IMG/VR virus record: IMGVR_UViG_3300021962_007571
Coordinates: 1-64,000 of that record
Direction: 5' to 3' (one strand)
Source: a virus
DNA length: 64,000 nucleotides
Shown here: positions 1-64,000 of the stretch, in pieces
Layout of the letters: each line of letters starts with the position of its first letter
Numbering within the stretch: the stretch's first letter is position 1
Made by a program: the position numbers and the translations under genes
The notes under the pieces: model-generated
Told to the model about the DNA's origin: nothing
The model's database searches: none
Seen by the model: the letters and a program-made list of their open reading frames with translations, nothing else

Positions 1-3000
1 TTCAATAGACATCATCTCCCTCATCAATAATTGGAAATTTCTATAAATACCGTCACTATTAATTGCCAACTTATCTACTTGTATTTTAGTAGTAACCTGA
101 CTTCCAACTTGAACTGAAGAATATTCGTATAATGATTTTGTGAATTTTAAAAATTCTCCTTCCATTATATCCATAATTTCTCTGTTAAACACTGAAAGAA
201 TTTCTTCATTAGAAGTATAGGCAGTTGCGTTACCTAATAAAAATGACTGTTGTTGTGTCTCACCTGTTAATATCTGTTTGAAGTATTGTTCAGGAGTTGG
301 TATATCAATTTTATTAGTATCAAAATATCCATAGTTAGGTAATGACCAAAAAGTTCTCACCGAACCGTTAAATACTGCAGGGTTAAACTTAACTGGTTGA
401 ATTAATTTATTATTGTTATTAAAACATTCACCGTTAATTTGATTAACACTACTTGTACCAAAAGAAGGTACCACATAACTTAAATTTTTAGAATCTTCGT
501 TAAGAACACAACTCCAAGGTTTAACTTGTAATATATCAGTGGCATCATTATCATCATAACCTTTATTTTTATCAATAACCGAATCAGAATTTAAAATTAA
601 CGTAAAACCGTTAGGTGATGATAGTTTTGATTGTATCACCGAATCAGTATAGGCACTAAACACATCATACCCTCTATAGAATGTTGAGAAGTCATTTATT
701 AATTGTGGATAGAATCCAATATTCATATTAGTTAGAGTATCAGACCCAACTAGTGTAGTATTTTGTAATGTAATTGCTTGGTTATTACCGTTAATAACTA
801 AATTATAAGTTTTAGCAGGATTATTAGTAATAGGGTCAAAATTATATGTAGATTGGAAATCAGTCAAAACATTGGATAATATGTCAGTACCAGTTTCAAC
901 CCAGGTTTTGTATCTATGCCAAATAGAACCGTATTTTAAAACCCAAGCGTATGGTATTCTATGAATTGCTCCAAATTTTTTAAATGTGGCAAAAATATAA
1001 TCTAAATCGGTTGTTGAGGTTCCATTATATGTTTTATACTTTTCTCTAAGGGTGGCTAAAGGTAAACTATTCAAGAATAAAAACGCAGAACTTTTAAATG
1101 GTGTTGTACTACCTGTTAAGAAGTCTTTAACTCCTTCTTGTATTGAATTAATAAAGTAAGGAGTGTTTAACATTGATGTTGTTTGATTTGCAGTTACGTT
1201 ACCACTATAATCAGTATATTTTAAATTACCTTCAGTAGGTAATTGTTTTTCATTAGTTCTTGTATTATAAAACGCCGCCAAACCTGCCGCAGGTTCTGGA
1301 GTTGCAACATTATAAAAGTTAAAATTAGTTATTGGTCTAATTTCTTTCTTACTACTAGCGGTATCAAAATTAGTTATCATTTTTTTATCACCGTTAACAA
1401 ATAATGTATTTGTAGTATTAAACACATCTAAATTACTTGATGCCCCTTTAGATAAATTACCCAAATACCAATCCGAAGAGTTATACGGGAAAGTGTCAAC
1501 AAATTGAAAAGTGTTTGTTTGAGTACTTTTTAAATAGGTTTTTAATTTTTCTATTTGTGTAGGTACAGGTTTAACTACTGTATTACCTGGTGTTATTAAT
1601 GATGTATCTGTTATCACAAAACTATTGTCAACCTCTTGTTGAATATATGGTGTTGCAAATTCACCTCTAATGAATTTTTGCCAACTTTCACCAATACCTC
1701 CACTAGATATGTGAGCCAAGAAAGGAACAATGTTATTTGAATTTAAACCATATTGTTTTAACTTACCAACTAAGTAAGGACTGTCATTCTCTAAAGAATT
1801 TTTAATATTTAAAAATTCAGACTCAGCAATTACATCCGCGATTTGATTTTCAGAACCTGGTTTAAAGTATCTTTGGTAACTAGATGACAATAATACTCTC
1901 TCATACATTTCGTATAAGAATTTAGCCTCTTGTTTGTTTCCAAATATATTATTACCAGTGGGGAAATCTAATGCGTATAATGAAACCCTATTAATATCTT
2001 GAGCAGTGTTTTGTAATGGACCGTAATCAGGTAAAGGGTTTTTTCTTTGGGTATACCCTTTTAAAAATTCTTCAACAAATTCAATCTCAGGCCAAACATC
2101 ATATAAAAAACCTTTAGTTTTTGATATTACTTTTGGGTCACCAGGATATGTTAATTCAAATTTTTCTCCTTTATCGTTATTGGTTTCAACAAAGTATTGA
2201 GGCCAAGGGTAAATAGGAATTAAATTACCGCTATCAGTTTGAGTCGAGTCTTTAGAATCGGTAGAAGGAGTTGACCTGTCATTTCCAAGAACCGCATTAA
2301 CTCTATTTTTATCTTCTCTAACCTCCCAAGCATTTTGATGGACATCATCCATTAATCTTAGGAATGCTTCAGCATTAGATAATAGAACCGCTAAAATATT
2401 TTTAATAGTCGGTTTAAAACCTAAACCACCATCTTTAGCCGCTAATCTACTTGATAATATATCCGCAAGTTTTTGTTGAATCTCTTGTGATTTGGTATTC
2501 AAATCATTTTGGGCCAACTGTATTAATTTACTAAATGACCCTTCACCTTCAAAGTAGAACCAATTATTTACGGTGTTACCATCCTTGTCAAAAGTGACAG
2601 AATTAAAAATAGGTTGTAATTTAGTTTTAAATTGTTCTAACTCAGTTGTTGTTGGTGTTTTATTAAATTGTAACACATATGATTTGTTATAATCAATAGA
2701 ATTTGGATTAACTGTCATTCCACTAATGGTTTCAGGTTTAATTGTAGACCAAACATCTATTTGTGAAACAGTTTCTTTTTTTCCAATAACGTACTTACCA
2801 TTTTCACCAAAAGTTTTATTCTCTTTTAATAAGTTATTGTATTTTGAAATTATTCTTAATAAATCACTTTGTGCAGTACCAACATTAGGATTATTAACAC
2901 CTCCTTGTCGTATTTCTTTTTTATATGTGTATATATTAGTACCACCCTTATCTGTTATAAAATAAGGCGCGGTAGTATCCATATATTTGTAAAACCAAGA

Positions 3001-4065
3001 CTCGCCTCTCCATAACAATATTTCTTGTTCGTACTTATTTAAAGTATCTCTGAAATTTTCAACATCAGTTAATGGCGTTAAATCCGCTTTAGTAAAAGTT
3101 TCTGAAATATAAGTTTCAAGTTTTTTTAATCTTTCCGTTAATTCGGTTAAAGTTATCTCAGGGAAATCAGAATCAATTAAACCTTTATTTTTATATTCAG
3201 AATAAACTTCTTTAATTTTTTGTCTTCCTTTTGAAGTTGGTATTGTCGTAACTCCTTGCGGTCCTGTCGGAGCTGGTGTTACACCTGTATTATTAGCGGG
3301 ACTAATATTGTAGTTAGTTCTATACATATACGGAAGTGCCTGTAAGTACTTCATAGGTATTTGTGTTAGAACATTGAATTTATAAGCGTAAAATTTAACT
3401 GTAATTTTAAAATTACCAGAACCTGTATCAAATGTTGCGTTAAAATTTCTTAATGCTAATTGATACTTAACGGCTTTACCAAGATATCCTTTAATGGTTA
3501 AAAAGAACATTGGGTAAGGATAATTGAAGAATACCGCGTATGGTGAATTCTCCCCCTTTTCAAACAAAGCACGTCCTCTAACGTCTTCCATTTGAATTGT
3601 AACTTCAGGGAATAGATTTAAATTAGTATCTATAGAGATTTGAGTAATACCCAAAAGTTCGGTATCAACATTATTTTTAACAGTTTGTGATAAGAATATT
3701 TCTCGATTCTTATCATCTTTCTCAAGGTTTTTTTGTATTTGATTTGTACCTTTACCATTGATGCTATCTAACCCTGTTAGTTCATCAAGATAATCATTAG
3801 TTAAAAATTCTTTATTTCCTGGCTTTAAGAAATTAACCGAAGCGATTGATACTTTTTCATTATTAAAGTATCCGTTAGGTCCCGCAGCTAATCTAGTTCT
3901 TGGAAATAGAGTACATTCCAAATTCGCATAATAAACTAAGTCTTCGTGTCTAAGAAGTCTTTCTTTAACATTACCTTGACCATCTATAGTTTTATTTGGG
4001 TCTACCAAAACTATATTTTGATAGTCAAATTCTACCAATATATTTTCATTATTGTTACCTACCAT
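1..4065 (-). CDS. Large baseplate/hub-associated structural protein (>1350 aa, runs off the window start)
   Basis: Missing from the ORF track because it is truncated. ATG at 4065 (MVGNNNENILVEFDYQ...) overlaps the stop of the upstream gene. I read about the first 650 codons and the last 20 codons in frame without a stop. Lies directly downstream of the LysM/gp53-like gene. Confidence 0.75.
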   Translation of the reverse strand, partial: MVGNNNENILVEFDYQNIVLVDPNKTIDGQGNVKERLLRHEDLVYYANLECTLFPRTRLAAGPNGYFNNEKVSIASVNFLKPGNKEFLTNDYLDELTGLDSINGKGTNQIQKNLEKDDKNREIFLSQTVKNNVDTELLGITQISIDTNLNLFPEVTIQMEDVRGRALFEKGENSPYAVFFNYPYPMFFLTIKGYLGKAVKYQLALRNFNATFDTGSGNFKITVKFYAYKFNVLTQIPMKYLQALPYMYRTNYNISPANNTGVTPAPTGPQGVTTIPTSKGRQKIKEVYSEYKNKGLIDSDFPEITLTELTERLKKLETYISETFTKADLTPLTDVENFRDTLNKYEQEILLWRGESWFYKYMDTTAPYFITDKGGTNIYTYKKEIRQGGVNNPNVGTAQSDLLRIISKYNNLLKENKTFGENGKYVIGKKETVSQIDVWSTIKPETISGMTVNPNSIDYNKSYVLQFNKTPTTTELEQFKTKLQPIFNSVTFDKDGNTVNNWFYFEGEGSFSKLIQLAQNDLNTKSQEIQQKLADILSSRLAAKDGGLGFKPTIKNILAVLLSNAEAFLRLMDDVHQNAWEVREDKNRVNAVLGNDRSTPSTDSKDSTQTDSGNLIPIYPWPQYFVETNNDKGEKFELTYPGDPKVISKTKGFLYDVWPEIEFVEEFLKGYTQRKNPLPDYGPLQNTAQDINRVSLYALDFPTGNNIFGNKQEAKFLYEMYERVLLSSSYQRYFKPGSENQIADVIAESEFLNIKNSLENDSPYLVGKLKQYGLNSNNIVPFLAHISSGGIGESWQKFIRGEFATPYIQQEVDNSFVITDTSLITPGNTVVKPVPTQIEKLKTYLKSTQTNTFQFVDTFPYNSSDWYLGNLSKGASSNLDVFNTTNTLFVNGDKKMITNFDTASSKKEIRPITNFNFYNVATPEPAAGLAAFYNTRTNEKQLPTEGNLKYTDYSGNVTANQTTSMLNTPYFINSIQEGVKDFLTGSTTPFKSSAFLFLNSLPLATLREKYKTYNGTSTTDLDYIFATFKKFGAIHRIPYAWVLKYGSIWHRYKTWVETGTDILSNVLTDFQSTYNFDPITNNPAKTYNLVINGNNQAITLQNTTLVGSDTLTNMNIGFYPQLINDFSTFYRGYDVFSAYTDSVIQSKLSSPNGFTLILNSDSVIDKNKGYDDNDATDILQVKPWSCVLNEDSKNLSYVVPSFGTSSVNQINGECFNNNNKLIQPVKFNPAVFNGSVRTFWSLPNYGYFDTNKIDIPTPEQYFKQILTGETQQQSFLLGNATAYTSNEEILSVFNREIMDIMEGEFLKFTKSLYEYSSVQVGSQVTTKIQVDKLAINSDGIYRNFQLLMREMMSIE

Positions 4066-4378
4066 AATAGAAGAAATAATTATTTAATGCGGCTTCATAA
4101 TCTTGGACTGATGCAATTAATGGAAATGGTATTGTTAATATTCCGTTATCAGGAATATTCCATTCTAAACCACCATACTGAGGATTAGCAAGCATTATTA
4201 CCCACCCAAAAAAAGGACTACCATAATATTCTTGACTTATTTTGTCCAATCTACTAACTCCCGTTTTATAAAAATATCTTTTATCGGTAGATTTTGAAGG
4301 TAACTTAACAAAAGGCACAACGGTCTGTTGACCGTTAATCAAAAAATTATAATATCTATCGAAATATAAATCAGCCAT
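4055..4378 (-). CDS. Baseplate wedge protein, LysM / T4 gp53 / P2 gpX-like
   Basis: RLDKISQEYYGSPFFGWVIMLANP...GILTIP is the LysM-like pattern of gp53/tail X; position after tape measure and baseplate genes. Confidence 0.75.
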   Translation of the reverse strand: MADLYFDRYYNFLINGQQTVVPFVKLPSKSTDKRYFYKTGVSRLDKISQEYYGSPFFGWVIMLANPQYGGLEWNIPDNGILTIPFPLIASVQDYEAALNNYFFYYGR

Positions 4379-7300
4379 TAGTTAAATTTATTTTTTCCGT
4401 TAAATGTTTTAACATCCGTATTTGAGTTACCATTCTTATACAAGTTTTGAATTTGTGTAGACTGTGTTTGGGTAGTTGCAACATAATTTGTAAATGTAAA
4501 CTTCCTAACTTTCTTGTCTTTAAATGGTGTCCAAGGTTTATATTTTTTAGTTTGAGGTGACTCATAAACAGTTGCTTTAAAATCACCGATTGATTTTATT
4601 TCAGCTTCGTGTTCAGTTTTATAGAAATTATTGATTCTATTACTAAACAGTTGGTTAAATTTAGAACCTAATGTTGGTCCTCCTGATTGTACATCAACAA
4701 TGTCAGGAGTTATTACCGCTCCGCTAAAGGATTGGTAAGTATTTTTATCTAATACAACTTTACTCATAGCGGTGTAGAATCTTTTTTCTGCATCCGCCCA
4801 AACTTCTGAATTAGTACCAAATCCATTAGGTTTTAAAAGTTTAATATCATCTAAATCAACTTTAGTCCCGACAAAACCCCCAGATTTAAAATCAGTATAA
4901 AAAGAATATAATAAATCAACGGCAGAATTGTAGTCAAATACTAATTCGTCATATGTATTAGTTTGTTGTGAACCCGCCTGTACTTCTGTAGTGGCACTTA
5001 AATTATACGCCATTACATTTTGGTCACTTTTAATGTAACCATCAGTCTTAGTGTCAATAACATCTAACTTTCTAAAAGTTTTAACCAAATTCTGTTGGTT
5101 AGTTGTAATCTCTTGATTAACTGAAGTTAGTGATGTTATCATAGTTTGTCTTGCCAAATTAACTTGGTTAACCATTTGAGATTTAACTTTTCTCATAACG
5201 GTATTACTAAACTTCTGATAATATAATTCTCTTATCACATCAAAACCACTATCGTTCTCACTATTAACACTATTAATATCATTAACTACTTTATCAAATA
5301 ACTCATTAATTCTTTTTTCAACATTTTCAGGTTTACCATAAATTTCTAAATCTTTAGGTGTTGTAAATTCTCGAGTTTTACCTTTAGAGTAATTTACCTC
5401 ACTACTAAATAATTGTAATACAGGTAAGTTAAAGTCTTTGATTATTTGTTCAGTTTTATTAACCGCAGAATCCATATAACTTTGACCCTGAGGAATAATA
5501 GAATCCATTATTTTCTCATAACTAGTAGAACCACTAGTTCCCGCATCAGATTCCACTTTATCTAAAATAGTTCCAATAGTGTCCCCACCTTCGTTTGGAA
5601 TACTATTTTGAAGGTTATTAATTCCGACAATAGGAGAATCATCAAGTATTGCCTTAACTAAAGCCTCATCTATTTTCTTATATGAATCATCAGTTGCATC
5701 CGCTCTGTCATCATACATTTCAGTATTACCATAATAGTTGAAAGACAATGCGTTTTGTAATTTATCAATTGGTTCTTTTAGTCCTTGTCCACCGACAAAG
5801 TTAAAGTTTAAACTAATTTTAGCAATCATTGGTTGAACACCGATACCTTCAGGGTTCATATCAAAGACTAATGGGTCATAAGAAATCTGTAATCCTGTTG
5901 GTATTATTTTGGTATGATAAAAATCTCCAACTCTTAAAACAAGTACAGGTGGTGCTCCAAAACTTGTATTAACCGAACTGTTATATTTTGGTTTACCATC
6001 AGTACCTATTACAGGTATTGTATCTCCAGGTCTCATACATTGTTGTAAGAAAGTTAATCTAGAGTTCAATCCTTCAGGAGTAATTGAATGGAATGTTGGG
6101 CTAAAATATTTAATTTGTTGTTTGATTGAATCGTAAAACATTGGGTTAGTTTGTTCAACCATTTCAAAATAATCACATTCAGATAATAAATTTCTTAATA
6201 TTTTTTTACTAATACCATCTTTAATTTTTTGAGTAGTTGTAATTGTAGGTGGAACTGGTGTTGCTCCAACAAAAGGAGCCCCATTCTCATTGTTAGGTTG
6301 GTTCGATGTAGTATTATTATTAGTGGTTATTGGGGTATTAGGTATTGAATCTACTGTTATATCTTCGATAACAACCCTTCTACAAGCCATTGCATTTGGA
6401 GAGTATATTTTATCGTACTGTGTTTTATTAGTATCAGAATCCGTACAAGTATAACCCGCATTTGGTCCGACAGGTTTTCCTGTTCCATCTTTTGTTATAA
6501 CAACCGCCTCTTCACCTAAGAAATTTTGTGTAACAATAAGTTTTTGATTATCTAGATAATTTGCTAAAACCCCACCATTAACTTTACGTAAGTATTTAAT
6601 AACCGAATCAACTCTTCTTTGTGATAATATTTTATTATAAGCTTTTGTGTTTGGTGCTGAAGCACTACCAGCTAAAACAATTTTTATTGTTGCGGTAGTA
6701 CCTTTACCATCTGTGGTTCTATTACTTTCAAATATTTTTTGAATTTGGTTAACCATTTCCTTATTCTTTTCAAAATTGCCTTGAATAACATTTTTAAAGA
6801 ATTGTTCTATTGATAGTTTGTTATCATTAGTCGCCGCATTATTTTGGTATCTTTGTAATGTTGATGGTGATGTGTATGTGTTATACGTTGCGTCATATGA
6901 AGTTGTTGAAACAGTATTTGTTGTGTTTGGGTCAGGAATATCATTATCAAAATAATACCCTATACCTTTATACGGGTTTAAATCGGGTTGTGGGGTAGTT
7001 ACTGACGAAGTAGTTTGAGCGGTAACCACTGGAAACTCATTAGTAATTTGTTTAAAATCTTCTTGAGTGACTCTTGGTTGGCTAATGATTTGTTGTAATT
7101 CAAATAGGTCACTTTTACTAAAAGTATTCCATCTTCTTGCTAATTCATAGATATCATATTTTAAACAACCCGCAAAAAATGAATCTATGATTCTATTCAT
7201 TTCTTGAGGAGCGATATTTTTTAATTGTTTATTTACAATTAAATTTAATACAGATGGATGGTCAACAATAATTGACCAACTTAAACTACCACTTCTTTTA

Positions 7301-9318
7301 GTATTTTGGTATGTATATATTGGCTCAGGTCTACCTAAGAAATTATTTTCAGAGAAATGTGGACTAACACTTTCATTGAAAGTAATGTTATATGGTGGGA
7401 ACCACATAATTCTACCTCCATTAGGTCCTTTCTCACATTCAGGTAATTCATCGTAAGTAAATCCAGGTCTATTTGAAGTTCTCCAAGCCAAATTCTCGAT
7501 TGAGAACATATACTTTTTAACTTTACCATCAACAATATTTGACGAGCCAGGATTTTTAAAAGGAGCAATGTTTAAGTTATAAGTGTTATCTAAAACAGAA
7601 TATGTAAATTTTCTATGATTACCGTCTGTTTTTTGTAAATCGTCAAAAGTTAAGTATGGAGTATCCTTAGTAAAAATTCTACAATATTCATTACCAACAA
7701 CAACACCGTTTGTATCGACATAAGAAACAACTTTTGAACCTTTAGTAATTTCTTTATAACCATCGTTAAAAACTTTACTTAATTGGTTAATTGCATTACC
7801 AACGTGTGATAATCTTTTACTACCTCTTGGTGTTGAGTCAACTAATCTTTGGGTATTACTTAATATACTATCTTCCGTAAACGTATAATCATTACTTAAA
7901 ATAGAATCTATTTTAGATTTAACTTCATTAAATGATGGTCCTTCACTTCCTTGGTCACCGCCAATTAACGCTCTATAACCAGCATTATTATATTTTGGAG
8001 AAGTCCAAACTAAACCGTCACCAACACCAAAACCATCAGTAAACGAACCACTATTAAATCCAATTTTTAAATTGTTAGCGGCATTGTTTTCAAATAGTTT
8101 TGACATATCTGTAGGTCCATAAACAATCGCTTGGGTATCTCTACCTAAACTATCGTAAGGAACCTCACCAAGTGGGGATGAAATATATGTAGGGTCTTGA
8201 ACTGATGAACCTACGTAGTAATTTGTAGGTACGTCAATGTTTGGTGCCACACCTAAAACATTAATAACACCTTGAGCTACGTCTTGTAATAAATTTCTTC
8301 TATAATTTGGTTTGTACTTATTATAATTTAAACTTCTAAATAACGCTGAAGATGTTCCTGAGCCAGTGTTTAATAGTAATCTTTCAGATGGGCTTTTAGT
8401 TCTAATAACTTTAGGACCCAAGTATTGTTGTATTGGACCTAAGATACTACTAACATTTAATGCGTTACCAATTTGACCTACAACGGCAGGGTATCTAGAG
8501 TTAAGTTCATCTTGAAAGTAATCACCAGGAATTGGAGATGTTGGACTATATGAACCTGAGATTCTTTGGATAAAATTACCATTAATATCATCAGGACCAT
8601 TAGTTATGGTTATCTTAGCAGTTGTATTTAAAAGATTAGTATTACCTCTTAATAAATCTGTGGCTTGTGCGAATATACCTTGGTTAATATTTGCGTTCTG
8701 ATTTTGTAGAGTATTAACCGTTACGGTAGACGCCCTATCTTTTAATAATTTTTTTAGACTACTAGCACCTAATTGAGTAATATATGAATCCTGAGATAAT
8801 GTACCGTCACTACCTTGTGGGTTTGAATCCATTAAAATTTGATACGGACTATAGGTTGACGGTATAAAACTTAGTGGGTCTGAGTATTGTATAAATGTAG
8901 GTACAGATTGTATGTTATTTATTGATACAAGTTGTATTGGGTTTTGGGAAGAATACTTGTTTTGAGTTGGTATTGTTAATTCAAAAGGTGCACTAAGTTG
9001 TGGTAACTTAGCATCCATAAAATCATAAGGACCTAAATTAGAAACAGTGTTTGATAATCCTCCAACGTTAATATTTTTATTATAACCACCATTAGGACCG
9101 TAGGCGTTTAATGGGTATAATAAATCGGCGAATGGGTCATCAGCAATTAAATTGTCATCAGAATTAAAAATACCCTCATCTCGTAATATTACTTCGTGAA
9201 CAATACTACTCTGTGATTGTGATACGTAACTACCAGGCACAGTGTATGGTGATAAATTTCTTGATAATAATTTATCTCTAAACCCTGCGGTTGATGGAAA
9301 TGTTAAAGTACTTGGCAT
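4378..9318 (-). CDS. Large baseplate/tail-tube-initiator-like protein with an inserted OmpA-C-like domain
   Basis: 1646 aa directly after the tape measure gene. Tube-initiator-like segments (FLGRPEPIYTYQNTKRSGSLSW; APPVLVLRVGDF) flank an OmpA-like segment (GSASAP..YNKILSQRRVDSV..RRVVI). Confidence 0.6.
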   Translation of the reverse strand: MPSTLTFPSTAGFRDKLLSRNLSPYTVPGSYVSQSQSSIVHEVILRDEGIFNSDDNLIADDPFADLLYPLNAYGPNGGYNKNINVGGLSNTVSNLGPYDFMDAKLPQLSAPFELTIPTQNKYSSQNPIQLVSINNIQSVPTFIQYSDPLSFIPSTYSPYQILMDSNPQGSDGTLSQDSYITQLGASSLKKLLKDRASTVTVNTLQNQNANINQGIFAQATDLLRGNTNLLNTTAKITITNGPDDINGNFIQRISGSYSPTSPIPGDYFQDELNSRYPAVVGQIGNALNVSSILGPIQQYLGPKVIRTKSPSERLLLNTGSGTSSALFRSLNYNKYKPNYRRNLLQDVAQGVINVLGVAPNIDVPTNYYVGSSVQDPTYISSPLGEVPYDSLGRDTQAIVYGPTDMSKLFENNAANNLKIGFNSGSFTDGFGVGDGLVWTSPKYNNAGYRALIGGDQGSEGPSFNEVKSKIDSILSNDYTFTEDSILSNTQRLVDSTPRGSKRLSHVGNAINQLSKVFNDGYKEITKGSKVVSYVDTNGVVVGNEYCRIFTKDTPYLTFDDLQKTDGNHRKFTYSVLDNTYNLNIAPFKNPGSSNIVDGKVKKYMFSIENLAWRTSNRPGFTYDELPECEKGPNGGRIMWFPPYNITFNESVSPHFSENNFLGRPEPIYTYQNTKRSGSLSWSIIVDHPSVLNLIVNKQLKNIAPQEMNRIIDSFFAGCLKYDIYELARRWNTFSKSDLFELQQIISQPRVTQEDFKQITNEFPVVTAQTTSSVTTPQPDLNPYKGIGYYFDNDIPDPNTTNTVSTTSYDATYNTYTSPSTLQRYQNNAATNDNKLSIEQFFKNVIQGNFEKNKEMVNQIQKIFESNRTTDGKGTTATIKIVLAGSASAPNTKAYNKILSQRRVDSVIKYLRKVNGGVLANYLDNQKLIVTQNFLGEEAVVITKDGTGKPVGPNAGYTCTDSDTNKTQYDKIYSPNAMACRRVVIEDITVDSIPNTPITTNNNTTSNQPNNENGAPFVGATPVPPTITTTQKIKDGISKKILRNLLSECDYFEMVEQTNPMFYDSIKQQIKYFSPTFHSITPEGLNSRLTFLQQCMRPGDTIPVIGTDGKPKYNSSVNTSFGAPPVLVLRVGDFYHTKIIPTGLQISYDPLVFDMNPEGIGVQPMIAKISLNFNFVGGQGLKEPIDKLQNALSFNYYGNTEMYDDRADATDDSYKKIDEALVKAILDDSPIVGINNLQNSIPNEGGDTIGTILDKVESDAGTSGSTSYEKIMDSIIPQGQSYMDSAVNKTEQIIKDFNLPVLQLFSSEVNYSKGKTREFTTPKDLEIYGKPENVEKRINELFDKVVNDINSVNSENDSGFDVIRELYYQKFSNTVMRKVKSQMVNQVNLARQTMITSLTSVNQEITTNQQNLVKTFRKLDVIDTKTDGYIKSDQNVMAYNLSATTEVQAGSQQTNTYDELVFDYNSAVDLLYSFYTDFKSGGFVGTKVDLDDIKLLKPNGFGTNSEVWADAEKRFYTAMSKVVLDKNTYQSFSGAVITPDIVDVQSGGPTLGSKFNQLFSNRINNFYKTEHEAEIKSIGDFKATVYESPQTKKYKPWTPFKDKKVRKFTFTNYVATTQTQSTQIQNLYKNGNSNTDVKTFNGKNKFN

Positions 9319-9355
9319 TTATATTTTTACTAATAAATAGATTTAACTTTATTTT

Positions 9356-11344
9356 TTATCTTCCCGCTCTAATCGCAACGCTAGGTCGAGAACCACCTCT
9401 TATAGTGTTTCTGTCTTTTTCAGCTTTAGCAACCATATCGGCAATTTTGTCAGACACATTACTTGTTCTAAGTGCATCTAACACACTATTTTGTAAATCT
9501 TTAGGATTTACATTTATATTAACTGTAAGTTCACTGTTTGTAGGTGTTTGTTGTTGTGCAGCAGTATTAGGTGGTACACTTGTAGGTTGTTGTGTTCCAG
9601 GTAACGATAACGAAGTTCCAGGTGTTAACCTTGTTGGAGGAGTTAATGGTGCTGGTGTGGTAAATGTTGGGTTATTTTGTTGTTGATTTGTTTGAGTATT
9701 AATTCCTGTGGCAGTTGTTAACGTACCAATTTGATTCATCATTCTATCATATTGTTCAGGTGTTAAAAATTCTTTAGGGGCTTCTATTAATTTTTGTAAT
9801 GTTTCACCCATCCCTGTTTTAAATTCCTTAGCAATATCCGCAAATCCTTGTTCACTAGTCTTAGTCCCCTCAAAAATCGACTTTAGGTTTGAAGTTAAGA
9901 CACTTTCATATTGTCTAACATTTTCTCTTAAAGCGTCATTAGTTAAAACCCCCTGTTCATTTCTTTCTAAACCAAGTGGTTTATTAAAACTTTCAACAAC
10001 TTTACTTTGTTTCTCTTCCGCAACTTTTAAAGTTCTATCAATAGCATTTGACGCAGCAATTTGTTGTGGTACAACACCTTTTCTCGCTTTTAAAGCGTTA
10101 TCCATATTCCTTAAGTGACCATTCGCAATTTTTTGTAAATCGATAGCACTTTTGGCGGGCTCATTCATTTTTTCAATGTCCTTTCTGTTAGACTCAGTTA
10201 AGTCACTAACCGCCTTTGTAACAGACCTTGTCATTTCATTACCCTGTTCGTCTTTAACTGTTTCATCAAAAGTAACAACATAAGTACCACCACTTAGTTG
10301 TGCCATATTAGCCAACATTTGTTTGTCTTTTTCGTTAGCAAAATCAGTAGGGAATCTAATCTCTTTTAATTTTCTATCTAAATCACCCGCATTCATTGCC
10401 ATTTTAGCTAATTCATCAGGCATAAGTCCCATAACTTTAGCTAATTCTCTCATCTGTCCTTGGGCACCAGGTAAAATAGACATTTTTTGATTTTTCTCAT
10501 CAAAATAAACTAATGATTTGGTTGCCTCAATAATAGACTCTTGTAATTTAGCAGGGTCGTTTCTCGCCATATCCATTAATTTATATGGGTCAAGTAAAGA
10601 TTGTACCTGTACTCCTAATCTTTGGAATGACGCAGCAGTGTCAATAGCGGCTTCAGGGTCAAATAATTTGTCCGCAAAGGCCAATGTTTTTGACATATCA
10701 ATTCTTAACCCAGCGGCTTGTGCAGCCATTTTAGCCATACCCTCAACACCATTTTCAAAATTATAAAGGGCTAATTTGTCAATACTCTTACTTAATTGAG
10801 TGTAAGTTGCAGACGCACTAACACCGACTTCTCTAGCGGTATTTAATACTTTAGTCATTTCACCACCTATGTTATACAGACCATAACCTGCGTCAACAAA
10901 TTTTCGGGTCATTTCTTCAGCAGTTTGTGATGAAGTCTTGGTTCCATCACTAACTAATTCACCTACGGCAAATAACTCAGCGTACGCATCTTTTGATAAA
11001 ATAACTTGGGTATCTAAAGCGGAAACAACACCTTTTTGGATGTCTAAAACATTCTGAATCCCCCCTCCAAGTTCTGTAACACTTGGAATAGCTCCTGCTA
11101 TCGCTTCTTTAATTGATTGGGATAAGTCTCTTGTACCACCAAAAGTAGTTGCTAAACGACCTACTTGGTCTTCCATTTTTTCAAATGTGGATAATACCGA
11201 CTCTAAACTAGTTTTTGATATTAATATATTTGAATTAAAAACACCTAAAACATCTACCGCTCCAGCAAGTGTTTCCCCTAACTTGAACGAGTCTTTGGTG
11301 GTTTTACCTGCGTCATCTGCAGGTGGTGTTTGTTGAAATAGCAT
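9356..11344 (-). CDS. Tail tape measure protein
   Basis: 662 aa, Ala/Met/Lys-rich and helical in composition, following the tube and chaperone genes. Confidence 0.75.
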   Translation of the reverse strand: MLFQQTPPADDAGKTTKDSFKLGETLAGAVDVLGVFNSNILISKTSLESVLSTFEKMEDQVGRLATTFGGTRDLSQSIKEAIAGAIPSVTELGGGIQNVLDIQKGVVSALDTQVILSKDAYAELFAVGELVSDGTKTSSQTAEEMTRKFVDAGYGLYNIGGEMTKVLNTAREVGVSASATYTQLSKSIDKLALYNFENGVEGMAKMAAQAAGLRIDMSKTLAFADKLFDPEAAIDTAASFQRLGVQVQSLLDPYKLMDMARNDPAKLQESIIEATKSLVYFDEKNQKMSILPGAQGQMRELAKVMGLMPDELAKMAMNAGDLDRKLKEIRFPTDFANEKDKQMLANMAQLSGGTYVVTFDETVKDEQGNEMTRSVTKAVSDLTESNRKDIEKMNEPAKSAIDLQKIANGHLRNMDNALKARKGVVPQQIAASNAIDRTLKVAEEKQSKVVESFNKPLGLERNEQGVLTNDALRENVRQYESVLTSNLKSIFEGTKTSEQGFADIAKEFKTGMGETLQKLIEAPKEFLTPEQYDRMMNQIGTLTTATGINTQTNQQQNNPTFTTPAPLTPPTRLTPGTSLSLPGTQQPTSVPPNTAAQQQTPTNSELTVNINVNPKDLQNSVLDALRTSNVSDKIADMVAKAEKDRNTIRGGSRPSVAIRAGR

Positions 11345-11379
11345 AGTGTTGTTTTATTTATTATATAAATACCAACACA

Positions 11380-11541
11380 TTAGTTTTCATCAGGATTTTT
11401 TTCCTTAACTAGTTGGTCAATGATATATCTTCTTAGGTAGATTGGCATATTCATAAAATCTGTATAAGAAACATTTAAGTGTCTTGTACAGATAAAATAT
11501 TCCCAAGATTGTACTTCTCGGTAATTAGAAGAAAGGCCGAA
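11380..11541 (-). CDS. Frameshift extension of the tail assembly chaperone (gpT-like)
   Basis: 53-codon open frame (FGLSSNYREVQSWEYFICTRHLNVSYTDFMNMPIYLRRYIIDQLVKEKNPDEN*) overlaps the chaperone 3' end at GAG TTT TTT CGG and has no start codon for its first half. Confidence 0.6.
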   Translation of the reverse strand, partial: FGLSSNYREVQSWEYFICTRHLNVSYTDFMNMPIYLRRYIIDQLVKEKNPDEN

Positions 11542-12280
11542 AAAACTCCACCCCAAAGCTTACACCAATGGTGAGCTCTTTTCCTGACGGGGCGAATATT
11601 TTTTTTGTTAAGTCTAACGAAGGTTCATTTTCTTCAATAAATCTTCTTATATATTTTGCATCTGCGATTGGTAACGATTCTACTACTTGTACAATATGTC
11701 CCGAATCTCTATTCCCATCAACCTCAACAACCATTTTATTTAACTTCCAAGTTTGTTTTGGCGCAACTCTACCTGCAGGATATGATTCAGCCATTTTGTC
11801 TAATTCATTTAATTCACCGTAAGATAAAGGTTTTAGTTTAACACTTAAGTTAGATTTTGGTAATATTGTTGTAAATGTACCGTCTTCATTTGGTTGAACA
11901 TCCGTTTTTCTAATAAACAATTCTTCTAAACTAATTGTGGATTCAAACGGTTTACCAGTTTCAGGGTCATTTATAGTTAATGTGTATTCAGTGCCAAATG
12001 CGGTATTTCTTAAAAAAATTAATATCGCTTGAATGTCACCTTGTAGTAATTCATCAGGTCTAATATCAGGTTCGTAAATTTTACTTCTCAATAAAGACAT
12101 AATAATACCATCTTTAGGCATATCAGAACCTGCCAATAGTAAATTTTCGTCAGCGGCGGTTAAATAACCAACCTTAATTGATTTTTTCTTTGATTTGTAA
12201 AATAATCCACCTGAAGGTAATTTTACCACATCGTGTGGTAAACTAAAATTTTGTTGAGCGTATTGTTGTGTTGTATCCAT
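11525..12280 (-). CDS. Tail/baseplate assembly chaperone (T4 gp26-like)
   Basis: VKLPSGGLFY...LTAADENLL...GDIQAILIFLRNTAFG...EFF pattern; located between tube and tape measure. Confidence 0.7.
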   Translation of the reverse strand: MDTTQQYAQQNFSLPHDVVKLPSGGLFYKSKKKSIKVGYLTAADENLLLAGSDMPKDGIIMSLLRSKIYEPDIRPDELLQGDIQAILIFLRNTAFGTEYTLTINDPETGKPFESTISLEELFIRKTDVQPNEDGTFTTILPKSNLSVKLKPLSYGELNELDKMAESYPAGRVAPKQTWKLNKMVVEVDGNRDSGHIVQVVESLPIADAKYIRRFIEENEPSLDLTKKIFAPSGKELTIGVSFGVEFFRPFF

Positions 12281-12283
12281 AAT

Positions 12284-12324
12284 AAAAAAATAACCGTAGA
12301 GAGTTTATAGAGTCCCTACGGTTA
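12284..12324 (-). terminator. Intrinsic terminator after the tail tube gene
   Basis: Minus strand AACCGTAGGGA-loop-TCTCTACGGTT followed by ATTTTTTT. Confidence 0.7.
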
Positions 12325-12357
12325 AATATAATTAAAGTGTTTTTTTTATCAATAGTA

Positions 12358-12846
12358 TTAGTATACCAAGATACATCTGTCCATACGAAGTTGTGCGGTA
12401 ATTTGAGCGATACCATCATTAGAATAAGCTAACTCTCCAAAACTCACGTCAGTTAAGAAAGTACCTTCTAAAATCCATTTCTCAACAACTACTCCTGTTG
12501 GGTCTAACATTTCAAGGTCAACATTTTTCTTGTAACCTGCAGCATAACCCATACGACCTGTAACTGATTCTGCGTGTAGACGAACCCATTCCATAAGAGC
12601 CTGAGCAGCTGAAGGTCCAATAGGGTCTCTAAATTTAACACTAATTGGGTCCCAAGTAAATCTACCTGCAACATATGTTGACGTATTTAAGAATTGAATT
12701 TCAGTAGAATTAATTTTAATGTGTGGTCTAGAAGTTGATTCTACGAACCATTCGTTAATACCTAATGTAGATGGAAACCTAAGAATGAATCGGTTCATTC
12801 TTTTTGGTTCATACGGTATCGGCATTTTCATCAATAAATCAGCCAT
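12358..12846 (-). CDS. Tail tube protein (T4 gp19-like)
   Basis: EPKRMNRF...YVAGRFTWDPISVKFRD...WVRL...YKKNVDLEMLDPTGVVVEKWILEGTF pattern; downstream of the sheath. Confidence 0.9.
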   Translation of the reverse strand: MADLLMKMPIPYEPKRMNRFILRFPSTLGINEWFVESTSRPHIKINSTEIQFLNTSTYVAGRFTWDPISVKFRDPIGPSAAQALMEWVRLHAESVTGRMGYAAGYKKNVDLEMLDPTGVVVEKWILEGTFLTDVSFGELAYSNDGIAQITAQLRMDRCILVY

Positions 12847-12996
12847 AATATTTTCTTTTTAAATTTTTTTTTATTTTATATTATATAAATACTCCAAACT
12901 TCAAAATTCTTGTATTTACTTTTTGTTTTTTATTTTTTACTCTTATACTAGAATTACTTATAACTAGTTAATTATTATAAATTATTTAATTTCTTA

Positions 12997-13812
12997 TTAA
13001 TATTTAATTTTTTTGCCTCCAGATGTAGAATATGTTTGAATAATGTTATCTGGGTCACCCTCAAAATGTTTCTTAATCGCTTCTACATTTCTAACATCAT
13101 CATCTGAAAAACCTATTGTTGGTAAAAAGAAATTCTTCACGTTATTTTTAAGGTACGCCTTTTTGTTTAACTCGTGAGAAAGTCCTTTAATATAGTTCAT
13201 AAACTCTTTTAACGCTTTTACTTTCTCCTCTTCAGGATTTGCTTCCGCACCTGTTCCAAACGATACAGGATAAAATCTACATAAATCAAGATATGTCTTA
13301 ATTAAGTCCATATCATTTAAATCCTCTTCATCTGCAAAATTTCTGAATTTTTTTAAATTTTTAACAAGTTCTTTTTTGTCTATTCCGTTGAAACCTGAAA
13401 TAATATAGTTATAAACTCCTTCTTTTAAAGTGTTTGGGTTGTGACCCCTCGCAGTTATTATCGAAAAAATCGAACCGTTATTAATTGCCTCCACAAAATC
13501 ATCCCAAGCGGGACCTGTTTTAGCTAACATAGCATCAACTAAAAATGATTTATCACCTTCAGTTCTAAAATTTCTAAATGGATTTTCCGCAAAACCCACA
13601 ATAGTTTTACCATCATACTCAAACTCTTCTTTACCAATTTGAGTTCTATATTGTGCAAAATCCTCAGTGGTCATCCCAACTTCATCACCGTTACTATCCT
13701 TTAACATAATTCTAGTCGGCATTGTTACGATGTTATCGTCCCAATCAAAAGCATAGTACTTTAAATCTGGTGTTCCTTCTTGAGTAAATCCTTCGTTTAT
13801 TATTCTTTTCAT
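12997..13812 (-). CDS. HAD-superfamily phosphatase-like protein
   Basis: Motif I FDWDDN, motif II ITARG, Lys in EEKVK, motif IV GFSDDD; N-terminal MKRIINE leader. Confidence 0.65.
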   Translation of the reverse strand: MKRIINEGFTQEGTPDLKYYAFDWDDNIVTMPTRIMLKDSNGDEVGMTTEDFAQYRTQIGKEEFEYDGKTIVGFAENPFRNFRTEGDKSFLVDAMLAKTGPAWDDFVEAINNGSIFSIITARGHNPNTLKEGVYNYIISGFNGIDKKELVKNLKKFRNFADEEDLNDMDLIKTYLDLCRFYPVSFGTGAEANPEEEKVKALKEFMNYIKGLSHELNKKAYLKNNVKNFFLPTIGFSDDDVRNVEAIKKHFEGDPDNIIQTYSTSGGKKIKY

Positions 13813-13829
13813 ATTTTAATTTAAAGGCT

Positions 13830-13855
13830 AAAGGTGGGGATTACTCCCCACCATT
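13830..13855 (-). terminator. Hairpin/terminator after the sheath gene
   Basis: GGTGGGGA-GTAA-TCCCCACC followed by a short T tract on the minus strand. Confidence 0.6.
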
Positions 13856-13863
13856 TATAAGTA

Positions 13864-16800
13864 TTAGATATTGTCAAATGACGCACCTGTTGGTGTAATC
13901 AAGAACTCAATATCGATGAATTCTAATGCTTTAGTTGGTTTGATATAAATCTTACCTACTAATTGGTTTTTATCTAAATCTTCAGTTGAAGACGAAACTG
14001 TTACACGGAAATCGTATAAACCTCTGTCTCTTCTGATTGCATCTAAGATAGGGTTAACTGAATCTAAGAAGTCTTGTCTTACTTTCTCGTCATTTTGTTC
14101 AAATAACAATCTTACTGCTACTGCTGAAATTAATTTACGAGCTTGTAACAATAATCTTCTTACGTTGATTCTGTCAAGTGCAGATTCTCTAACTTGTAAA
14201 GTTTTGTTACCCCAAATTACAGTTCCCACATCTGAGAAGGTTGCAATTGGGTTAATTCTACCAACATAAAGAGTATCTCTATCTTCTTGAGTCAGTTTAC
14301 GTCTCGCTTTGATTGCGTTTACTAAACCTCTTGTGTAACCCGCTGATGCGAACCAAGGGAATGCGATATTATCTGTTAACGCTAAGTTTCTTGTCACTTC
14401 AGCAGTTGCTGGAATGTAAATCTGAGTGTTATTAACAGTATCACGAGTTAATACCCAAGGGTAGTAAGTTGCGGTGTAGTTAGAGTCAATACCTGTTTGT
14501 TCCAAGTTATCAACCGCTTCAGTTGGGTAGATGAAATCTTCTTGGTTTGTAGTTGTAGGTACAAACATATTAAAGTCAGGTGTTGTACAAACGTATAACG
14601 AGTCTGCTCTATCATTTTCAACCATATCAACCGCCGCTTCAATTAAGTTACTATTGTTAACATAATCAATACCTGGTGTTACAAACACGTTGATGTTTAC
14701 CGCCTCAGGGTTAGAGAATGTTTTTTGACCTAATAGATATGCGTAGTAGTCAGTGTTTGCCCAATCATTTGAATCATCACCTACAGTTATTCTTGAGAAT
14801 AAACCATTACCTGTTGCATTTGTGTATCTATCGTCAGCACAAGCTCCTGCCAAGTAACCTGATTGACCTAACACGAATCTGTCTCCGTTTGTTCTATATT
14901 CTCTATAGATATCCCAACCATCGAAACCTCCAGCCACAAATAATGTGTATTTTCTAGAGTATAGTCTATAGTATGGACTATCTGTATTTGTAGGTTCGCT
15001 ACTGAATGGTGCCGAACCAACCGCAAATGCAGTTTGACCTGAAGTCGTATATCCATCAGGAATTGTTACTACAGTTGCTCCTGAATCCATATGGAAACCT
15101 TTAGTTATATATGGCCAACTTTGTAAAGCTGGTGAACACATAGTACCTAAATTTTGTTTACCAACATATTGGAAGAAATCTAAGTCATATCCAATTGATG
15201 TAGATAAACCTAAATAAGTACGTCTAACGTTATCTCCTGAAGAAACTGCAGGGTCATCATTACCTGTTGAATATCCAAATGGCGGGTTATAAACCACCTC
15301 GCCAGGGAAATCATATTTAGTTTTGTAGATTGGGAATGGAGAAGTAACACCATCGTATAATCTAAAGTTATATCCTTCATAACCACAAGGTAGTGAATCT
15401 ACAGGTGCATCTTCATTAATCTCAACCATTATAAATTTAGAGTTTAACGCAAATTCACCATCTTGGGAACCAATCTTTTTAGCTACGAAATTGTTTTGAC
15501 CTGGGTCCATAGAACAGTTTGTAAACTTTTCAAGTACTACAGGTGCATCATCAGTATCGTAAAAATCACGAACAATAACATCGAATGTTGAATTGTTAAA
15601 TGAAATATTTGCTATTGATATTTTTAATTGGTCGTTAGCACTGTTACCGTCAGCAATTGATATAAATTTAAATAATTTATAAACTTGACTACCTCTTAAT
15701 TCAGAAACTAACCAAGGAGATTCAGGTGTTTGGTATTTTTCAACATAAAATGCGATGTTATCCAATTCCTCACTTCTTGCAGAATTTAATGCTACTAAAG
15801 ATTGTCTTAAACCTCTAATGTAACCTTTTTTATAAGCCCAATTTAATAAACTTGAGAATCTTTCTTCTAAAAATAATGGAACCTCTGTTCTTGGTTTAGA
15901 GAAGTTACCTAATCCAAATACTTTAGATACATAAGTTGAGTCTGAACTTTGTAATGAAGTTTTGAACACATATGTTTTTCCATCATCATTAGTTACATTA
16001 ACCGCAAATGGTGCAAAAGGATTTTTAGTAACCGCACTATAACTACCACTGAAATCTAAAGTAACCGCACTTAATTGACTAACTTCATAATCAGGTCCTT
16101 TTTGAGTTGAATTATAATTAGATAAACCTCTAGAACGTAAAGTTGCAACTACTAAATTGTTGTAGTTACTATAAGAAGTACCTGTGTAGTAATATAACTT
16201 ACCGTGTACAGTTCCTGAGAAACAATCTGGGATTGTTGTAGTTGTTGTACTTACAGGAATTGTTGTAGTAGTTGTGTTACAAGGATTTTGAGTTGTACTT
16301 GTTGTTGTTATTGGTGCTGAAGTTGTTGTAGTAGTTGTTGTTTTTGGTAACAATGTTAAATCTGTTACAACAGTCCAAAAAGAATAACCTGAATAACTGT
16401 TTCCTGAATAGTTATTAAATAACGCGTAATACCAAGGGTCATTGTATGAAGATGTATAATCTGTCTGTGCAGAATCTACACTTGGTACACCAAATACGTT
16501 GTTAGTGTTTGCCGAGAAAACAGGGTTTAAGATATCATAATCATAACTTGGAATTGTACCCCAATAATTGATTGAAGACGCACTTAAACTTGGTTGTGCA
16601 AATATACCTAATAATTGGTCTTTAATGTCTTGAGACAATGAAGATGTTCCTCCATCAAATTGAGTATATTCATTTGTTAATATATTTTGTATTTCTTCAG
16701 GGAAATTAGTTAAGAAAGTTATTGAACCATCTTGGTTTGAACAACCAGTAAATGTAACATCGAAACTAACAGTCTGTGCAGTACAATTAATATCACAAGT

Positions 16801-17208
16801 GTTTGCGGTATAGTTTGGAGTTCCGCTACAAATTTCATCAAAATGAACCGTAGTTGGGTCAACGTTGGCAATTGTTTGAATTGACCAAGATGGACCCGCA
16901 TCATATCCTGATAAACCTAATACTCTTGTTACAAACAATTGATTTGATTGTTGAAGGTATGATTTTGCAATATACGATGCCTCGTATTTTGGAATTTGTG
17001 TGTTTATAAATTTCTCAGGGTTAGTTCCCCCAAAATAAGCTTGGAACTCGTCATAGTTCGTAATAAAGATAGGTTCAAATGCAGGACCTCTTAAAGTCTC
17101 ACCTACAATACCTAAAGTTGTTACCCCAACACTCTGAGCTACAAAGCTTAAGTCTCTTTCAGAAGTGTACACACCTGGTGACACGAATACTTTACTGTTT
17201 GTTGCCAT
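13864..17208 (-). CDS. Contractile tail sheath protein (gp18-like)
   Basis: N-terminal VSPGVYTSERD; C-terminal PWFASAGYTRG, INPIATF, WGNKTLQ, LDRINVRRLL, IKPTKALEFI. Confidence 0.95.
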   Translation of the reverse strand: MATNSKVFVSPGVYTSERDLSFVAQSVGVTTLGIVGETLRGPAFEPIFITNYDEFQAYFGGTNPEKFINTQIPKYEASYIAKSYLQQSNQLFVTRVLGLSGYDAGPSWSIQTIANVDPTTVHFDEICSGTPNYTANTCDINCTAQTVSFDVTFTGCSNQDGSITFLTNFPEEIQNILTNEYTQFDGGTSSLSQDIKDQLLGIFAQPSLSASSINYWGTIPSYDYDILNPVFSANTNNVFGVPSVDSAQTDYTSSYNDPWYYALFNNYSGNSYSGYSFWTVVTDLTLLPKTTTTTTTSAPITTTSTTQNPCNTTTTTIPVSTTTTTIPDCFSGTVHGKLYYYTGTSYSNYNNLVVATLRSRGLSNYNSTQKGPDYEVSQLSAVTLDFSGSYSAVTKNPFAPFAVNVTNDDGKTYVFKTSLQSSDSTYVSKVFGLGNFSKPRTEVPLFLEERFSSLLNWAYKKGYIRGLRQSLVALNSARSEELDNIAFYVEKYQTPESPWLVSELRGSQVYKLFKFISIADGNSANDQLKISIANISFNNSTFDVIVRDFYDTDDAPVVLEKFTNCSMDPGQNNFVAKKIGSQDGEFALNSKFIMVEINEDAPVDSLPCGYEGYNFRLYDGVTSPFPIYKTKYDFPGEVVYNPPFGYSTGNDDPAVSSGDNVRRTYLGLSTSIGYDLDFFQYVGKQNLGTMCSPALQSWPYITKGFHMDSGATVVTIPDGYTTSGQTAFAVGSAPFSSEPTNTDSPYYRLYSRKYTLFVAGGFDGWDIYREYRTNGDRFVLGQSGYLAGACADDRYTNATGNGLFSRITVGDDSNDWANTDYYAYLLGQKTFSNPEAVNINVFVTPGIDYVNNSNLIEAAVDMVENDRADSLYVCTTPDFNMFVPTTTNQEDFIYPTEAVDNLEQTGIDSNYTATYYPWVLTRDTVNNTQIYIPATAEVTRNLALTDNIAFPWFASAGYTRGLVNAIKARRKLTQEDRDTLYVGRINPIATFSDVGTVIWGNKTLQVRESALDRINVRRLLLQARKLISAVAVRLLFEQNDEKVRQDFLDSVNPILDAIRRDRGLYDFRVTVSSSTEDLDKNQLVGKIYIKPTKALEFIDIEFLITPTGASFDNI
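16228..16347 (-). repeat. Thr-rich low-complexity insertion in the sheath
   Basis: Encodes PKTTTTTTTSAPITTTSTTQNPCNTTTTTIPVSTTTTTIP. Confidence 0.85.
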
Positions 17209-17334
17209 TATTTTTTAAATTTCTGTTCAGTTTTATTTATTCATAAATATTCGTTTTTAGATGAAAAAACTTTACTTTTGAAAACATATTTATATTCTGG
17301 CAGACTTTTTTCTGCCTTTTTTCTACTTATTAAT

Positions 17335-17499
17335 ATGAAAGAGCCAATCAAAAAGATTAAAAATCTTAAAATTTCGGTGGAATCACACGATATCCTAAAA
17401 AGGTACTGTGATAAGAGAGGTATTAAAATTTATAAGTTTATTGAGAACTTAATAATCGAAACTTGTAAAGAAAAGAAGGATATCTACGGAGAAAGTTAA
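17335..17499 (+). CDS. Small ribbon-helix-helix-like DNA-binding protein
   Basis: MKEPIKKIKNLKISVESHDILKRYCDKRGIKIYKFIENLI: strand followed by two helices, typical of RHH. ATG 17335 preferred over TTG 17278. Confidence 0.6.
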   Translation: MKEPIKKIKNLKISVESHDILKRYCDKRGIKIYKFIENLIIETCKEKKDIYGES

Positions 17500-18536
17500 A
17501 CTAAGGTAGCTTCAAACGTTATTGTTGATGTTTGATTTGTAAATTCTTTTTCAATTTCAAACTTAACAACATCATTTCCGTTTACTTGTATTTTAGTAGG
17601 ATTCCTACCATAGTATTCATTATCAATATAAACATCATAGTTTTTGACATTATTAGTTTTAATTAATGTTAAATCAACAGTATCGTAAAATCTTTGTACA
17701 ACTAATGAGTTCTCATCAACAAATTCTATAACCACAGGATAATTTTTTGGGTTCTCTAAAGCTGGTCTTTTTTTCTTTTTGTTACCACCTTCTTGAACTT
17801 CGTATATTTGGAATACCCTTTCAACACCAGGTTTAACTTCAAACTCATCTTCATCTATTAAAAATCCTAACATTGTAAAATCATAACTTTGGATATAATA
17901 TTTTCTTTTTTCAATATCCATTACAGATTCATCTGAAACATTATCCATAATAATTGGAATGTAATGACCTTTAATATTTGTGTAGGCTTGTCTTGAAGAA
18001 AATTTTTGTAATATAGTTTTATTTAACGAGTTCAATTCTCTCATTCTATTACAAATTATTTTTACAGAATACTTTATATCAACAGGAACAGGTTGAGGTA
18101 TTTTATATACGTCAACATTTATTCTATCTCCGTCAAAACTAGGAACTGACGCATAATAATATTGTCTTCTATTTGGTATTGTATAAAGTAGGGATGGATT
18201 AGAACCGTATTTTATTTCGGGGGCTCTAATAACACTAATGAATGGTGGGGATACGTTTTTATCTAAATCTTGGAAATTCCAAGTTTGAGTAAACTGAGCC
18301 CAATTTTGTGTTGTGATTATAATATCAATATTAGGAATAACTTTTCCTTCAGAAACTACTCTTAAATCGTTTTTAACAAAATCTAAAAATCCTCTATCTA
18401 AATCGGCGTGCAAAATAGACTTAGGTAAAAATGTACCGTTTTCATTTATCTTATCTAACAACTCAACTCTTCTTGGATATAAAGTTCTGTGAGGTGTTAA
18501 ACTAATATCTTTTTTTATTTTTTTAGGAAATCCCAT
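17496..18536 (-). CDS. Tail completion/terminator protein (gp15-like)
   Basis: Upstream of the sheath; KIPQPVPVDIKYSV and YDFTMLGFL pattern. Confidence 0.55.
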   Translation of the reverse strand: MGFPKKIKKDISLTPHRTLYPRRVELLDKINENGTFLPKSILHADLDRGFLDFVKNDLRVVSEGKVIPNIDIIITTQNWAQFTQTWNFQDLDKNVSPPFISVIRAPEIKYGSNPSLLYTIPNRRQYYYASVPSFDGDRINVDVYKIPQPVPVDIKYSVKIICNRMRELNSLNKTILQKFSSRQAYTNIKGHYIPIIMDNVSDESVMDIEKRKYYIQSYDFTMLGFLIDEDEFEVKPGVERVFQIYEVQEGGNKKKKRPALENPKNYPVVIEFVDENSLVVQRFYDTVDLTLIKTNNVKNYDVYIDNEYYGRNPTKIQVNGNDVVKFEIEKEFTNQTSTITFEATLV

Positions 18537-19081
18537 TACTTTCTTATTTCATTAATTACAAATAATTTATTTTTTTTGTTTATCATATCAACTTCTTTTG
18601 CAGTGTATACTGGCTTCTCATTTGATTTATAAACAAAACTATCGTATTTGTAAGGATTGTATGTGACTACATTATCGTTAGCCTCTTCAGGAATATTTTC
18701 ACAAGGGTATTGACAATAATCAACCAAAGTACCAATAACAAATGCGTGAACATTCTTACTTTTTTCACTTCTAACTTTATCTTTACCACCTTGTCTAACT
18801 CTAAACTCAACATCTGTTAATTTAACATAATCGGCGTGAAGAATAACTTTTGACTTATATGTGACTGAAAACGTATGTTTGTGTAAATTATAGTAAACCA
18901 TAACTCTTAATCCTTTAAAGTCCTCTTCAGAATTATTGTGACCACATTTATGACAAATATATGGGTCGTCCCCTCCTTCAGATAAATCCCAAGACCAACC
19001 ACACTCGTCACAAATTACTTCATTATTTGTGACAGTTTCCATTATTAAATTTTTTTGTCTTTCGCTAATTATTATTTTCAT
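18536..19081 (-). CDS. Hypothetical protein with Zn-ribbon and a conserved phage domain
   Basis: CDECG..CHKCG, then YYNLH...KNVHAFVIG; MKIIISERQKNLIME leader. Confidence 0.5.
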   Translation of the reverse strand: MKIIISERQKNLIMETVTNNEVICDECGWSWDLSEGGDDPYICHKCGHNNSEEDFKGLRVMVYYNLHKHTFSVTYKSKVILHADYVKLTDVEFRVRQGGKDKVRSEKSKNVHAFVIGTLVDYCQYPCENIPEEANDNVVTYNPYKYDSFVYKSNEKPVYTAKEVDMINKKNKLFVINEIRK

Positions 19082-19596
19082 TATAAACCTCTAAATTCAT
19101 TTTCACTTACAGGTGTTGCAATAATTGTCCTATAAAATGGTTTATAACCACCGTAAGTATGTTTATTATCAGACACAACCCTACCATCATTAGCCACAAC
19201 ATAGTATCTAACTCTTGTCTCGGTTTCGTAGTATCCAATATAATCACCATATTCAATATCAATATCCAATTCTTCTAAATGAGATTGATATACAGATATT
19301 CTAACATTACCAGGTTCAAACTGTTCAATTTTAGAATTACCTAAGTTTTTATTCTCAGGTGCCATAACTTGAACGAAGGCTTTAAACTCAACAGGAGTTC
19401 TAAACTTAATACCGTCAGATACTGTTTCCCCATAAACATCGTCTGTTTTAGTTTTATATCTATCAACTCTATATAAAACTAATGTAAAGTTCATATCACC
19501 TTCTAACCACTCTCTACCCATCTCAACATCCAATGCGTAGTCTTCAGCTCCAAAGAACTTTCCTAATCTTGTAATTGGCACTTTATTTTGACTCAT
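19081..19596 (-). CDS. Neck/head-closure protein (gp14-like)
   Basis: TDDVYGE and IEYGDYI motifs; position in the neck-tail module. Confidence 0.55.
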   Translation of the reverse strand: MSQNKVPITRLGKFFGAEDYALDVEMGREWLEGDMNFTLVLYRVDRYKTKTDDVYGETVSDGIKFRTPVEFKAFVQVMAPENKNLGNSKIEQFEPGNVRISVYQSHLEELDIDIEYGDYIGYYETETRVRYYVVANDGRVVSDNKHTYGGYKPFYRTIIATPVSENEFRGL

Positions 19597-19643
19597 ATTG
19601 ATAAATATCTAAAAATTTATTATCATTACATAAATAATGTACT

Positions 19644-21425
19644 TTGGAAAATAACAACCGAGAAATAAGTCAATTATTAGAACAAAAGGCACTCAATATT
19701 CTTGAGTCGTATTCTGGTGCAAACAATTATCTACTTAGATTAAAAAGACAACAAGAATTAAATAAAAAATTCTACCCAACAAGGGCTCAGTCAGAATACA
19801 TTGTTAATTTTCATAATGTTGTTCCAAAGATTGCAAAAAAATGGGTTGACTTAGACCCATACTTTGCTAAAAAAATTGCCGACGAAAAACTATACACTAA
19901 AATACCTGAACAAGTTTGGATTGAAAAGTTATTAGTTGAGAAAGATAAGTCCTACCATATTTGGGGTAAAATATTTGAGAATGAGGATTTACACGAATTT
20001 TGGTTACCAAAGGGTGCCGTAATTAAAACCCACAAGGTTGAGAAAGTTGAAATAGACTACTCCAAGTACGGTCACAGACCTCCACTACAACATCAAAAAG
20101 AAGCAATAGAAAAATTAGTAGGGTGTAAAAAGTTTATTTTGGCGGATGATATGGGGTTAGGTAAAACTACCTCAACAATTATTGCCGCATTAGAAACAGG
20201 TGCTAAGAAAATTTTAATTGTTTGTCCAGCATCTTTAAAAATAAATTGGATGAGGGAAATTCAAAATTATACAGATAGAAGTGTTTTTATATGTGATGGT
20301 AAAAACTATTCAACTGAACACGATTTTGTTATTGTAAATTATGATATCCTTAAAAATTTTCACAATAACGATAAAAAAGAAAGACACACTTCATTAATAT
20401 TACAATCAAACTTTGAATTAGTAATTTTAGATGAAGCTCACGCAGTTAGTAACTCTCAAGCACAAAGAACAAAATTAGTTAATGATTTTGCTAAAACAAT
20501 TGACAAAATTTGGTTGTTATCAGGAACACCTATGACTTCAAGACCAATGAATTATTATAATTTATTAAATCTAATTGATAGTCCTGTTGCCCAAAATTGG
20601 ATGGCTTACGCAATTAGATATTGTGAAGGGTATCAATTTAAAGTTGGTAATAGAAAAATTTGGAAAACAACAGGTGCGTCTAACCTTGAAGAACTTAGGG
20701 ATAGGACTTCAATGCAATTTTTAAGAAGATTAAAAGAAGATGTTTTAGATTTACCTGATAAAATTATTACACCTGTATATCTAAGATTACGTTCAAGACT
20801 GTATGAAGAATTGATGGGTGAGTATTATGATTGGTACGATAAAAAAGAAGAAGAGTCATCATCATTAACTTTACAGTTTTCAAAGTTAATGAAAGTACGT
20901 CAAATTATTGCTGAAGAAAAACTACAATCAACATTTGAATTAGCCGAAAACATTTTAGAACAAGGTAAGAAAGTTATTATTTTTACAAACTTTACAGACA
21001 CTTTAAAAAAGATTGTTGAGAAATTTGGTAAAGAGTGCGTGTATCTTGATGGTAGTTGTTCTCCCGCTCAGAGACAATATGCGGTAGACCAATTTCAAGA
21101 AAATGATAAAATAAGAATATTTGTTGGAAACCTAAAAGCTGCGGGAGTCGGATTAACCTTAACCGCGGCTGAGGCGGTTATTATGAATGACTTATCATTT
21201 GTACCTGCAGAACACAGTCAGGCTGAGGATAGAGCTTATAGATATGGTCAAAAATCAAATGTTTCAGTGTTTTATCCAATATTTGAAAACACTATTGAAG
21301 GAGCAATCTATGATATTCTCTCAAAGAAAAAACAGATTATCAGTGTTGTTATGGGGGATAATGTGAACTCAGACCCTGCGGATGTTGTAGAGGAAATTCT
21401 TAAGATGATACAAAACAGTAGATAA
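19644..21425 (+). CDS. SNF2-family helicase/annealing ATPase
   Basis: LADDMGLGKT, DEAH, LSGTP, LRRLKEDV, GVGLTLT, QAEDRAYRYGQ. Confidence 0.95.
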   Translation: MENNNREISQLLEQKALNILESYSGANNYLLRLKRQQELNKKFYPTRAQSEYIVNFHNVVPKIAKKWVDLDPYFAKKIADEKLYTKIPEQVWIEKLLVEKDKSYHIWGKIFENEDLHEFWLPKGAVIKTHKVEKVEIDYSKYGHRPPLQHQKEAIEKLVGCKKFILADDMGLGKTTSTIIAALETGAKKILIVCPASLKINWMREIQNYTDRSVFICDGKNYSTEHDFVIVNYDILKNFHNNDKKERHTSLILQSNFELVILDEAHAVSNSQAQRTKLVNDFAKTIDKIWLLSGTPMTSRPMNYYNLLNLIDSPVAQNWMAYAIRYCEGYQFKVGNRKIWKTTGASNLEELRDRTSMQFLRRLKEDVLDLPDKIITPVYLRLRSRLYEELMGEYYDWYDKKEEESSSLTLQFSKLMKVRQIIAEEKLQSTFELAENILEQGKKVIIFTNFTDTLKKIVEKFGKECVYLDGSCSPAQRQYAVDQFQENDKIRIFVGNLKAAGVGLTLTAAEAVIMNDLSFVPAEHSQAEDRAYRYGQKSNVSVFYPIFENTIEGAIYDILSKKKQIISVVMGDNVNSDPADVVEEILKMIQNSR

Positions 21426-21470
21426 TTTTACAATTCTTGTTATTTATTAGATATACAAAAGCCTTAAAAT

Positions 21471-23138
21471 ATGAAAAATCTGGTAAATAAGATTGAAACG
21501 TTAGAAGAGGAAGTTCAGAAAAATGAAAAGGACTTCGCAAAAAAATTCTTCATTAACGAAATGAAAAAAATAGGAATAGAAAGACTACCCTACTCATATA
21601 GTTCCCTTAAAAGATTTATTGACCCTGAAACTATGGATGTTCACTATAACAAACATTATAAAGGGTATGTCGAAAAATTAAATTTAGCCTTAGATAAGAA
21701 AAAATTTGGTGATTTAGATTTAGAACAAATTGTTAAAACTATTAGTAGATTTAATAAAACTGTTAGAGATAATGCGGGTGGTGCTTACAATCACGCTTTA
21801 TTTTGGAAAATGTTGTCACCAAAAACTCAAAAACCAAAAGGTATGATTTTAAAACGTGTTGAAAAAGAATACGGTACCTTTGGTAATTTTAAAAAGAAGT
21901 TTGAGGAAATTGCTAAAGAAAGATTTGGTTCTGGTTGGGTTTGGTTAGTAGTAACAAAAACTAATAATCTAAAAATAATGTCCACCCCAAATCAAGACAA
22001 TCCTTTGATGAACGATGTTAAAAATGGTGGATATCCAATATTAGGATTAGATTTATGGGAACACGCATATTATCTAAAATATCGTAATAAAAGAGACGAA
22101 TACATTAAAAACTTTTGGGATGCGGTTAATTGGGATTTTGTAGAAAAATTATACAAAATGAAAATTGAAACAAGAATTGATGAGGATATTGTGATGCAAC
22201 AACTTATGAACGCTTCCAATAAAGACATCATCACAGAACAAGAAGCTAAGTCTCAAAGTTGTTCTCACGGTGAAGAAATAAAATTTAAACAATTACTATT
22301 TCCCTCTTCAGATTTAAAACAAAAAACAACCCTCTATTCAAGATTCAAACAAGACTATGTTAGAGGATGGATGGATATACTTAAAAAATCGTATCCTGAA
22401 AATTGGAAAGAAAAAAATTCTTTATTTGTTGGTCACGAATCAGGTTTATACAATAAAGAAAACGTTAGGTCGTTACTAATGAACTTAACTTCATCTTATT
22501 CGGCATTCTGTATTATTCATAAGGATGTTAATCAATATTTAGTCCAAAATAATCAATCACCAATAGAATACACAAACGACCCAAAACACAATTTGTCTGA
22601 ATTAAGAAGATTTTTCTCAGTTTTAGATGGTATTCGTTCGATTATTTTTAATAGAGAAAATCAATCAAATACTTTAAAACAAATTGGAGGAGTTCTTAAA
22701 AAAACAGATTGTCTTGGTAAAAGAAATGAGGACGCCGCTTGTAAAATAATTAATCAAAATTTAGGTGATGGTTCTTGTAAGATAGAATCAGGTGCGGGAC
22801 ATTCAAATGATATGTTATCAGGTATTGACGCAACATTAAAATTAGAAGGTAATAATTTAACCGCTCAAATAAAACCTTACAAAACAATTGTGGTTTCTGA
22901 TAATTTTGTAGCAATACAAGGGTCCTCAAGTACTCAAGAATATAAAAAGGTTGATACTATCATTTTTGTTAATGTAAAATCACTATCTGTTAAAATATTC
23001 AAAACTAATAATATTAAAATTGAAAAGGGTAACTTTTTAATTCCAAAAGAAAATGAAATTATGTCTATTGTTGGAACAGGAGATATTGAACTAATTGATT
23101 GTAACAAATATTTATCAGAAAACGCAATATGGGAATAA
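21471..23138 (+). CDS. sodA: Mn/Fe superoxide dismutase fused to a C-terminal PD-(D/E)xK-like domain
   Basis: HYNKH, GGAYNH, FGSGWVW, PNQD, DLWEHAYY (GG plus NQD is the Mn-type signature); about 320 extra C-terminal residues. Confidence 0.9.
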   Translation: MKNLVNKIETLEEEVQKNEKDFAKKFFINEMKKIGIERLPYSYSSLKRFIDPETMDVHYNKHYKGYVEKLNLALDKKKFGDLDLEQIVKTISRFNKTVRDNAGGAYNHALFWKMLSPKTQKPKGMILKRVEKEYGTFGNFKKKFEEIAKERFGSGWVWLVVTKTNNLKIMSTPNQDNPLMNDVKNGGYPILGLDLWEHAYYLKYRNKRDEYIKNFWDAVNWDFVEKLYKMKIETRIDEDIVMQQLMNASNKDIITEQEAKSQSCSHGEEIKFKQLLFPSSDLKQKTTLYSRFKQDYVRGWMDILKKSYPENWKEKNSLFVGHESGLYNKENVRSLLMNLTSSYSAFCIIHKDVNQYLVQNNQSPIEYTNDPKHNLSELRRFFSVLDGIRSIIFNRENQSNTLKQIGGVLKKTDCLGKRNEDAACKIINQNLGDGSCKIESGAGHSNDMLSGIDATLKLEGNNLTAQIKPYKTIVVSDNFVAIQGSSSTQEYKKVDTIIFVNVKSLSVKIFKTNNIKIEKGNFLIPKENEIMSIVGTGDIELIDCNKYLSENAIWE

Positions 23139-24241
23139 TATCAGAACCACACAGGTCAAAATTATACACAAGAGTTAAACATCTTTTAGGTGCACCGATA
23201 AGAAGTGTCGAATTAGAAGATGAAATGTTAGACTCGTTATTAGAATTAGCAATTGGAGATTATTCACAATATATCCAAGATTGGTTAATTGAATCTCAAT
23301 GGTCGGCATTACAAAATTTAAATTTAGATGAACAATCTTTAGCCAGAGCTTTTGTAACTAGAAGTTTAGACTATGAAACACGTTATAGTTACGCATATTC
23401 TAAAATTGTTGGACTACAGGCTGGTGGTGATTGGGTGTTGAAAAAAGATTTTATTGAACTTAAAAAAGGTCAACAATTGTATGAAATACCTAAAGGTAGA
23501 GAAATCAATGAATTACTTTGGTTTACACCTGCTGAGTTAACAAATATTTTATTTGACCCTTGGTCTTTTGGGGCTATGGGTGGACCTGGACTTGGAGGTC
23601 CTGGCGGATACTCTCAATTAGGTTATAGTGGTTCTTATTTCTTAATGCCTGCGTTTGATATGTTGTTAAGAATGCAAGAAATTAACATACAGAGAAGAAT
23701 TATTTCTTCAGAATTAACATATAGAATCACCGCGTTACCTGATGGTAAAAAAATGGTTCATTTAATGAACACACCAGGAGGTAAATTTGATTTTGGTAAT
23801 TCAAATTTTTACAGTGGTAAAGTTTGGTATTGGTATTATGATGTTGATGGCCCAGATAGAGATAAGTGTTTGGCAGAAAATCCTGATATTATCAAACTAC
23901 CTTCAGATGTTCCTTTTGATGAAATAGCTTGGATTGATTTAAATAACCCCGCCCAACAATGGGTTAGAAGATGGTTTATCGCTCTTTGTAAAGAAACGTT
24001 AGGAAGAGTTAGAGGGAAGTATAGTGGTAACTTAAAAACACCTGATAGTGAATTAACTATGGATTATCAAAGTTTATTAACTGAAGGTAAAGATGAAAAA
24101 TCTAAGTTAGAAGAAGAACTTAAACTAAGGTTAGAGAGAATGAGACCTGAAAAAATGATGGAGAAAGAAGCTTTAACCGCAGAAAATTTAAATAAGGCAA
24201 TGAAATTTAGAGCAATGCCAAGACAAATATACGTAATTTAA
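23129..24241 (+). CDS. Neck/head-tail connector (gp13-like)
   Basis: LLGAPIRSVELEDE N-terminus; WVRRWFIALCKETLGRVRGKYSG...LLTEGKDEKSKLEEEL C-terminus. Confidence 0.75.
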   Translation: MGIISEPHRSKLYTRVKHLLGAPIRSVELEDEMLDSLLELAIGDYSQYIQDWLIESQWSALQNLNLDEQSLARAFVTRSLDYETRYSYAYSKIVGLQAGGDWVLKKDFIELKKGQQLYEIPKGREINELLWFTPAELTNILFDPWSFGAMGGPGLGGPGGYSQLGYSGSYFLMPAFDMLLRMQEINIQRRIISSELTYRITALPDGKKMVHLMNTPGGKFDFGNSNFYSGKVWYWYYDVDGPDRDKCLAENPDIIKLPSDVPFDEIAWIDLNNPAQQWVRRWFIALCKETLGRVRGKYSGNLKTPDSELTMDYQSLLTEGKDEKSKLEEELKLRLERMRPEKMMEKEALTAENLNKAMKFRAMPRQIYVI

Positions 24242-24245
24242 TTAT

Positions 24246-24581
24246 ATGGGAATAATACGAAATACACCTTCAGAAAGAATAGTACAAGGTAAATTGGTTG
24301 TATCATCAGAACAAGTTATAGTTTCTGATTCACAATTTAAAACAAGAGGTGAAGGTGTTGTAATTGTAAAAGGTATCGACAGTAGTAAAGTTATTTTAGA
24401 CCACACAACAACTGATAGAGTAGTGATTAAGGCATTAACTAAAGTATTAATAATACCTATGAATGGCAAAATTGACGATGAATATGATGAACTTTTATTA
24501 GATAAAGGTTCTTGTGTGGAATTTTCATATTGTATTGGAAATTGGTACATACTAAGTTCAGACGGATTAAAAATGAGTTAA
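24246..24581 (+). CDS. Small beta-rich hypothetical structural protein
   Basis: Follows the neck gene with a 4-nt gap and ends at a terminator. Confidence 0.55.
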   Translation: MGIIRNTPSERIVQGKLVVSSEQVIVSDSQFKTRGEGVVIVKGIDSSKVILDHTTTDRVVIKALTKVLIIPMNGKIDDEYDELLLDKGSCVEFSYCIGNWYILSSDGLKMS

Positions 24582-24585
24582 AAAT

Positions 24586-24612
24586 AAAAGGGGGTTTTAG
24601 ACCCCCTTTTTT
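24586..24612. terminator. Bidirectional intrinsic terminator
   Basis: AAAAGGGGGT-TTTAG-ACCCCCTTTT between convergent genes. Confidence 0.85.
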
Positions 24613-27325
24613 AATTTATATATTCTTCCCATCCTTCTTCCGCCAACTCATACATATAATCGGGACTTAATCCTCTTTTATCCCAATACTTTAATTCTTG
24701 TTCTGAGATATCCAAAACATCTTCTTGTAGTCTATCTTGACCTGATGGGTCAAATGGTTTCCCGTTAATCAATTCACATTGTTCTTTGGTAAACAATCCA
24801 CGTTTTTCAGGGTCTAAAACTAATAAGTTATCTCTAACCTCATCTTTAAACACAACTAATAAAGGTTCAATACGTTTATTAAACGTTGTAATAGCTCGTG
24901 GGACATTATACTCACCTGTTAAGTCAGGATTATCTTCTAACGCTTTACTGTCTAACATATAACAGTTTAATACTGTTTCTTCACCTTTCTTTTGTACGTC
25001 ACCGTGAGATGCTCTAATTCCGTTATTAACATAAAATATGACATCACCTAAGTTAATATTAAGTCCGTGTTTGATGGCTAATTCCATATGAGCCATTTTA
25101 CTCATAGACCCACCCGACTTTGTTTTTTGAGTACTTCTAATTCTATAATCTTCTAAAGACAATTTAACTTTAGCTCTTTGGGCAATTTGTTTTAATGGAA
25201 TCTTTTGGTCAAATATTTTCTGTAAGTATTCGTAATACCACTCAACAAATTCTTGACCTTTACCCTCTAACAATAGTTTAACTCCTTTATCCAAAAATGC
25301 CTCAATATATAAAGGTAGTTTTTTAGATTTAATAGTGTTACCCGTTAACTTAACTTTACCTTTGGCATCCATAACCGCATAGTTCTTACGAGCCAAGTTA
25401 ATACAAGAAGGCCAAGTACCATCAGTATCTAACGCCATTTCACCTCTCATAAATAAATCGTTGAACTCCGCAACGTCCGCGTCATCGCCAGTATATTCCT
25501 TACCCTCTTTAACTTTCCAATTTAAACCTTTACCGATATAACGTCTGTTTTCCCATCCTTCAGGTTTAGAGAAGTTCACACCGTCCGTATCCATTACAAG
25601 AGGGGTATATCCTCGTTTCATAAAGAACTTAATCATCATACGAAGATATTGTCTTCCTGTACAAGTAATCTGTTCACCCATATACATATCACCCCAAGCA
25701 AATACCTGTGGAGCTGATAACGCACCGAACATCGAGTTAATAAAAATCTTAATTGGTAACTGTTTACGGTCATAAGATAACGACTTCTTAGGGTCGGTTT
25801 TCTCATATTGACCCGCCAAGTTTTTATACAAGATACGAGTATCACGGAAGTACTTCAACATCGCTTTCATACCACCTGTAACGTCACATTCAGGAAATAC
25901 ATCGTGTACCAACTGAATAGAAGGGTATAGGGAACTAAAGTCAAGTTTCAATACGTTTCTTGAGTAACCTACTTTAAGTAGTCTTGATAAACCACCAACA
26001 AAGTCTGTTTTATCTTGTTTTTTAGGTATTGCTAACTTGAACTTATAAGACCAAGCTAACATTAACATTTTCCATAATGTTGCGGTACCCATAGTTGAAA
26101 CTCTTTCGTAGGTTGTCGGAATCATAGATGCCAACAAAAATGAACCCTGATTAAATTCATCATCGACAACAAGAGTTTCTTCCAAGTCATCGTCAAGATA
26201 TCTTTCAACTACATTATCACCTGTTACTTTAATGTAAGTACCAGGAAATCTAACATCTAAATTATCAAATTCAGGTTTGTCGGCTCTCTTATACTTACCG
26301 TTAGTAACGTTTAACCAATACTCTTCTTTTTTGGCATACATAGGACCAATCTCTAAATGGTCAATATATACACGGTCTTGAGCCTCAGCATCAATATATT
26401 GAGTAATGTATTTCAAACCTGCAGACTTAATACTTGAATTAATTGCCTGAGCTCTACGTACAGAGTGAATAATATCAATTACGTTGTAACCCCAAATTGA
26501 TACTTGATTGAATCGTTCTACTTCATTCGCAAGTTTCAACATACTCTCTTTTTGAGATATGGTTCTTGCAGGATTCAATGAACGGCAAACCTTTTTAATG
26601 TCTAAATTAAGTGCCTTACATCTTTCAAATATCCAAAACCAGTCGAAGTTAGCTGAATTGTAACCACCAATAATACTTGGTTTTATTTCGTCAATAATGT
26701 TAAAAAACTGAACTAACCCCTGTCTTTCTTGTTCTTCAGTTGCACATTCGATTACCTTTTGATAACCTTTGTTAGTTTTTATTCCAATCATAAAGATACG
26801 ACCGTCCTTAGGTTCAAGTGCGGTCGTCTCTAAGTCGAATACAAGTCGAGTAACATCATTGTACTCCTCATATCCTTTAAATAAACGTTTTTCTCTTTGT
26901 ATTAAGTATTGTTCTACAGGAGGTAGAATCATAATTAAATCTTTCGCCCTTTCACTCCAAGGGTCTAAACCACCATCTCTAAAGAATTGGATTAGAGTAC
27001 GGTAACCTTTTAAAGATTTAACCATATACTTAAGACCTTGTTCCATTCTATCATTACCTTTAGTTTCTAACTTTTCGATAACAATACCATATTTGGTCAT
27101 ATTTTCTTTTTGAGCGCCTTTAGAATTTTGATAAAAGTTTAAACCTTTCAAATCTCCAACCCACGCAAATGCAATAAAACTGTCTTTTTGGATTACTTTT
27201 CCCTGACCAGGGATTTCTTTAATTTTGTAAATTGAATCTGACACATAATCAAATTCGACCGCCACGATAAATTCTTCGGGGTCATTACCTTCAAGGAAGG
27301 ATTTAATTTCTTCTTGACTAATCAT
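24611..27325 (-). CDS. polB: Family B DNA polymerase
   Basis: Exo motifs DLETT, GYNSANFD, YLDDD; polymerase motifs DFSSLYPS, KIFINSMFG, MDTDG. Confidence 0.95.
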   Translation of the reverse strand: MISQEEIKSFLEGNDPEEFIVAVEFDYVSDSIYKIKEIPGQGKVIQKDSFIAFAWVGDLKGLNFYQNSKGAQKENMTKYGIVIEKLETKGNDRMEQGLKYMVKSLKGYRTLIQFFRDGGLDPWSERAKDLIMILPPVEQYLIQREKRLFKGYEEYNDVTRLVFDLETTALEPKDGRIFMIGIKTNKGYQKVIECATEEQERQGLVQFFNIIDEIKPSIIGGYNSANFDWFWIFERCKALNLDIKKVCRSLNPARTISQKESMLKLANEVERFNQVSIWGYNVIDIIHSVRRAQAINSSIKSAGLKYITQYIDAEAQDRVYIDHLEIGPMYAKKEEYWLNVTNGKYKRADKPEFDNLDVRFPGTYIKVTGDNVVERYLDDDLEETLVVDDEFNQGSFLLASMIPTTYERVSTMGTATLWKMLMLAWSYKFKLAIPKKQDKTDFVGGLSRLLKVGYSRNVLKLDFSSLYPSIQLVHDVFPECDVTGGMKAMLKYFRDTRILYKNLAGQYEKTDPKKSLSYDRKQLPIKIFINSMFGALSAPQVFAWGDMYMGEQITCTGRQYLRMMIKFFMKRGYTPLVMDTDGVNFSKPEGWENRRYIGKGLNWKVKEGKEYTGDDADVAEFNDLFMRGEMALDTDGTWPSCINLARKNYAVMDAKGKVKLTGNTIKSKKLPLYIEAFLDKGVKLLLEGKGQEFVEWYYEYLQKIFDQKIPLKQIAQRAKVKLSLEDYRIRSTQKTKSGGSMSKMAHMELAIKHGLNINLGDVIFYVNNGIRASHGDVQKKGEETVLNCYMLDSKALEDNPDLTGEYNVPRAITTFNKRIEPLLVVFKDEVRDNLLVLDPEKRGLFTKEQCELINGKPFDPSGQDRLQEDVLDISEQELKYWDKRGLSPDYMYELAEEGWEEYIN

Positions 27326-27417
27326 TTATATATTTTTTAAAGTGGTTTATTAGCTGCCGTATATAACGACATTTACCTTACCTCAATAAATATAAAAATT
27401 TTAAAGATTTAAGTCAA

Positions 27418-27801
27418 TTAGCAACAAGGATTATCTGAAATAAAACTATCTTGGATATTGACAAACAATCGTTCTCTGATTGGGACGATTAGGTCTCCTT
27501 GGTCATTTTTTAACATAAACTGACCTTCGTATCTACCGACCTTATTGGTGTCTTTCTTTTTGAATTGGTAGTAAATATAATATTCTGTAGGAGTATTTGG
27601 GTCTACAAAAGTTTTTGAGACAAACCCTGCGGCTTTACCAGTTATCTTAGGGATACCTGTTTCAGTATCAATCATAGTGAAAATAATAGAAGAAGATTCT
27701 ATCAAATCCATAAATTTATGATAGTCACTTCTACCATCTTTAACTACTTGCATTTTAAGAATAGGTAGGGTTGCGTTCTTTTTAATAAAAAATTCCATCA
27801 A
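27418..27801 (-). CDS. BppU-N/Ig-like small structural protein
   Basis: FFIKKNATLP...YYQFKKKDTNKVGRYEGQF..LIVP pattern; upstream TATTTAT motif. Confidence 0.5.
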   Translation of the reverse strand: MMEFFIKKNATLPILKMQVVKDGRSDYHKFMDLIESSSIIFTMIDTETGIPKITGKAAGFVSKTFVDPNTPTEYYIYYQFKKKDTNKVGRYEGQFMLKNDQGDLIVPIRERLFVNIQDSFISDNPCC

Positions 27802-27863
27802 ACTTTTTATAATAAATACATTGTAATTTAAAATAATGATATAACTATGCTTATTTTACTTCA

Positions 27864-28667
27864 TTACAACATAATATCAAAATATTCTCTCCAATCAGAT
27901 TTAATTAAATGAAATAAATCTTTTTGTTTAGAATAACAGATATCAAATATCTTCTCATCACTACCAATATATCCATCATTAATTGACTCTTCTATTGTAT
28001 TAACAACTAAGTCCAATAAATTATCTATTAAATGTGAAGGTAATAAAAATGCGGTTCCCTGTATATGTCTTATCTGTGATAAACTATGATATTCTTTATT
28101 TGGTATTGTAAAATCTTCATTGTGACTAAAAAATGTGATTTTGTTAGGGTCCAAAGATTTAACTTTTAATATGTTTGGCCATTTTTTGTTTTTATAAAGA
28201 TTAATATCATTTCTTAAACCTCCAGCATCTGCCCAAATAACAATATCATTATTAAAATAATTGTTGTCTATAGTGTCTTTAAGAAAAAAAACTTTGTTAA
28301 ACATTATTATGTTGTATAAAGGTTGACACATTTCGGGAACATCGGGGAAACTAACCTTAGATTTAAAATCTTCTGAAAACATTAGACCACTTAAAGAGTC
28401 GTAATATTTTTGATACATAGGTAACTCAGATAGAGGTTTCTCAATAAAGATAGTTTTTTCAAGATTAGGGTCAAACTCTTTTCTATATTTAGTTAATTCG
28501 TCAACAAATTTAGATTCTGTGTATACCACAATATTACAATCTAATGATAGTGTATTTCTCATCCACCAACCATAGGTGTGATAAGACATTCTAAAATTAT
28601 TCCAATTTTCTCTACCAATATCATATAGAGCCATTACTATAACAGGATTATTTATATCCATTCCCAA
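27864..28667 (-). CDS. HtrL/YibB (WlaTC)-like glycosyltransferase
   Basis: VMALYDIGR, YNIIMFNK..F, WADAG, GSDE patterns. Confidence 0.65.
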   Translation of the reverse strand: MGMDINNPVIVMALYDIGRENWNNFRMSYHTYGWWMRNTLSLDCNIVVYTESKFVDELTKYRKEFDPNLEKTIFIEKPLSELPMYQKYYDSLSGLMFSEDFKSKVSFPDVPEMCQPLYNIIMFNKVFFLKDTIDNNYFNNDIVIWADAGGLRNDINLYKNKKWPNILKVKSLDPNKITFFSHNEDFTIPNKEYHSLSQIRHIQGTAFLLPSHLIDNLLDLVVNTIEESINDGYIGSDEKIFDICYSKQKDLFHLIKSDWREYFDIML

Positions 28668-29407
28668 TTAACTTTAATATTTTTATGTTGAATATCCACT
28701 TCGTTTACATCAAAATAATTTGAAGTGTTATCAGAGTTTATTAATGTACTTAATTTAAATCCGTACTTATTTAAAACTGTAGGGACAAATCCTTCAGAAT
28801 ATGCGTAATACCCGTTATTGTTAAGCTCAAGTAATTTTTTTAACGCCTTATTTGAAAATCTTGTTGTCGGGAAAAACGAACCAAACATTTCGTTAGTTTC
28901 TTCAGGTAGTACGTCTCCGTCACCAGGAAATCTATCAAACCAAAGACTTTTTGAGAAAGTTTTATTGTCAATAGTTGGCACATTTTGTTGTGAGATTACC
29001 CCGTCTTTTTTAAAACAAAAATATGACATAAAATCAGAATCATCTTTGTCTGTTCCTAAGAAAAACTCTTCCCAATTTTTTATTTTAATATCATCATCAA
29101 AAAACCAATAAAAATCGTAATTAGGATTTTTCACATAAAAGTATAACATCCTTAAATGAGCAAAAAACCAAATAATATTTCTATTACCATACGAGTTCCA
29201 ATAATGATTTTTACTAACATCTATGTTAAAATTAAGATTTTCTCTAATTTCTTTTTCGGTATATTTAAATCCGACATCAAATGAAGAATCATTTGTAATA
29301 TCTGACACCCAAATTAATCTTTTATCTTCTTTTGGAAAATTATTCCAATTATCAACATAACTTGGGTACATATTAGGTGTTGTACAAACACAATTTATAT
29401 TATTCAT
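28652..29407 (-). CDS. Putative GT-A glycosyltransferase
   Basis: YDFYWFFDDDI (DxD), RFSNKAL, YSEGFVPT; inside the GT operon. Confidence 0.55.
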   Translation of the reverse strand: MNNINCVCTTPNMYPSYVDNWNNFPKEDKRLIWVSDITNDSSFDVGFKYTEKEIRENLNFNIDVSKNHYWNSYGNRNIIWFFAHLRMLYFYVKNPNYDFYWFFDDDIKIKNWEEFFLGTDKDDSDFMSYFCFKKDGVISQQNVPTIDNKTFSKSLWFDRFPGDGDVLPEETNEMFGSFFPTTRFSNKALKKLLELNNNGYYAYSEGFVPTVLNKYGFKLSTLINSDNTSNYFDVNEVDIQHKNIKVNWEWI

Positions 29408-30218
29408 ATTCTTTAGTTAAAATTTCATTCCATTCAGGAATTCTATTAAATTGATGTACTATATCGTACTTTAAATTTTCGTGAGTAAAAACTTCATTAC
29501 CGACTAACTGAGCAACTCCGCCATATCTACCTATAAATCCGTTTTTAAAACCCCAACTTTCAAAAAATTGTGTTGGTCCGCCTAAAGCACAATGTAACGT
29601 CCACCCTTCAGTAACTTCAAATATTCTTAAATTATCAATTTTATTTTCAAATATCATAATAATTAAAGCCGCTTGGTCTTTAATGTTGTGGTTATTTAAT
29701 CCGTTTTCACACATCAAAAACAGTTCATCGTACAATTTAATTAATGACTCTCTTTTACCTCCAATAACTCCTGAACAAATAATGTCTTGATTTAAACACT
29801 TACCAAAGTATTCGGGAAAAACCTTATTTATTACGTCAGTATTCCAAGGTTCCTGTATTAATTTTAACCCTTCAGAACCTACAAATACGTCATAGTTTAA
29901 ATCCATTTTAGTAAAAGGGTCTGATTGGAATACAACATCAAAAACGTCAGTGATTAAGAATAAATCTATATCACTAGTTTTTAAAAATTCTAATGTTTTA
30001 CCAAGTCTTTTATGATTAATATAATAGGTATCGTCAATACTAACAGGTATTGATATGATACCAATTTCTTCACACATTTTAATTTCTTCTTCAGTTGAGT
30101 TGGCACATAATAGGATAATATCACCATCCGAATATTTTTTAAAACTTTTTGACCATACTTTTATTTTATTAAAATTTAATTTAATATTATTTGATAATCC
30201 TAATAACGCTTTTTTCAT
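29400..30218 (-). CDS. Putative GT-A glycosyltransferase with PLOD/LH3-GT-like motifs
   Basis: ITDVFDVVFQSDP, ICSGVIGG, KDQAAL, VHQFNR. Confidence 0.6.
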   Translation of the reverse strand: MKKALLGLSNNIKLNFNKIKVWSKSFKKYSDGDIILLCANSTEEEIKMCEEIGIISIPVSIDDTYYINHKRLGKTLEFLKTSDIDLFLITDVFDVVFQSDPFTKMDLNYDVFVGSEGLKLIQEPWNTDVINKVFPEYFGKCLNQDIICSGVIGGKRESLIKLYDELFLMCENGLNNHNIKDQAALIIMIFENKIDNLRIFEVTEGWTLHCALGGPTQFFESWGFKNGFIGRYGGVAQLVGNEVFTHENLKYDIVHQFNRIPEWNEILTKEYE

Positions 30219-30225
30219 ATGTTTT

Positions 30226-30795
30226 TTAACAATTATTTAAAGATAAATTTAATTCTTCATTAAAGTTTAAAATTGTCGGCCAAAGATACTCAACACAGTA
30301 ATTGGTTTGATTTATTATTTCAGTTTTAGACAAAGTTTCTTTTATTTTTTTATAATATTCTAAACTATTTTTTAATATTAATTTTTTAGATACTATACAT
30401 TGGGCAGAACTAATAAATTTTATTGGTTGGTTATATGAAATATTATTTCTATTTGCATATTCTATTGTCTTTTCTAATTCATTACCGTCTCGAATATAAG
30501 TACAACCTAAAGGATAAAATTCGGTTTTAAAATCAAAACCATTAACTTTTTCAATAAACGACGGGCAATGGTCAAAAGGATAATCTTGAGAGAAACAAAC
30601 ATAGTCAGGTAAGTTTTCATAATTATCTATCATATATGTTAGATACGCAATAGTGTCGAAACCAACATTAGGTAAATTATTTTCAAACTTACTATTATTT
30701 TCAGGATTTTTATTATAGACAATGTTAGGGTATTTTATATTACTTAACCATTCTAAATTTCTATTGTAATGACAAACAATTACTACCAAATCCAT
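30226..30795 (-). CDS. DUF3431-like protein (putative glycosyltransferase)
   Basis: CHYNRNLEW, YNK, LPNVG, YLTYMIDNYENLPD, QDYPFDH, AQCIVSK, EYLW. Confidence 0.65.
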   Translation of the reverse strand: MDLVVIVCHYNRNLEWLSNIKYPNIVYNKNPENNSKFENNLPNVGFDTIAYLTYMIDNYENLPDYVCFSQDYPFDHCPSFIEKVNGFDFKTEFYPLGCTYIRDGNELEKTIEYANRNNISYNQPIKFISSAQCIVSKKLILKNSLEYYKKIKETLSKTEIINQTNYCVEYLWPTILNFNEELNLSLNNC

Positions 30796-30797
30796 TT

Positions 30798-32048
30798 TTA
30801 TAATTTTCCTTCAATTTTATCACACCATCCTTTAGATTCAGAATGAGGCCATACAACCCAATACGATGGTTTTTCTGCGGTTAAAAATTCTCTCCAAATT
30901 TTACAATAACCATCTTTATCATTCTTCAATCTATTGATTTCATTTTTATCGGCGTCTTTTCTATGTAAAGTTTCACCACCTTCTCTATGAAACGCAACCA
31001 CCCAAAAATCGTAATCCGTTTCAGATACTTGACTTAAACTAACATCAATACAATGTTTAAAAATTTGTGAAAAACTATTAATCCATTCTTCTTCATTTTC
31101 AAAATTATATGTGTTAGGAGGATATTTTTTATCTAAAGTTTCTTGTTGTACTGCCCTTTTACCAAATAAAATACCCGCATATTTTTCATAGTCACGTAAA
31201 GTTCTTTCAGTACCAAAACCAAAAATACCAAATTCTTCAGGGTCAAATACTTCACCATCCATACTAAATAATCTTCTATTTTTAGAATGTGAAAATTTAT
31301 TCTTCTCTCCCCAAGTTTTATCATCATCCCATTGTTTAGTTCTACCTTTACGAGTGTATTCGTGCCAACAAATAATTTTATGTGGGTGAAATAAATCATA
31401 TCCGTGAGTATAAGCTCTTGCGGCAATAGAAATTTCTTCACCGTGGAAATAAAATTCAGGGTCGTGTTGTACTTCTTTGGCAAACGAGCCTAAAGTAAAT
31501 GCGAAATGTGCGGAATAGAACCTACTCGGTACTGGTTCTTCTAAAGTATCCCAATTAGGGATTGTTTCAGGTAAAAAGAATATCGCGCCTTCAGGAATAA
31601 ATCTATCAAAAGACATTCTCCAAGGAACCATAACTCTACCATTTGGGTCGTTCTCTGGGTCAAAAGAAGATACATAACTTGTTAGTAAAGGTTTTTTATA
31701 ACCCTTTTCTTGTAGTTGTTTAATCATATTAATAGACATCTCATCCCAATCTTGTTGAAATCTCATATGAGAATCTATTTGTAAAGTATACTCTTCTCCA
31801 TCATATAACTGTTGAGTTAGATTTCTTGCCCAACAAACACCTTTAGACTCTTCATAAGGAATATTTAAAATTCTAAATCTATTATCATTTTCATACTCAG
31901 ACAAATCATCAAACTTATCATTAGGGTGAAATTGTCTTGCAATTGAAAAAATTAAGTTCTCAGGATTTTTAGCCTTACTAATGGCATCCTTAATAGTTGG
32001 TATTAGTTGGGGGTCTCGATAAGACGCAATTTGGATAAAAATTTTCAT
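30798..32048 (-). CDS. GT60-type polypeptide/hydroxyproline N-acetylglucosaminyltransferase
   Basis: IFIQIASYRD, SKGVCWAR..Q.LY.GE.Y.LQIDSHMRF, FHGEE...RAYTHGYD, ERTL.DYE match the Gnt1/OGNT (GlcNAc) family pattern. Confidence 0.8.
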   Translation of the reverse strand: MKIFIQIASYRDPQLIPTIKDAISKAKNPENLIFSIARQFHPNDKFDDLSEYENDNRFRILNIPYEESKGVCWARNLTQQLYDGEEYTLQIDSHMRFQQDWDEMSINMIKQLQEKGYKKPLLTSYVSSFDPENDPNGRVMVPWRMSFDRFIPEGAIFFLPETIPNWDTLEEPVPSRFYSAHFAFTLGSFAKEVQHDPEFYFHGEEISIAARAYTHGYDLFHPHKIICWHEYTRKGRTKQWDDDKTWGEKNKFSHSKNRRLFSMDGEVFDPEEFGIFGFGTERTLRDYEKYAGILFGKRAVQQETLDKKYPPNTYNFENEEEWINSFSQIFKHCIDVSLSQVSETDYDFWVVAFHREGGETLHRKDADKNEINRLKNDKDGYCKIWREFLTAEKPSYWVVWPHSESKGWCDKIEGKL

Positions 32049-32095
32049 ATCATTATTTTAGATACTAAAATATAATAAACAAAGAGTGAATATAA

Positions 32096-32126
32096 ATAAA
32101 AAATCCCCCAAGTTAGTTGGGGGATT
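32096..32126 (-). terminator. Intrinsic terminator after the collagen-like gene
   Basis: Minus strand ATCCCCCAA-CTAAC-TTGGGGGAT followed by TTTTT. Confidence 0.8.
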
Positions 32127-32150
32127 GTCAAATATTGTGTGATGTTATTT

Positions 32151-33008
32151 TTAATATATTTTATTTAACACAAATATGTCAGAGTATATTGAATTTAAAG
32201 CACTATTACTACTAAATTCTACTGTAACATCTAACGTATTTGAAACCGTGGTATTAAATGTTGTGTTATTAACCGTATTAAAGGCAAAACCTTCAGGTGC
32301 CGCATTAGATTGCTTTGTGGTATGAAATACTCCAAGGGACACAATTTCTCCAACTCCAGCAACACCTGTGTTTCTAATTGTGAAATTTATTGAGAATTGC
32401 CATACGTCATTTACCGCACCATTCATATTTTGAAGTCCACTATCAGCTAAAACAACTGAACCTGCTTTAACTCGTATTCTAATATCGTCGCCATTTCTTG
32501 ATGATAACAAACCTCCAAAATCGGCTCTAAAACTATCTCCAATTTGGAATTGGTTAGGCCCTACAGTAAGGGTACCTACACCACCATTGATTATTGATGA
32601 TTCTACAGTTGTGGCACTTACCACAACACTGTTACCTGTTTGAGAAAATAAACCATATACCGTAGGGAATGGTGCTGGTGGAGCAGATGTTCCTGAAGAA
32701 CCGCTAGTACCACTAGTTCCATCAGTACCTGAAGTACCACTAGTTCCATCAGTACCTGAAGTACCACTAGTTCCATCAGTACCTGAAGTACCACTAATAC
32801 CATCTGTTCCAGAATTTCCTGAAGTCCCACTAGTACCATTATTACCTGAAATACCACTAGTACCTGAAGTCCCATTTTGAGTTACCGCAGAAAAAGGTAT
32901 TGACTCAGTTTGTCCTGAAGCTACAGTATTGTAGTTTACGATAACCATCAAAGAATCTGAATATCCTGTGGTCGCTTTTGGTAATAATGATATTGGTAAA
33001 TCCGCCAT
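32151..33008 (-). CDS. Collagen-like fibre protein with a C-terminal beta-sandwich (BclA/C1q-like architecture)
   Basis: 21 contiguous Gly-X-Y triplets followed by a ~170 aa beta-rich domain. Confidence 0.7.
   Translation of the reverse strand: MADLPISLLPKATTGYSDSLMVIVNYNTVASGQTESIPFSAVTQNGTSGTSGISGNNGTSGTSGNSGTDGISGTSGTDGTSGTSGTDGTSGTSGTDGTSGTSGSSGTSAPPAPFPTVYGLFSQTGNSVVVSATTVESSIINGGVGTLTVGPNQFQIGDSFRADFGGLLSSRNGDDIRIRVKAGSVVLADSGLQNMNGAVNDVWQFSINFTIRNTGVAGVGEIVSLGVFHTTKQSNAAPEGFAFNTVNNTTFNTTVSNTLDVTVEFSSNSALNSIYSDIFVLNKIY
32685..32873 (-). repeat. Gly-X-Y collagen repeat (27-bp GTSGTSGTD units)
   Basis: Tandem gtaccactagttccatcagtacctgaa units. Confidence 0.9.
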
Positions 33009-33016
33009 TGTATTTT

Positions 33017-33274
33017 TTATTTTTTATTTAATTCCATATAATATTGTAAACCTGACTTGTTATTAGGTACAATATTATCATCATTTAATTCGTTACTACC
33101 TAAATAAACAATCTCTTTTTCGATTGTGTAAAGGTCTAAGAATTTAGTTGTTTTTTTAATTTCTGTTTTAAAATCGGCAACTTTGATGTTGTCGTTTAAA
33201 TCAAGCGAAGTAACGTAATTTTGTATGTTACCCTCACCTTTTAGTTTTACTGTTATTTGTGTTTGATATCTCAT
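33017..33274 (-). CDS. Ubiquitin-like (beta-grasp) protein
   Basis: QITVK/LDLNDNIKVADFKTEI/IVYLGSNELNDD align by eye with ubiquitin QIFVK/LEVEPSDTIENVKAKI/LIFAGKQLEDG. Confidence 0.45.
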   Translation of the reverse strand: MRYQTQITVKLKGEGNIQNYVTSLDLNDNIKVADFKTEIKKTTKFLDLYTIEKEIVYLGSNELNDDNIVPNNKSGLQYYMELNKK

Positions 33275-33275
33275 A

Positions 33276-35327
33276 TTAGTCCCACCATATGTAATCGTTT
33301 ATCATATCCCAACTGGTATATTCATTGTCTATTGTAATTTGTTTTACTTCATCATTAGAAATCATAGTTAATAGATATTGACCATCAATATTATTTTTTA
33401 CAACATATCTATCTTTAACTGCGTAAACATCGTTCCAATAATCATCTTCAATAAGAGTACTATTTAATAGTGCCCCGTTAAAATTGTATAGATTAACTCT
33501 TAAATTATCGGAGTTAGTAAGGTAAACATATAAGAAGTTATCTTTACCAATTCTTAAATCTCTTTCACCAAAATCTTCAGGTAAAGTAAATTGATTACTT
33601 ATTGAATCTTTAGTTAAAACTCTAGCGGTTGAATTTTGAGAATTATATAAAAGAATATTTGAATTTGTAGAATAGTATTCTTGAGTGTAATAATTAGTTG
33701 ATGTATTAATATCATTATACACTTCTGTTTGTGTATACCCTGTTACTTGGTTATTAACATAGTAACCATCCTCGTAATTAGTCATATAAAAAGTTCCATA
33801 ACTTGTTGAAATATTATACCAACTAGGTATTGGAAATCCTAATGAATCGACTAATTCACCGTTTAAGAATAATCTATGGTTAGCGTATGAGTCACCATCG
33901 GTAGTGTAACTATAATTAAAATAATCACCAAACCAATTAGTATTCCATCCGTTTATATCATTATAACTTACATTTGTTGATGTGATATTAACACCATTTT
34001 CAGTTATTGAGAAAACCGATGAATTAGTGTCACCTGTCGAACATATTGTATAAAAAGTCTTATTTCCCCAAGAATAAGGATAAAAAGTTTTATCATTTGA
34101 ACCGCTATTTTGGAAAGTATAGGTTGTAAGTTCGGTTTGATTTTCTAATCTATAAATAATATCTAAATAACTAACTTCATATCCACCACCTGTGTAATAA
34201 TTCCCCGTACCGTTATATAAGATAATAAAAATACCTCCAGAAGGAACATCGTCAGGATAAAATTTTGTTTCGTACTGAGTTGTTATATTAGTATAATTAT
34301 TACCTCTTACGTGGGTTGTTGATGAAACGTAATCAGTAACACCGTTATAATTATTAATTAAATAATCAATATTATCATCATCACTATTCCACATAGTAAT
34401 GTTAAATGATTTATCACCATACCATTGAAAATACCACTGATTGTATGTGTTTGGTATTATTAATAAATCAGACTTTACTGTAAGTGACGTGTCGTAAATT
34501 TTTAGAGAACTAAGTGTATTATTACTTATCAAATAAGATAATTCGTAAAAATAATTTGACGAATAATACGTACCATAATATCTTTGTTCAATAGTATAGT
34601 CCCAACTATTAATTAATTCGGTAGAACCATTATTATTGACTTTATATGAATATGCCGTGTTATTGTCATTATTATAAATTACGAAAAAGAATGAACCGTC
34701 TTGACAAGTTCCGTCCCAATCCCATTGAATATCTAAACTTTCATAATTTGAGTCAAATGTATATTGATAAACTGATTTACCGTTAAACCAATAAAATAAC
34801 CCTCCATCAGGGTCTTGGAAATAAACAATTCTACCATCTATTATACCAGAATTAGAGTCAAAGGTAGTTGCACTGAATTGTTCAACAACATTCCCATTAA
34901 CATCAATAAACAATGATAAACGTTCAGTATAACCATCATTACGAAAATCTAATAAACAACCACTTTCAGATAATGGATACCAGTTGTTGATATTCCAATA
35001 TGTCGTATCAACACCTAAATCTATAATTTCAGCGGTAAAGTCGTTAAAGTTTAAGAACCCTAAACTAAAAGTTGTTTGACCTGAAACATTACCTAATTGC
35101 ATATAATTTTGGTTTTGTCCGTAAGGCTCTGAAACTGTTAATGTATAAACATAATCGTATGTTGTTGATGAAATAGTATACTCACCATAAGGTAATTCAC
35201 TATAATAATTGAAAGGTATTGTCTTAATACCTAAGTCAATTGGTGTTCCACCTGTCATTGGTTGGAACGTAACATTTGCGGTCTGTCCCGATAAATTATT
35301 ACTTGTTATTCTAACTCCTATAGCCAT
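33276..35327 (-). CDS. Tyr/Asn/Thr-rich beta-structured virion protein
   Basis: 683 aa, aromatic-rich with a beta-strand-like pattern; upstream TATTTAT motif. Confidence 0.5.
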   Translation of the reverse strand: MAIGVRITSNNLSGQTANVTFQPMTGGTPIDLGIKTIPFNYYSELPYGEYTISSTTYDYVYTLTVSEPYGQNQNYMQLGNVSGQTTFSLGFLNFNDFTAEIIDLGVDTTYWNINNWYPLSESGCLLDFRNDGYTERLSLFIDVNGNVVEQFSATTFDSNSGIIDGRIVYFQDPDGGLFYWFNGKSVYQYTFDSNYESLDIQWDWDGTCQDGSFFFVIYNNDNNTAYSYKVNNNGSTELINSWDYTIEQRYYGTYYSSNYFYELSYLISNNTLSSLKIYDTSLTVKSDLLIIPNTYNQWYFQWYGDKSFNITMWNSDDDNIDYLINNYNGVTDYVSSTTHVRGNNYTNITTQYETKFYPDDVPSGGIFIILYNGTGNYYTGGGYEVSYLDIIYRLENQTELTTYTFQNSGSNDKTFYPYSWGNKTFYTICSTGDTNSSVFSITENGVNITSTNVSYNDINGWNTNWFGDYFNYSYTTDGDSYANHRLFLNGELVDSLGFPIPSWYNISTSYGTFYMTNYEDGYYVNNQVTGYTQTEVYNDINTSTNYYTQEYYSTNSNILLYNSQNSTARVLTKDSISNQFTLPEDFGERDLRIGKDNFLYVYLTNSDNLRVNLYNFNGALLNSTLIEDDYWNDVYAVKDRYVVKNNIDGQYLLTMISNDEVKQITIDNEYTSWDMINDYIWWD

Positions 35328-35368
35328 TTTATTTTTTTATTTATAAATATCAATTGATATTATTTAGT

Positions 35369-38300
35369 TTATTGTATTAACCATTTATTTTTAAGATATA
35401 ACGTTAACGTTGATAATTCTGTTGGTGATAACGCCCTACTATAAGCTAAAACGTCAAATAAAAATCCGTTTAAATAGAACTGAGCAACTCCCGCGGGAGC
35501 CCCTGTGTAGGAAACACCTAAGAACATATATGTAATTAATGATGAAGTTAATGTCCCTACATTTGAAGAAAAAGTTAATGATTGTTGAACCCCATTAATA
35601 TAGAATTTAAGTCTATCAATATTTGTTAATCCTCCACCATCAAACACTAATGTTAATATACGAGCATCATTATTTACAATCCCACCGCTAGCAAAACCAT
35701 TAGCAATGGCCACATTATATGTACCTCCACTTTGTCTAATGTAAGACGCGTTTAATCCTGTATTACCATCTTCACCTCCTTGGATATATTGTTGTGTGGT
35801 GCCAGTATTTAATGTTTTAGCAACTAATACTAAAGTCTGACCTGATTTGGATGATAAATCAGTTAATGGGTTAACACTTAAACCGTCCGAGGTACCATTA
35901 AAGTAAACCCCACCTAAACCATTTTGTATATTACTCCACCATTCAGGTGCAGGTACAGGTCCTCCGCCAATAGGGTTTGCGTTATGTGCGGAAGACGATG
36001 AGTCAGTCCATTGAGTAAATGTACTTCCACTTGTTGGTACTGGATTAAAATATGATGATAAATCACCTTGATAATATATTTCTAGTGTAGGGTCAGATGG
36101 AGGTGGTGGAGGTACTGGAGTCGGAGTAGGGGTTGGAGTCGGAGTAGGGGTTGGAGTTGATGTAGGTGTTGGTGTTGGAGGTATTGGGGTAGGTGTTGGT
36201 ATTGGCGTTTCAGTAGATGTAGGTATTGGCGTTTCAGTAGATGTTGGTGTAGGTATTGGCGTTTCAGTAGATGTTGGTGTAGGTATTGGCGTTTCAGTAG
36301 ATGTAGGTATTGGCGTTTCAGTAGATGTAGGTATTGGCGTTTCAGTAGATGTTGGTGTAGGTATTGGCGTTTCAGTAGATGTAGGTATTGGCGTTTCAGT
36401 AGATGTTGGTGTAGGTGTTGGCCCTACTAATAACTCATACCAAATACAAACAGGTTCTCCCTCAATAAAATCAACAGGTGAAGGTTGGATTAATACTAAT
36501 GGGGACGTTCCAGGATTAATACCTCCGTTTATTAAACCACCGAATTCATTTGAGAATGAAAATGGGTTACCTTGATAAATTGCGGTATTTTCATTTTGAC
36601 TAAAATAGATTAAATAATTGTTTGTTAATAATTGTATATAATAATCATATAAATTATTCCCCTCATTATCTATAAAATTAAAATCAACTCCGTTTATATC
36701 AAAAGTATTTGGATTTAATATTCCTTGACCAGTCCCAAGATTTGAAAATTCAGGAAATATTATATTACCCTCTGTTGGGTAAAAATAAGGTAATGTTATT
36801 AAATTAAAACATCCGCCAGTTACTACTAAAAATTCAGGTATAAAATCATTGTTAGGTATTATTTCAGAACCTAATCCATCGTTTGGTATGTGATTGTCGT
36901 AGAAATCATTAAATGGAATATAACCTCCATTTAAATCATTATTAGGAATATACCCACCATTTAAATCGTTATTAGGAATATACCCACCATTTAAATCGTT
37001 ATTAGGAATATATTCTACATTTAAATCATTATCTAATATATTGTCACTATCAATATCATTATTTGGTATGATTAAATAATTGATATCGTTTGGAGGTGTA
37101 GAGTTACATTGTATGATTAGCTTATCACCATTTTCTTGTAAAACATAAAAACCATTTTCTTGTAATAAAAAACAATTTTCAATAGGAGTTGGTGTTGCAG
37201 TAGGTGTCGGAGTTGGTGTCGGAGTTGGTGTTATCGTAGGTGTAGGTGTCGGAGTTGGTGTTGGAGTTGGTATTATCGTAGTAGTAGTTGTAGTAAATGG
37301 ATTGGTAGTAGTAGTTGTAGTAAATGGATTGGTAGTAGTAGTTGTAGTAAATGGATTGGTAGTCGTAGTTGTGGTAAATGGATTGGTAGTCGTAGTTGTA
37401 GTAAATGGATTAGTGGTTGTAGTTGTGGTAAATGGATTAGTGGTTGTGGTCGTAATGATAACATCACAATCAGGACAATCAGGATTAAATAAATCAAAAG
37501 TATCTTTTAATAATAAGAAATTGTGTTTAACCTCATCGGCAGATAAAGGTTCAGTATACATTCTAAATTGCGTTATACCACCATCAAAAGAACCTGCAAA
37601 ATTTTGTTCAATTAATATGTGTGTTGTTAGCGCAGATAATGATGTACCACTTAATATATTATTAGGAAAACACTCAGGGTCTTGTTGATATGTTAGTCCT
37701 GTTAATGTTTCAGGACAACCTGTGAATGTTAAGTTATTATGTAATCCTTGTGTACCACCACCCCAAGATATATTGTAAGGAACACCAACCTGTCTTTCTT
37801 TTTCCGTATCAAGACCTCTTGGAATAATTTCTTCAATATTTTCAAAAATGTAAAATACTCGTCCATTAACATAAACTTTTATTCTACCTTGTCTATATTC
37901 TTTTTCAATTAACCATCTTTCATTAAGTTTAACCACCTCTATTTTTTCAGGAGGGGTAGAACCACTACTAGTTACTGGCGGCTCAATTAACTTAACTGAT
38001 TCATTAAGTAATGAAAACAAATAAGGGTTAGTTGATATTAAACCTAGACCCCCTTTATACCAAAGGTCACAAGTGTCTAACCAAGTATACCTTTCCCATA
38101 CCAAATCTAACTGTACCCAATGTTCTTGACTTAAAAACGCAGGATTTATTTGTGCACAAAAATCGTAAATTCCTTTAGGTGTACATAAATTCTCGACAGT
38201 ATATCCTGTTTGATAAGTTATTCCTGTCGTTGAACAAGTTCCTGTTGTAACACAATCACCAGTAAAACGTAAAATTCTAACACCTATTTGAGGGTTATGT

Positions 38301-39346
38301 GGGTCACCACAAAGTTTAAACGCCAAGGCATTTGACATTGAATCAAATAAAGGGTCTTTATCAGGTTCAATTTTTGTATCAATAGTTGCGGCACACCCAC
38401 AATTACAATTTAGACCGTGAGAAACTATTTCATTTGTTGGTTGGTATACTTCAATACAAGACGAATTAGTAACTCCTGTATCAGAACAAGCACAAGTTTT
38501 TAAACACGTTAAAGTTTCAGTAACTCTAGTGTAACCTGTATCAGATACAGGACTTCCACTTGCGTGGTGATAAAATTTATTTTCAGCTCTTGTACCTAAA
38601 TAAAAGAAAATATCTTTGTTATTGGGATAAAAGTTATTTAGTGTCGTTTGACCTATTGGTGGATTATATTCATCAACAAATCTTGGTTTTAATAACAACT
38701 CAACGGTCCAACCTTTATTAACCCTTTCAGGATATAAAGTGTAGTCATACCCAAATAACTTATAAAATCCTTGGTAAAACCCTCCGTATAACTCGTGATA
38801 AACTCCGACCTTAGGGTCTTGTTTTGAAACTATATTATATGATATGTCTAAAGGTAATCCTGAAAATCTAATATTTGGAGATTGGGTATATCCTGTAACT
38901 TGGTGTAATTTTAATCTTCTGTCAAAATATAATCGTTCAAACTTTAAAAAGTCTGAGAACAATCCCTCAGTTACCGTAATTGTTTGTCCTGTCATTTCAG
39001 ACACCAAACCATTATCAATACCCGTCAAACCAATATCACATATAGTTTTTGCGGTATAACAATTTAAATCAATATTATTAGGGTTATAATAATTTGATGA
39101 AACTAAGTTGTTATACTGATTATATTGGTTAAATGTCAAAACAAATAACTCACTATTATCAGGATTATTTAAATCAAAACTAAATGGTAACCTATTTCCG
39201 TCATTTTCGGCAATTAGGTTTGGGGAAAAGATTACCTCCTCCTTATAGTCCCTCTCATCGGATGCCAAAGAAAAATCTTGTATTTCCGACTTATTTAGGA
39301 GATACCACTTATTAAAATTATATTGGTTTATATTTTGATATGCCAT
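35369..39346 (-). CDS. Large virion surface protein with LamG/ConA-like domains and mucin-like stalks
   Basis: FDGGITQFRMYTEPLS and FLFDVLAYSRALSPTE are LamG-type C-termini; Thr/Pro repeats lie between them. Confidence 0.7.
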   Translation of the reverse strand: MAYQNINQYNFNKWYLLNKSEIQDFSLASDERDYKEEVIFSPNLIAENDGNRLPFSFDLNNPDNSELFVLTFNQYNQYNNLVSSNYYNPNNIDLNCYTAKTICDIGLTGIDNGLVSEMTGQTITVTEGLFSDFLKFERLYFDRRLKLHQVTGYTQSPNIRFSGLPLDISYNIVSKQDPKVGVYHELYGGFYQGFYKLFGYDYTLYPERVNKGWTVELLLKPRFVDEYNPPIGQTTLNNFYPNNKDIFFYLGTRAENKFYHHASGSPVSDTGYTRVTETLTCLKTCACSDTGVTNSSCIEVYQPTNEIVSHGLNCNCGCAATIDTKIEPDKDPLFDSMSNALAFKLCGDPHNPQIGVRILRFTGDCVTTGTCSTTGITYQTGYTVENLCTPKGIYDFCAQINPAFLSQEHWVQLDLVWERYTWLDTCDLWYKGGLGLISTNPYLFSLLNESVKLIEPPVTSSGSTPPEKIEVVKLNERWLIEKEYRQGRIKVYVNGRVFYIFENIEEIIPRGLDTEKERQVGVPYNISWGGGTQGLHNNLTFTGCPETLTGLTYQQDPECFPNNILSGTSLSALTTHILIEQNFAGSFDGGITQFRMYTEPLSADEVKHNFLLLKDTFDLFNPDCPDCDVIITTTTTNPFTTTTTTNPFTTTTTTNPFTTTTTTNPFTTTTTTNPFTTTTTTNPFTTTTTTIIPTPTPTPTPTPTITPTPTPTPTPTATPTPIENCFLLQENGFYVLQENGDKLIIQCNSTPPNDINYLIIPNNDIDSDNILDNDLNVEYIPNNDLNGGYIPNNDLNGGYIPNNDLNGGYIPFNDFYDNHIPNDGLGSEIIPNNDFIPEFLVVTGGCFNLITLPYFYPTEGNIIFPEFSNLGTGQGILNPNTFDINGVDFNFIDNEGNNLYDYYIQLLTNNYLIYFSQNENTAIYQGNPFSFSNEFGGLINGGINPGTSPLVLIQPSPVDFIEGEPVCIWYELLVGPTPTPTSTETPIPTSTETPIPTPTSTETPIPTSTETPIPTSTETPIPTPTSTETPIPTPTSTETPIPTSTETPIPTPTPIPPTPTPTSTPTPTPTPTPTPTPVPPPPPSDPTLEIYYQGDLSSYFNPVPTSGSTFTQWTDSSSSAHNANPIGGGPVPAPEWWSNIQNGLGGVYFNGTSDGLSVNPLTDLSSKSGQTLVLVAKTLNTGTTQQYIQGGEDGNTGLNASYIRQSGGTYNVAIANGFASGGIVNNDARILTLVFDGGGLTNIDRLKFYINGVQQSLTFSSNVGTLTSSLITYMFLGVSYTGAPAGVAQFYLNGFLFDVLAYSRALSPTELSTLTLYLKNKWLIQ
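36100..36422 (-). repeat. PT / PTSTETPI tandem repeats
   Basis: 24/30-bp units gtaggtattggcgtttcagtagat(gttggt). Confidence 0.9.
36843..37075 (-). repeat. IPNND(L) acidic repeats (30-bp units)
   Basis: YIPNNDLNGG repeated, plus degenerate copies. Confidence 0.85.
37186..37452 (-). repeat. (TTTTTTNPF)n followed by (PT)n
   Basis: About 6-7 tandem Thr-run-NPF units, then a PT dipeptide run. Confidence 0.9.
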
Positions 39347-39395
39347 AATACATTGATAAATACTTTGTTCGCAGTATTTATATATAAAAACTAAA

Positions 39396-40253
39396 ATGGT
39401 AGAAACTAATAAAGAGTATTTTTTCAGTCCTTACTATTTTTTCATATCTGAAAAACACGATAAAATATCGTTATACTATTCTATTGCCGAAACTTTAACC
39501 GAATCAAGAAAAAATGACGATAAGTTAGATTTTGATAAAAAAGATTTGGATAAAGTAAAAAAAGGTGTGTCTAATATATTAAAAGACAAAAAAATCAAAA
39601 CTAAAAGTAACATTAAAAAATATTTTGATAAACTTAACAAGGGTAAAGAAGAAATCGAAGAATTGGTTGATTCTGACGGAACTCTTGTAAGTTCAAGAAT
39701 ACCCCCTCTTAATATGGGATTGGCACCTAAGAAGACTACCGACCAAACAGTAGTTATGGGTAGAATGACAAATAACCCCGTAACTAGAGGTTATAGAAAA
39801 TACTATGGTGAATCTGAAGAATCAGAAGATAATGTAGTTAATGAAGTTGATTACTCAGAAGCTTTTGGTTACGAAGAAACTAAAGATATGGATGGAGAAG
39901 AAACGTTCAAATATTTAGTTAAAAAAATGGGTATGGAACCTGATGAAGCTAAAGACAGAACTAAACAATTTGGAAAAGACCCATCAGGTAAAAGGACAAA
40001 AAACGCACCTAAACAAATTAGAAACAAAAAAGGATTTATCGATAGAATGACTTTATCTGAAATTGAAAGACAAAAGATGATGGACATTTTAGATGAAATT
40101 ATTTTGAATAAAAAAAGTGGTGATGGTGAGTTGGGAGAGAAAGACAGTAAAGTTTCCAAGATAATTAAAAAAAATATCGAGTCTTTAAAAAAGATGGCAG
40201 ATAAAGAAGGTCTTACCATAAATCAAATAATTAAAATGTTAAAAAGTGAATAA
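39396..40253 (+). CDS. Hypothetical Lys/Glu-rich protein, candidate internal head protein
   Basis: TATTTAT upstream; LTE, IEE and VNE sites. Confidence 0.5.
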   Translation: MVETNKEYFFSPYYFFISEKHDKISLYYSIAETLTESRKNDDKLDFDKKDLDKVKKGVSNILKDKKIKTKSNIKKYFDKLNKGKEEIEELVDSDGTLVSSRIPPLNMGLAPKKTTDQTVVMGRMTNNPVTRGYRKYYGESEESEDNVVNEVDYSEAFGYEETKDMDGEETFKYLVKKMGMEPDEAKDRTKQFGKDPSGKRTKNAPKQIRNKKGFIDRMTLSEIERQKMMDILDEIILNKKSGDGELGEKDSKVSKIIKKNIESLKKMADKEGLTINQIIKMLKSE

Positions 40254-40671
40254 TCAGTTATACGGAAAAAAATATGAAATTCCTGAAACTATTTTGAATC
40301 ACTTAAATAATCATTCAGGGGAAGAGACTATTGATAACCTTTTAAAGTCTCCTGAAAATGGTATTTCATATTCTTTACTTAAAAAAATAAAACATAGAAT
40401 GGAGAATGGTGAAAAACCTCAATTGGGTGGTGATACATTCTTAAATTGGATTAACAACACATTAACCTCAGATAGAAGCGGTGTAGAGATATCTAAACAA
40501 GCGAAGTCTGATGTATTGCCGAATTCTTATAATAAATCACCTAATGATGGAATTGATAGTTTAAAAAATATGAACCGACCATCAAAAAGTCATAGAAAAC
40601 ATATGACGGATGAACAAAGAATTACGGAAAATTTAAAAAGAATAAACGAATTAATTTCTAAAATAATATAA
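40246..40671 (+). CDS. Hypothetical protein
   Basis: Overlaps the previous gene; C-terminal ITENLKRINELI motif. Confidence 0.55.
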   Translation: MNNQLYGKKYEIPETILNHLNNHSGEETIDNLLKSPENGISYSLLKKIKHRMENGEKPQLGGDTFLNWINNTLTSDRSGVEISKQAKSDVLPNSYNKSPNDGIDSLKNMNRPSKSHRKHMTDEQRITENLKRINELISKII

Positions 40672-40673
40672 CT

Positions 40674-40964
40674 ATGGCACAACAAGAACCAATAGATTTA
40701 GCACAAACAGAAAACAATACTCTATCTGCAGTTGCTGAACAAGAAAGAAAAAAATTATTCCCAAGAAACGACTACAACACATCGAATAAATACTCTTCAG
40801 TTAATCCTGACGCATTAGCAACAGGTGACGAATTGGGTAAAGGTACTGGTGGTGATTTAGACGTTTATAATACTATCGCAGGTAGTAGTGTGGATAATAT
40901 TGAAAGAAAAAATGAAATAAAAATCAACAAATTTAACGCAAGTAAAACATATCCTGATTTTTAA
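40674..40964 (+). CDS. Hypothetical protein
   Basis: Tightly packed ORF in the operon. Confidence 0.55.
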   Translation: MAQQEPIDLAQTENNTLSAVAEQERKKLFPRNDYNTSNKYSSVNPDALATGDELGKGTGGDLDVYNTIAGSSVDNIERKNEIKINKFNASKTYPDF

Positions 40965-41371
40965 TGAAATTAATTAACACCATAAAAACAATAATATCTG
41001 AAGCGGCTACTATCGAAGATATTACAGATTCTATCAAAAATAGAAAAATCTGTATTATATACTATGATGGTGATGAACCTGGTGGTAGAGGGTTGCGTCA
41101 GATTGAACCTGTTTGTCTTGGTGTTAGTAAAGCGGGAAATAAAGTTTTAAGAGCTTGGGATGACGAAGGTTCTTCACATACCGCGTATAAAGGAGAACAA
41201 CCATTACCTGGTTGGAGATTATTCCGACTTGATAAAATTTTATCTTTAAAACCTACAGGAGAAATTTACAATCAGCCAAGACCTGGTTATAATTTTACAG
41301 GAGATAAAACAATGGCAAGTGTTATTATCAACGCAAAATTTAATAATCCACCAGAACAAAACGTAGCATAA
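40964..41371 (+). CDS. Stand-alone WYL-domain protein
   Basis: SIKNRKICIIYY...RQIEPVCLG...LRAW...WRLFRLDKI is the WYL signature. Confidence 0.8.
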   Translation: MKLINTIKTIISEAATIEDITDSIKNRKICIIYYDGDEPGGRGLRQIEPVCLGVSKAGNKVLRAWDDEGSSHTAYKGEQPLPGWRLFRLDKILSLKPTGEIYNQPRPGYNFTGDKTMASVIINAKFNNPPEQNVA

Positions 41372-41372
41372 T

Positions 41373-41945
41373 ATGAGTGATTTAATGTCTAAATTAGCAA
41401 TATCTAAAGCCATTATGGATAAACATAATGGGATTAACAGAGGAAGCGTTCCACAAGGAAACATACCGTCTATAAATCACCCCGAACTAAATGATTACTC
41501 CGCCCCTGAAGCCAAATATAACATACCTCAAGATATGTTACAGGAAACTCAACAGGTGAAACCTATGAATATGGAAATTCCATCTAAAGATAGAATTCTT
41601 AATTCTAAATTACCTGACGAGATTAAAAGATTAATGATTGAAAACCCAATCGAATCTAAAAACCCATTAATGGGTGGTGGTGGTTCAGTATTATCTGACG
41701 AGTTAGTTGAGAAAGCAACAAAACTTATGGGTAATTCAAAACCACAACAACAACCACAAAGACAATCTAAACCAATTACTGAAGACTCTAATTTAAGAAA
41801 AATGATGAAAGAAGTAGTTGAAGAGGTGTTAAAAGAAAATGGTCTAATAGTCGAATCGACTTCAAAAACCAATGATATTATGGTTATTAAAGTTGGTCAA
41901 CATTTATTTGAGGGTAAAATATCTAAGGTCAAAAAACTAAAATAA
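41373..41945 (+). CDS. Hypothetical protein
   Basis: Operonic ORF; ITE, LKE and IVE sites near the C-terminus. Confidence 0.55.
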   Translation: MSDLMSKLAISKAIMDKHNGINRGSVPQGNIPSINHPELNDYSAPEAKYNIPQDMLQETQQVKPMNMEIPSKDRILNSKLPDEIKRLMIENPIESKNPLMGGGGSVLSDELVEKATKLMGNSKPQQQPQRQSKPITEDSNLRKMMKEVVEEVLKENGLIVESTSKTNDIMVIKVGQHLFEGKISKVKKLK

Positions 41946-41996
41946 AACTTTCTTTCTTCGTATTTTTTTGTTATTCTTATATCAAACAATATTAGA

Positions 41997-43214
41997 ATGA
42001 CAAAAATTAATGTACTAGTCTTACCATCAGATAAAACGGGTGTTGGTAAATTTAGGTCTGTAGACCCTCACATCTTTTTACAAAAATTATATCCTGAAGA
42101 TTTTCACGTAGATATTGATTACGAGCCAAAATTAAATGACCCTAACTATTGGAAGAAATACCAAATAGTTCATTTCCATAGAAATATTGGTCAAAACTAC
42201 GAAGCGACTCCACAAATTTTAAAATGGTTAAAGAGTCAAGGTATCATCACAATTGGTGATATTGATGACTATTGGATGCCCACCCAAGAACATCCAATCT
42301 ATCATTTAATTCAACAACATAAACTAAATGAAAAGATTGTTAAAAATCTAAAAGAGGCGGAATACGTAACTACAACTACTAATCTATTTGCTAACGAAAT
42401 TAAAAAGATTAATAAAAATGTTGTGGTGTTCCCTAACGCAATTGACCCAAGTGAACCCCAATTTTGTGAACCAACATTAGAAAGTGATAGACTTAGAATT
42501 GGTTGGTTAGGAGGTTCTTCTCACTTACACGACTTAATGTTAATTGATGGTTCCTTAAGTAAACTTGGTTCAGATAGAAATAATACTCAATTTGTTCTTT
42601 GCGGATTTGACACTAGAGGAACGGTAACAGAAATTAATAAGAATACAGGAGAACAAACTCAGAGACCTATTAGACCTGAAGAAACTGTTTGGGTTAAATA
42701 CGAAAAAATTATGACAAGTAATTATTACGGAGTGTCTGATGATTATTTAAAATTCTTAAACAAATATAAAGAAGAGGTTTATCCTAATGAAATTGACCAA
42801 CCTTATTTGAGAGTTTGGACACGACCTGTTACATCTTACGCTAAAAATTATTCAAAATTTGATGTATCTTTGGCACCAATTAAAAATCACATTTTCAATA
42901 GAATGAAATCTCAACTTAAAGTTATTGAGGCAGGGTTTTATAAGAAAGCGTTAATCGCATCTGAAATTGGTCCATATACTATCGATTTAAAACACGCATA
43001 TAAAGATGGACAATATACTAAAGGTGGTAACGCATTTTTAGTTAGTGAAAATAGAAATCATAGTGATTGGTATAAAAACATTAAAAGATTAATGAATAAC
43101 CCTAATTTAGTTACAGATTTAGGGGAAAGTTTATACGAAACAGTTAAAGATACTTACGATTTAAATAATGTCACAAAAACAAGAGCTGAGTGGTACAAAT
43201 CCTTAATTAAATAA
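41997..43214 (+). CDS. GT-B (GT4-like) glycosyltransferase
   Basis: DIDDYW, PNAID, IGWLGGSSH, DVSLAP...FNRMKSQLKVIEAG. Confidence 0.85.
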   Translation: MTKINVLVLPSDKTGVGKFRSVDPHIFLQKLYPEDFHVDIDYEPKLNDPNYWKKYQIVHFHRNIGQNYEATPQILKWLKSQGIITIGDIDDYWMPTQEHPIYHLIQQHKLNEKIVKNLKEAEYVTTTTNLFANEIKKINKNVVVFPNAIDPSEPQFCEPTLESDRLRIGWLGGSSHLHDLMLIDGSLSKLGSDRNNTQFVLCGFDTRGTVTEINKNTGEQTQRPIRPEETVWVKYEKIMTSNYYGVSDDYLKFLNKYKEEVYPNEIDQPYLRVWTRPVTSYAKNYSKFDVSLAPIKNHIFNRMKSQLKVIEAGFYKKALIASEIGPYTIDLKHAYKDGQYTKGGNAFLVSENRNHSDWYKNIKRLMNNPNLVTDLGESLYETVKDTYDLNNVTKTRAEWYKSLIK

Positions 43215-43215
43215 T

Positions 43216-43917
43216 ATGATAAAAATACCTATTACTAAAATTTTATTTTTAGACATTGAAACTGTTGGTGGTTGTAAAGATTATGAATCTTGTAAAACGA
43301 GTAACCCTAAAGTCGCTGAACAATTTATTAAATACATCGATTGGTTTCAAAAAAGATTTCCTGAAGATTCTCAATTATCTTTAGATGAGATATTCGCAAA
43401 GAGAACCGCACTTGTTCCTGAGTTTGCCAAAATTATTTGTGTTAGCGTAGCATTTGTTATGGATAACGGAGAAATAAAAAGACAAACATTTTCAGGTGAC
43501 AATGAACAAGAATTATTATCAGGAGTTCAAAAATTATTAGATAGATGTGGTAAATTAGATTTCCATCTATGCGGACATAATCTTAAGAATTTTGACATTC
43601 CTATGTTGGCAAAACGTATGATTATCAATGGATTATTACCACCGTCAATCTTACCTTCATACGACACTAAACCTTGGGAAATCAAAGCTATTGATACTAA
43701 AGAAATTTGGCAGTACGGAGCTTACACCGCCATAGGTTCATTAGATTTAATGTGTGCTTGTATGGATATTCCATCTCCAAAAGAAGGAGAAGTTACAGGG
43801 TCTAAAGTACACGACGCTTATTGGAATAAAAATATGTTAAATGAAATTTCAGAATACTGTGAAAGAGATGTTGACGTATTAATAGACGCAATTAAAAAAC
43901 TTAAAAATTTAAAATAA
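43216..43917 (+). CDS. PolB-like DEDD 3'-5' exonuclease
   Basis: FLDIETV, GHNLKNFDIP, YCERDV. Confidence 0.85.
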   Translation: MIKIPITKILFLDIETVGGCKDYESCKTSNPKVAEQFIKYIDWFQKRFPEDSQLSLDEIFAKRTALVPEFAKIICVSVAFVMDNGEIKRQTFSGDNEQELLSGVQKLLDRCGKLDFHLCGHNLKNFDIPMLAKRMIINGLLPPSILPSYDTKPWEIKAIDTKEIWQYGAYTAIGSLDLMCACMDIPSPKEGEVTGSKVHDAYWNKNMLNEISEYCERDVDVLIDAIKKLKNLK

Positions 43918-43918
43918 T

Positions 43919-44482
43919 ATGTTAGATATCCAAAATATTGAAGATATGTTCGGAGATGACGAACAAGAACTTAAAGAAATGTTAAAAGGAATGGGGGTTG
44001 ATTTAGATTCCCTTGAAAAAGAGTTTCAAGATTACAAACCAAAAAAAGAGTTAAGATATGAAACATTATCTTACGATACCGTTAAACCTAAATATAATTA
44101 CCCTTCTGACTCAGGTTTTGACCTTCATTCAACAGAAGAAATTATTGTTGAGGCGTTTGGTAGAGCTTTAGTCCCTACAGGTTTGAAGTTTAATATACCA
44201 ACAGGTACTGAAATACAAGTAAGACCTAAAAGTGGTTTGGCAATCAATCAAGGACTTACCGTGTTAAATACTCCAGGTACTGTAGATTCAGGATATAATG
44301 GAGAGGTTAAGGTTATCATATTTAACACGACAAAAGAACCATTTAAAATCACTAAAGGGATGAAAGTAGGACAAGCGGTATTGTGTCCCGTTATTAATGG
44401 TGAGTGGGTAGATTTAATTGAGGTTGACTCAGTTGAAAATAAAGATAGAGGAGAAAACGGATTTGGTTCCACAGGAATTTAA
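43919..44482 (+). CDS. dut: Trimeric dUTPase
   Basis: SGFDL, RPKSGLA, GTVDSGYNGE, RGENGFGSTG. Confidence 0.95.
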   Translation: MLDIQNIEDMFGDDEQELKEMLKGMGVDLDSLEKEFQDYKPKKELRYETLSYDTVKPKYNYPSDSGFDLHSTEEIIVEAFGRALVPTGLKFNIPTGTEIQVRPKSGLAINQGLTVLNTPGTVDSGYNGEVKVIIFNTTKEPFKITKGMKVGQAVLCPVINGEWVDLIEVDSVENKDRGENGFGSTGI

Positions 44483-44484
44483 TT

Positions 44485-45045
44485 ATGGATAATTTAATAT
44501 ATACAATGAGACCTAAAGGTACTCATTTTGAAAAGGGATTTAGAGAGTTTTGTAACGAAATAAAACAAGTCATAGGGGAATCACCTGTTATTGTTGAGCT
44601 TGGTTCTTATATGGGAGAAAGTAGTTTAATATTTTCAGAAGAATTCCCAAACGCAAAAATTTACTGTATCGATACTTGGGAAGGCGGATTTGATAATTTA
44701 GATAGTTGTAGTAATCAAAATTATAACCAGGTTGAATCTCAATTTGACCTAAGACTAAAACTATCTAATAATATTACAAAAATAAAAAGTCTATCTACAA
44801 GTGAAAAAATTGAGTGTGATTTAGTCTATATTGACGCCTGTCATAAATATGAATGCGTTAAGGAAGATATACTACATTGGTTACCATTAACTAAAAAAGT
44901 TATTTCTGGTCACGATTATTATACTAATCAATCGTTTATTAATAGTCATCCTCATATTGCAGGTGTTAAAGTTGCCGTTGACGAGTTTTTGGGTTCTCCT
45001 GATAAAACATTTGTGGACGGGTCTTGGTTTAAAATTAAAAGTTAA
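44485..45045 (+). CDS. Class I SAM methyltransferase (Methyltransf_24-like)
   Basis: VELGSYMGES, IDTW, YIDACHKYE, GHDY. Confidence 0.85.
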   Translation: MDNLIYTMRPKGTHFEKGFREFCNEIKQVIGESPVIVELGSYMGESSLIFSEEFPNAKIYCIDTWEGGFDNLDSCSNQNYNQVESQFDLRLKLSNNITKIKSLSTSEKIECDLVYIDACHKYECVKEDILHWLPLTKKVISGHDYYTNQSFINSHPHIAGVKVAVDEFLGSPDKTFVDGSWFKIKS

Positions 45046-45047
45046 AT

Positions 45048-45752
45048 ATGGTAACAGTACATATTATAACATATAATGAAGAAGTTATGATTGGTTTCTG
45101 CATTGAACATTACAGAAAAAAATTTCCAAATTGTATTATAAAGATTTATGACAATTATTCAACAGACAATACAGTCGCAATTGCTGAAGGTTATGGTTGT
45201 GAAATTTCAAATTACAATTCTTACGATAAATTTGATGAACAAACTTTGATTAAATTAAAAGACACGTGTTGGAAAAATTCTGAAACGGATTGGGTTGTTG
45301 TTTGTGACTGTGATGAACTAATTGATATAACCCAAGAAGAACTAGTTAATGAGCATAAAAACGGTACTACTTTGTTTAAATTCACAGGTTATAATATGGT
45401 AAACACTGGTGATACTATTAATTTAAATGAAATTTGTTACGGTTATGCCGATAATATATATGATAAAATATTATTATTTAATAAGTCAAAAATATCTGAA
45501 ATAAACTATAGGCCAGGTTGTCACACCGCAAAACCAAAAGGAATTATTAATTATAACGGTAACAATTATAATATGTTACATTATAAATTTTTAGGTGCGG
45601 AATATACCGTAAATAGATACAGATTGTTTGCAAATAGATTGTCAACCTTAAATATGAAAAAGAAATGGTCTATCCATTATACTGAACACGAATCAAATTT
45701 GTTAGAATTTTATAAACAAATACCGTCAAAAGATTTAAAAAAATTATTATAA
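45048..45752 (+). CDS. GT2 glycosyltransferase
   Basis: TYNEE, YDNYSTDNT, WVVVCDCDE. Confidence 0.85.
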   Translation: MVTVHIITYNEEVMIGFCIEHYRKKFPNCIIKIYDNYSTDNTVAIAEGYGCEISNYNSYDKFDEQTLIKLKDTCWKNSETDWVVVCDCDELIDITQEELVNEHKNGTTLFKFTGYNMVNTGDTINLNEICYGYADNIYDKILLFNKSKISEINYRPGCHTAKPKGIINYNGNNYNMLHYKFLGAEYTVNRYRLFANRLSTLNMKKKWSIHYTEHESNLLEFYKQIPSKDLKKLL

Positions 45753-45755
45753 TTT

Positions 45756-47264
45756 ATGTTAACAATTATATACTCGACGCATAAAGATGCGGAATACAAT
45801 AAAAAATTTAAAGAACATTTATTACATACCGTAGGTCTTAAAGATGTTCAAATATTAGAGTTTGTTAATCATAATGAATATTCTCTATCTGAAGTTTATA
45901 ACAGTGGAATAACCCAATCAATTCACAATATTATAGTTTGTTGTCATAATGATATTAAACTTGATAAAAATTGGGGTAAAAAATTATTATCCGAATTTTC
46001 AAATAATCCCGATTATGGTATAATTGGTAAAGCAGGTTCTTGTTATTTTCCTGAGTCAGGAATCTATTGGGAAAAAATGGGTCAAACAATGGTTGGACAA
46101 GTTTATCACCATCCACCAGGTCAAAAAAAATGGTTAAGCCGTTATTCGACAAAGATGCCCGATTTAATACCCGTAGTAACACTTGACGGACTATTCATAT
46201 CGTTTGATAAAAATAAAATCAAACATAACTTTGACGAATCTATTGGTAAATTCCACTTCTACGACCATCTATTCTGTGTTCCAAATTATTTGTCAGGAGT
46301 TAAGATTGGGGTTACAACTTCATTTGAAATAACTCACGAATCTGTAGGGCAACCAAATCAAGAGTTTTGGGATAGTAGAGAAAGATTTGTTGAGAAATGG
46401 GGAGATAAACTACCATTAGATTTAAAACCTAAGTCCCCATTAGTTGAAGAAATTAAAGAAAAAGAATTAAAAAATATTGGTAAGGTTGCGGTGATAATCC
46501 CAACCAAGGGTAAGGTTGATATGTTATTTAATTGTATTAATTCTTTTTATGAGCATTGTAACCCTAATAATTTTGAAGTGTTTATTGCCGATACAGGGTC
46601 AACTTTAGAAGAAAAAGAATGGATTAAAAATAATATTTTAACATTAGGGAATGTTAATTTAATAGAATATGATTATTATAATTTCGCTAAAATTAACAAT
46701 GATGTTGTTAAAAATCACATAGATAATAATTTTGATTTTTTATTATTCTGTAATAACGATATTAAATTATTAAATAATGTTATATATGAAATGTTGTCTA
46801 TCTTTAAACAAAAATCAAATGTAGGTACCGTAGGTGCTAGATTACATTACGAAGATAATACAATTCAACATAATGGAATTGTTCTATTTTTAGATAAAGA
46901 AAAACAAATACAGATTTCACATTTAGGTCTTAAAGGTTATTATAATTTTAATCGAGACACTACTGAAACAATTGGTAATACCGCAGCATTAATGATGATT
47001 AGAAAAAACATATTTACAAAGTGTGGTATGTTTAATGAAAATTATATTAATTGTTTTGAAGATGTGGAATTGAATTTTCAATGTATTTCTTATAACTTAA
47101 AAAACTACGTATCGGGTAAATCTGTCGCATATCATTATGAGTCTCAAACAAGAAATGATAATAGTAGTAAAATATCAGAATTACTTACTGACTATCGTGA
47201 AAGATTATTTCCATATATTACTCAAAATATAAAAAAATTACTTCCATATCTTAAAGGAGTTTAA
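45756..47264 (+). CDS. Two-domain GT2 glycosyltransferase
   Basis: Domain 1: CHNDI, LDGLF, FHFYD. Domain 2: VIIPT, DTGS, FCNNDI, FEDVEL, YHYESQTR. Confidence 0.85.
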   Translation: MLTIIYSTHKDAEYNKKFKEHLLHTVGLKDVQILEFVNHNEYSLSEVYNSGITQSIHNIIVCCHNDIKLDKNWGKKLLSEFSNNPDYGIIGKAGSCYFPESGIYWEKMGQTMVGQVYHHPPGQKKWLSRYSTKMPDLIPVVTLDGLFISFDKNKIKHNFDESIGKFHFYDHLFCVPNYLSGVKIGVTTSFEITHESVGQPNQEFWDSRERFVEKWGDKLPLDLKPKSPLVEEIKEKELKNIGKVAVIIPTKGKVDMLFNCINSFYEHCNPNNFEVFIADTGSTLEEKEWIKNNILTLGNVNLIEYDYYNFAKINNDVVKNHIDNNFDFLLFCNNDIKLLNNVIYEMLSIFKQKSNVGTVGARLHYEDNTIQHNGIVLFLDKEKQIQISHLGLKGYYNFNRDTTETIGNTAALMMIRKNIFTKCGMFNENYINCFEDVELNFQCISYNLKNYVSGKSVAYHYESQTRNDNSSKISELLTDYRERLFPYITQNIKKLLPYLKGV

Positions 47265-47344
47265 AATGAGAAATAAATTAACGAGTATTTAATCCTCTAT
47301 TTATATCTCAATTAAAAACATTACAATTATATAAAAAAACAAAT

Positions 47345-48082
47345 ATGACTGAGAGAAGAAAAAAAGTAACGACTCAACCACAAAAAGAAAATGAGTATAA
47401 ACCGACACTATCTAAAAAAGAACTTATTTCACAAATAATAAAGAAAAAAACCAAAGAAAAGTTCTTATCTGAAAGTCAAAGAAAGTATTATGATATTTTA
47501 ACTAAAAATCAAATTACCATTTGTTCAGGACCTGCAGGTGTTGGTAAGAGTTATATCTCTATGAAAGCTGCGGTTGACTTATTATCCGACCCAACAACTC
47601 CTTACGAAAAAATTATTATTGTTAGACCCGCAGTTGAAGCGGAAGAAAAACTTGGTTCTTTACCAGGTAATGTTGAGGAGAAATTGGACCCTTACATTTT
47701 CCCATCTTACTATCTATTAAACAAGATAATCGGAAAAGAGACAAGAGAAAAATTAAAAGAGATTGAAGCTATTGAGGTGTTTGCCTTAGCTTATATGAGA
47801 GGTATGAACATTGACAATTCAATTTTAATTTTTGAAGAAGCTCAAAACTCAACACCAAGTCAAATGAAACTTTTATTAACCCGTATTGGGTTTAATTCTA
47901 AGTTTTTCTTATCGGGAGATTTAGAACAGTTTGATAGACATAAAGATAAAACACAAACAGGATTATGGGACGCTCTTAAGAAATTTCAAAATGTAGACGA
48001 TATTGGTACTTTTGAATTTAAACCTGAGGATGTAGTGAGAAACCCATTAATTAGTAGAATCTTAAAAAGATACGAAGAGTAA
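47345..48082 (+). CDS. phoH: PhoH-family ATPase
   Basis: GPAGVGKS, RPAVE, LGSLPG, YMRG, EEAQN, GDLEQ, VVRNP. Confidence 0.95.
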   Translation: MTERRKKVTTQPQKENEYKPTLSKKELISQIIKKKTKEKFLSESQRKYYDILTKNQITICSGPAGVGKSYISMKAAVDLLSDPTTPYEKIIIVRPAVEAEEKLGSLPGNVEEKLDPYIFPSYYLLNKIIGKETREKLKEIEAIEVFALAYMRGMNIDNSILIFEEAQNSTPSQMKLLLTRIGFNSKFFLSGDLEQFDRHKDKTQTGLWDALKKFQNVDDIGTFEFKPEDVVRNPLISRILKRYEE

Positions 48083-48110
48083 TAATACTCTTATTAGAAA
48101 AAACAAATTT

Positions 48111-48713
48111 ATGAGAATTGGTATTGAAATAAATGGTGTATTGAGAAATACAATAGGTAAACTAGAGTTAGTTTATCAGAAATACCTTATTGACAAAACT
48201 GAGGGTATTGAAGAAGAAAATACATTTAAATATGAAATGATTTTACCCGTAACTAGTTTAAATTTAAGAGACCATTTTAAATTTGAAAACGATGAGGAGT
48301 TTTTTTCTTTCTTATATGAAGAATTTCCTATGGAAATATTTGGTCACGCAGGTTCGACAGAAACAATGACTTTTAACGACTTTAATGAATTTTACGTAGA
48401 TAATAGAACTGAACACGACATTGTTATTGTTTCAGATGAAATTGGTAAATCAAAACCAGCTTCATTATTTTTCTTATCTAAATTTGGATGTTTAACAGAA
48501 AAAGTAAAATTTTATAGTAATACTACAATAAATTCAATGTGGGATGAAATAGACATTTTACTTACGTCTAACCCTACCTTATTATTAGAACATCCGAAGA
48601 ATAAAATTGTTGTAAAATATGTTACAGAATATAACAAAGATATTGAAAGTGAATATGAAATTACAACACTTAAAGACTTAAATGATAAACTAAAACAAAT
48701 ATGGACACAATGA
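48111..48713 (+). CDS. 5'(3')-deoxyribonucleotidase-like HAD fold with degenerate catalytic motifs
   Basis: IGIEINGVLRN in place of IxxDxDGVL; YNK near the C-terminus. Confidence 0.55.
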   Translation: MRIGIEINGVLRNTIGKLELVYQKYLIDKTEGIEEENTFKYEMILPVTSLNLRDHFKFENDEEFFSFLYEEFPMEIFGHAGSTETMTFNDFNEFYVDNRTEHDIVIVSDEIGKSKPASLFFLSKFGCLTEKVKFYSNTTINSMWDEIDILLTSNPTLLLEHPKNKIVVKYVTEYNKDIESEYEITTLKDLNDKLKQIWTQ

Positions 48714-48982
48714 TGTTTAAAATAATGAATGAACACTATTTTTTAGATTTGGACGAAATAGATAATTTCATTCAGATTAAATCAAACCCAACTACGGGGG
48801 AAACAAGTGATAATCATATCAGTATTGTAAAATACGAAACAATTAAATTAATGTTAGAAGTATTAATGGATGGTAATGAAGAAGTTGATGAAGCCTTAGG
48901 ACAAAAGGGTTCAGGACTTTCAATACCATTTAAATTGGCCTTTAACACACTATTAAGTAAAAAACTATTAAAATCATTTTAA
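48701..48982 (+). CDS. Hypothetical protein
   Basis: Operonic ORF. Confidence 0.55.
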   Translation: MDTMMFKIMNEHYFLDLDEIDNFIQIKSNPTTGETSDNHISIVKYETIKLMLEVLMDGNEEVDEALGQKGSGLSIPFKLAFNTLLSKKLLKSF

Positions 48983-48984
48983 TT

Positions 48985-50040
48985 ATGGAAGATAACAGAA
49001 TATTAAAACTAGAGAAATCAATCGAAAACTTAAAAGATAAAAAATGTCGAATTTATCTATTTGTACAGGATACAAAAGGTAACCCTAAAGCTGGTGTACG
49101 ATATATGTACCAAATGGGTATGTCATTAAAAAATCAAGGATTTAATCCTATTATGCTTCACGAAAAACCCGAATACATTGGTGTTAAAGAATGGTTGGGT
49201 GAGGAGTATATGGAATTACCTCATAAACCAATTGAAGGTCAAAATTTAGAGATTTCACCTGAAGACTTTATTGTCATCCCTGAAATTTTTGGTTTCATTA
49301 TGGAACAAATTAAAGATTTACCTTGTGCTAAAATTGTACTTTGTCAGGCTTATGACCATATGATGGAAACTTTACAACCAGGGTTTGGTTGGGCTAACTA
49401 TGGATTTTACAAGTGTATCACAACTTCAGAATTCCAAAAAGATTATATCTCAGGTGTTATGAAAAATGTGTCAATTGACATCTTAAAACCATACATCTCT
49501 GAAAGATTTGTTAAATCAGAATATCCTCAAAAACCTATTGTGGCAGTTCATTCAAGAGACCAAAGAAAAACATTAAACTTTATTAAAACTTTTTATCTTA
49601 AATTCCCTCAATATAGATGGATTACTTTTAGAGATATGAGAGGTTTAAGTGAAGAAGACTTCTCAAGTTTCTTAAAAGATTGTTTCTTAAGTGTTTGGAT
49701 AGACGACACCAGTGGTTTTGGAACTTTTCCATTAGAATCAATGACTTGTGGAGTTCCTGTTATTGGAACAATACCTTCTTTATTCCCTCATTGGATGAAT
49801 GAAGACAACGGATTATGGATTAGTGAGGAAACTAAATTAACTGATTATACCGCAGACTTTATTCAAAATTGGTTGGAGGATAACATTAAACCAGAATTAT
49901 ACGATAAAATTAACGAAACAGTCGCAACTTTATCTAATAAAACTGAATTTGAGACGACCTTAGTTTCTTTATTTAACAATTATTTAGAAACAAGAGAAAA
50001 ATCATTCACAGAACAATTAAATAAATTAAAATCAGAATAA
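48985..50040 (+). CDS. GT-B glycosyltransferase
   Basis: IVIPE, SGFGTFPLESMTCGVPVIG (GT4-like motif with the first Glu replaced by Ser). Confidence 0.75.
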   Translation: MEDNRILKLEKSIENLKDKKCRIYLFVQDTKGNPKAGVRYMYQMGMSLKNQGFNPIMLHEKPEYIGVKEWLGEEYMELPHKPIEGQNLEISPEDFIVIPEIFGFIMEQIKDLPCAKIVLCQAYDHMMETLQPGFGWANYGFYKCITTSEFQKDYISGVMKNVSIDILKPYISERFVKSEYPQKPIVAVHSRDQRKTLNFIKTFYLKFPQYRWITFRDMRGLSEEDFSSFLKDCFLSVWIDDTSGFGTFPLESMTCGVPVIGTIPSLFPHWMNEDNGLWISEETKLTDYTADFIQNWLEDNIKPELYDKINETVATLSNKTEFETTLVSLFNNYLETREKSFTEQLNKLKSE

Positions 50041-50041
50041 T

Positions 50042-50845
50042 ATGGAAAACACATTTAACGTATCAGTAATATTACCAATTAAAACCGCAACGTCTAAAGA
50101 TTTTGAGGATTTATTTGCTAAAGCTATAACATCAATTAAAGAACAAAAAACTAAAGTTAACGAATTAGTAATTGTATATACAAACGAAGAACTTTTAACT
50201 AAAAAAATCAACGAGTTTGATTTTGGAGATTTAAATGTTAAAAAATTAGTTTGGGAACAAGAACCTAACTTCTCAAACCAAGTTAATTTTGGTGTTGAGA
50301 ACGCATCATCAGAATGGGTATCTTTCTTTGAATTTGATGACGAGTATTCAAACATTTGGTTTAAGAATGTAGAGAAATATTCTTCAATCTATAAAGATGT
50401 TAACGCATTCCTTCCTATCGTAGTTGATGTTGATGCTAAAGGTGGATTTGCTGGTTTTACAAACGAGGCAACATTCGCATCAAACTTCTCACAAGAAATG
50501 GGATTTTTAACTAACGAAACACTACACGATTTTCAAAACTTTCAAACTTCAGGTATGGTTATTAAAAAATCAACAATCACTGAATTTGGAGGACTTAAAT
50601 CTAATTTTAAATTAACTTTTGTGTACGAATTTTTATTAAGACTGACATTCAACTCTGTAAGAATAATGACAATACCTAAGATAGGTTATAAACACGTTAA
50701 TCTCAGAGAAGGTTCAATATTTTGGAACTACAAATACGGTTCAGATATCTTGTCCGAAAATGAGGTTAAATTTTGGATTGAATCTGCAAAGAAAGAGTAT
50801 TTTTTTAAAGACGAAAGACCATTAAACTATGAACCACAAATTTAA
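50042..50845 (+). CDS. GT2-like glycosyltransferase
   Basis: VSVILP, NFGVENASSEWVSFFEFDDE, YEFLLRL. Confidence 0.75.
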   Translation: MENTFNVSVILPIKTATSKDFEDLFAKAITSIKEQKTKVNELVIVYTNEELLTKKINEFDFGDLNVKKLVWEQEPNFSNQVNFGVENASSEWVSFFEFDDEYSNIWFKNVEKYSSIYKDVNAFLPIVVDVDAKGGFAGFTNEATFASNFSQEMGFLTNETLHDFQNFQTSGMVIKKSTITEFGGLKSNFKLTFVYEFLLRLTFNSVRIMTIPKIGYKHVNLREGSIFWNYKYGSDILSENEVKFWIESAKKEYFFKDERPLNYEPQI

Positions 50846-51600
50846 TGCTAAGCGAAGACACATTGTTAAGTGCGTCTACGGAAAATATTGATTCAAAAAA
50901 AAGAGGTAGGAAACAAAAACAAGCAAATTATTTTGATGTACAAGAAGAAGCTGCGGTTAGAATGTTTTTATTAGAACCATCTTGGGAAGAAAGAAACAAA
51001 ATCTATAATCAATATTTACGAGACCCTTTGGATAAAATGATATCGTCTATTATTAGACGATATAAATTATACAGAAAAGATATGGATTTTAAAGAAATCC
51101 ATACTGATACTCATTCTTTTTTGATGACTAAAATTGAAAAATTTAAACCGTCAAAAGAAAAGAAAGCATACTCTTACTTTGGTACTATTTGTAAGAACTA
51201 TTTAATGGGTCAAATTATTAAAGACCAAAAAGAGTTAAATAGAAAAATATCTTATGAAGATATATCAACATCAATCGAGGAAAATGTAAAATATTCATAC
51301 TCTCTTGAAAATGATTATATTGAAGCAACTACAATTATTGAGAAATTCATAGATGAACTAAGATTGTACATTGATACCGAATCTCTGTCGGACAATGAAA
51401 AAAAATTAGGATATGCTTTAATGGAACTCTTTGAAAATTATGAAACAATTTTTATGGGGGCCGACAACAATAAATTTAATAAGAATGTAATTTTACTATC
51501 GTTAAGAGAAATGACTAATCTATCTACTAAAGAGATTAGAAATTCAATGAAGAAGTATAAAAAACTATACGGTAGTATCTTAGGAAATATTTTAAAATAA
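50845..51600 (+). CDS. Phage sigma factor (T4 gp55-like, probably late)
   Basis: KFKPSKEKKAYSYFGTICKNYL resembles sigma region 2 of gp55-like proteins. Confidence 0.65.
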   Translation: MLSEDTLLSASTENIDSKKRGRKQKQANYFDVQEEAAVRMFLLEPSWEERNKIYNQYLRDPLDKMISSIIRRYKLYRKDMDFKEIHTDTHSFLMTKIEKFKPSKEKKAYSYFGTICKNYLMGQIIKDQKELNRKISYEDISTSIEENVKYSYSLENDYIEATTIIEKFIDELRLYIDTESLSDNEKKLGYALMELFENYETIFMGADNNKFNKNVILLSLREMTNLSTKEIRNSMKKYKKLYGSILGNILK

Positions 51601-51620
51601 ACACTGAAGTATTTATAGAT

Positions 51621-51989
51621 ATGAGTAGACCTAAGAAAAAAGAAGTAAAATTTACTAAAGATTCTGTATTGTCAATTTTACAGGAAGTATACAATGAGAT
51701 TGTTGAGCAGAGAAATACTGCTTTAAGAATCCAAAATAAAATGTTGGCGATGATGAAGGAACCTGAAGATATGACCCTTATTGGACCTGTTATCGAAAAA
51801 CAACAAAAAATAATCAACGACTGTGTTGAGAAAAAATTAACTTTATCTAAACTACAATCATCTATTTGGGAAAAAAGTCAAAACGAAAAATCCGATTTTA
51901 CTATCGATGATTTAAGTGATGATTTAATGGAAAGTTTAATAAATAAAGACGTTGAGAGGTCTGACGACTCTTATAAATTAGGTAAATAA
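51621..51989 (+). CDS. Hypothetical coiled-coil protein
   Basis: TATTTAT directly upstream. Confidence 0.55.
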   Translation: MSRPKKKEVKFTKDSVLSILQEVYNEIVEQRNTALRIQNKMLAMMKEPEDMTLIGPVIEKQQKIINDCVEKKLTLSKLQSSIWEKSQNEKSDFTIDDLSDDLMESLINKDVERSDDSYKLGK

Positions 51990-51990
51990 T

Positions 51991-53883
51991 ATGGGAGAAG
52001 CATCTGTAGATTTAAATAGTGCTTACGGTTCAGTTGAGCAAAAAATGAAGGCGAATAGAACCTATCTCGAAGTAAAACAGGATGCCCAAAAAATTAAAAA
52101 AGACCTAAAAGACAATTTAGAAAAAAATAAGGAGTCCGTCACTACTACAGTTGAGAAACTGAAAGAACAGAAAAAAAGATATCAGAGACAAGTTAAGACT
52201 CAGATGGACCAAATGTTAAGTATGGTTCAATTCAATAAAGGTTCAGGTAGCTCAACAATGAGATACATTAAAACAAAGTTTATTGAAGCGGCCGTTAGAA
52301 TTGGACCGAAAATCTCTGATATGTTAGAGAAAGAAAGTATTAAAAGTTTAGGTTGTTCTCAACAACAAGCTTTTACCGCAACAACAGTATATATCAAAGT
52401 TAAAAGTACTGATTTACAGAATCTATTAAAAAGAGACCCAAACGAAGATAGTGCGGCGGTTGCTTATGAAAAAACACCACCTGTTTTAGGAACTAAACCA
52501 TATAGTATGAATAGAGAAATGTGGGATAGACTACAAAATCTAAACGTGCCATCCCAATATAATGGAGGTTCAGGTCAAAAGTTATTTGATATAACTTATG
52601 TACAACAAGATAATAATAGTATCACAGGTGATTTCTATAAAATAGATTTAGTTAACAAACCTACAGGTAACACTGTTGGTAGTTTTTTAAGTGACTATTA
52701 CAAAGCAATTAATTTAGTAGATAACAATAATTTATTTGCACAACTAATGGACCAAATTAGTGGTGCGGTTTCATTTGACGCTAAATTAGGTTATGGGGAG
52801 TTAGATGAAAAAAATAAATTCATACTATTATTACAAAGAATTTTAGGACTTTGTTTTGATAATAGAAAAGAAATTGATGTTAGTGGTAATGCCAAAGTTG
52901 CGGAATTAGATGGTGTTGACGAAAGTTTTTTTGAGTTTACAGATATTGATTTAAGATATTTGGATGATTTAATATCTAACATACAGAATGGTGTTGTTGA
53001 ATTTGAAGATTGTGAAAATGTAAAATTTCCTGTAAACACTGCCGCGGTTATGGATAGTTTACTTAAATTTAATGATTTAACAAAGATTGAGGATATTGAA
53101 AAACAGGCAATGAGTTTGACTGACACTTTGATTGATGATGATAGATGGAAACTACCTAACTCTTTCGATATTAACTTATCAGTTGATTTAAGTTTTTTAA
53201 CTAACCTACCTAAAGCAATTATGATGGCGTTATTATCACCCAAGATAATTTTACCATTATTAATTATGTCAAAAGCAATCTCACAAAGTATTGCAGACAC
53301 CATAGAAAGTTTAGGTGATTTTATAAGAGCCTTTAAAAAGTATGTAATTAATGTTATGTCTAAAATTGGGGGATTATTTGTTGAAACTCTTTTTGATATT
53401 ATCAAAGAAGATATTAAAACATTAATTGGACAGATAATTTCAGATATTGCAAAAGAAAAAATATTAAAAAAATACGCAATAATCTTAAAATTAGTTGAGT
53501 TAATTTTAATTATTGCCAGATTTATAGAAGATTGGAGGAAATGTAAAAGTGTTGTTGATGAGATTTTAGCATTACTGAACTTAAGTGGTATTGGAAATGC
53601 AATTCCTTCATTCCTATTATCCGCTTCAGAATTATTAGACGGATTTTCAAATACAAGAGCGTCAATTAATGTTATTGAGGAGTTACAAAAAATAGGAATT
53701 CCAACGGGACCTATGCCTGATGGTAGTCCAAATTTATATTTACAAGCTAAAGTTGCGGAAATTAAAGGGGTTGAAAAAGAAAGAACTGAAAATGGTAAGG
53801 TACAAGTTTTTGTTAAACCATTACCTGTGAGTCCTGCTGGGGTAACACTACCCGCAGGTAATATATTTGGTAAAGCATTTTAA
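51991..53883 (+). CDS. Hypothetical structural protein with a hydrophobic helical C-terminus
   Basis: 630 aa in the late operon upstream of the spike gene. Confidence 0.5.
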   Translation: MGEASVDLNSAYGSVEQKMKANRTYLEVKQDAQKIKKDLKDNLEKNKESVTTTVEKLKEQKKRYQRQVKTQMDQMLSMVQFNKGSGSSTMRYIKTKFIEAAVRIGPKISDMLEKESIKSLGCSQQQAFTATTVYIKVKSTDLQNLLKRDPNEDSAAVAYEKTPPVLGTKPYSMNREMWDRLQNLNVPSQYNGGSGQKLFDITYVQQDNNSITGDFYKIDLVNKPTGNTVGSFLSDYYKAINLVDNNNLFAQLMDQISGAVSFDAKLGYGELDEKNKFILLLQRILGLCFDNRKEIDVSGNAKVAELDGVDESFFEFTDIDLRYLDDLISNIQNGVVEFEDCENVKFPVNTAAVMDSLLKFNDLTKIEDIEKQAMSLTDTLIDDDRWKLPNSFDINLSVDLSFLTNLPKAIMMALLSPKIILPLLIMSKAISQSIADTIESLGDFIRAFKKYVINVMSKIGGLFVETLFDIIKEDIKTLIGQIISDIAKEKILKKYAIILKLVELILIIARFIEDWRKCKSVVDEILALLNLSGIGNAIPSFLLSASELLDGFSNTRASINVIEELQKIGIPTGPMPDGSPNLYLQAKVAEIKGVEKERTENGKVQVFVKPLPVSPAGVTLPAGNIFGKAF

Positions 53884-53884
53884 T

Positions 53885-54082
53885 ATGGATGAAAGAGAAA
53901 AAGTTAACAATATAATTAAGAATTTAAACGAAAGTTCAAATTCAGAATTGGCATACGCTTTAGATTTCCTAAATTCAGATTTTGAACAAACTAAAACCGC
54001 AATTATTAAATTAACAAAACATATTGATACTGTTGAGTTAGTGTATAATAAAGTTTTAAAAGAATTAGAGAGTAGAAAATAA
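53885..54082 (+). CDS. Small coiled-coil hypothetical protein
   Basis: MDEREKVNN...; stop overlaps the next ATG. Confidence 0.5.
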   Translation: MDEREKVNNIIKNLNESSNSELAYALDFLNSDFEQTKTAIIKLTKHIDTVELVYNKVLKELESRK

Positions 54083-55668
54083 TGACAAGTAATTACGAAA
54101 ATAAAAGGTTATGGACAGGTCACGTTATTGATAATAATGACCCCCTTATGGTTAATAGGGTTAGGGTTCAATTTGACACTAGTAACAATGAGGCAATTTT
54201 AAAAGGTGTACCTGAATATATTGACAATAAAAAAACAATCGCTGATGATGGAAAAGATTTAAATCCTGAATTTAAATGGACTTCTATTGACCCGTTTGTT
54301 TTCTTACCATTAATACCTTTATTTGTTAAAGTTACTCCAAAGATAAAAGAATCTGTTAATTTAATATATCCTAACGTAGAAACTAACTATACGGAACAAT
54401 ATTACGTTCAAGGGACTTTAACATCACCATTAACTTTATATAAAGAAGATTATGAATCATCTAGAAGGTTTGCAACTAGAGATAGATTAAAACAACCTAG
54501 AAATCTTCAAAACGTTCCTGGTGTTAATAGAAATAACAGAACAAAATCTATACAAAAAAGATATACTCACCCACCAACTGAAGGTGCGTTTATGGAGGCC
54601 GAAGATGTTGGTCTACAAGGTAGGGGTACTTGCGATTTAATCATTAAAGATAATGATATAATTTTAAGAGCTGGTAAGACTACCACAATACCTAAAAATG
54701 CAAATACTAATGTTGACGTTAAATCAACAAGAAGTTTTATACAACTTTCAGATTTTAATTTCAGAATTAATGATTTGGGGACTTCTGAGACTGCAAGATT
54801 AGAACAAGATGTTTTATTTGTTAAGTCTTTAGTAGAATGGAATATTGTTAATCCCGATAATGCTGCAAATCCAAATCAATTTATTTTGGATGTTTATTTA
54901 TACAACCTACCGCAAAAAACAGGTTATACTACAAATAAGATATACAGAGATACACCTATTGACGCTGCTGACAAGAGCTTAGTTTATTATGTACAATACA
55001 CTAATCAAACAATGCAAAATGTAATTGATGTCATTAATAACTTTATTACCCAATGTAATGATGGTGTTATTAATTTACCTCCAAACGAAATAAAAGAAAT
55101 TAGTAATCAATTCCCACTGTTTTTTAGACCATCTCCATTAACATTAAAATGTTTAACAAGTGATAATGGTTCTCAACAATATAAAAACATTTCTGAAATT
55201 AATTCTAAAATTAAATTTAAATCAATCAAACAAGGTGACGGTTTAATTTTCTATAAAAATAAAACAGGACAACAATCAACTGTTAGAAAGGAAACTATTA
55301 AAAATTACGACACCGAGGGAACTTCAACAACGTATAACATATTAGGTGCGGATAAATTACTAATACTTTCACACGAATCTAAAATACCAAGTAAGGGTAA
55401 AATAATTTTAGATAGTACTACTATGAGAGGTATGGACCAAAAATTTTTGGTTGAGAAGGTTTTACCAAATACAGACCCTGTAGTTAGAGGTGAAGAACTT
55501 ATGAAGTTTTTAAACTTAGTTGTTAAATTTTTAGTGGCTCACGTTCACCCATTTCCAGGTGTACCTCCAGTACCTGTGGCTACTGATGGTACTCAAGCAA
55601 TTAAAATTCTTACCGAGATGCAAAACGCATCTAACACTATTCTTAATCAGAATATCAGAATTAACTAA
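54082..55668 (+). CDS. Baseplate central spike (gp5/VgrG-like OB fold)
   Basis: GHVIDNNDPLMVNRVRV OB-fold start, LQGRGTCDLII, C-terminal HVH metal-binding tip motif. Confidence 0.65.
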   Translation: MTSNYENKRLWTGHVIDNNDPLMVNRVRVQFDTSNNEAILKGVPEYIDNKKTIADDGKDLNPEFKWTSIDPFVFLPLIPLFVKVTPKIKESVNLIYPNVETNYTEQYYVQGTLTSPLTLYKEDYESSRRFATRDRLKQPRNLQNVPGVNRNNRTKSIQKRYTHPPTEGAFMEAEDVGLQGRGTCDLIIKDNDIILRAGKTTTIPKNANTNVDVKSTRSFIQLSDFNFRINDLGTSETARLEQDVLFVKSLVEWNIVNPDNAANPNQFILDVYLYNLPQKTGYTTNKIYRDTPIDAADKSLVYYVQYTNQTMQNVIDVINNFITQCNDGVINLPPNEIKEISNQFPLFFRPSPLTLKCLTSDNGSQQYKNISEINSKIKFKSIKQGDGLIFYKNKTGQQSTVRKETIKNYDTEGTSTTYNILGADKLLILSHESKIPSKGKIILDSTTMRGMDQKFLVEKVLPNTDPVVRGEELMKFLNLVVKFLVAHVHPFPGVPPVPVATDGTQAIKILTEMQNASNTILNQNIRIN

Positions 55669-55698
55669 TTCTTTGATATTTATTAGTAAAAAGAATAA

Positions 55699-57237
55699 AT
55701 GTCAACTCACAGGTCATATTTTAGCAAAAACAATACGATTATTAGTGATTCACTATCTAATACGGGTAGAAATCCTATAACTGATTTATATTTTGGGTCT
55801 GCGGTGGATACTATCGCCCCAAATGGATATACTAGATTTATATTTGATTTAGATTTATCACAACTATTTGAAAAAATCTTAAACGGAACAATTACTACCG
55901 AATGTGTTAATAATATGACACATACTTTAACTATGACTAACACAATTCGTTTTGACGAAGATTTGTTAAATAGTTATAATTCAGACCAAAGAAGAAGAGC
56001 AAGTTCTTTTGATTTACTTCTATTTAGAATTCCTGAGACTTGTTCACCTACAACAGGTACTACAACAACAACTACACAATCTTGTAATCCATTACCACAA
56101 ACTTGGGATGAGGGTGTTGGTTATGATTATAATAACACTAGAAAAGCCGTTAATACAAGTATTGGGACATCAGTTAGTAGTGCTCCATTAATTGACAATG
56201 AATATTCGACAAGACCATCTAATTGGTTCCAAACCGATAATTTAAATTTATGGTCTGAACCTGGTATGTATTCAAATACCAATACATCACCATTTGTTAA
56301 TTATAATGATTTACATATTGTTGATATTCAACATTTTGATAAAGGTAATGAAGACATTAATTTTGATATGAGTTCAGAAATTAATGGAATTATTGATGGT
56401 ACAATTACAGGTGTAACAGGATGGGGTATAGCGTATAGACCTGATTTTGAATTAATCACGGGATTAACATCTAACTATAGTGTGTCTTTCTTTACAAGAC
56501 ATACCCAAACTTTCTATGAACCTTATTTACTAACAACATATGATGATTTAGTTCAAGATGATAGAAATCTGTTTGTAGAAAAAACGATAAATAAACTTTA
56601 TTTATTTGCTTACGTTGATGGGGATTTAGTTAATTTAGATTCTAATCCATCGGTTTCAATCTTAGACCCTAATGGTGACCCTATTCCGTCATTGACTAAT
56701 CTACCTACCTGCCCAAGAACAAAAGGTGTGTACGAAGTTGTAATACCTCCTATGAGTGGTTATAACACTCCTTGTCAATTCACAGATGTATGGTCTAATG
56801 TAGTTTATAACGGTGTGACATTACCTAATGTAGAAAACGAATTTACTCTACAGACATATAAAAATAGAATGATAATAGGTCCACAATCTAAAGAACCTGA
56901 AGTATTTGGTTTTGATTTTTATGGTATTAAACAAGATGAGAAAATATTAAATACCGAATCAAGAAAAGTTGGTGTGTCAATTAAGAAGGCATACACAACA
57001 AAACACTTACTTCAAAATGTAGATGCTTATTATCGAGTTTATGTAAGAGAAGGAAATACAGAAGTCCAAGTTCAAGACTGGACTAAAATTAATAGAACTC
57101 CTAATGAATATTATTTTATTTTTGACACTGTCGATAAAATACCTAATGAATATTATATTGATATAAAAGTTAATACTAGTGGAGAAACTGACGTTTATAA
57201 AAGAACAATTAAATTTATGATAGTCAACAAAAAATAA
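55699..57237 (+). CDS. Hypothetical virion protein (beta-sandwich/Ig-like)
   Basis: TATTTAT upstream; WDEGVGYD and FFTRHTQTFYEPYL; Cys-bounded Thr loop. Confidence 0.5.
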   Translation: MSTHRSYFSKNNTIISDSLSNTGRNPITDLYFGSAVDTIAPNGYTRFIFDLDLSQLFEKILNGTITTECVNNMTHTLTMTNTIRFDEDLLNSYNSDQRRRASSFDLLLFRIPETCSPTTGTTTTTTQSCNPLPQTWDEGVGYDYNNTRKAVNTSIGTSVSSAPLIDNEYSTRPSNWFQTDNLNLWSEPGMYSNTNTSPFVNYNDLHIVDIQHFDKGNEDINFDMSSEINGIIDGTITGVTGWGIAYRPDFELITGLTSNYSVSFFTRHTQTFYEPYLLTTYDDLVQDDRNLFVEKTINKLYLFAYVDGDLVNLDSNPSVSILDPNGDPIPSLTNLPTCPRTKGVYEVVIPPMSGYNTPCQFTDVWSNVVYNGVTLPNVENEFTLQTYKNRMIIGPQSKEPEVFGFDFYGIKQDEKILNTESRKVGVSIKKAYTTKHLLQNVDAYYRVYVREGNTEVQVQDWTKINRTPNEYYFIFDTVDKIPNEYYIDIKVNTSGETDVYKRTIKFMIVNKK

Positions 57238-57270
57238 ACATAAAAAAAGAAATATTTATAAATAAAAATT

Positions 57271-57447
57271 ATGTCAATATCAGCAGGAACTTACGATTAC
57301 ACAGTTTGTACTATATGTAGTAGTGGAGATACTGAAACTGCAATCTCAGTTGAGGTACCTCATCCATCATATACTAATGATAAAGGTGAAACTGTAATAC
57401 AAACTCAAATGGTAACATTAGGAGGATTAAACGGATTAAATAACTAA
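57271..57447 (+). CDS. 58-aa protein paralogous to the C-terminus of the next gene
   Basis: Not in the ORF track: MSISAGTYDYTVCTICSSGDTETAISVEVPHPSYTNDKGETVIQTQMVTLGGLNGLNN*; TATTTAT at 57253. Confidence 0.8.
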   Translation: MSISAGTYDYTVCTICSSGDTETAISVEVPHPSYTNDKGETVIQTQMVTLGGLNGLNN

Positions 57448-57455
57448 AAAATAAA

Positions 57456-58079
57456 ATGCCAAATTATAATATAAATCAATGCTTAACTAATACTCAGTAT
57501 GTTGTTTCTGCGAGTACATTAACTCTTGGAGAAACTATAGGGTTTTTTATTGGAGAAGAACCGTTATGTGGAGTAGTTGGGGATGTAACAAGTAATTCCC
57601 CAACCCCACTTTCTTTTTATAATGGAGATACTTTTTCAGATTGTTGTGAATGCTTGAGTGCAGTAACAGATTCTTTAAATTTTAGATTTATATCTTGTGA
57701 TACTTCTAGAGAAATTGATATAGAGGCAACTAATTTTTGTCGTGAATATGGAATACCGTTAACAGGTAAGTTTTATGAAATACAATACGGGTCTGAATCA
57801 CCATTTTGTGCAGTATTTACCGAATTAACTCCGACAGGTCAAACTAACTATTTTTACGTTGGCGGTCCTTTTAATGATTGTAAAAATTGCCAAACTGAAA
57901 TACCGACAATATCCGCAGGAACTTACGACTACACTGTTTGTGTGATATGTGACGATGGAAGTACTGAAACCGCAGTTACAGTTGAGGTACCTCATCCATC
58001 ATATACTAACGGTTATGGTCAAACTGTAATACAAACTCAAATGGTAACATTAGGAGGGTTTAATGGATTAAACAGTTAA
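57456..58079 (+). CDS. Cys-rich protein with a C-terminal PHP..GLN module
   Basis: Two Cys-rich repeats (DCCEC, DCKNC) plus the shared 56-aa module. Confidence 0.6.
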   Translation: MPNYNINQCLTNTQYVVSASTLTLGETIGFFIGEEPLCGVVGDVTSNSPTPLSFYNGDTFSDCCECLSAVTDSLNFRFISCDTSREIDIEATNFCREYGIPLTGKFYEIQYGSESPFCAVFTELTPTGQTNYFYVGGPFNDCKNCQTEIPTISAGTYDYTVCVICDDGSTETAVTVEVPHPSYTNGYGQTVIQTQMVTLGGFNGLNS

Positions 58080-58099
58080 AATAAAATACAAAATATAAA

Positions 58100-58591
58100 A
58101 TGAAAAAAGTTTTTAAATTAAAAGAGTCTGAATTAATAAAGATAATTGAGAAGGTTGTTAAAGAACAAACTGATGAAAGGTATATGTTCTTTAGTAACTT
58201 AGAACAAATTCAAAGACAAATGGGTTTGTTGTTAGATTTAAACCACGACCAAGTTAGTGAAATTTTAGAAAATGGTCACGATTGGGCTCAAGACCATATT
58301 GCCACCGCAAAAGAATCTATTGACCAAGTATTTGATTTCTTAATGAATGAAACTAAGAGTTTCCATAAAATGGGAGATGAATTAGGTACCGCACCAAAAG
58401 AAGACCAATTGGTTATGGGTGAAGGTAAGAAAAAAGCAGGTACTAAATTATGTAGTAGAGGTAAATCAGCCGCTAAATCTAAATTTAAAGTTTATCCTTC
58501 GGCTTATGCTAACGGATATGCGGTACAAGTCTGTAAAGGAAGTATGCCAGGATTAGATGGTAAAAAACGATGTTCACCACCTTATTGTTAA
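58100..58591 (+). CDS. Hypothetical protein, candidate internal head polyprotein
   Basis: MKKVFKLKESELIKIIEKVVKE leader; basic C-terminal domain (KFKVYPSAYANG). Confidence 0.55.
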   Translation: MKKVFKLKESELIKIIEKVVKEQTDERYMFFSNLEQIQRQMGLLLDLNHDQVSEILENGHDWAQDHIATAKESIDQVFDFLMNETKSFHKMGDELGTAPKEDQLVMGEGKKKAGTKLCSRGKSAAKSKFKVYPSAYANGYAVQVCKGSMPGLDGKKRCSPPYC

Positions 58592-58597
58592 TAAAAT

Positions 58598-58627
58598 AAA
58601 AAACCCTCATTACTGAGGGTTTTTTTT
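58598..58627. terminator. Bidirectional intrinsic terminator
   Basis: AAAACCCTCA-TTAC-TGAGGGTTTT between convergent genes. Confidence 0.85.
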
Positions 58628-59054
58628 ATTCTTCAATACTTACAACTTCTAAGTCAAAAATCAATTTTTTACCTGCTAAAGGATGATTTCCATCGATTAC
58701 CACAGTTTCTTCTTTGATTTCAATAACCTTAACGTTAATTGGACCCATAGGACCCATACCTTGTAACATTTGGCCTTCTTGAATATCTTCAGGTACTTGA
58801 TTTCTTGGTATTTCAATAACCATTTCAGGTCTTGGTTCTCCGTAAGCTTCAGTATGTTCAAGTTCGATTGTTTTAGTTTCTCCTTCGGACATATCAATTA
58901 ATCCTTTTTCAAAACCAGCAATTAATTGACCTTCCCCTAATTTTACCGTTAAAGGTTCTCTACCTTCAACTAATGATGAATCAAACACTGAACCATCTTC
59001 CAATTTACCAGTGTAGTTCACACTAACGGTATCTCCGTTTTTAATTTTTTTCAT
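58626..59054 (-). CDS. FKBP-type (SlyD/SlpA-like) peptidyl-prolyl isomerase
   Basis: VNYTGKLEDGSVFDSS, LIAGFEKGL, EAYGE, DGNHPLAGKKLIF; start placed at MKKIKNGD (59054). Confidence 0.95.
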   Translation of the reverse strand: MKKIKNGDTVSVNYTGKLEDGSVFDSSLVEGREPLTVKLGEGQLIAGFEKGLIDMSEGETKTIELEHTEAYGEPRPEMVIEIPRNQVPEDIQEGQMLQGMGPMGPINVKVIEIKEETVVIDGNHPLAGKKLIFDLEVVSIEE

Positions 59055-59125
59055 AATATTTGTTTTATATGATAAAATATAGGAAGAAAATATTTCGATA
59101 TCAATACCTAAAAACAAAAAAAAAC

Positions 59126-59157
59126 CTTGTCTAATCTAAAAATTCTATATATATTTG
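59126..59157 (+). promoter_or_regulatory. Bacteroidota-type promoter
   Basis: TTG-N20-TATATTTG upstream of the gene at 59182. Confidence 0.7.
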
Positions 59158-59181
59158 TATAATTAATTAACACACAAGAAA

Positions 59182-59598
59182 ATGTTTTTACTAACTAAAA
59201 AAAGTAGAATGAGATTTATGGTCAGACTACGTAGATTCTTTAAAAAACTATCGATTAAAATTGATGGTGGTGAATCTAAACTTGACGATATTCAAATTGA
59301 ATCAATTAATATCGTCAGAAAGATGATGATTAAGCCCGATGCTACTTTATTAATTGCCCCAATATCTTCAATATGTTATATTGAGTGGAAACATTATTTT
59401 ATTAGGTTTGGTGATTCGGCATTAACAATTACTAATGGTAAATTTTCATATTACATATGGTTACCATCAAGGTCTATAGAACAACTAAGGGAAAATTTTT
59501 ACCGCAATGTTGAGCTACGTAGAAAAAATATGGAAGTTAAATACGATAGGAGAACTTTAGAAAATATGAAATCAATCTCAGACGAGGTTAGAAAATAA
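59182..59598 (+). CDS. Hypothetical (early) protein
   Basis: Follows a host-type promoter. Confidence 0.55.
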   Translation: MFLLTKKSRMRFMVRLRRFFKKLSIKIDGGESKLDDIQIESINIVRKMMIKPDATLLIAPISSICYIEWKHYFIRFGDSALTITNGKFSYYIWLPSRSIEQLRENFYRNVELRRKNMEVKYDRRTLENMKSISDEVRK

Positions 59599-60564
59599 TT
59601 ACTTATTCTTAATCACTTCAGTTATAACATCTTTTAAGAGTCTTGAGAAAGACTCTTTTTTTGTTTTATAACTAACCATTTTAGGTTTATTACCCGTACC
59701 TGATTTGTTATGTGTTTTTTCTACCCTTCTTTTTTGCTGACAAGCTGATTTTTTTTGAGAGTCACTCATTTTACCCGCAACTCCCGCGGCTCTACATTTT
59801 GGGTATCCTTTACTTGATGCGTCAGGTCTGCCACAGGGAGGATGTTTACCATCTTTATCTTTTCTACATATATTAACCCAAGGACCTTTAGGTTGTTTAC
59901 TACCTTTTGGTTTTTTCTTAGTACCAAACCAAACCCCTAAATCTTCAACAACTGTATTTTCGGTAATTTCAACCCACTCACTTACAGTATGTACATCGTG
60001 AACATCTCGTTCATAACTTCCGTTAGAATCTTTTTCCCAAACACCAATAACTGTTTTAATATTATTTTTCAATGTTTTCTGCTTACTTTTTTTATTTATT
60101 TTATGTTTTGAATGTTCTTTAAATGGACCCAATTCACTATCAGACCATTTTTTTAAACCTATTTCAATTGGGGCTGAGTAAGGTCCCGAAGTTACTGTAG
60201 AACTAATTTCGTTAATTTTTTTGTTTCTACCAGGTGTCGGATTAATAATATCTCCATCATCGTCATTTTGAATAGGATGATTTTTAGAATAATTAGAACT
60301 CTGTTTAGCTTTCTTTTCAATCTTTTTTATAACCTTTTTAGGTTCGTCCATAGTCCCATCATAACTATCCACCGCCAATAAAGGACTAAAATATTTTGAA
60401 ACGGGCTCATTAAAAGGGTTTAATTGACTTTTATCAAATATTTTTTTACCTAATCGTAATGGTGCAATATATGAACCCCTTCCCGCAGAATCTGAGGTAG
60501 CCTCATTTATTGGTTTTTTAAAGTACCAATTTCTAACATCTTCTTCAAGTCTATCTCTATACAT
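59599..60564 (-). CDS. Basic hypothetical protein with internal repeats, candidate internal head polyprotein
   Basis: Two INE-preceded repeats; Lys/Cys-rich C-terminal domain; TATTTAT upstream. Confidence 0.55.
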   Translation of the reverse strand: MYRDRLEEDVRNWYFKKPINEATSDSAGRGSYIAPLRLGKKIFDKSQLNPFNEPVSKYFSPLLAVDSYDGTMDEPKKVIKKIEKKAKQSSNYSKNHPIQNDDDGDIINPTPGRNKKINEISSTVTSGPYSAPIEIGLKKWSDSELGPFKEHSKHKINKKSKQKTLKNNIKTVIGVWEKDSNGSYERDVHDVHTVSEWVEITENTVVEDLGVWFGTKKKPKGSKQPKGPWVNICRKDKDGKHPPCGRPDASSKGYPKCRAAGVAGKMSDSQKKSACQQKRRVEKTHNKSGTGNKPKMVSYKTKKESFSRLLKDVITEVIKNK

Positions 60565-60606
60565 TTATAAAAAAAATTTGTATTATTATCTATAAATATT
60601 TGATTT

Positions 60607-60861
60607 ATGGAAAACACTCAAGAAAACTTAAAAGAACCTATGGGGTTTCTTTTTGACAGTATAGCATATTACAATATTGAAGACTTGGAAAAGTTTGTAA
60701 CTGATATGACACCTGACCAAGCTCTTTACTGTGTCATACAAGCCTCAAAATCGGCTTACTCTAAAAACATTTTTGAATTAGAGGAATCTGAAGTTTTATC
60801 TAAAGCAATTAGAAAATTATCAATACCTAATGTCATTGAAGATGCACCTGTTGAAGAATAG
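60607..60861 (+). CDS. Hypothetical protein
   Basis: ORF with an ATG and A/T-rich leader, overlapping mgsA. Confidence 0.55.
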   Translation: MENTQENLKEPMGFLFDSIAYYNIEDLEKFVTDMTPDQALYCVIQASKSAYSKNIFELEESEVLSKAIRKLSIPNVIEDAPVEE

Positions 60862-61243
60862 AATTAAGATTGCGGTTATTGCCCACGATGGTAAAAAGGC
60901 TGATATGGTTTCATTTATTATGAAACGATTAGATTTTTTCACCTCTGAAAATGTTGAAGTTATTGCCACAGGTACTACAGGTAAACATTTGATTCACGCA
61001 GGGCTAAGTAAAGTCCATACTGTTTTAAGTGGTCCTATGGGTGGAGATGCTCAAATTGCGTCTATGATTACTGAGGGTAAGATTGATGCCGTAATATTTT
61101 TTATAGACCCTTTAGAAGTACACCCACACCAAGTAGACGTTAGTATGTTATTAAGAATTTGTAATGTCCACGACATTCCGCTAGCAACTAATTATAAAAC
61201 AGGTAAGATGGTTATTGATTGTTTGGAAAGTTTTCCAAAATAA
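60830..61243 (+). CDS. mgsA: Methylglyoxal synthase
   Basis: IAHDGKK, ATGTTG, SGPMGGDAQI, FFIDPL, HPHQVDV, PLATN; the true start may be 60842 or 60851. Confidence 0.95.
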   Translation: MSLKMHLLKNRIKIAVIAHDGKKADMVSFIMKRLDFFTSENVEVIATGTTGKHLIHAGLSKVHTVLSGPMGGDAQIASMITEGKIDAVIFFIDPLEVHPHQVDVSMLLRICNVHDIPLATNYKTGKMVIDCLESFPK

Positions 61244-61268
61244 ATAATTTTATTTAAAAAAAAAGTTG

Positions 61269-61276
61269 TATATTTG
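61269..61276 (+). promoter_or_regulatory. Bacteroidota-type -7 element
   Basis: TATATTTG(TATTGT), the same extended motif as at 63062; no clear -33 element. Confidence 0.5.
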
Positions 61277-61299
61277 TATTGTAATTAAACGTAAACAAT

Positions 61300-61527
61300 A
61301 TGAAAAACTTAGTATTAGTAATCTTATCAGTAATCTTCTTATCTTCTTGCGCTACACAAATCCAACTTGCCGACGGACGAAAAGTTTCTAAAAGAGAACA
61401 CAAAAAAATGTTGGAGAAGGCTTGGAACGAAAGTTTTGGTAAAATGTCAGACCAAGAAAAAGACTTGATTTACAGTGTTCCTGTTATCGTAGACACTATG
61501 ACCGTGGTTCCAGATACTATTAAGTAG
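61300..61527 (+). CDS. Small lipoprotein
   Basis: MKNLVLVILSVIFLSS-C lipobox signal peptide. Confidence 0.75.
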   Translation: MKNLVLVILSVIFLSSCATQIQLADGRKVSKREHKKMLEKAWNESFGKMSDQEKDLIYSVPVIVDTMTVVPDTIK

Positions 61528-62992
61528 TTGGTTTTTGGAATATAATGTGTTGACCTGTTTTATACATTTTTCCATTATAACCAGCATCTTTTAATAAAGT
61601 GTAAGAACCATCAGTATTAGGAGTTTTACCAAAAAACCCACCATTAATAAATTTGTCAGTTGCAACTTTAACAGAATCGTTGTTAGTTGTATTAACAATA
61701 ATTGGTTTGATGACTATTGTAGACGTTTCAGTTTTTGGAATAACTTTAAGTTTATCCCCAGCAAACCATTCAGTATTTGTTGGGGTGTGTTTAAAGTATT
61801 TTAATACAATGTATGTTCCATCAGACTCTGGTTTTTTATTAATAATACCATTTTCAATATAGAAATTAGTGGTTTTTTCAGGATTTAACATTTCTAATTT
61901 TTTAACGTTACCTGTTAGTTTTGGTAAATTTTTATTTGAAGGACTGTCAACTTTAGTCGGTTGACCACTATCAACCCCTTTTTTCTTTAAATTACCACAA
62001 TTATCCAATTCCAATATTTTAATATCACCTGTAACACCTCTACCAATAGCGGGAGTACACTGATGAAATAAAACTGTATTACCTTTACTTATTCTAACTT
62101 CAGGTCTATCGGAGTGACAATCTGAAGGGGACAAACATTGTAAACTAATTACAATATCTTTACTTTCATTACCTATTATCGCCTTTGCTTTGGCATCATC
62201 CACAACTAATTTTCCACTTGTTCTATCACCACCAATTGGAGGATTTTTCTCTCCGTTATTTAAATTTGCCTTACCAATTGAAACTCCATTTAATTTAACA
62301 TCAAACAATGCAACATCACAATCGTGGTCCCCTCTACAACTAAATGGTCTACCATCAGTACCTATTGATGGTTGTGAAGATTTATCTTTTTTGTACATAA
62401 CCTCAACAGTTAGTCCTATAATACATTCCTCAGGTGGTTTAATAGCTAAAATTACTTTAACATATCTTTCTTTATCGTAATCAGGATTATTCTTATTACT
62501 TTGACCCTTAACATATTTAGTATTACCTAATATAAGTTCTGATGGTTCAAATATTGGCATTTCACTAATAACATTTTGAGATTTTAAACTTGAAAAATAT
62601 TGTTTTAAATAATTTTTCATAGTTTCGGCTCTTAATCTTGATAACTCTAAAGGTTTTAAAGATTTTTCTTCTGTAAAATCTTCGGACTTACCTGTTGACG
62701 GGTATTTTTCTCTATCATAATTTGTTACTTGAGATTCACTAGCGATAACTTTAACGTAAGTAATTCTACCTTTATTATTTCTTAAAAAATTTGCAGCTCC
62801 TTCTAAATCAGACTTTAATTTTTTTTCATCTTTCTTAGAAAACCCTGAATATTTCCCATCATCAAAAAATGATTGTCCTGACATAGTATATTCATTTTTA
62901 CCAGCAGGAGTTACTTGTTCAACAATATCATATAAAGATAATATTCCTATTCTCTCTTCTTCGGTTATTAATAATTTTCTTCTACAAGACAT
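61520..62992 (-). CDS. Protein with an OmpA-C-like domain and C-terminal repeats
   Basis: FFDDGK...VKVIASES...LSRLRAETMKNYL...ERYVKV; two DG(T/S)Y repeats; LITEEE leader. Confidence 0.5.
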   Translation of the reverse strand: MSCRRKLLITEEERIGILSLYDIVEQVTPAGKNEYTMSGQSFFDDGKYSGFSKKDEKKLKSDLEGAANFLRNNKGRITYVKVIASESQVTNYDREKYPSTGKSEDFTEEKSLKPLELSRLRAETMKNYLKQYFSSLKSQNVISEMPIFEPSELILGNTKYVKGQSNKNNPDYDKERYVKVILAIKPPEECIIGLTVEVMYKKDKSSQPSIGTDGRPFSCRGDHDCDVALFDVKLNGVSIGKANLNNGEKNPPIGGDRTSGKLVVDDAKAKAIIGNESKDIVISLQCLSPSDCHSDRPEVRISKGNTVLFHQCTPAIGRGVTGDIKILELDNCGNLKKKGVDSGQPTKVDSPSNKNLPKLTGNVKKLEMLNPEKTTNFYIENGIINKKPESDGTYIVLKYFKHTPTNTEWFAGDKLKVIPKTETSTIVIKPIIVNTTNNDSVKVATDKFINGGFFGKTPNTDGSYTLLKDAGYNGKMYKTGQHIIFQKPTT

Positions 62993-63037
62993 TCAAATAA
63001 TATTTATTATATAAATAGTTTAAATTTTTAAAATACT

Positions 63038-63069
63038 TTTGGCAGATTAAATAATCCGCCGTATATTTG
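63038..63069 (+). promoter_or_regulatory. Bacteroidota-type promoter for the small RNA
   Basis: TTTG (63038-41), 20-bp spacer, TATATTTG (63062-69). Confidence 0.75.
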
Positions 63070-63073
63070 TATT

Positions 63074-63186
63074 GTGATTGAGGGAAACGATTTAGATACA
63101 AATAAATCAATCATAGTTGTTGAGTCGAAAGAAGCTCAATTAGGACGGAGAAGGAACGATTTAGATACAACCCTCCGTCTTTTTTT
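63074..63186 (+). ncRNA. Candidate three-hairpin small RNA with a duplicated 16-nt loop
   Basis: Promoter, then stems GTGATTGA/TCAATCAT, TTGAGT/GCTCAA and AGGACGGAG/CTCCGTCTT plus a T tract; AACGATTTAGATACAA at 63086 and 63155. Confidence 0.7.
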
Positions 63187-63598
63187 ATACCCAAATAACT
63201 ATTTGGTCTTCACCAACTCTAAAAGGGTTTTCGTAGGATTCTCGGAATACTGTAACAATTAATAATTTCCACCCAACACCACCTTCATTAATGGCTTTGA
63301 TTGCAATCGCGATTTCTTTTTCAGGAGATTTAATTACAAAATAATCATTATTTTTAATGTCACCTATAGCGATTAATTCGGCAATTTTTTTACGACCAAG
63401 TTCAATAATATATTTAATTTCGGCGTTAGATATTTCTTTAGTATTATAATCTTCTATATCAGTTCTAGTTCTTCTATCATATGCGTGCGGACTTCTATCA
63501 AGTTCAAATGAATAGGTTACCTCAATCTTAGTGATTAAGCTACCTATCTTCTTCTCTAACAATAACTGTTCTCTGATTATTTGACGTAGTCTATTCAT
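63185..63598 (-). CDS. Putative RelE/BECR-fold ribonuclease-like protein
   Basis: SPHAYDRRTR near the N-terminus and LLIVTVFR near the C-terminus; MNRLRQIIREQLLLE leader. Confidence 0.4.
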   Translation of the reverse strand: MNRLRQIIREQLLLEKKIGSLITKIEVTYSFELDRSPHAYDRRTRTDIEDYNTKEISNAEIKYIIELGRKKIAELIAIGDIKNNDYFVIKSPEKEIAIAIKAINEGGVGWKLLIVTVFRESYENPFRVGEDQIVIWV

Positions 63599-63620
63599 AT
63601 TATATAAATACCTATAAAAT

Positions 63621-63651
63621 AAAAAAAGGGGACTAATAATAGTCCCCTTTT
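63621..63651 (-). terminator. Intrinsic terminator after the major capsid gene
   Basis: AAAAGGGGACTA-loop-TAGTCCCCTTTT, with a longer T tract on the minus strand. Confidence 0.85.
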
Positions 63652-63671
63652 AGATATCATTAAGATATTGA

Positions 63672-64000
63672 TTATCTTAACTCGTTTAAGTCAAATGTTC
63701 TAACTCCATCAACTTGGATACGTCCGTAGAAACGGTTGTTAACCATTTTCTTAGCGTAACGTGTCATAATACCTTTGATAGGTGTAAAGTTGAATGGATT
63801 GTACATTGTAGGAGTTAATTGTAGAGGTACGTATGGAGCGTAGATGTAACCAGTGTCTAACAATGACGTTCCTTTGTGTCCCATTAACACAGTGTTTGGT
63901 GGGAAGTAAGGGTCACGGTAAACTTGGTATCTACCTGCTAATGTACCAACTCTTTCAATACCCATATTGTATTGGTCTTGCTCAGGAGCCGCGTTAGATA
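63672..64000 (-). CDS. Major capsid protein C-terminus (T4 gp23-like), truncated
   Basis: GTLAGRYQVYRDPY...GYIYAPYVPL...FTPIKGIMTRYA; the frame stays open to the window end. Confidence 0.95.
   Translation of the reverse strand, partial: SNAAPEQDQYNMGIERVGTLAGRYQVYRDPYFPPNTVLMGHKGTSLLDTGYIYAPYVPLQLTPTMYNPFNFTPIKGIMTRYAKKMVNNRFYGRIQVDGVRTFDLNELR

Follow-up and report, generated by a model that had tools for sequence, protein, structure and literature searches.

Sequence comparisons support the existence, in a clade of T4-like phages, of a modular leader that is conserved at the protein level and ends in I/L/V-x-E, and several unrelated late proteins of the phage analysed here are probably tagged by such leaders, loaded into the capsid and trimmed in the manner of the T4 internal proteins. 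The window, a stretch of 64,000 nucleotides (IMG/VR record IMGVR_UViG_3300021962_007571, positions 1 to 64,000), belongs to an 83.5-kb contig whose source is an AT-rich myovirus of the distant T4-like ("Far-T4") kind; near-complete genomes of relatives that carry the leader (n = 5) measure 257-412 kb. The initial annotation had singled out eight proteins by N-terminal strings ending in [ILV]-x-E and had proposed a modular head-loading tag. All eight strings are present at the starts of the genes concerned (Table 1), and the gp21-type protease, the capsid site, the clade leader and the 58100 protein uphold the proposal, while the gene set defined by the loose motif and the contrast between late and non-late genes had to be given up.

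Table 1. Positions of the candidate cargo genes and of the head genes discussed in the text (window numbering unless marked as contig; a slash marks where the motif predicts a cut)
Feature	Position	Strand	Leader or site	Remarks
12997 protein, putative HAD-fold phosphatase	12997..13812	-	7 residues, 13792-13812, MKRIINE7/G	271 aa
18536 protein	18536..19081	-	19037-19081; sites I-S-E7, I-M-E15	181 aa; MKIIISERQKNLIME
Fe/Mn SOD fusion	21471..23138	+	30-residue extension, 21471-21560, F-I-N-E30/MKKIGIE.LPY	555 aa
Neck / head-tail adaptor protein	23129..24241	+	starts MGIISE6/P	PHROG head-tail adaptor
Operon including 39396-40253 and 41373-41945	39396..41945	+		single TATTTAT at -21
40964 protein, WYL-like	40964..41371	+	13 residues, 40964-41002, I-S-E13/A	135 aa; MKLINTIKTIISE
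58100 protein	58100..58591	+	58100-58165, ends V-K-E22	163 aa; MKKVFKLKESELIKIIEKVVKE
59599 protein	59599..60564	-	21 residues, 60502-60564, P-I-N-E21/ATSDS...	321 aa; pI 9.7
61520 protein	61520..62992	-	variant leader, 62918-62992	490 aa; basic
63185 protein	63185..63598	-	63554-63598	137 aa; MNRLRQIIREQLLLE; adjoins capsid gene downstream
gp23-type major capsid gene, 3' end	63672..64000	-		whole gene at contig 63672-65504
gp21-family protease (Peptidase_S77, PF03420)	contig 67441-68169			Pfam E 5e-23

The 22-residue leader and the head module

In related phages the leader has the 22-residue consensus MKK-I-I-R-LTESDL-x-R-IVKRVI-x-E and heads at least 71 unrelated protein clusters (BLAST clusters of the mature parts). 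An IMG/VR search with a DNA pattern of the first 12 leader residues only gave at least 118 stretches, from which 98 ORFs were read; I/L/V-x-E ends the leader in all 98, at residue 22 (88), 21 (6) or 26 (4). Glu22 is conserved in 85/85 sequences but residue 23 in only 29/85, and within the leader the codons vary synonymously, with five codons each for Leu7, Ser10 and Arg18 (the last including AGA 35, CGA 20, CGT 8 and AGG 7 times). The synonymous drift together with the drop after Glu22 points to selection on the peptide, with the Glu as its boundary. These codon data largely refute a reading in which the shared 5' coding segment is conserved as nucleic acid, either as a recombination cassette boundary that, in the manner of the regulatory cassettes of T4-type phages, lets genes be shuffled, or as a translation-initiation element, with no role for the peptide. 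Such a segment would suit the location of the leader genes in a hypervariable island, with up to four copies within ~6 kb on some contigs, and it could coexist with a peptide function; as the sole explanation we regard it as very improbable.

Directly beyond the window end the head module follows the T4 order, with genes for the portal, two core-position genes, the S77/gp21-type protease, the scaffold and the gp23-type capsid protein. The protease is intact, retaining the ELNHP and ISSRG motifs in an alignment with T4 gp21, and its GILIE16 aligns with the N-terminal site LLIE9 of gp21, which fits the gp21 cleavage logo (PMC9026906). Each of the five near-complete leader-bearing genomes encodes one S77 protease. 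The capsid gene matches Pfam Gp23 (E 3e-72) and its propeptide ends in I-N-E60/A, the string ..SFLINE60 standing opposite the maturation site ..SFLTE65/A of T4 gp23; I-N-E60 is conserved in 46/46 aligned sequences (the phage's own and 45 orthologues). Capsid residues 1-60 hold five conserved hydrophobic-x-Glu sites. Together with the scaffold, these residues make up the regions that are degraded in T4, which contain 15 such sites in 552 aa; the remaining 8,993 aa contain 87, a 2.8-fold lower density (Poisson p 4e-4).

The leaders might instead be functional N-terminal helices that are kept on the mature proteins, the terminal Glu being structural and not a cut site; such helices could serve in oligomerisation, in docking or as a tag for, e.g., a ClpB-like AAA+ unfoldase encoded 15 kb away. 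The leader is indeed an amphipathic helix with a capping-box-like T-E-S-D, contig 78.7-82.3 kb encodes a ClpB-type ATPase together with a UVR-motif protein and an M20-like peptidase (homologues of two of the three occur in 7/80 leader loci), and the leader of the 18536 protein falls within a PHROG domain. Nevertheless, we consider a retained helix improbable: the P4-P1 pattern at the leader end, (V/L)-I-(N/K/S)-E, is that of the T4-homologous capsid maturation site, conservation ends exactly at the Glu, leader length ranges from 7 to 30 residues between families with the Glu constant, and leader genes cluster beside the capsid gene, where 15 of the 16 N-terminal leader hits lie downstream of it, against 489 of 1,035 genes in the loci fetched. 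Neither did Pfam or PHROG scans, which covered all but four small ORFs of the window (12243-12419, 17278-17499, 48701-48982 and 61300-61527) and most of the remaining contig, find a radical-SAM or RiPP-type maturase. A RiPP-like leader read by a maturase was accordingly dismissed, as the scanned ORFs include no maturase gene beside the tagged genes.

Motif and TATTTAT statistics within this genome

In contrast to the clade leader, the loose motif is at background in this genome and fails as the marker of a gene set. The supposed N-terminal enrichment of [ILV]-x-E is not seen: 18/80 ORFs (22.5%) have the motif within residues 1-15 and 21% of interior 15-residue windows contain it, with rates alike also at 12, 25 and 50 residues. 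Conserved sites amount to 1.43 per 100 aa in N-terminal and 1.02 in interior parts, a difference that is not significant (p 0.13), and a matrix derived from one leader family has a weak N-terminal bias here. In favour of the proposal, over the first 30 residues of 35 families a hydrophobic P3 is conserved at 15/30 conserved Glu columns and, by the same measure, at 90/368 columns of all other residues. At least two proteins that are not expected to encounter the prohead protease at any stage, the large terminase and the neck protein, have equally conserved N-terminal sites, so the motif alone is not specific. The neck protein is probably a false positive: its site is conserved in 96%, with IIPQNE or IIPDNE in some orthologues and a Pro at P1', and neck proteins are presumably added after head maturation by analogy with T4.

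TATTTAT is a genuine upstream motif, found within 60 nt upstream of 26/80 genes where ~1.6 would be expected from its density. It does not set the candidates apart, since 'has or lies downstream of' TATTTAT is true of 69/79 genes; an own copy precedes only 4/8 candidates. The dUTPase, which had been listed as leaderless, carries L-K-E at residues 18-20.

The motif rates, the weak matrix bias and the sites in the terminase and neck protein are what would be expected if the eight proteins, picked by eye, had nothing functional in common, I, L, V, K and Glu being abundant in an AT-rich proteome and N-terminal [ILV]-x-E therefore common. The clade comparison adds to this: in a search with an HMM built on 83 independent leaders of other contigs, the 58100 protein is the only significant match in this genome, and the other seven candidates, with shortened or variant forms, are not significant. 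Chance does not, however, account for the presence of a closing I/L/V-x-E at a fixed distance in 98/98 independent leaders, nor for the sharp fall in conservation after Glu22 with synonymous drift before it. Further, a matrix from the 59599-family leaders picks up those of the 58100 family at 20-22 bits and, at 16 bits or more, matches 0.30 per 1000 N-terminal against 0.02 per 1000 interior positions, a 15-fold excess, and 32/32 leaders of the 59599 family, variable in length, end at one capsid-like site. Chance is already refuted for 58100 and 59599, and for the set as a whole we think it unlikely.

Candidate cargo proteins

Support decreases from 58100 through 59599 to 61520 and 63185, then to 18536 and 40964, and lastly to 12997 and the SOD fusion. 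For six candidates with orthologue sets, hydrophobic-x-Glu is retained in 96-100% of members, while the remainder of the leader drifts in most of the six; the families of 59599, 12997, 18536, SOD and 40964 have the motif in 100% of members and P3 in 98-100%. The 12997, 40964 and 18536 sets are 65-85% identical, so that their conservation partly reflects simple relatedness.

Judged by its sequence, the 58100 protein is the best-supported cargo candidate. Its residues 1-22 match the leader HMM with E 5.5e-6 (6.9e-5 in a six-frame search), and a basic module with Cys residues (phrog_27331) forms its C-terminal part. Orthologues have leaders of varied length, some canonical and others shortened, before a constant ..RYMFFSNLEQ core, and the site is conserved in 96% of 25 aligned sequences (the phage's own and 24 orthologues).

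The 59599 protein (..KKPINE at residues 16-21; TATTTAT at -34) is very basic and has a Cys-rich and Lys-rich C-terminal half. All 32 non-redundant leaders of its family end in [ILV]-x-E before A, G or V (27 A, 3 G and 1 V in the 31 leaders besides the phage's own copy) and are otherwise variable, with lengths of 10-24 residues. The predicted mature start, ATSDSSGSRGS, resembles that of the capsid protein. In the BLAST family a complete second leader is internal to eleven longer ORFs, most of which align over much of the length of the 59599 protein.

The leader of the 61520 protein (TATTTAT at -25) reads ..KLLITE11 EERIGILSLYDIVE25/Q, and both Glu sites are conserved in three orthologues, two divergent (25-31% identical) and one 77% identical. 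N-termini of this type, L-x-I-(S/T)-E-(S/E)-(D/E)-(K/R)..IL.LH.., adjoin the capsid gene in relatives, on proteins of many lengths, the likeness being compared at the N-termini alone. An OmpA-like identity had been suggested for 61520, and an LS..RA....YL-like string can be seen by eye; the suggestion was not confirmed, as there is no Pfam OmpA match even at E up to 5, and Pfam gave no match of any other kind. The 63185 protein (TATTTAT at -12) is the product of a rare accessory gene, and its helical leader, MNRLRQIIRE10 QLLLE15/KK, keeps its pattern in the few orthologues found (43-64% identical); it ranks second among the matches of the 59599-leader HMM at an E of 0.42, which is not significant.

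In the 18536 protein the leader is followed by a zinc-ribbon-like CxxC..CxxC and by Phage_L5_gp82 (PF25735, E 3.8e-31), and both sites are conserved in 44/44 aligned sequences (the phage's own and 43 orthologues). Orthologue N-termini, e.g. MKVIVTESQLRKIVE, look similar by eye to residues 1-16 of the 22-residue leader; phrog_26488 spans residues 4-56, so the 'leader' may belong to a folded domain. In the 40964 protein P3 and P1 are conserved in 46/46 aligned sequences (the phage's own and 45 orthologues), with P2 variable (C, S, T, Y, N, V, L); residues 3-13 align in register with leader-HMM positions 12-22 without reaching significance. Its WYL label is borderline (21.4 bits against a Pfam cut-off of 21.8).

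The 12997 gene lies between the tail-tube and sheath genes. Glu7 is present in all 46 aligned sequences (the phage's own and 45 orthologues) and a hydrophobic P3 in 98%, and the orthologue leaders vary in length and sequence (MKRQLKE, MFNKKILKE, MIEKYDIHE). The HAD label has no Pfam or PDB sequence match behind it; it gains from a DxD nucleophile motif and from the HAD fold of a structural model (pLDDT 82), whose best match is the T4 Pnkp 3'-phosphatase (Z 9.8, rmsd 3.5 over 133 residues), with many HAD phosphatases coming next; this Z exceeds background only moderately. With the motifs FDWDDN, SIITARG and GFSDDD invariant, the model suggests a Pnkp 3'-phosphatase-like enzyme of the HAD fold; residues 1-14 lie outside the fold with pLDDT below 50, the leader being disordered.

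The SOD label is confirmed by Pfam Sod_Fe_N and Sod_Fe_C (residues 37-226, E 3e-39), and the C-terminal fusion partner is a domain of unknown function. The site ending ..KKFFINE (residues 24-30) is conserved in 46/46 aligned sequences (the phage's own and 45 orthologues) and the extension drifts; a second conserved site, Glu238, lies in the variable linker after the SOD domain, and TATTTAT stands at -30. Alternatively, translation could start at Met31. Internal or C-terminal motifs had also been noted in 39396, 40246 and 41373, and conserved sites are indeed present, although the case is weak: 41373-41945 lacks an N-terminal leader and has seven conserved hydrophobic-x-Glu sites in 190 aa (3.7 per 100 aa against an average of 1.0), and 39396-40253 has five internal ones and a C-terminal ..NQIIKMLKSE, which as processing sites are suggestive only.

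Proposed mechanism and comparison with known systems

We propose that hydrophobic-x-Glu is the cleavage signal of the S77/gp21-type serine protease within the prohead, the cut falling after the Glu, and that the leaders, amphipathic helices with or without a preceding MKK-hydrophobic stretch and ending in I/L/V-x-Glu, act as capsid-targeting propeptides. The leader would dock its protein onto the scaffold core in prohead assembly, the protease would free the mature protein by cutting at the leader's terminal Glu, and this protein would remain in the head and exit with the DNA. T4-like head maturation with such propeptides is, on the sequence evidence, the reading we hold to be reasonably probable; docking, cleavage, packaging and injection are steps that we infer, as are the labels 'anti-defence' and 'injected'. 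The literature on the clade yielded no proteomic, N-terminal or packaging data for the phage or its relatives.

The arrangement looks like a counterpart of the T4 CTS system in a phage clade new for it. In T4 the CTS on IPI, IPII, IPIII and Alt is removed by gp21 (Mullaney & Black 1996; reviews PMC9026906, PMC3012670). Both systems have a gp21-family protease with a cut (predicted here) after L/I-x-Glu, homologous capsid and protease sites, and unrelated, fast-changing cargo with the leader alone in common; the N-terminal propeptides fall inside the 7-65 residues reported for T4. To the T4 CTS itself, MKTYQEFIAE, the resemblance is one of general form only (an MK start, an amphipathic helix and aliphatic-x-Glu at the end), homology not being demonstrable between peptides too short for meaningful comparison. 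Unlike the T4 CTS, the full leader is bipartite and 22 residues long, heads at least 71 unrelated clusters instead of a handful, and occurs also inside long ORFs as polyprotein-like fusions; the candidate cargo, whose cleavage is predicted, includes a SOD fusion and a Pnkp-like phosphatase. In phiKZ, 201phi2-1 and SPN3US, propeptides of head and ejection proteins are cut by gp175/gp245 proteases at S/A/G-x-Glu (PMC5694885, PMC10052503). These giant phages likewise have large genomes, and a T4-related protease processes many of their head-internal proteins behind a Glu, frequently at multiple, redundant sites; in contrast, the P3 residue in the present phage is of the aliphatic T4 kind instead of a small one, its capsid and protease are T4-type, and cleavage is predicted where theirs was located by mass spectrometry.

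Should the leader prove to be a genuine tag for packaging and cleavage, each carrier is a candidate for delivery into the host with the DNA. Delivered proteins of a large uncultured clade could then be listed directly from metagenomes by means of a 22-residue tag whose cut site is fixed, and the T4 CTS principle would be extended to enzymes and polyproteins. Head-delivered proteins of T4 include IPI, an anti-restriction protein, and Alt, an ADP-ribosyltransferase. More tentatively, at a little short of even chances, the freshwater jumbo Far-T4 clade (257-412 kb) may have, downstream of the capsid gene, a hypervariable cargo island in which the leader, cut at Glu22 by the head protease, loads dozens to hundreds of unrelated proteins for co-injection, including the SOD fusion, the Pnkp-like repair phosphatase and the internal-leader polyproteins. 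The injected arsenal would then be far larger and more modular than the three internal proteins of T4, and metagenomes could be mined for injected anti-defence proteins with the leader as sequence tag.

Judged from its nearest cultured relatives, the clade may have Bacteroidota hosts. Similar N-termini occur in one cultured relative, Flavobacterium phage immuto, which opens the idea to bench testing.

The head module and the loose motif in this genome

The contig is 83,525 bp long, with a G+C content of about 31%, and the 64-kb window is its first part. The sheath and capsid proteins affiliate the phage with distant T4-like myoviruses, its setting being the 'Far-T4' sequence space (PMC4360716), and the cultured phages closest to it (identity 30-42%) are Flavobacterium phage immuto, Microcystis phage Mel-JY01 and Rhodothermus phage RM378. 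The capsid protein is encoded on at least 596 related IMG/VR contigs; near-complete genomes from its leader-bearing group span 257-412 kb. Immediately past the window end, the head module follows the T4 gene order (Table), while the remaining window genes encode tail, baseplate and fibre proteins, a B-family polymerase, glycosyltransferases, a dUTPase, PhoH, FKBP and an MGS-like protein. The glycosyltransferase-like block (GlcNAc-transferase family PF11397, HtrL_YibB and DUF3431) adjoins a collagen-repeat protein and fibre genes. A 75-aa ORF with a lipoprotein signal peptide-like N-terminus (MKNLVLVILSVIFLSSC..) lies in an accessory island, with the MGS-like gene on one side and 61520 on the other.

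The initial annotation had read short leaders ending in I/L/V-x-Glu as tags of capsid-packaged cargo, by analogy with the internal proteins that gp21 trims in T4. The eight N-terminal strings that it quoted are all found exactly where it placed them; the claimed enrichment of [ILV]-x-E, however, did not hold for this genome, as 18 of 80 ORFs (22.5%) have the motif within their first 15 residues, versus 21% of interior windows of equal length, and the rates are likewise alike at other window sizes. A 13-column leader profile gave no significant HMMER match against this genome, the matrix built from 59599-family leaders (see below) yielded just two N-terminal matches among its top 10, and the density of conserved sites did not differ significantly between N-termini and interiors (p 0.13). 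Pure chance explains the loose motif, but leaves the clade-wide leader described below unexplained.

TATTTAT occurs in 57 copies on both strands and lies within 60 nt of the start of 26 of 80 genes; it is placed 11-50 nt upstream of 26 starts, mostly of structural genes (scaffold, protease and sheath included), where its overall density would predict about 1.6, and it probably serves as a late promoter element. The proposed contrast between late and non-late genes, propagated through operons, fails because nearly every gene counts as late: having or lying downstream of TATTTAT is true for 69 of 79 genes, therefore it carries no information. A copy of their own precedes only four of the eight candidates.

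Coordinates of the features discussed (contig positions unless a locus is named)
Feature	Coordinates	Remark
Glycosyltransferase-like block	27864-35327	in window
41373 protein	41373-41945	in window; 190 aa
SOD gene	21471-23138	in window
58100 protein, C-terminus	58400-58591	in window; phrog_27331
59599 protein, C-terminal region	59599-59950	in window; phrog_23735
75-aa ORF	61300-61527	in window
gp23-type capsid protein	63672-65504	610 aa
Acidic scaffold	65532-67010	
70-aa gene	67223-67435	
S77/gp21-type protease	67441-68169	
Gene at T4 core-gene position	68213-68659	
Gene at T4 core-gene position	68928-69635	
Portal	69659-71497	
KTSC-domain protein	78134-78376	near ATPase block
ClpB/ClpC-like ATPase block	78731-82263	= L001:15731-19263
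Small protein, two UVR motifs	78731-79138	flanks ATPase on one side
ClpB/ClpC-like AAA+ ATPase	79343-81367	outside window
M20/M42-like peptidase	81436-82263	flanks ATPase on other side
Long ORF with second leader	L073:12210-13901	
Long ORF with second leader	L063:7702-9000	
Long ORF with second leader	L028:7109-8428	
Long ORF with second leader	L033:7854-9464	
Long ORF with second leader	L046:5834-7060	
Immuto protein with leader-like N-terminus	L403:4265-4735	

A modular leader across the clade

The 59599-family leader matrix, from which near-identical copies of this genome were left out, assigns 20-22 bits to the leaders of the unrelated 58100 family, and the density of its strong matches at N-termini is about 15 times that in protein interiors. 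The leader has the form MKK-(I/V)-(I/V)-(K/R)-LTE-S-DL-x-x-(I/L)-VK-(K/R)-(I/V)-I-x-E and, on contigs related via the capsid gene, heads about ten mature parts without detectable mutual similarity. A second, 61520-like variant, L-x-I-(S/T)-E-(S/E)-(D/E)-(K/R)..IL.LH.., stands at the start of further proteins, whose lengths differ widely. IMG/VR was scanned with a degenerate DNA pattern covering the first 12 leader residues only, which occurs in at least 118 stretches; the 80 loci kept contain 98 such ORFs (median 133 aa). All 98 have I/L/V-x-E, with its last residue at position 22 (88 ORFs), 21 (six) or 26 (four), and BLAST groups their mature parts into 71 clusters.

The leader codons show synonymous variation at nearly every position, contradicting the alternative that the leader is a nucleic-acid-level cassette, and conservation, which is 85/85 at Glu22, is down to 29/85 one residue later. 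Selection thus acts on the peptide, and Glu22 is its functional end. Residues P4-P1 usually read V-I-(K/N/S)-E, which has the shape of the L-I-N-E site in the capsid protein. The leader might instead be a retained structural or recognition helix, read for example by the ClpB-like ATPase; a retained helix is the poorer fit to the sharp Glu boundary, to the likeness between leader and capsid site, and to the variable leader length. The ATPase itself is a two-ring, ClpB/ClpC-like AAA+ protein (AAA_2 E 3e-68, ClpB_D2-small). A radical-SAM or similar maturase was not found in the ORFs scanned, which were all but four small ones of the window and most of those on the rest of the contig.

A leader HMM gave 27 matches (E < 0.01) across all related loci, all from the loci retrieved around the capsid gene. 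Of the 16 N-terminal matches, 15 lie downstream of that gene, versus 489 of 1,035 genes overall; the 11 remaining ones are internal, in long members of the 59599 BLAST family. These long ORFs (the five in the Table and six more) carry a complete second 22-residue leader, often Met-initiated, at residues ~130-395, and look like two tagged genes fused in one frame or cargo polyproteins. One S77 protease is encoded in each of five near-complete leader-bearing genomes. An over-strict second DNA pattern, applied to count leaders per complete genome, gave almost no matches.

The protease, the capsid site and the comparison with T4

A gp21-type cutting rule is plausible in this phage on three homology grounds. 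The protease can be aligned to T4 gp21 across the ELNHP and ISSRG motifs, with its GILIE16 opposite the T4 N-terminal LLIE9, a site named as fitting the gp21 logo (PMC9026906). In the capsid protein, ..ENQASFLINE60/A lies opposite ..GSFLTE65/AE of T4 gp23; since the gp23 propeptide removed in T4 comprises 65 residues (PMC9026906), L-T-E65 was taken as the maturation site. I-N-E60 is kept in all 46 aligned sequences (the phage's own protein and 45 orthologues).

In a set of 35 orthologue families, the density of conserved hydrophobic-x-Glu sites is 2.8-fold higher (p 4e-4) in the parts that are degraded in T4, namely capsid residues 1-60 and the scaffold (15 sites in 552 aa), than elsewhere (87 in 8,993 aa), an argument weakened somewhat because the scaffold is Glu-rich. 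A conserved site falls within the first 30 residues in 12 of the 35 families; these include the capsid protein, the scaffold, the protease and the 68928 core-position protein, and also take in the large terminase and a neck protein, which should not be substrates. At conserved N-terminal Glu columns, a hydrophobic P3 is conserved in half of the cases, versus a quarter for other residues.

In T4, gp21 removes propeptides that are 7-65 residues long and end in L/I-x-Glu; those of internal proteins (10-19 residues) are core-targeting, and they are common to otherwise unrelated, fast-evolving internal proteins (PMC9026906, PMC3012670). We propose the same mechanism as that of the T4 capsid targeting sequence, from which the present leader differs in sequence and in its bipartite 22-residue form, in scale (at least 71 unrelated clusters), in its internal copies in fused ORFs, and in the kinds of candidate cargo. 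Literature searches turned up neither a paper on this leader nor a virion proteome from this clade. The most likely reading, held with moderate confidence, is a T4-like system of cargo loading and processing. The sequence data argue strongly for it at the clade level and for two or three window genes, and more weakly for the remaining window candidates; the observation of the initial annotation is confirmed in part, and its packaging interpretation has partial support.

Candidate cargo proteins in the window

The 59599 family is the clearest case. Its 32 non-redundant leaders, of 10-24 residues, are widely different, yet all end in I/L/V-x-E, followed by A, G or (once) V; the sequence after Glu is usually of the ATSDSSGSRGS form and is close to the predicted mature start of the capsid protein. 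The leader of the 59599 protein in this genome is atypical, those of its orthologues being canonical. The 58100-family leaders are equally variable and are followed by a constant RYMFFSNLEQ core, and the 58100 protein is the only significant match to the clade leader HMM in this genome (E 5.5e-6; six-frame 6.9e-5). The 61520 protein carries the second leader variant and the 63185 protein a helix related to the leader (the orthologue search for the latter returned 10 loci only).

IMG/VR supplied orthologues for the regions surrounding the capsid gene, 12997, 18536, SOD and 40964. In each of the last four families, every one of the 44-46 aligned sequences (own protein included) has the site and 98-100% have the hydrophobic P3, while adjacent leader positions drift; the orthologue sets are close (65-85% identical for 12997, 18536 and 40964), therefore the conservation argument is weaker here. 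Residues 2-7 of 12997 and 3-13 of 40964 are in register with the leader end in non-significant HMM alignments, the 18536 N-terminus looks, by eye, like the leader's first part, and SOD has a helical extension longer than the leader and could be translated from Met31 instead. On this basis, support as cargo is ranked as strong for 58100 and 59599, moderate for 61520 and 63185, moderate to weak for 18536 and 40964, and weak to moderate for 12997 and SOD.

The model of the 12997 protein (pLDDT 82; residues 1-14 disordered) gave only weak HAD rows with Foldseek, hence a VIA-align search was needed; there the 3'-phosphatase domain of T4 polynucleotide kinase ranked first (Z 9.8), ahead of numerous HAD phosphatases. 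Together with the invariant DxD, T and DD motifs of the family, these matches sustain the HAD label at the fold level, and the protein may act in nucleic-acid end repair. PDB sequence-profile searches with the 12997 and 59599 families gave no matches. The WYL label of 40964 is borderline, and OmpA-like for 61520 has no Pfam support.

The internal or C-terminal motifs noted earlier in 39396, 40246 and 41373 are suggestive only. The density of conserved sites in 41373 is unusually high: this protein, which is not Glu-rich, has seven conserved hydrophobic-x-Glu sites (3.7 versus an average of 1.0 per 100 aa) and, by analogy with T4 gp67/gp68, might be a core protein cut into pieces. In the SOD protein, the part after SOD is a domain of about 320 aa that matches nothing in Pfam, and a conserved hydrophobic-x-Glu at Glu238, in an otherwise variable linker just past the SOD domain, fits a second cut that would part the two. 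At the C-terminus of the 58100 protein is a basic Cys module with ..YPSAYANGYAVQVCKG.., and the C-terminal region of the 59599 protein is a different, basic and Cys-rich one. In phage immuto (vB_FspM_immuto), which grows on Flavobacterium sp. LMO8, a leader-like N-terminus precedes a similar ..PSAYRSGAIVRCRKG.. module, and MKKSQLRQIIKE-type proteins, an NT5C-like nucleotidase and the capsid protein have a predicted Glu cut site.

Follow-up and report, generated by a model that had tools for sequence, protein, structure and literature searches.

The locus raises the question of what a run of sugar-transferring enzymes encoded by a phage acts upon. The window, which is the whole stretch of DNA analysed here, comprises 64,000 nt (positions 1 to 64,000 of IMG/VR record IMGVR_UViG_3300021962_007571) from an uncultured, aquatic jumbo phage, and its own contig represents only 26% of one genome. 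An earlier note had described consecutive enzyme genes led by a GT60-type glycosyltransferase (GT) after Thr-rich and collagen-like genes, and the ORFs and their translations bore this out. All ORFs of the island lie on the minus strand at 27864-39346, as had been reported, in the order 1325-aa, 683-aa, 85-aa and collagen-like 285-aa gene, followed by five enzyme genes:

30798..32048, minus strand: GT60-family glycosyltransferase of 416 aa, soluble, a candidate initiating polypeptide GlcNAc transferase (PF11397, phrog_24687)
30226..30795, minus strand: DUF3431 protein of 189 aa, a cassette gene (PF11913, 58 bits)
29400..30218, minus strand: 272-aa GT-A glycosyltransferase of the retaining GT8/GT24 type, as modelled (AlphaFold, Foldseek), a cassette gene
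28652..29407, minus strand: 251-aa GT-A glycosyltransferase, GT31/GT6-like, as modelled (AlphaFold, Foldseek), a cassette gene
27864..28667, minus strand: HtrL_YibB-family protein of 267 aa, short form (PF09612)

We focused on the 416-aa ORF, and its assignment to GT60 held firmly. The protein matched the PF11397 'GlcNAc' profile at 235.3 bits against a cut-off of 21, covering positions 2-43 and 95-348 of 352, which is almost the whole profile, and it matched phrog_24687 at 1e-168. Residues D92-S93-H94 (QIDSHMRF) were invariant in 16 relatives of 71-91% identity, and we take them, from what is known of GT27/GT60, to be the DxH-type catalytic or metal motif. A 19-residue Kyte-Doolittle window detected no hydrophobic segment, and sequence and profile searches found no solved PDB relative. 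The characterised GT60 enzymes are all polypeptide alpha-GlcNAc transferases, which either initiate mucin-type glycans on domains rich in Thr or act on a hydroxyproline of Skp1 (PMC8724618, PMC6939170). Searches of the contig and of three complete relatives found no P4H-type prolyl hydroxylase, so Thr/Ser is favoured over hydroxyproline if the acceptor is a protein. Most likely, the enzyme would move HexNAc, probably GlcNAc, to Thr or Ser.

The other four genes had been counted as GT-like too, and this was upheld in part. Three of the five, GT60 and the 272-aa and 251-aa proteins, have GT folds or families, whereas DUF3431 and HtrL_YibB are families that are only associated with glycan loci, and we regard their two members here as putative glycan enzymes. 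Neither the 272-aa nor the 251-aa ORF had a Pfam match. The AlphaFold model of the 272-aa protein (pLDDT 93.6) has a GT-A fold with the UGGT catalytic domain, glycogenin, LgtC, XXYLT1 and Mimivirus R699 as Foldseek neighbours (E about 1e-9), and its family carries the invariant acidic motif TDVFDV (D91xxD94). The model of the 251-aa protein (pLDDT 95.7) is also of GT-A fold, its neighbours being the GT31 enzymes B3GalT5, B3GNT2, CHSY3 and Fringe (E 7e-6 to 2e-4), and the invariant motif of its family is FFDDD (D104-D-D106). Judged by these models, both proteins are GT-A glycosyltransferases. The label 'PLOD-GT-like', which had been given to the 272-aa protein, proved weak: 1 of 33 relatives matched GT_PLOD (PF25342), at E 0.002, and 5 of the 33 matched Nucleotid_trans. 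We considered a PLOD/LH3-type collagen GT and rejected it, because the window's protein has no PF25342 match and its fold is that of a generic retaining GT-A enzyme nearest to GT24/GT8. The 267-aa protein matched PF09612 at 94 bits (cut-off 24.1) and scored 91.8 with NCBIfam TIGR02192, below the equivalog cut-off of 264.9 that marks the level of E. coli YibB. Its counterpart in relatives is mostly a 557-aa fusion of HtrL and a GT-like domain (57 loci).

We compared the island across related phages. More than 300 related IMG/VR contigs carry GT60, as a single-copy core gene about as conserved as DNA polymerase, with 335 GT60 stretches and 302 polB stretches; it lay within 10 kb of polB in 24 of 39 polB-anchored loci and further off in all five others that were checked. 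Conservation across loci is limited to GT60, the HtrL-type gene and a 127-aa gene. The middle three genes (DUF3431, 272-aa and 251-aa) form one of at least 29 swappable cassettes of soluble sugar-modifying enzymes, as 60 loci yielded 29 architectures with many GT families and sugar-tailoring enzymes. Relatives carry GT2, GT10, GT25, GT31, GT32, GT34 and GT77 enzymes, as well as methyltransferases, an aminotransferase, a nucleotidyltransferase and an acetyltransferase. The window's own cassette occurs at three to four separate places on the GT60 tree and in 5 of 81 loci (the DUF3431 gene in only 4-5 of 81). Of the proteins that had been suggested as glycan extenders, these three belong to one rare cassette, and the HtrL-type gene is, with GT60, the conserved part. 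Since the middle genes are swapped as cassettes, the glycan would vary from strain to strain.

Such variability resembles that of O-antigen loci, and LPS/LOS core loci are known to include members of the HtrL_YibB and GT25 families. Both points would fit a locus for making or altering a non-protein glycoconjugate in the infected cell (LPS core, capsule or a lipid-linked glycan), which could block superinfection or change a receptor, with the Thr-rich fibre genes mere neighbours in a hypervariable recombination region. We consider this distinctly unlikely. It conflicts with the polypeptide acceptors of all characterised GT60 enzymes and with the solubility of the cassettes, as membrane segments and signal peptides are missing from the window's enzymes and from 52 cassette families (no 19-residue window reached a Kyte-Doolittle mean of 1.6). 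Flippase, polymerase and lipid-carrier initiating transferase families were absent from the Pfam tally of the cassettes, and the island does not have the membrane proteins of a Wzx/Wzy- or ABC-type polysaccharide locus.

If the acceptor is a protein, the genes around the enzymes offer candidates, which are marked as such in this list of the neighbouring genes and the terminator upstream of GT60:

35369..39346, minus strand: 1325-aa stalk protein, a candidate acceptor (translation, tandem arrays)
33276..35327, minus strand: 683-aa protein in a fibre-type gene run (relatives in loci L006, L007 and L009)
33017..33274, minus strand: 85-aa protein, 93% conserved at the same place in L006
32151..33008, minus strand: 285-aa collagen-like protein, a candidate acceptor (PF01391, translation)
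32102..32126, minus strand: strong intrinsic terminator between the collagen-like gene and GT60 (10-bp stem, 5 GC pairs, T-run)
27418..27801, minus strand: 127-aa protein of the p127 family, CC at its end, a candidate acceptor family (75/80 loci)

The translation of the 1325-aa protein confirmed the repeats that had been reported, with (TTTTTTNPF)x6, (PT)n and (PTSTETPI)n forming mucin-like stalks at aa 630-726 and 972-1083; the underlying DNA arrays have periods of 27, 6/12 and 24/54 nt. Its N-terminal part of about 625 aa is conserved in relatives, upstream of GT60 in 29 of 80 loci, and the protein also has an IPNNDLNGGY repeat and a C-terminal LamG-like domain (Laminin_G_3 at E 4e-4, under the cut-off). 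The 683-aa protein had no Pfam or PHROG match; it has full-length relatives in the three loci named above, and a module of about 70 aa recurs in ORFs downstream of p127 in other loci. The 1325-aa and 683-aa proteins are presumably virion parts, although no cultured-phage relative of either was found and neither has a characterised relative in virions, which counts against this. The 85-aa protein had no family match in Pfam or PHROG. The 285-aa protein has some 20 G-T-S/G-T-D triplets and is globular towards its C terminus; it matched PF01391 at 35.6 bits against 27.2 over aa 49-106 and PHROG tail-fibre families through its repeat. The collagen X position is mostly Thr/Ser and Pro is absent, so a triple helix is not assured. 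Wherever the same cassette occurs and the upstream region is readable, the gene immediately before GT60 is collagen-like with GTS repeats. Members of p127 are extended in many relatives by CPxC motifs and TTTTTT/PT runs, a paralogue in the relative G001 has PT/QT repeats, and the family had no Pfam or PDB relative.

The claim that the GT genes directly follow the fibre genes was correct as to adjacency, but the terminator (32126-32102) places them in a separate transcription unit. Similar hairpins lie upstream of GT60 in many relatives, and only 26 of 80 retain the promoter-like motif TATTTAT that precedes the gene. Because the terminator parts the fibre genes from GT60 and the motif is kept in so few loci, the case for late co-expression, and with it the virion reading, is weakened. 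The island also adjoins DNA polymerase and lies near nucleotide-metabolism genes, which we counted against the virion reading as well.

These observations could instead suggest that the targets are proteins outside the particle, either host proteins modified in a takeover or non-structural phage proteins, as with Gnt1 and Skp1 or with bacterial effector glycosyltransferases. A GT60 that is soluble and cytoplasmic like Gnt1, that is a core gene beside replication genes, and that has its own transcription unit would suit such a role. We nevertheless judge it unlikely. A single regulatory mark needs no long, strain-variable cassettes for extension and tailoring, the virions of phage XacN1 bear glycoproteins, and Thr-rich tracts cluster in the tail sheath and in phage-encoded proteins that surround the island.

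The clustering was measured across 80 relatives, in which fibre-type and p127-family genes flank the island. Mucin-like segments occurred in 122 of 276 same-strand ORFs upstream of GT60 (44%), compared with 36 of 505 downstream (7%) and 0 of 310 on the opposite strand, in loci that share ancestry and so do not count as independent events. The genome-wide rate in one complete relative was 6 of 368. The proposed co-occurrence of GT60 with Thr-rich genes was thus found as a strong local enrichment. By the same criterion, 58 of 69 bacterial GT60 loci have no Thr-rich neighbour, a point against the virion reading and in favour of a non-protein glycan of the cell as product. In phage contigs L116 and L118, whose GT60 is 37% identical to that of XacN1, the gene directly upstream encodes a (PT)n protein. 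Many fibre proteins have PT linkers without being glycosylated, and fibre and GT genes may share a recombination hot spot without any enzyme-substrate link; both considerations count against the virion reading.

Three further features lie elsewhere in the window:

16216..16359, minus strand: Thr-rich loop, aa 284-331, within the 1114-aa tail sheath (13864-17208; phrog_23)
56032..56103, plus strand: Cys-flanked TTTTTT insertion in a 512-aa protein, absent from the G001 homologue (56% identity)
41997..50845, plus strand: second cluster of GT-like genes and a methyltransferase amid exonuclease, dUTPase and PhoH (phrog_7162, Pfam)

The sheath was identified by phrog_23 at 1.5e-55 and by homology to T4 gp18 over aa 701-1114. 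In 62 of 64 distinct relatives, a Thr/Pro loop occupies the same place in the sheath; T+S+P make up about 50-60% of it, and its composition is conserved while its sequence is not. Selection for Thr/Pro composition this far from the island argues against a cell glycan as the product. The sheath is certainly a virion protein, and we regard the loop as the best-anchored candidate acceptor; together with the p127 family, it would be a better-anchored candidate than the 1325-aa and 683-aa proteins.

The second cluster matched a phrog_7162 GT at 1.7e-43, Glycos_transf_2, Methyltransf_24 and HpsN/rhamnosyltransferase-like families. The proximity of the island to DNA polymerase, exonuclease, dUTPase and methyltransferase genes would also fit a hypermodification of phage DNA by the GTs, an activity known from T-even phages, RB69/DLP3 and TET-associated systems. 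Multi-sugar glycans on DNA do exist (PMC13326640), and a weak TAGT match was obtained for the C-terminal domain of the HtrL fusion in relatives (22 bits at E 1.8e-4, where the cut-off is 27.5). That domain is missing from the window's HtrL. Four relatives judged at least 91% complete have one ThyA-family gene each and no second homologue for hydroxymethyl- or hydroxy-pyrimidines, and the ThyA of G001 passes the NCBIfam thymidylate-synthase equivalog cut-off (346.7 vs 325). No Tet_JBP match appeared in five relatives, in a search in which control genomes were equally blank. To our knowledge, GT60 has no nucleic-acid acceptor. We therefore find DNA hypermodification highly improbable.

Taken together, we conclude that this is a probable virion O-glycosylation island, and we place somewhat better than even confidence in its serving protein O-glycosylation throughout a large clade of jumbo myoviruses from aquatic settings. 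The proposal that GT60 starts, and the other enzymes extend, O-glycans on Thr-rich virion proteins was consistent with all comparative tests, with its details corrected as above. In this model, the soluble GT60 would attach a first HexNAc, probably GlcNAc from the host UDP-GlcNAc pool, to Thr/Ser in the Thr-run, (PT)n and G-T-S tracts of phage particle proteins. This would take place in the cytoplasm, while particles are being assembled or earlier. The glycan would be extended and tailored by the products of the genes that follow GT60 up to the HtrL-type gene, here the DUF3431, GT8/24-like, GT31-like and short HtrL proteins. Likely acceptors would be the sheath loop, the stalk protein of 1325 aa, the collagen-like protein and those p127 members that are extended. 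From the observed enzyme family and fold, conservation, cassette exchange and distribution of Thr-rich tracts, we infer the donor sugar, the acceptors and the virion location of the fibre-like proteins; the glycan may serve in shielding, adhesion or stability. More tentatively, and just short of an even chance in our view, the island may be a 'glyco-serotype' locus, in which more than 300 aquatic jumbo phages and XacN1-like phages share an ancient frame of GT60 and HtrL-GT for mucin-type O-glycosylation of sheath and fibres in the bacterial cytoplasm, with swappable cassettes giving a strain-specific coat. If so, phages would have their own equivalent of the O-antigen diversity of bacteria, and mucin-type (GT60) glycosylation of proteins would for the first time be seen beyond the eukaryotes.

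Among known systems, XacN1 has a similar arrangement, with a GT60 orthologue (ORF334, 48%) and a full-length HtrL-fusion orthologue (ORF330, 41%) in the same order, tailoring genes between them, and a 3313-aa PT-linker protein nearby, after the baseplate wedge genes. Its virions gave at least two Schiff-positive bands, which were not tied to named proteins or to ORF334, and its authors already suggested that phage GTs make virion glycoproteins (Yoshikawa et al. 2018, PMC5852040), naming neither the GT family nor the acceptors. XacN1 differs in being a separate lineage with a Xanthomonas host, about 49% GC in the 25-kb locus and other cassette content (a carbamoyltransferase). Bacterial O-antigen and LOS outer-core loci share with the island a conserved frame with variable, exchanged GT cassettes, including HtrL and GT25, whereas the island has a polypeptide-type initiator and no lipid-carrier transferase, flippase, polymerase or membrane protein. 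The GT60 enzymes of protists (Dictyostelium, Trypanosoma cruzi, Gnt1) share PF11397 and the DxH-type motif with the window's enzyme, which is soluble like the cytoplasmic Gnt1 and adjoins Thr-rich mucin-like tracts like the substrates of the Golgi enzymes. Unlike them, it is phage-encoded, would work in the bacterial cytoplasm and has no type II membrane anchor; unlike the Gnt1 route, it is accompanied by no prolyl hydroxylase that we could find, so Thr/Ser is the likely acceptor. In mycobacteriophages (Freeman et al. 2023, as summarised in PMC12619734), GTs are proposed or shown to decorate the phages' own structural proteins, on C-terminal extensions of capsid and tail-tube subunits, with the GT genes accessory. 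By comparison, the island has a core GT60 as initiator, sheath loops and long stalks as candidate acceptors, and a hypervariable extension cassette. Giant viruses (chlorovirus PBCV-1 with Vp54, and Mimivirus with its fibrils and collagen-like proteins) likewise use their own soluble GT-A enzymes of eukaryote-like families without ER or Golgi and have collagen-like proteins in the genome. Look-alikes of the 251-aa protein in the atlas were in giant viruses, and both it and the 272-aa protein have look-alikes in Nucleocytoviricota (Mimivirus R699 for the latter). The island differs from these systems in its bacterial host, its tailed virus and its predicted initiation by GT60 rather than by N-linked or hydroxylysine-linked routes.

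All of the open reading frames (ORFs) that an earlier note had assembled into a GT60-primed pathway for a mucin-like virion glycan were found, on the minus strand. The 416-aa ORF encodes a clear GT60 member (PF11397, 235 bits against a cut-off of 21), and the 189-aa and 267-aa ORFs, named as DUF3431 and HtrL-like, match the DUF3431 and HtrL_YibB profiles. The 272-aa and 251-aa ORFs are without a Pfam match. Their environmental relatives number in the hundreds, acidic motifs are invariant in both families, and both predicted models have GT-A folds (pLDDT 93.6 and 95.7, respectively). The 272-aa model is closest to the UGGT catalytic domain, glycogenin and LgtC, and the profile matches of its relatives do not support the "PLOD-like" label it had been given. 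The 251-aa protein had been called glycosyltransferase (GT)-like, in agreement with its model, which is closest to B3GalT5, B3GNT2 and Fringe. We rejected the idea that it is the split-off C-terminal domain of a 557-aa HtrL fusion found in relatives, because BLASTP detected no similarity. No named island protein has a signal peptide or membrane segment. Searching the PDB by sequence and by profile, for GT60 and for the neighboring 127-aa family, returned nothing meaningful, and hhalign comparisons of the DUF3431 and HtrL profiles with GT profiles built here were uninformative because the profiles were shallow. The two Pfam-blank enzymes and a second group of GT-like genes lie as follows:

28652-29407, minus strand: 251-aa protein
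29400-30218, minus strand: 272-aa protein
41997-50845: second GT-like cluster, at least four GT-like genes and a Methyltransf_24 gene, interleaved with exonuclease, dUTPase and PhoH genes

The 405-aa GT of the second cluster is conserved in relatives, and together the island and this cluster hold about ten GT-like genes in 23 kb. As a separate observation, the nearest look-alikes of the 272-aa and 251-aa enzymes in the Atlas or PDB come from Nucleocytoviricota (giant viruses; Mimivirus R699), which hints at a viral GT pool shared with giant viruses.

The IMG/VR contig from which the window takes the first 64 kb is 83.5 kb long (GC 30%), and CheckV puts this contig at about 26% of a genome. Among the products of the window are a family-B DNA polymerase and a helicase, alongside a T4-type tail sheath, a baseplate hub and a neck protein; nucleotide-metabolism genes are also present. 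From this content we conclude that it is a jumbo myovirus fragment. Complete relatives measure 294-322 kb, one with direct terminal repeats, and near-identical DNA is present in marine, estuary, plankton and lake metagenomes from several studies. No cultured phage matched the island by megablast. The highest-identity GT60 matches in "bacterial" records (63-71%, loci L279-L286) belong to Saprospiraceae or Bacteroidia MAGs and sit on small contigs or on one 230-kb low-GC contig. These are probably phage contigs binned with their host, a weak hint that the host belongs to the Bacteroidota. In two complete relatives, the single thymidylate synthase gene is in separated pieces (G007:C1:48722-50707 and G011:C1:5332-7607) within long or separate ORFs, and looks to have been invaded by an intein or intron-type element.

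IMG/VR contains 335 GT60 relatives, and we analyzed the best 80 of these 335 (70-91% identity) with 10-kb flanks. A conserved frame begins with a 285-aa gene on the other strand, followed by the 1325-aa family, conserved over an N-terminal part of about 600 aa and variable in the rest, and by variable fibre-type genes. It continues with GT60, a variable cassette of 1-10 genes, the HtrL-type gene (in relatives usually the 557-aa fusion with a second GT-like domain), the 127-aa family and the DNA polymerase. GT60 lies within 10 kb of the polymerase in 24 of 39 polymerase-anchored loci and farther off in all five others checked; it is a core gene of the lineage. Sixty loci displayed 29 cassette architectures. 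Representatives of the 52 cassette families match GT2, GT10, GT25, GT31, GT32, GT34, GT77, GT_PLOD, DUF273 and Caps_synth, as well as FkbM/TylF and other methyltransferases, DegT aminotransferase, nucleotidyltransferase, GNAT and HAD; all 52 are free of membrane segments. The window's own cassette was found in five loci only, and these fall in three or four different parts of the GT60 tree, so cassettes move between backgrounds. A collagen-like gene lies directly upstream of GT60 in all four of these five loci that are readable upstream.

Such an island might also serve surface polysaccharide synthesis, and the HtrL and GT25 families are known from LPS-core loci; membrane proteins and lipid-carrier machinery, however, were not found. 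A further alternative is that the enzymes glycosylate DNA. The one similarity to DNA glycosyltransferases is a TAGT match below threshold, in the HtrL-fusion domain that the window's HtrL lacks. Against this alternative, each relative judged complete has a single ThyA-family gene, a second homologue was not found, and the gene of one of them (G001) exceeds the thymidylate-synthase equivalog cut-off. Tet_JBP had no match in relatives, in a search that was also empty in control genomes.

Candidate acceptors for a protein-directed pathway, a repeat within one of them and the promoter-like sites discussed with them are located as follows:

13864-17208: tail sheath
16216-16359: Cys-bracketed Thr/Pro-rich loop in the lineage-specific N-terminal part of the sheath
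27418-27801: 127-aa family member, with C-terminus CC
36903-37063, minus-strand gene: 30-nt repeat, 4.3 copies, IPNNDLNGGY units between two mucin-like stalks of the 1325-aa protein
56032-56103: Cys-flanked TTTTTT insertion in a 512-aa protein, sublineage-specific
39362, 35349, 32098, 27818, 17249, 9339: examples of TATTTAT sites

The 1325-aa protein carries the stalks attributed to it, (TTTTTTNPF)x6, (PT)n and (PTSTETPI)n, along with a weak C-terminal LamG match, and the 285-aa protein is collagen-like as described, with about 20 G-T-S/G-T-D triplets (PF01391). The N-terminal part of the 1325-aa protein and the 683-aa protein had no tblastn match in cultured phages. Any 20-aa stretch with T+S+P of at least 70% and T of at least 35% was counted as a mucin-like segment. 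Upstream of GT60, 122 of 276 same-strand ORFs contained one, compared with 36 of 505 downstream and none of 310 on the other strand, counts in which the ORFs share ancestry and are not independent events. Collagen-like repeats followed the same direction (18 ORFs upstream, 1 downstream), and genome-wide, one complete relative has only 6 such mucin-like ORFs among 368. The downstream cases are mostly extended 127-aa family members or their neighbors. Many members of this family in relatives run on through CPxCPxC motifs and TTTTTT or PT tracts to a small terminal domain (loci L019, L040, L049, L052, L065), and some loci have tandem paralogues (L020, L026, L045).

In the tail sheath, the last 400 residues can be aligned with T4 gp18, and the N-terminal part contains a loop of about 40 residues at one fixed position in 62 of 64 distinct relatives; the loop is absent in locus L248, and L233 has a larger, different insert. 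The loop reads as a T-run or PT-run, NPC, another T-run or PT-run, and C. Its sequence varies between TTTTTT and PTPTPS while T+S+P stays at 50-60%, and its median Thr fraction is 0.27, compared with 0.087 in the remaining protein. The loop is conserved in composition, not in sequence. The sheath is a better-anchored candidate acceptor than the ORFs around the island. The TTTTTT insertion of the 512-aa protein is missing from the 56%-identical homologue in G001, so individual lineages seem to acquire and lose Thr-run loops. Protein targets outside the virion are also possible.

A strong terminator separates the collagen-like gene from GT60. TATTTAT is a promoter-like motif: of its 41 copies in the window, 19 are followed within 60 nt by a start codon on the same strand, where about 1 is expected. 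It precedes the genes for the sheath, a 1646-aa tail-region protein, the neck, the 1325-aa and 683-aa proteins, GT60 and the 127-aa protein, among others. The copy upstream of GT60 is kept in only 26 of 80 relatives, and the motif also precedes the polymerase gene; it gives no date for the expression of the GT genes. In two metatranscriptome runs from lakes, short contigs match 22000-41000 of the window identically or nearly so, covering the SOD-fusion, polymerase, 127-aa, HtrL, GT60, 683-aa and 1325-aa genes; as these are assembled and DNA carry-over is possible, they are not taken as evidence for transcription or its timing.

Taken together, we consider it most likely, with moderate confidence, that the phage O-glycosylates its own sheath and fibre-type proteins, with GT60 as the initiator and the cassettes as the source of diversity. 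The earlier interpretation is partly supported: the GT60 assignment, the GT-A neighbors and the Thr-rich surroundings agree with it, and the PLOD label is not supported. If the reading is true, a whole abundant aquatic jumbo-phage clade would carry strain-variable mucin-type glycans on tail sheath and fibres. This would bear on phage-host recognition, on the stability and stickiness of particles in water, on escape from host or grazer recognition, and on the evolutionary origin of GT60/GT27 mucin-type glycosylation, and glyco-engineers would gain a soluble polypeptide HexNAc transferase active in the bacterial cytoplasm. To our knowledge, GT60 has been characterized so far in protists only, and we know of only a few cases of phage-particle glycosylation. 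Our literature search found no paper connecting GT60 with phages.

Protist GT60 enzymes either initiate mucin-type O-glycans or modify hydroxyproline of Skp1 (PMC8724618, PMC6939170). A hydroxyproline route would be an alternative for the phage enzyme, and against it neither the contig nor three complete relatives yielded a P4H-type oxygenase. Bacterial genomes with GT60 relatives belong to Bacteroidota, Gemmatimonadota, Verrucomicrobiota, Proteobacteria and Cyanobacteria. Of 69 such loci, 11 have a Thr/Pro-rich ORF no farther than 8 kb away, and it adjoins GT60 in Jiulongibacter, Arcticibacterium and Saprospiraceae records, which is only a hint of a meaningful association. A Moraphage paper was set aside as an account of this lineage, since it deals with a different or unassigned one; according to a summary in it, virion glycosylation has been described in mycobacteriophages (PMC12619734). 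Four cultured jumbo phages, XacN1, Xoo-sp13 and the Stenotrophomonas phages CM1 and RAS14, encode GT60 at 44-48% identity. In XacN1, a carbamoyltransferase gene and two ORFs stand between GT60 (ORF334) and, downstream of it, ORF330, a full-length orthologue of the 557-aa HtrL fusion (41%), and a 3313-aa PT-linker protein is encoded about 9 kb away, after the baseplate wedge genes. Roughly half of 18 XacN1-like IMG/VR loci have a PT-rich ORF within 10 kb, and in the two most distant loci it adjoins GT60 on the upstream side. XacN1 virions display at least two Schiff-positive glycoprotein bands; the GT family and acceptors behind them were not identified there, and the authors proposed the phage's own glycosyltransferases as the makers of the virion glycoproteins (PMC5852040).

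Follow-up and report, generated by a model that had tools for sequence, protein, structure and literature searches.

Very few regulatory RNAs are, to our knowledge, described for phages other than those of enterobacteria and Bacillus, and almost none for phages of Bacteroidota. The closest known systems to the locus reported here are the type III toxin-antitoxin pairs, among them ToxIN, CptIN, TenpIN and AbiQ (PMC5086642), and the pseudo-ToxI of phage PhiTE, where the phage carries the RNA alone, as a mimic (PMC3475682). Type III systems also occur in phages (PMC12283969). In such a pair, a small endoribonuclease gene is accompanied by a structured non-coding RNA built from repeats of one unit, and there is no protein antitoxin. 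The RNA is encoded as a tandem array of a ~36-nt direct repeat, upstream of the toxin gene and on the same strand, with a terminator between the two.

We analysed a stretch of 64,000 nucleotides of viral DNA (the window), which is part of an 83.5-kb IMG/VR virus record estimated by CheckV to be ~26% complete. The DNA of the source phage has a G+C content of 31%, and the phage is T4-like, since the minus strand encodes the C-terminal end of a Gp23 major capsid protein (63672-63998). A scan of the window for tRNA and tmRNA genes found none. Near its end, two minus-strand genes flank a stretch with a predicted small RNA, here called RNA-A. An earlier inspection of the letters alone (the sequence-only reading) had proposed a promoter with a start near 63074, three hairpins and a U tract at this site, and every one of these elements is present in the sequence. 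The features are as follows.

61520-62992, minus strand: 490-aa ORF without a Pfam or PHROG family
63038-63041, plus strand: TTTG, -33-like promoter element (Bacteroidota type), with the -7 box 20 nt downstream
63062-63069, plus strand: -7 box TATATTTG (consensus TAnnTTTG), which predicts a start near 63074
63074-63186, plus strand: RNA-A, a predicted small RNA of ~113 nt, from covariance model, promoter and terminator
63074-63082 and 63106-63114, plus strand: arms of hairpin 1, which has a 23-nt loop
63086-63101, plus strand: loop motif copy 1, AACGATTTAGATACAA, exact, inside the 23-nt loop of hairpin 1
63119-63140, plus strand: hairpin 2, arms 63119-63125 and 63134-63140, with an A-rich loop that lacks the motif
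63143-63150 and 63173-63180, plus strand: arms of hairpin 3, the stem of the intrinsic terminator
63155-63170, plus strand: loop motif copy 2, AACGATTTAGATACAA, exact, forming the entire loop of hairpin 3
63180-63186, plus strand: terminator U tract, a run of seven T that overlaps the p137 stop codon by 2 nt
63185-63598, minus strand: p137, a 137-aa protein convergent with RNA-A, without a Pfam or PHROG family

The locus resembles a type III pair in that a small gene, here with a predicted RNase role, is coupled to a structured non-coding RNA that repeats one unit, and in that no constant neighbouring gene for a protein antitoxin was found at the loci examined. As with pseudo-ToxI, the RNA can also occur alone in phages. 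Unlike the type III toxins, p137 appears from its weakly matching model to be RelE/BECR-like rather than of the ToxN/AbiQ fold. RNA-A is a downstream, opposite-strand gene with its own promoter, and its repeated unit is a 16-nt loop on unlike stems rather than a direct repeat. Our preferred reading, to which we give a probability of roughly 40%, is that RNA-A is a multivalent RNA partner of the putative RNase p137, acting as its antidote or decoy.

RNA-A itself is very probably a real, independently transcribed small RNA. Its single-sequence fold is unremarkable (z = -1.8). Judged by sequence comparison, RNA-A belongs to a conserved family, which excludes a chance repeat. Ten viral contigs located through p137 carry the same RNA element. 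In five of these, p137 is only 64% identical to that of the window; in the same five contigs both motif copies are almost unchanged, as are the -7 box and the 20 bases after it, and hairpins 2 and 3 carry changes in both arms. Scanning IMG/VR by sequence pattern, with scripted follow-up, yielded ~26 distinct versions of RNA-A in viral contigs. The carriers are uncultured T4-like phages of Bacteroidota.

Alignment A2 comprises 20 distinct three-hairpin versions, and covariance model R1 was built from it. RNAalifold predicted the same three hairpins from A2, with compensatory changes in 13 of the 23 pairs. In the named structure 96.5% of the cells are paired and 70 cells are changed on both sides, pairing and covariation values that none of 500 shuffles reached. 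When the partners were slid by 1-3 columns as a control, 33-56% of cells paired and 1-2 pairs covaried. Hairpin 1 has eight pairs (three with compensatory changes, 96.9% of cells paired), hairpin 2 has seven (five with compensatory changes, 97.1% of cells paired) and hairpin 3 has eight (five with compensatory changes). The hairpin 1 stem TGATTGA/TCAATCA, for example, becomes TAATTAAA/TTTAATTA in relatives. In the window, hairpin 3 is extended after an AA bulge by a GG/CC closure of the loop, in which G63153 and G63154 pair with C63171 and C63172. The only strong match of R1 in the window lies at 63068-63184 (128.7 bits, E 1e-23). The RNA is placed on the plus strand by the promoter box, the U tract and frequent G-U pairs, as the latter would read C-A on the opposite strand. 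The sequence-only reading had remarked on identical loops carried by differing stems and had suggested a covariance model from related phages; in the relatives the loops are indeed fixed and all three stems covary. Since the stems differ freely, selection appears to act on the loop sequence, and in the stems only on pairing.

The promoter and terminator are also conserved. The -7 box is invariant in alignment A1, and nearly every distinct family member has a TAnnTTTG box, which we take to be tied to sigma-A promoters of Bacteroidota, upstream of hairpin 1 at the same spacing. The TTTG element is retained by the L008 clade and by the clade of the window itself, and is not evident in every family member. 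The T run is conserved in both A1 and A2. A late promoter for RNA-A, based on TATAAATA at 63010, was considered and rejected. The surrounding 13-mer recurs directly before minus-strand start codons, so TATAAATA is more likely part of the divergent gene. An overlapping 62-aa ORF (63074-63262) was likewise rejected as a protein-coding gene, as neither its start nor its frame is conserved in relatives: roughly half of the family has GTA in place of the GTG start, and in the L008 clade a stop interrupts the frame after 15 codons.

A search of Rfam 15 with 62800-63400 at E <= 10 returned nothing over 63038-63186, in line with the earlier description of the RNA as unannotated, and Rfam searches of nine related loci found tRNAs only. 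A blastn search with the locus against 50,697 phage records gave no match. No description of the family turned up in the literature searched on related topics. RNA-A represents a widespread, uncatalogued RNA family of unusually clear design, with one fixed sequence of 13-16 nt presented in 1 to 4 loops.

In the window that sequence is the 16-mer AACGATTTAGATACAA. It occurs exactly twice there, both times in a loop and once as the full loop of hairpin 3, and exact matching confirmed the sequence-only reading on this point. No further copy with up to two mismatches exists on either strand of the whole 83.5-kb record. In relatives the position of copy 1 reads AACRATTNAGATACAA, and AACGATTNAGATAC at copy 2 is invariant in 20 of 20 aligned relatives. 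The constant part of the family is a purine-rich lead followed by AACGAUUNAGAUACAA, and even the most distant members retain the core ACGAUUNAGAUAC. At the variable base N, the sequences seen have U, C or A but no G. What RNA-A exposes in the loops of hairpins 1 and 3 is thus the single-stranded motif (R)GGnAACGAUUNAGAUACAA.

Individual RNAs carry between one and four motif loops. Single-loop versions are minimal RNAs of ~45 nt, with hardly anything besides a promoter and a terminator hairpin (L085, L373, L380 and L365/L387/L393). The RNA of the window has two loops; L125 has three, with the motif also in hairpin 2, and L036 has four, arranged in tandem units. This pattern bears on whether RNA-A could be a purely local element, a bidirectional terminator with cis-antisense action on the 3' end of a late p137 transcript and without any sequence-specific function in trans. 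The RNA-A terminator abuts the p137 stop codon and overlaps it, some relatives have a U-rich stretch after hairpin 3 on the opposite strand too, and the best duplex partner of the RNA in the record is, trivially, its opposite strand. A local element would not account for 13-16 loop bases that stay invariant in one to four loops despite drift of the stems, nor for stand-alone copies in other phages that are convergent with no gene. We therefore regard this explanation as very unlikely.

Two proposals of the sequence-only reading concerned what the loop might imitate, and neither fared well. The first was a mimic of the helix-24 (790) loop of 16S rRNA, titrating IF3 or another 30S-binding factor. 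The likeness is real: inserting one base, the variable one, into the nine-base 790 loop AUUAGAUAC gives the loop core AUU(N)AGAUAC, and in one clade the terminator stem reads AAACAGG...CCTG, similar to helix 24. However, 1228 of 2000 shuffled 16-mers align at least as well to Flavobacterium 16S or 23S rRNA, the stem likeness is limited to that one clade and absent from the window, and the flanks differ (CG..AA here, GG..CC in 16S rRNA). Mimicry of the 790 loop is thus highly improbable.

The second proposal was an RNA anti-CRISPR in the form of a solitary CRISPR-repeat mimic. Copy 2 in the window ends in ...ATACAAC, which may resemble the ends of some Bacteroidota CRISPR repeats, as proposed in the sequence-only reading. 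Against this, the ...ACAAC ending is not conserved in relatives, as the final C varies and in one clade the ACAA varies too. Searches of bacterial genomes also gave no sign of arrays. The exact motif had 11 matches in 401 Bacteroidia genomes, compared with ~20 for a reversed-pattern control, and no genome had more than one copy. In 201 Flavobacteriaceae genomes, matches with up to one mismatch were few (at most four in any genome), fell at unrelated places and were about as frequent as those of the reversed-pattern control. A scan of 185,579 species for the 16-mer returned 120 stretches, a chance-like result; two copies occurred in only one of these, in a repeated gene and separated by 915 nt. 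The genomes searched contained neither array-like clusters of the motif nor a host array with a repeat containing ACGATTNAGATAC. We consider an anti-CRISPR very improbable.

Several matches of the species-wide scan fall in codons of conserved proteins, either sense in the ERFRYK codons of ABC-F ATPases or antisense in the LYLNR codons of MltG, and no p137 homologue lies near any match of that scan. On one Flavobacteriaceae MAG contig (L181/L252), the match looks like a genuine single motif hairpin.

The loop could instead act by base pairing. YUNR is the U-turn signature of anticodon loops and of antisense-RNA loops, and the UUNA of the motif fits it. RNA-A might therefore be a trans-acting antisense RNA, whose U-turn loops seed pairing with mRNA sites resembling UUGUAUCUNAAUCGUU, either of the host or of the phage outside the 83.5-kb fragment. 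A conserved single-stranded loop of 16 nt exceeds most protein-binding sites in length, the variable N directly follows the predicted U-turn, and identical loops on unlike stems would suit rapid kissing contacts. The search for targets speaks against it. Within the 83.5-kb record, about a quarter of the phage genome, the best duplexes in trans reach -18.5 kcal/mol, within the range of shuffled loops (-15.7 to -20.1). The loop complement is neither enriched nor conserved in the 201 Flavobacteriaceae and 401 Bacteroidia genomes sampled, and the exact bacterial matches in conserved-protein codons are those expected by chance. Matching the 16-mer and its complement to host genomes had been suggested in the sequence-only reading; across these ~600 Bacteroidia genomes the check gave no enrichment, host array or conserved target. 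We consider a trans-acting antisense RNA unlikely.

Antisense control of a toxin is known from type I pairs with convergent RNAs that overlap at the 3' end, such as txpA/RatA and bsrG/SR4 of Bacillus. RNA-A shares with these the convergent RNA gene whose 3' end meets that of the toxin gene, and the U-turn motif in its loops. In contrast to these pairs, p137 is no small membrane peptide, the overlap consists of the terminator only, and the body of RNA-A is conserved far beyond what antisense pairing needs.

We next consider the protein. p137 has 92 homologues in metagenomes and phages, none of them with a Pfam domain, and their alignment is invariant at H38, R42, N58, E60, W110, TVFRE116-120 and Q132. 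Searches of Pfam, PHROGs, PDB sequences and the ESM Atlas assigned p137 to no family and gave only a weak lead to DUF4258. No homologues were found in 401 Bacteroidia genomes, and p137 is, on present evidence, phage-only.

An AlphaFold2 model of p137 (pLDDT 78, pTM 0.64) had no Foldseek match at E <= 0.001. In an exhaustive VIA-align comparison, CdiA-CT of Yersinia kristensenii (5e3e_B) matched with a Z of 5.4, which lies below the level excluding chance. Many chains of RelE (Z 4.5-4.6), HigB, YoeB, YafQ, BrnT and ParE matched at Z 3.2-4.6, also below that level, and colicin E5 was listed as well. The list is dominated by one superfamily of small RNase toxins, all at Z <= 5.5. ToxN-type folds are absent from it, at scores too low to exclude such folds. 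No link of p137 to any RNase was found at the sequence level. From the model comparisons, p137 is probably a RelE/BECR-like RNase, and its invariant His, Arg and Glu residues would agree with such a role.

The nearest phage enzyme in kind is the RegB endoribonuclease of T4, which recognises an 11-nt single-stranded site (PMC1702504). Like p137, RegB is a small phage-encoded protein. It matches the p137 model weakly (Z 3.3), and the single stretch aligned by hhalign places H38 and R42 of p137 on the H-x-x-x-R of RegB (H48 and R52). However, RegB is not demonstrably related to p137, as this profile alignment is not significant (probability 0.5%, E 0.13, 22 columns), and the RegB site GGAGRAYARAA is unlike the loop motif of RNA-A. 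We know of no partner RNA for RegB.

In the first set of loci, RNA-A is convergent, tail-to-tail, with p137 homologues of 41-100% identity, and the gene on its promoter side varies between clades. We then searched from the protein side, fetching 68 p137 loci from IMG/VR with a profile-derived pattern. At all 68, a promoter-driven structured RNA lies on the opposite strand directly after the p137 stop codon. At 48 of the loci this is the motif RNA, RNA-A, with one or two loops. The other 20 face an unrelated RNA of ~140 nt, RNA-B, which is strongly conserved, is probably pseudoknotted and matches no Rfam family. At loci where the p137 proteins share only 46-87% identity, the body of RNA-B retains 78-98% identity. 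RNA-A is consistently coupled, in large lake and estuary phages, to a phage-only, RNase-like gene. Outside IMG/VR there is one exception, a 41%-identical p137 homologue in the 635-kb phage LR745206, which faces an S1-domain-like ORF and no RNA.

In one clade the pair lies within a phage tRNA array, beside tRNA-Leu(UAG) and away from the capsid gene. Since p137 and the RNA are found together there, they appear to have moved together. The stable RNAs C and D of T4, small RNAs of unknown function, are also located in a tRNA gene cluster; RNA-A differs from them in having its own promoter and terminator.

Of the three functional ideas in the sequence-only reading, an RNA partner for the convergent RNase-like gene is the best supported, both by the arrangement at 68 of 68 loci and by the weak RelE-type likeness of the model. 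What argues for a functional pairing is the gene arrangement only, and shared descent within one T4-like group could keep the two genes adjacent. Two unrelated RNAs in the same slot could also mean that this is just a preferred site for small-RNA genes.

The RNA is also found on its own. Many instances of RNA-A with their own -7 box, detected in a scan for one common loop form, have no p137 in the fetched locus, and minimal versions with a single hairpin likewise stand alone in many cases. Among the small early-type genes of a 31-kb phage record rated 100% complete there is a two-loop RNA, and a search of the whole record found no p137. A 385-kb record rated 95% complete (G210) has the RNA and, elsewhere, only a marginal p137-like match, which faces a protein gene and no RNA and is perhaps no true homologue. 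Several partial records with RNA-A had no p137 either. This suggests that the RNA has, or can have, a role independent of p137. Considering that the RNA occurs without p137, while p137 was never seen in IMG/VR without a facing RNA, the dependence is one-sided, which is the pattern expected for a toxin and its antidote.

RNA-A in unrelated phage backgrounds without p137, such as the 31-kb genome rated complete and the 385-kb record, would also suit a host-directed decoy or sponge, whose loops titrate a host RNA-binding protein or a defence nuclease (for example an abortive-infection RNase or an anticodon nuclease) on the principle of pseudo-ToxI or the CsrB-type sponges. The sponge RNAs of the CsrB/RsmZ class carry repeated loop motifs. 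As in that class, several hairpins of RNA-A show one conserved single-stranded motif in variable copy number, and one to four loops is the sort of variation a titrating RNA would have. RNA-A differs from these sponges in that its motif has 13-19 nt, compared with GGA, in that it is phage-encoded and in that no CsrA-like partner is known. The host-type promoter suggests very early expression, which would suit a decoy as well. On the other hand, no candidate host partner has been identified, the motif copy that a decoy would imitate did not appear in the ~600 Bacteroidia genomes (counts were not above the reversed-pattern control), and a decoy leaves unexplained why a small-RNA gene faces every IMG/VR homologue of p137. 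We regard a decoy independent of p137 as possible, though doubtful. Should RNA-A titrate a host factor, it would be a new RNA-based tool against the host or its defences.

The reading of RNA-A as the partner of p137 explains most of the observations, namely loops that stay fixed on freely varying stems, a copy number that differs between versions, the absence of a protein antitoxin, a tail-to-tail RNA that persists although its type is swapped, and the one-sided dependence. Under this proposal, host RNA polymerase would transcribe RNA-A from the Bacteroidota-type promoter, and the intrinsic terminator would end the transcript. Since the promoter is of host type, RNA-A would probably be made from the start of infection. 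Each loop would serve as a binding site, or as a pseudo-substrate or slow substrate, for one p137 molecule, and RNA-A would thereby keep p137 inactive or steer it. This would work like a type III antitoxin RNA, with another toxin fold and another gene layout, and the copies in phages without p137 would be orphan antidotes or decoys. Against the partner reading, the toxin fold and the layout differ from every described type III system, and the YUNR-like U-turn is typical of antisense RNA loops. If RNA-A does control p137, the two would form a toxin/antidote pair of protein and RNA with a new architecture, in which the toxin has a RelE-like fold and the RNA gene is convergent and has its own promoter. 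They would also provide phages with a new means to time host shut-off or to fight other phages.

A variant that we hold to be rather unlikely treats RNA-A as a multivalent immunity factor against a RelE-like RNase that is made late and perhaps delivered with the virion. The early RNA would switch the enzyme off after its work, and copies in unrelated phages would provide orphan immunity against rival phages. If true, this would be an RNA equivalent of colicin and CDI immunity proteins.

The locus is present in public sequencing runs of marine, estuary, lake and other freshwater samples. In one lake metatranscriptome, a 106-nt contig of depth 2 covers 63058-63163 and begins 16 nt before the predicted start. 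As contigs give neither strand nor ends, the metatranscriptome data neither show nor refute a discrete transcript. Other metatranscriptome runs contain pieces of p137, and one of them has the RNA version of a relative.

The slot facing the gene of p137, a phage-only protein of 137 aa that is weakly RelE/BECR-like by model, is not always taken by RNA-A, the predicted small RNA that repeats one loop motif in its hairpin loops. In more distant p137 homologues, the tail-to-tail position after the gene is occupied by an unrelated RNA, RNA-B, in the same place as RNA-A. Its reference copy and the related loci discussed below are as follows.

L325:1619-1759, minus strand: RNA-B, about 140 nt, tail-to-tail with a p137 homologue
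L128:3300-3720 (LR745206.1, a 635-kb uncultured phage): p137 homologue and convergent ORF
L335:1600-1870: example of the p137 gene and motif RNA as a pair in a tRNA array
L252:1480-1560 (G002:C11, contig of a Flavobacteriaceae MAG): single motif hairpin, GAGAT-aggg-AACGATTTAGATACAA-ATCTC

RNA-B was likewise found at L328, L329, L333, L336, L339, L340, L342, L349, L352 and L354. Its fold probably includes an H-type pseudoknot, in which GGGT/ACCC is crossed with CCGAG/CTCGG, together with three more hairpins and a terminator. The RNA-B body is 78-98% identical between loci, and the p137 proteins of the same loci are 46-87% identical. No match for RNA-B was found in Rfam, where it is uncatalogued.

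A protein gene stands in this slot in LR745206.1, where the GenBank phage collection has its single p137 homologue. There the homologue is convergent with an ORF, not with an RNA, and by eye this ORF looks like an S1 domain. The cofactor that T4 RegB requires is ribosomal protein S1 (PMC1702504).

In one clade (L327, L335, L341 and L345), the pair of p137 gene and motif RNA is embedded in an array of phage tRNA genes. On one side are tRNA-Cys, Lys, Phe, Val and Glu, and the other side has Leu-UAG, Arg-UCU and Leu-UAA. The motif RNA has the orientation of the tRNAs and adjoins tRNA-Leu(UAG).

Minimal motif RNAs of one hairpin occur on six viral contigs (L369, L397, L384, L399, L402 and L390), with a -7 box, the Bacteroidota-type promoter element, of TAAGTTTG type. 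Less than about 60 nt after each motif RNA comes a second promoter of that type, driving a short conserved sequence distinct from the motif RNA, AAATCGGAAATGTCCGAAACGTTC..., which suggests that these phages carry arrays of small RNA genes. The sole convincing motif hairpin seen in any bacterial genome bin, that of L252, sits downstream of a 160-aa ORF, in its 3' untranslated region, with a separate terminator beyond the hairpin. It may come from a prophage or a mis-binned phage contig.

Three further features of the window are as follows.

60830-61243, plus strand: 137-aa protein with an MGS-like domain (PF02142, E 3e-17)
63542-63598, minus strand: p137 N-terminus, a helix with a nearly invariant LLLEK(R/K)IGQI
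63624-63651, minus strand: strong intrinsic terminator with a 12-bp stem, directly 3' of the capsid gene and before p137

Given this terminator, p137 is probably not simply co-transcribed with gp23. A 13-mer, TATTATATAAATA, is present four times (11364, 12884, 63010 and 63603, plus strand). Two of these stand by minus-strand start codons: the copy at 63603 directly adjoins the p137 ATG, and 15 nt separate the copy at 63010 from the ATG that opens the 490-aa gene. Read on the minus strand, the 13-mer may serve the phage as a promoter or as a signal marking start sites. The T4 prohead protease cleaves at the motif L-x-E. Since the LLLEK stretch resembles this motif and the p137 gene comes after the capsid gene, p137 might be packaged into heads. 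The MGS-like protein, encoded a few genes from RNA-A, is 77-99% identical across related phages.
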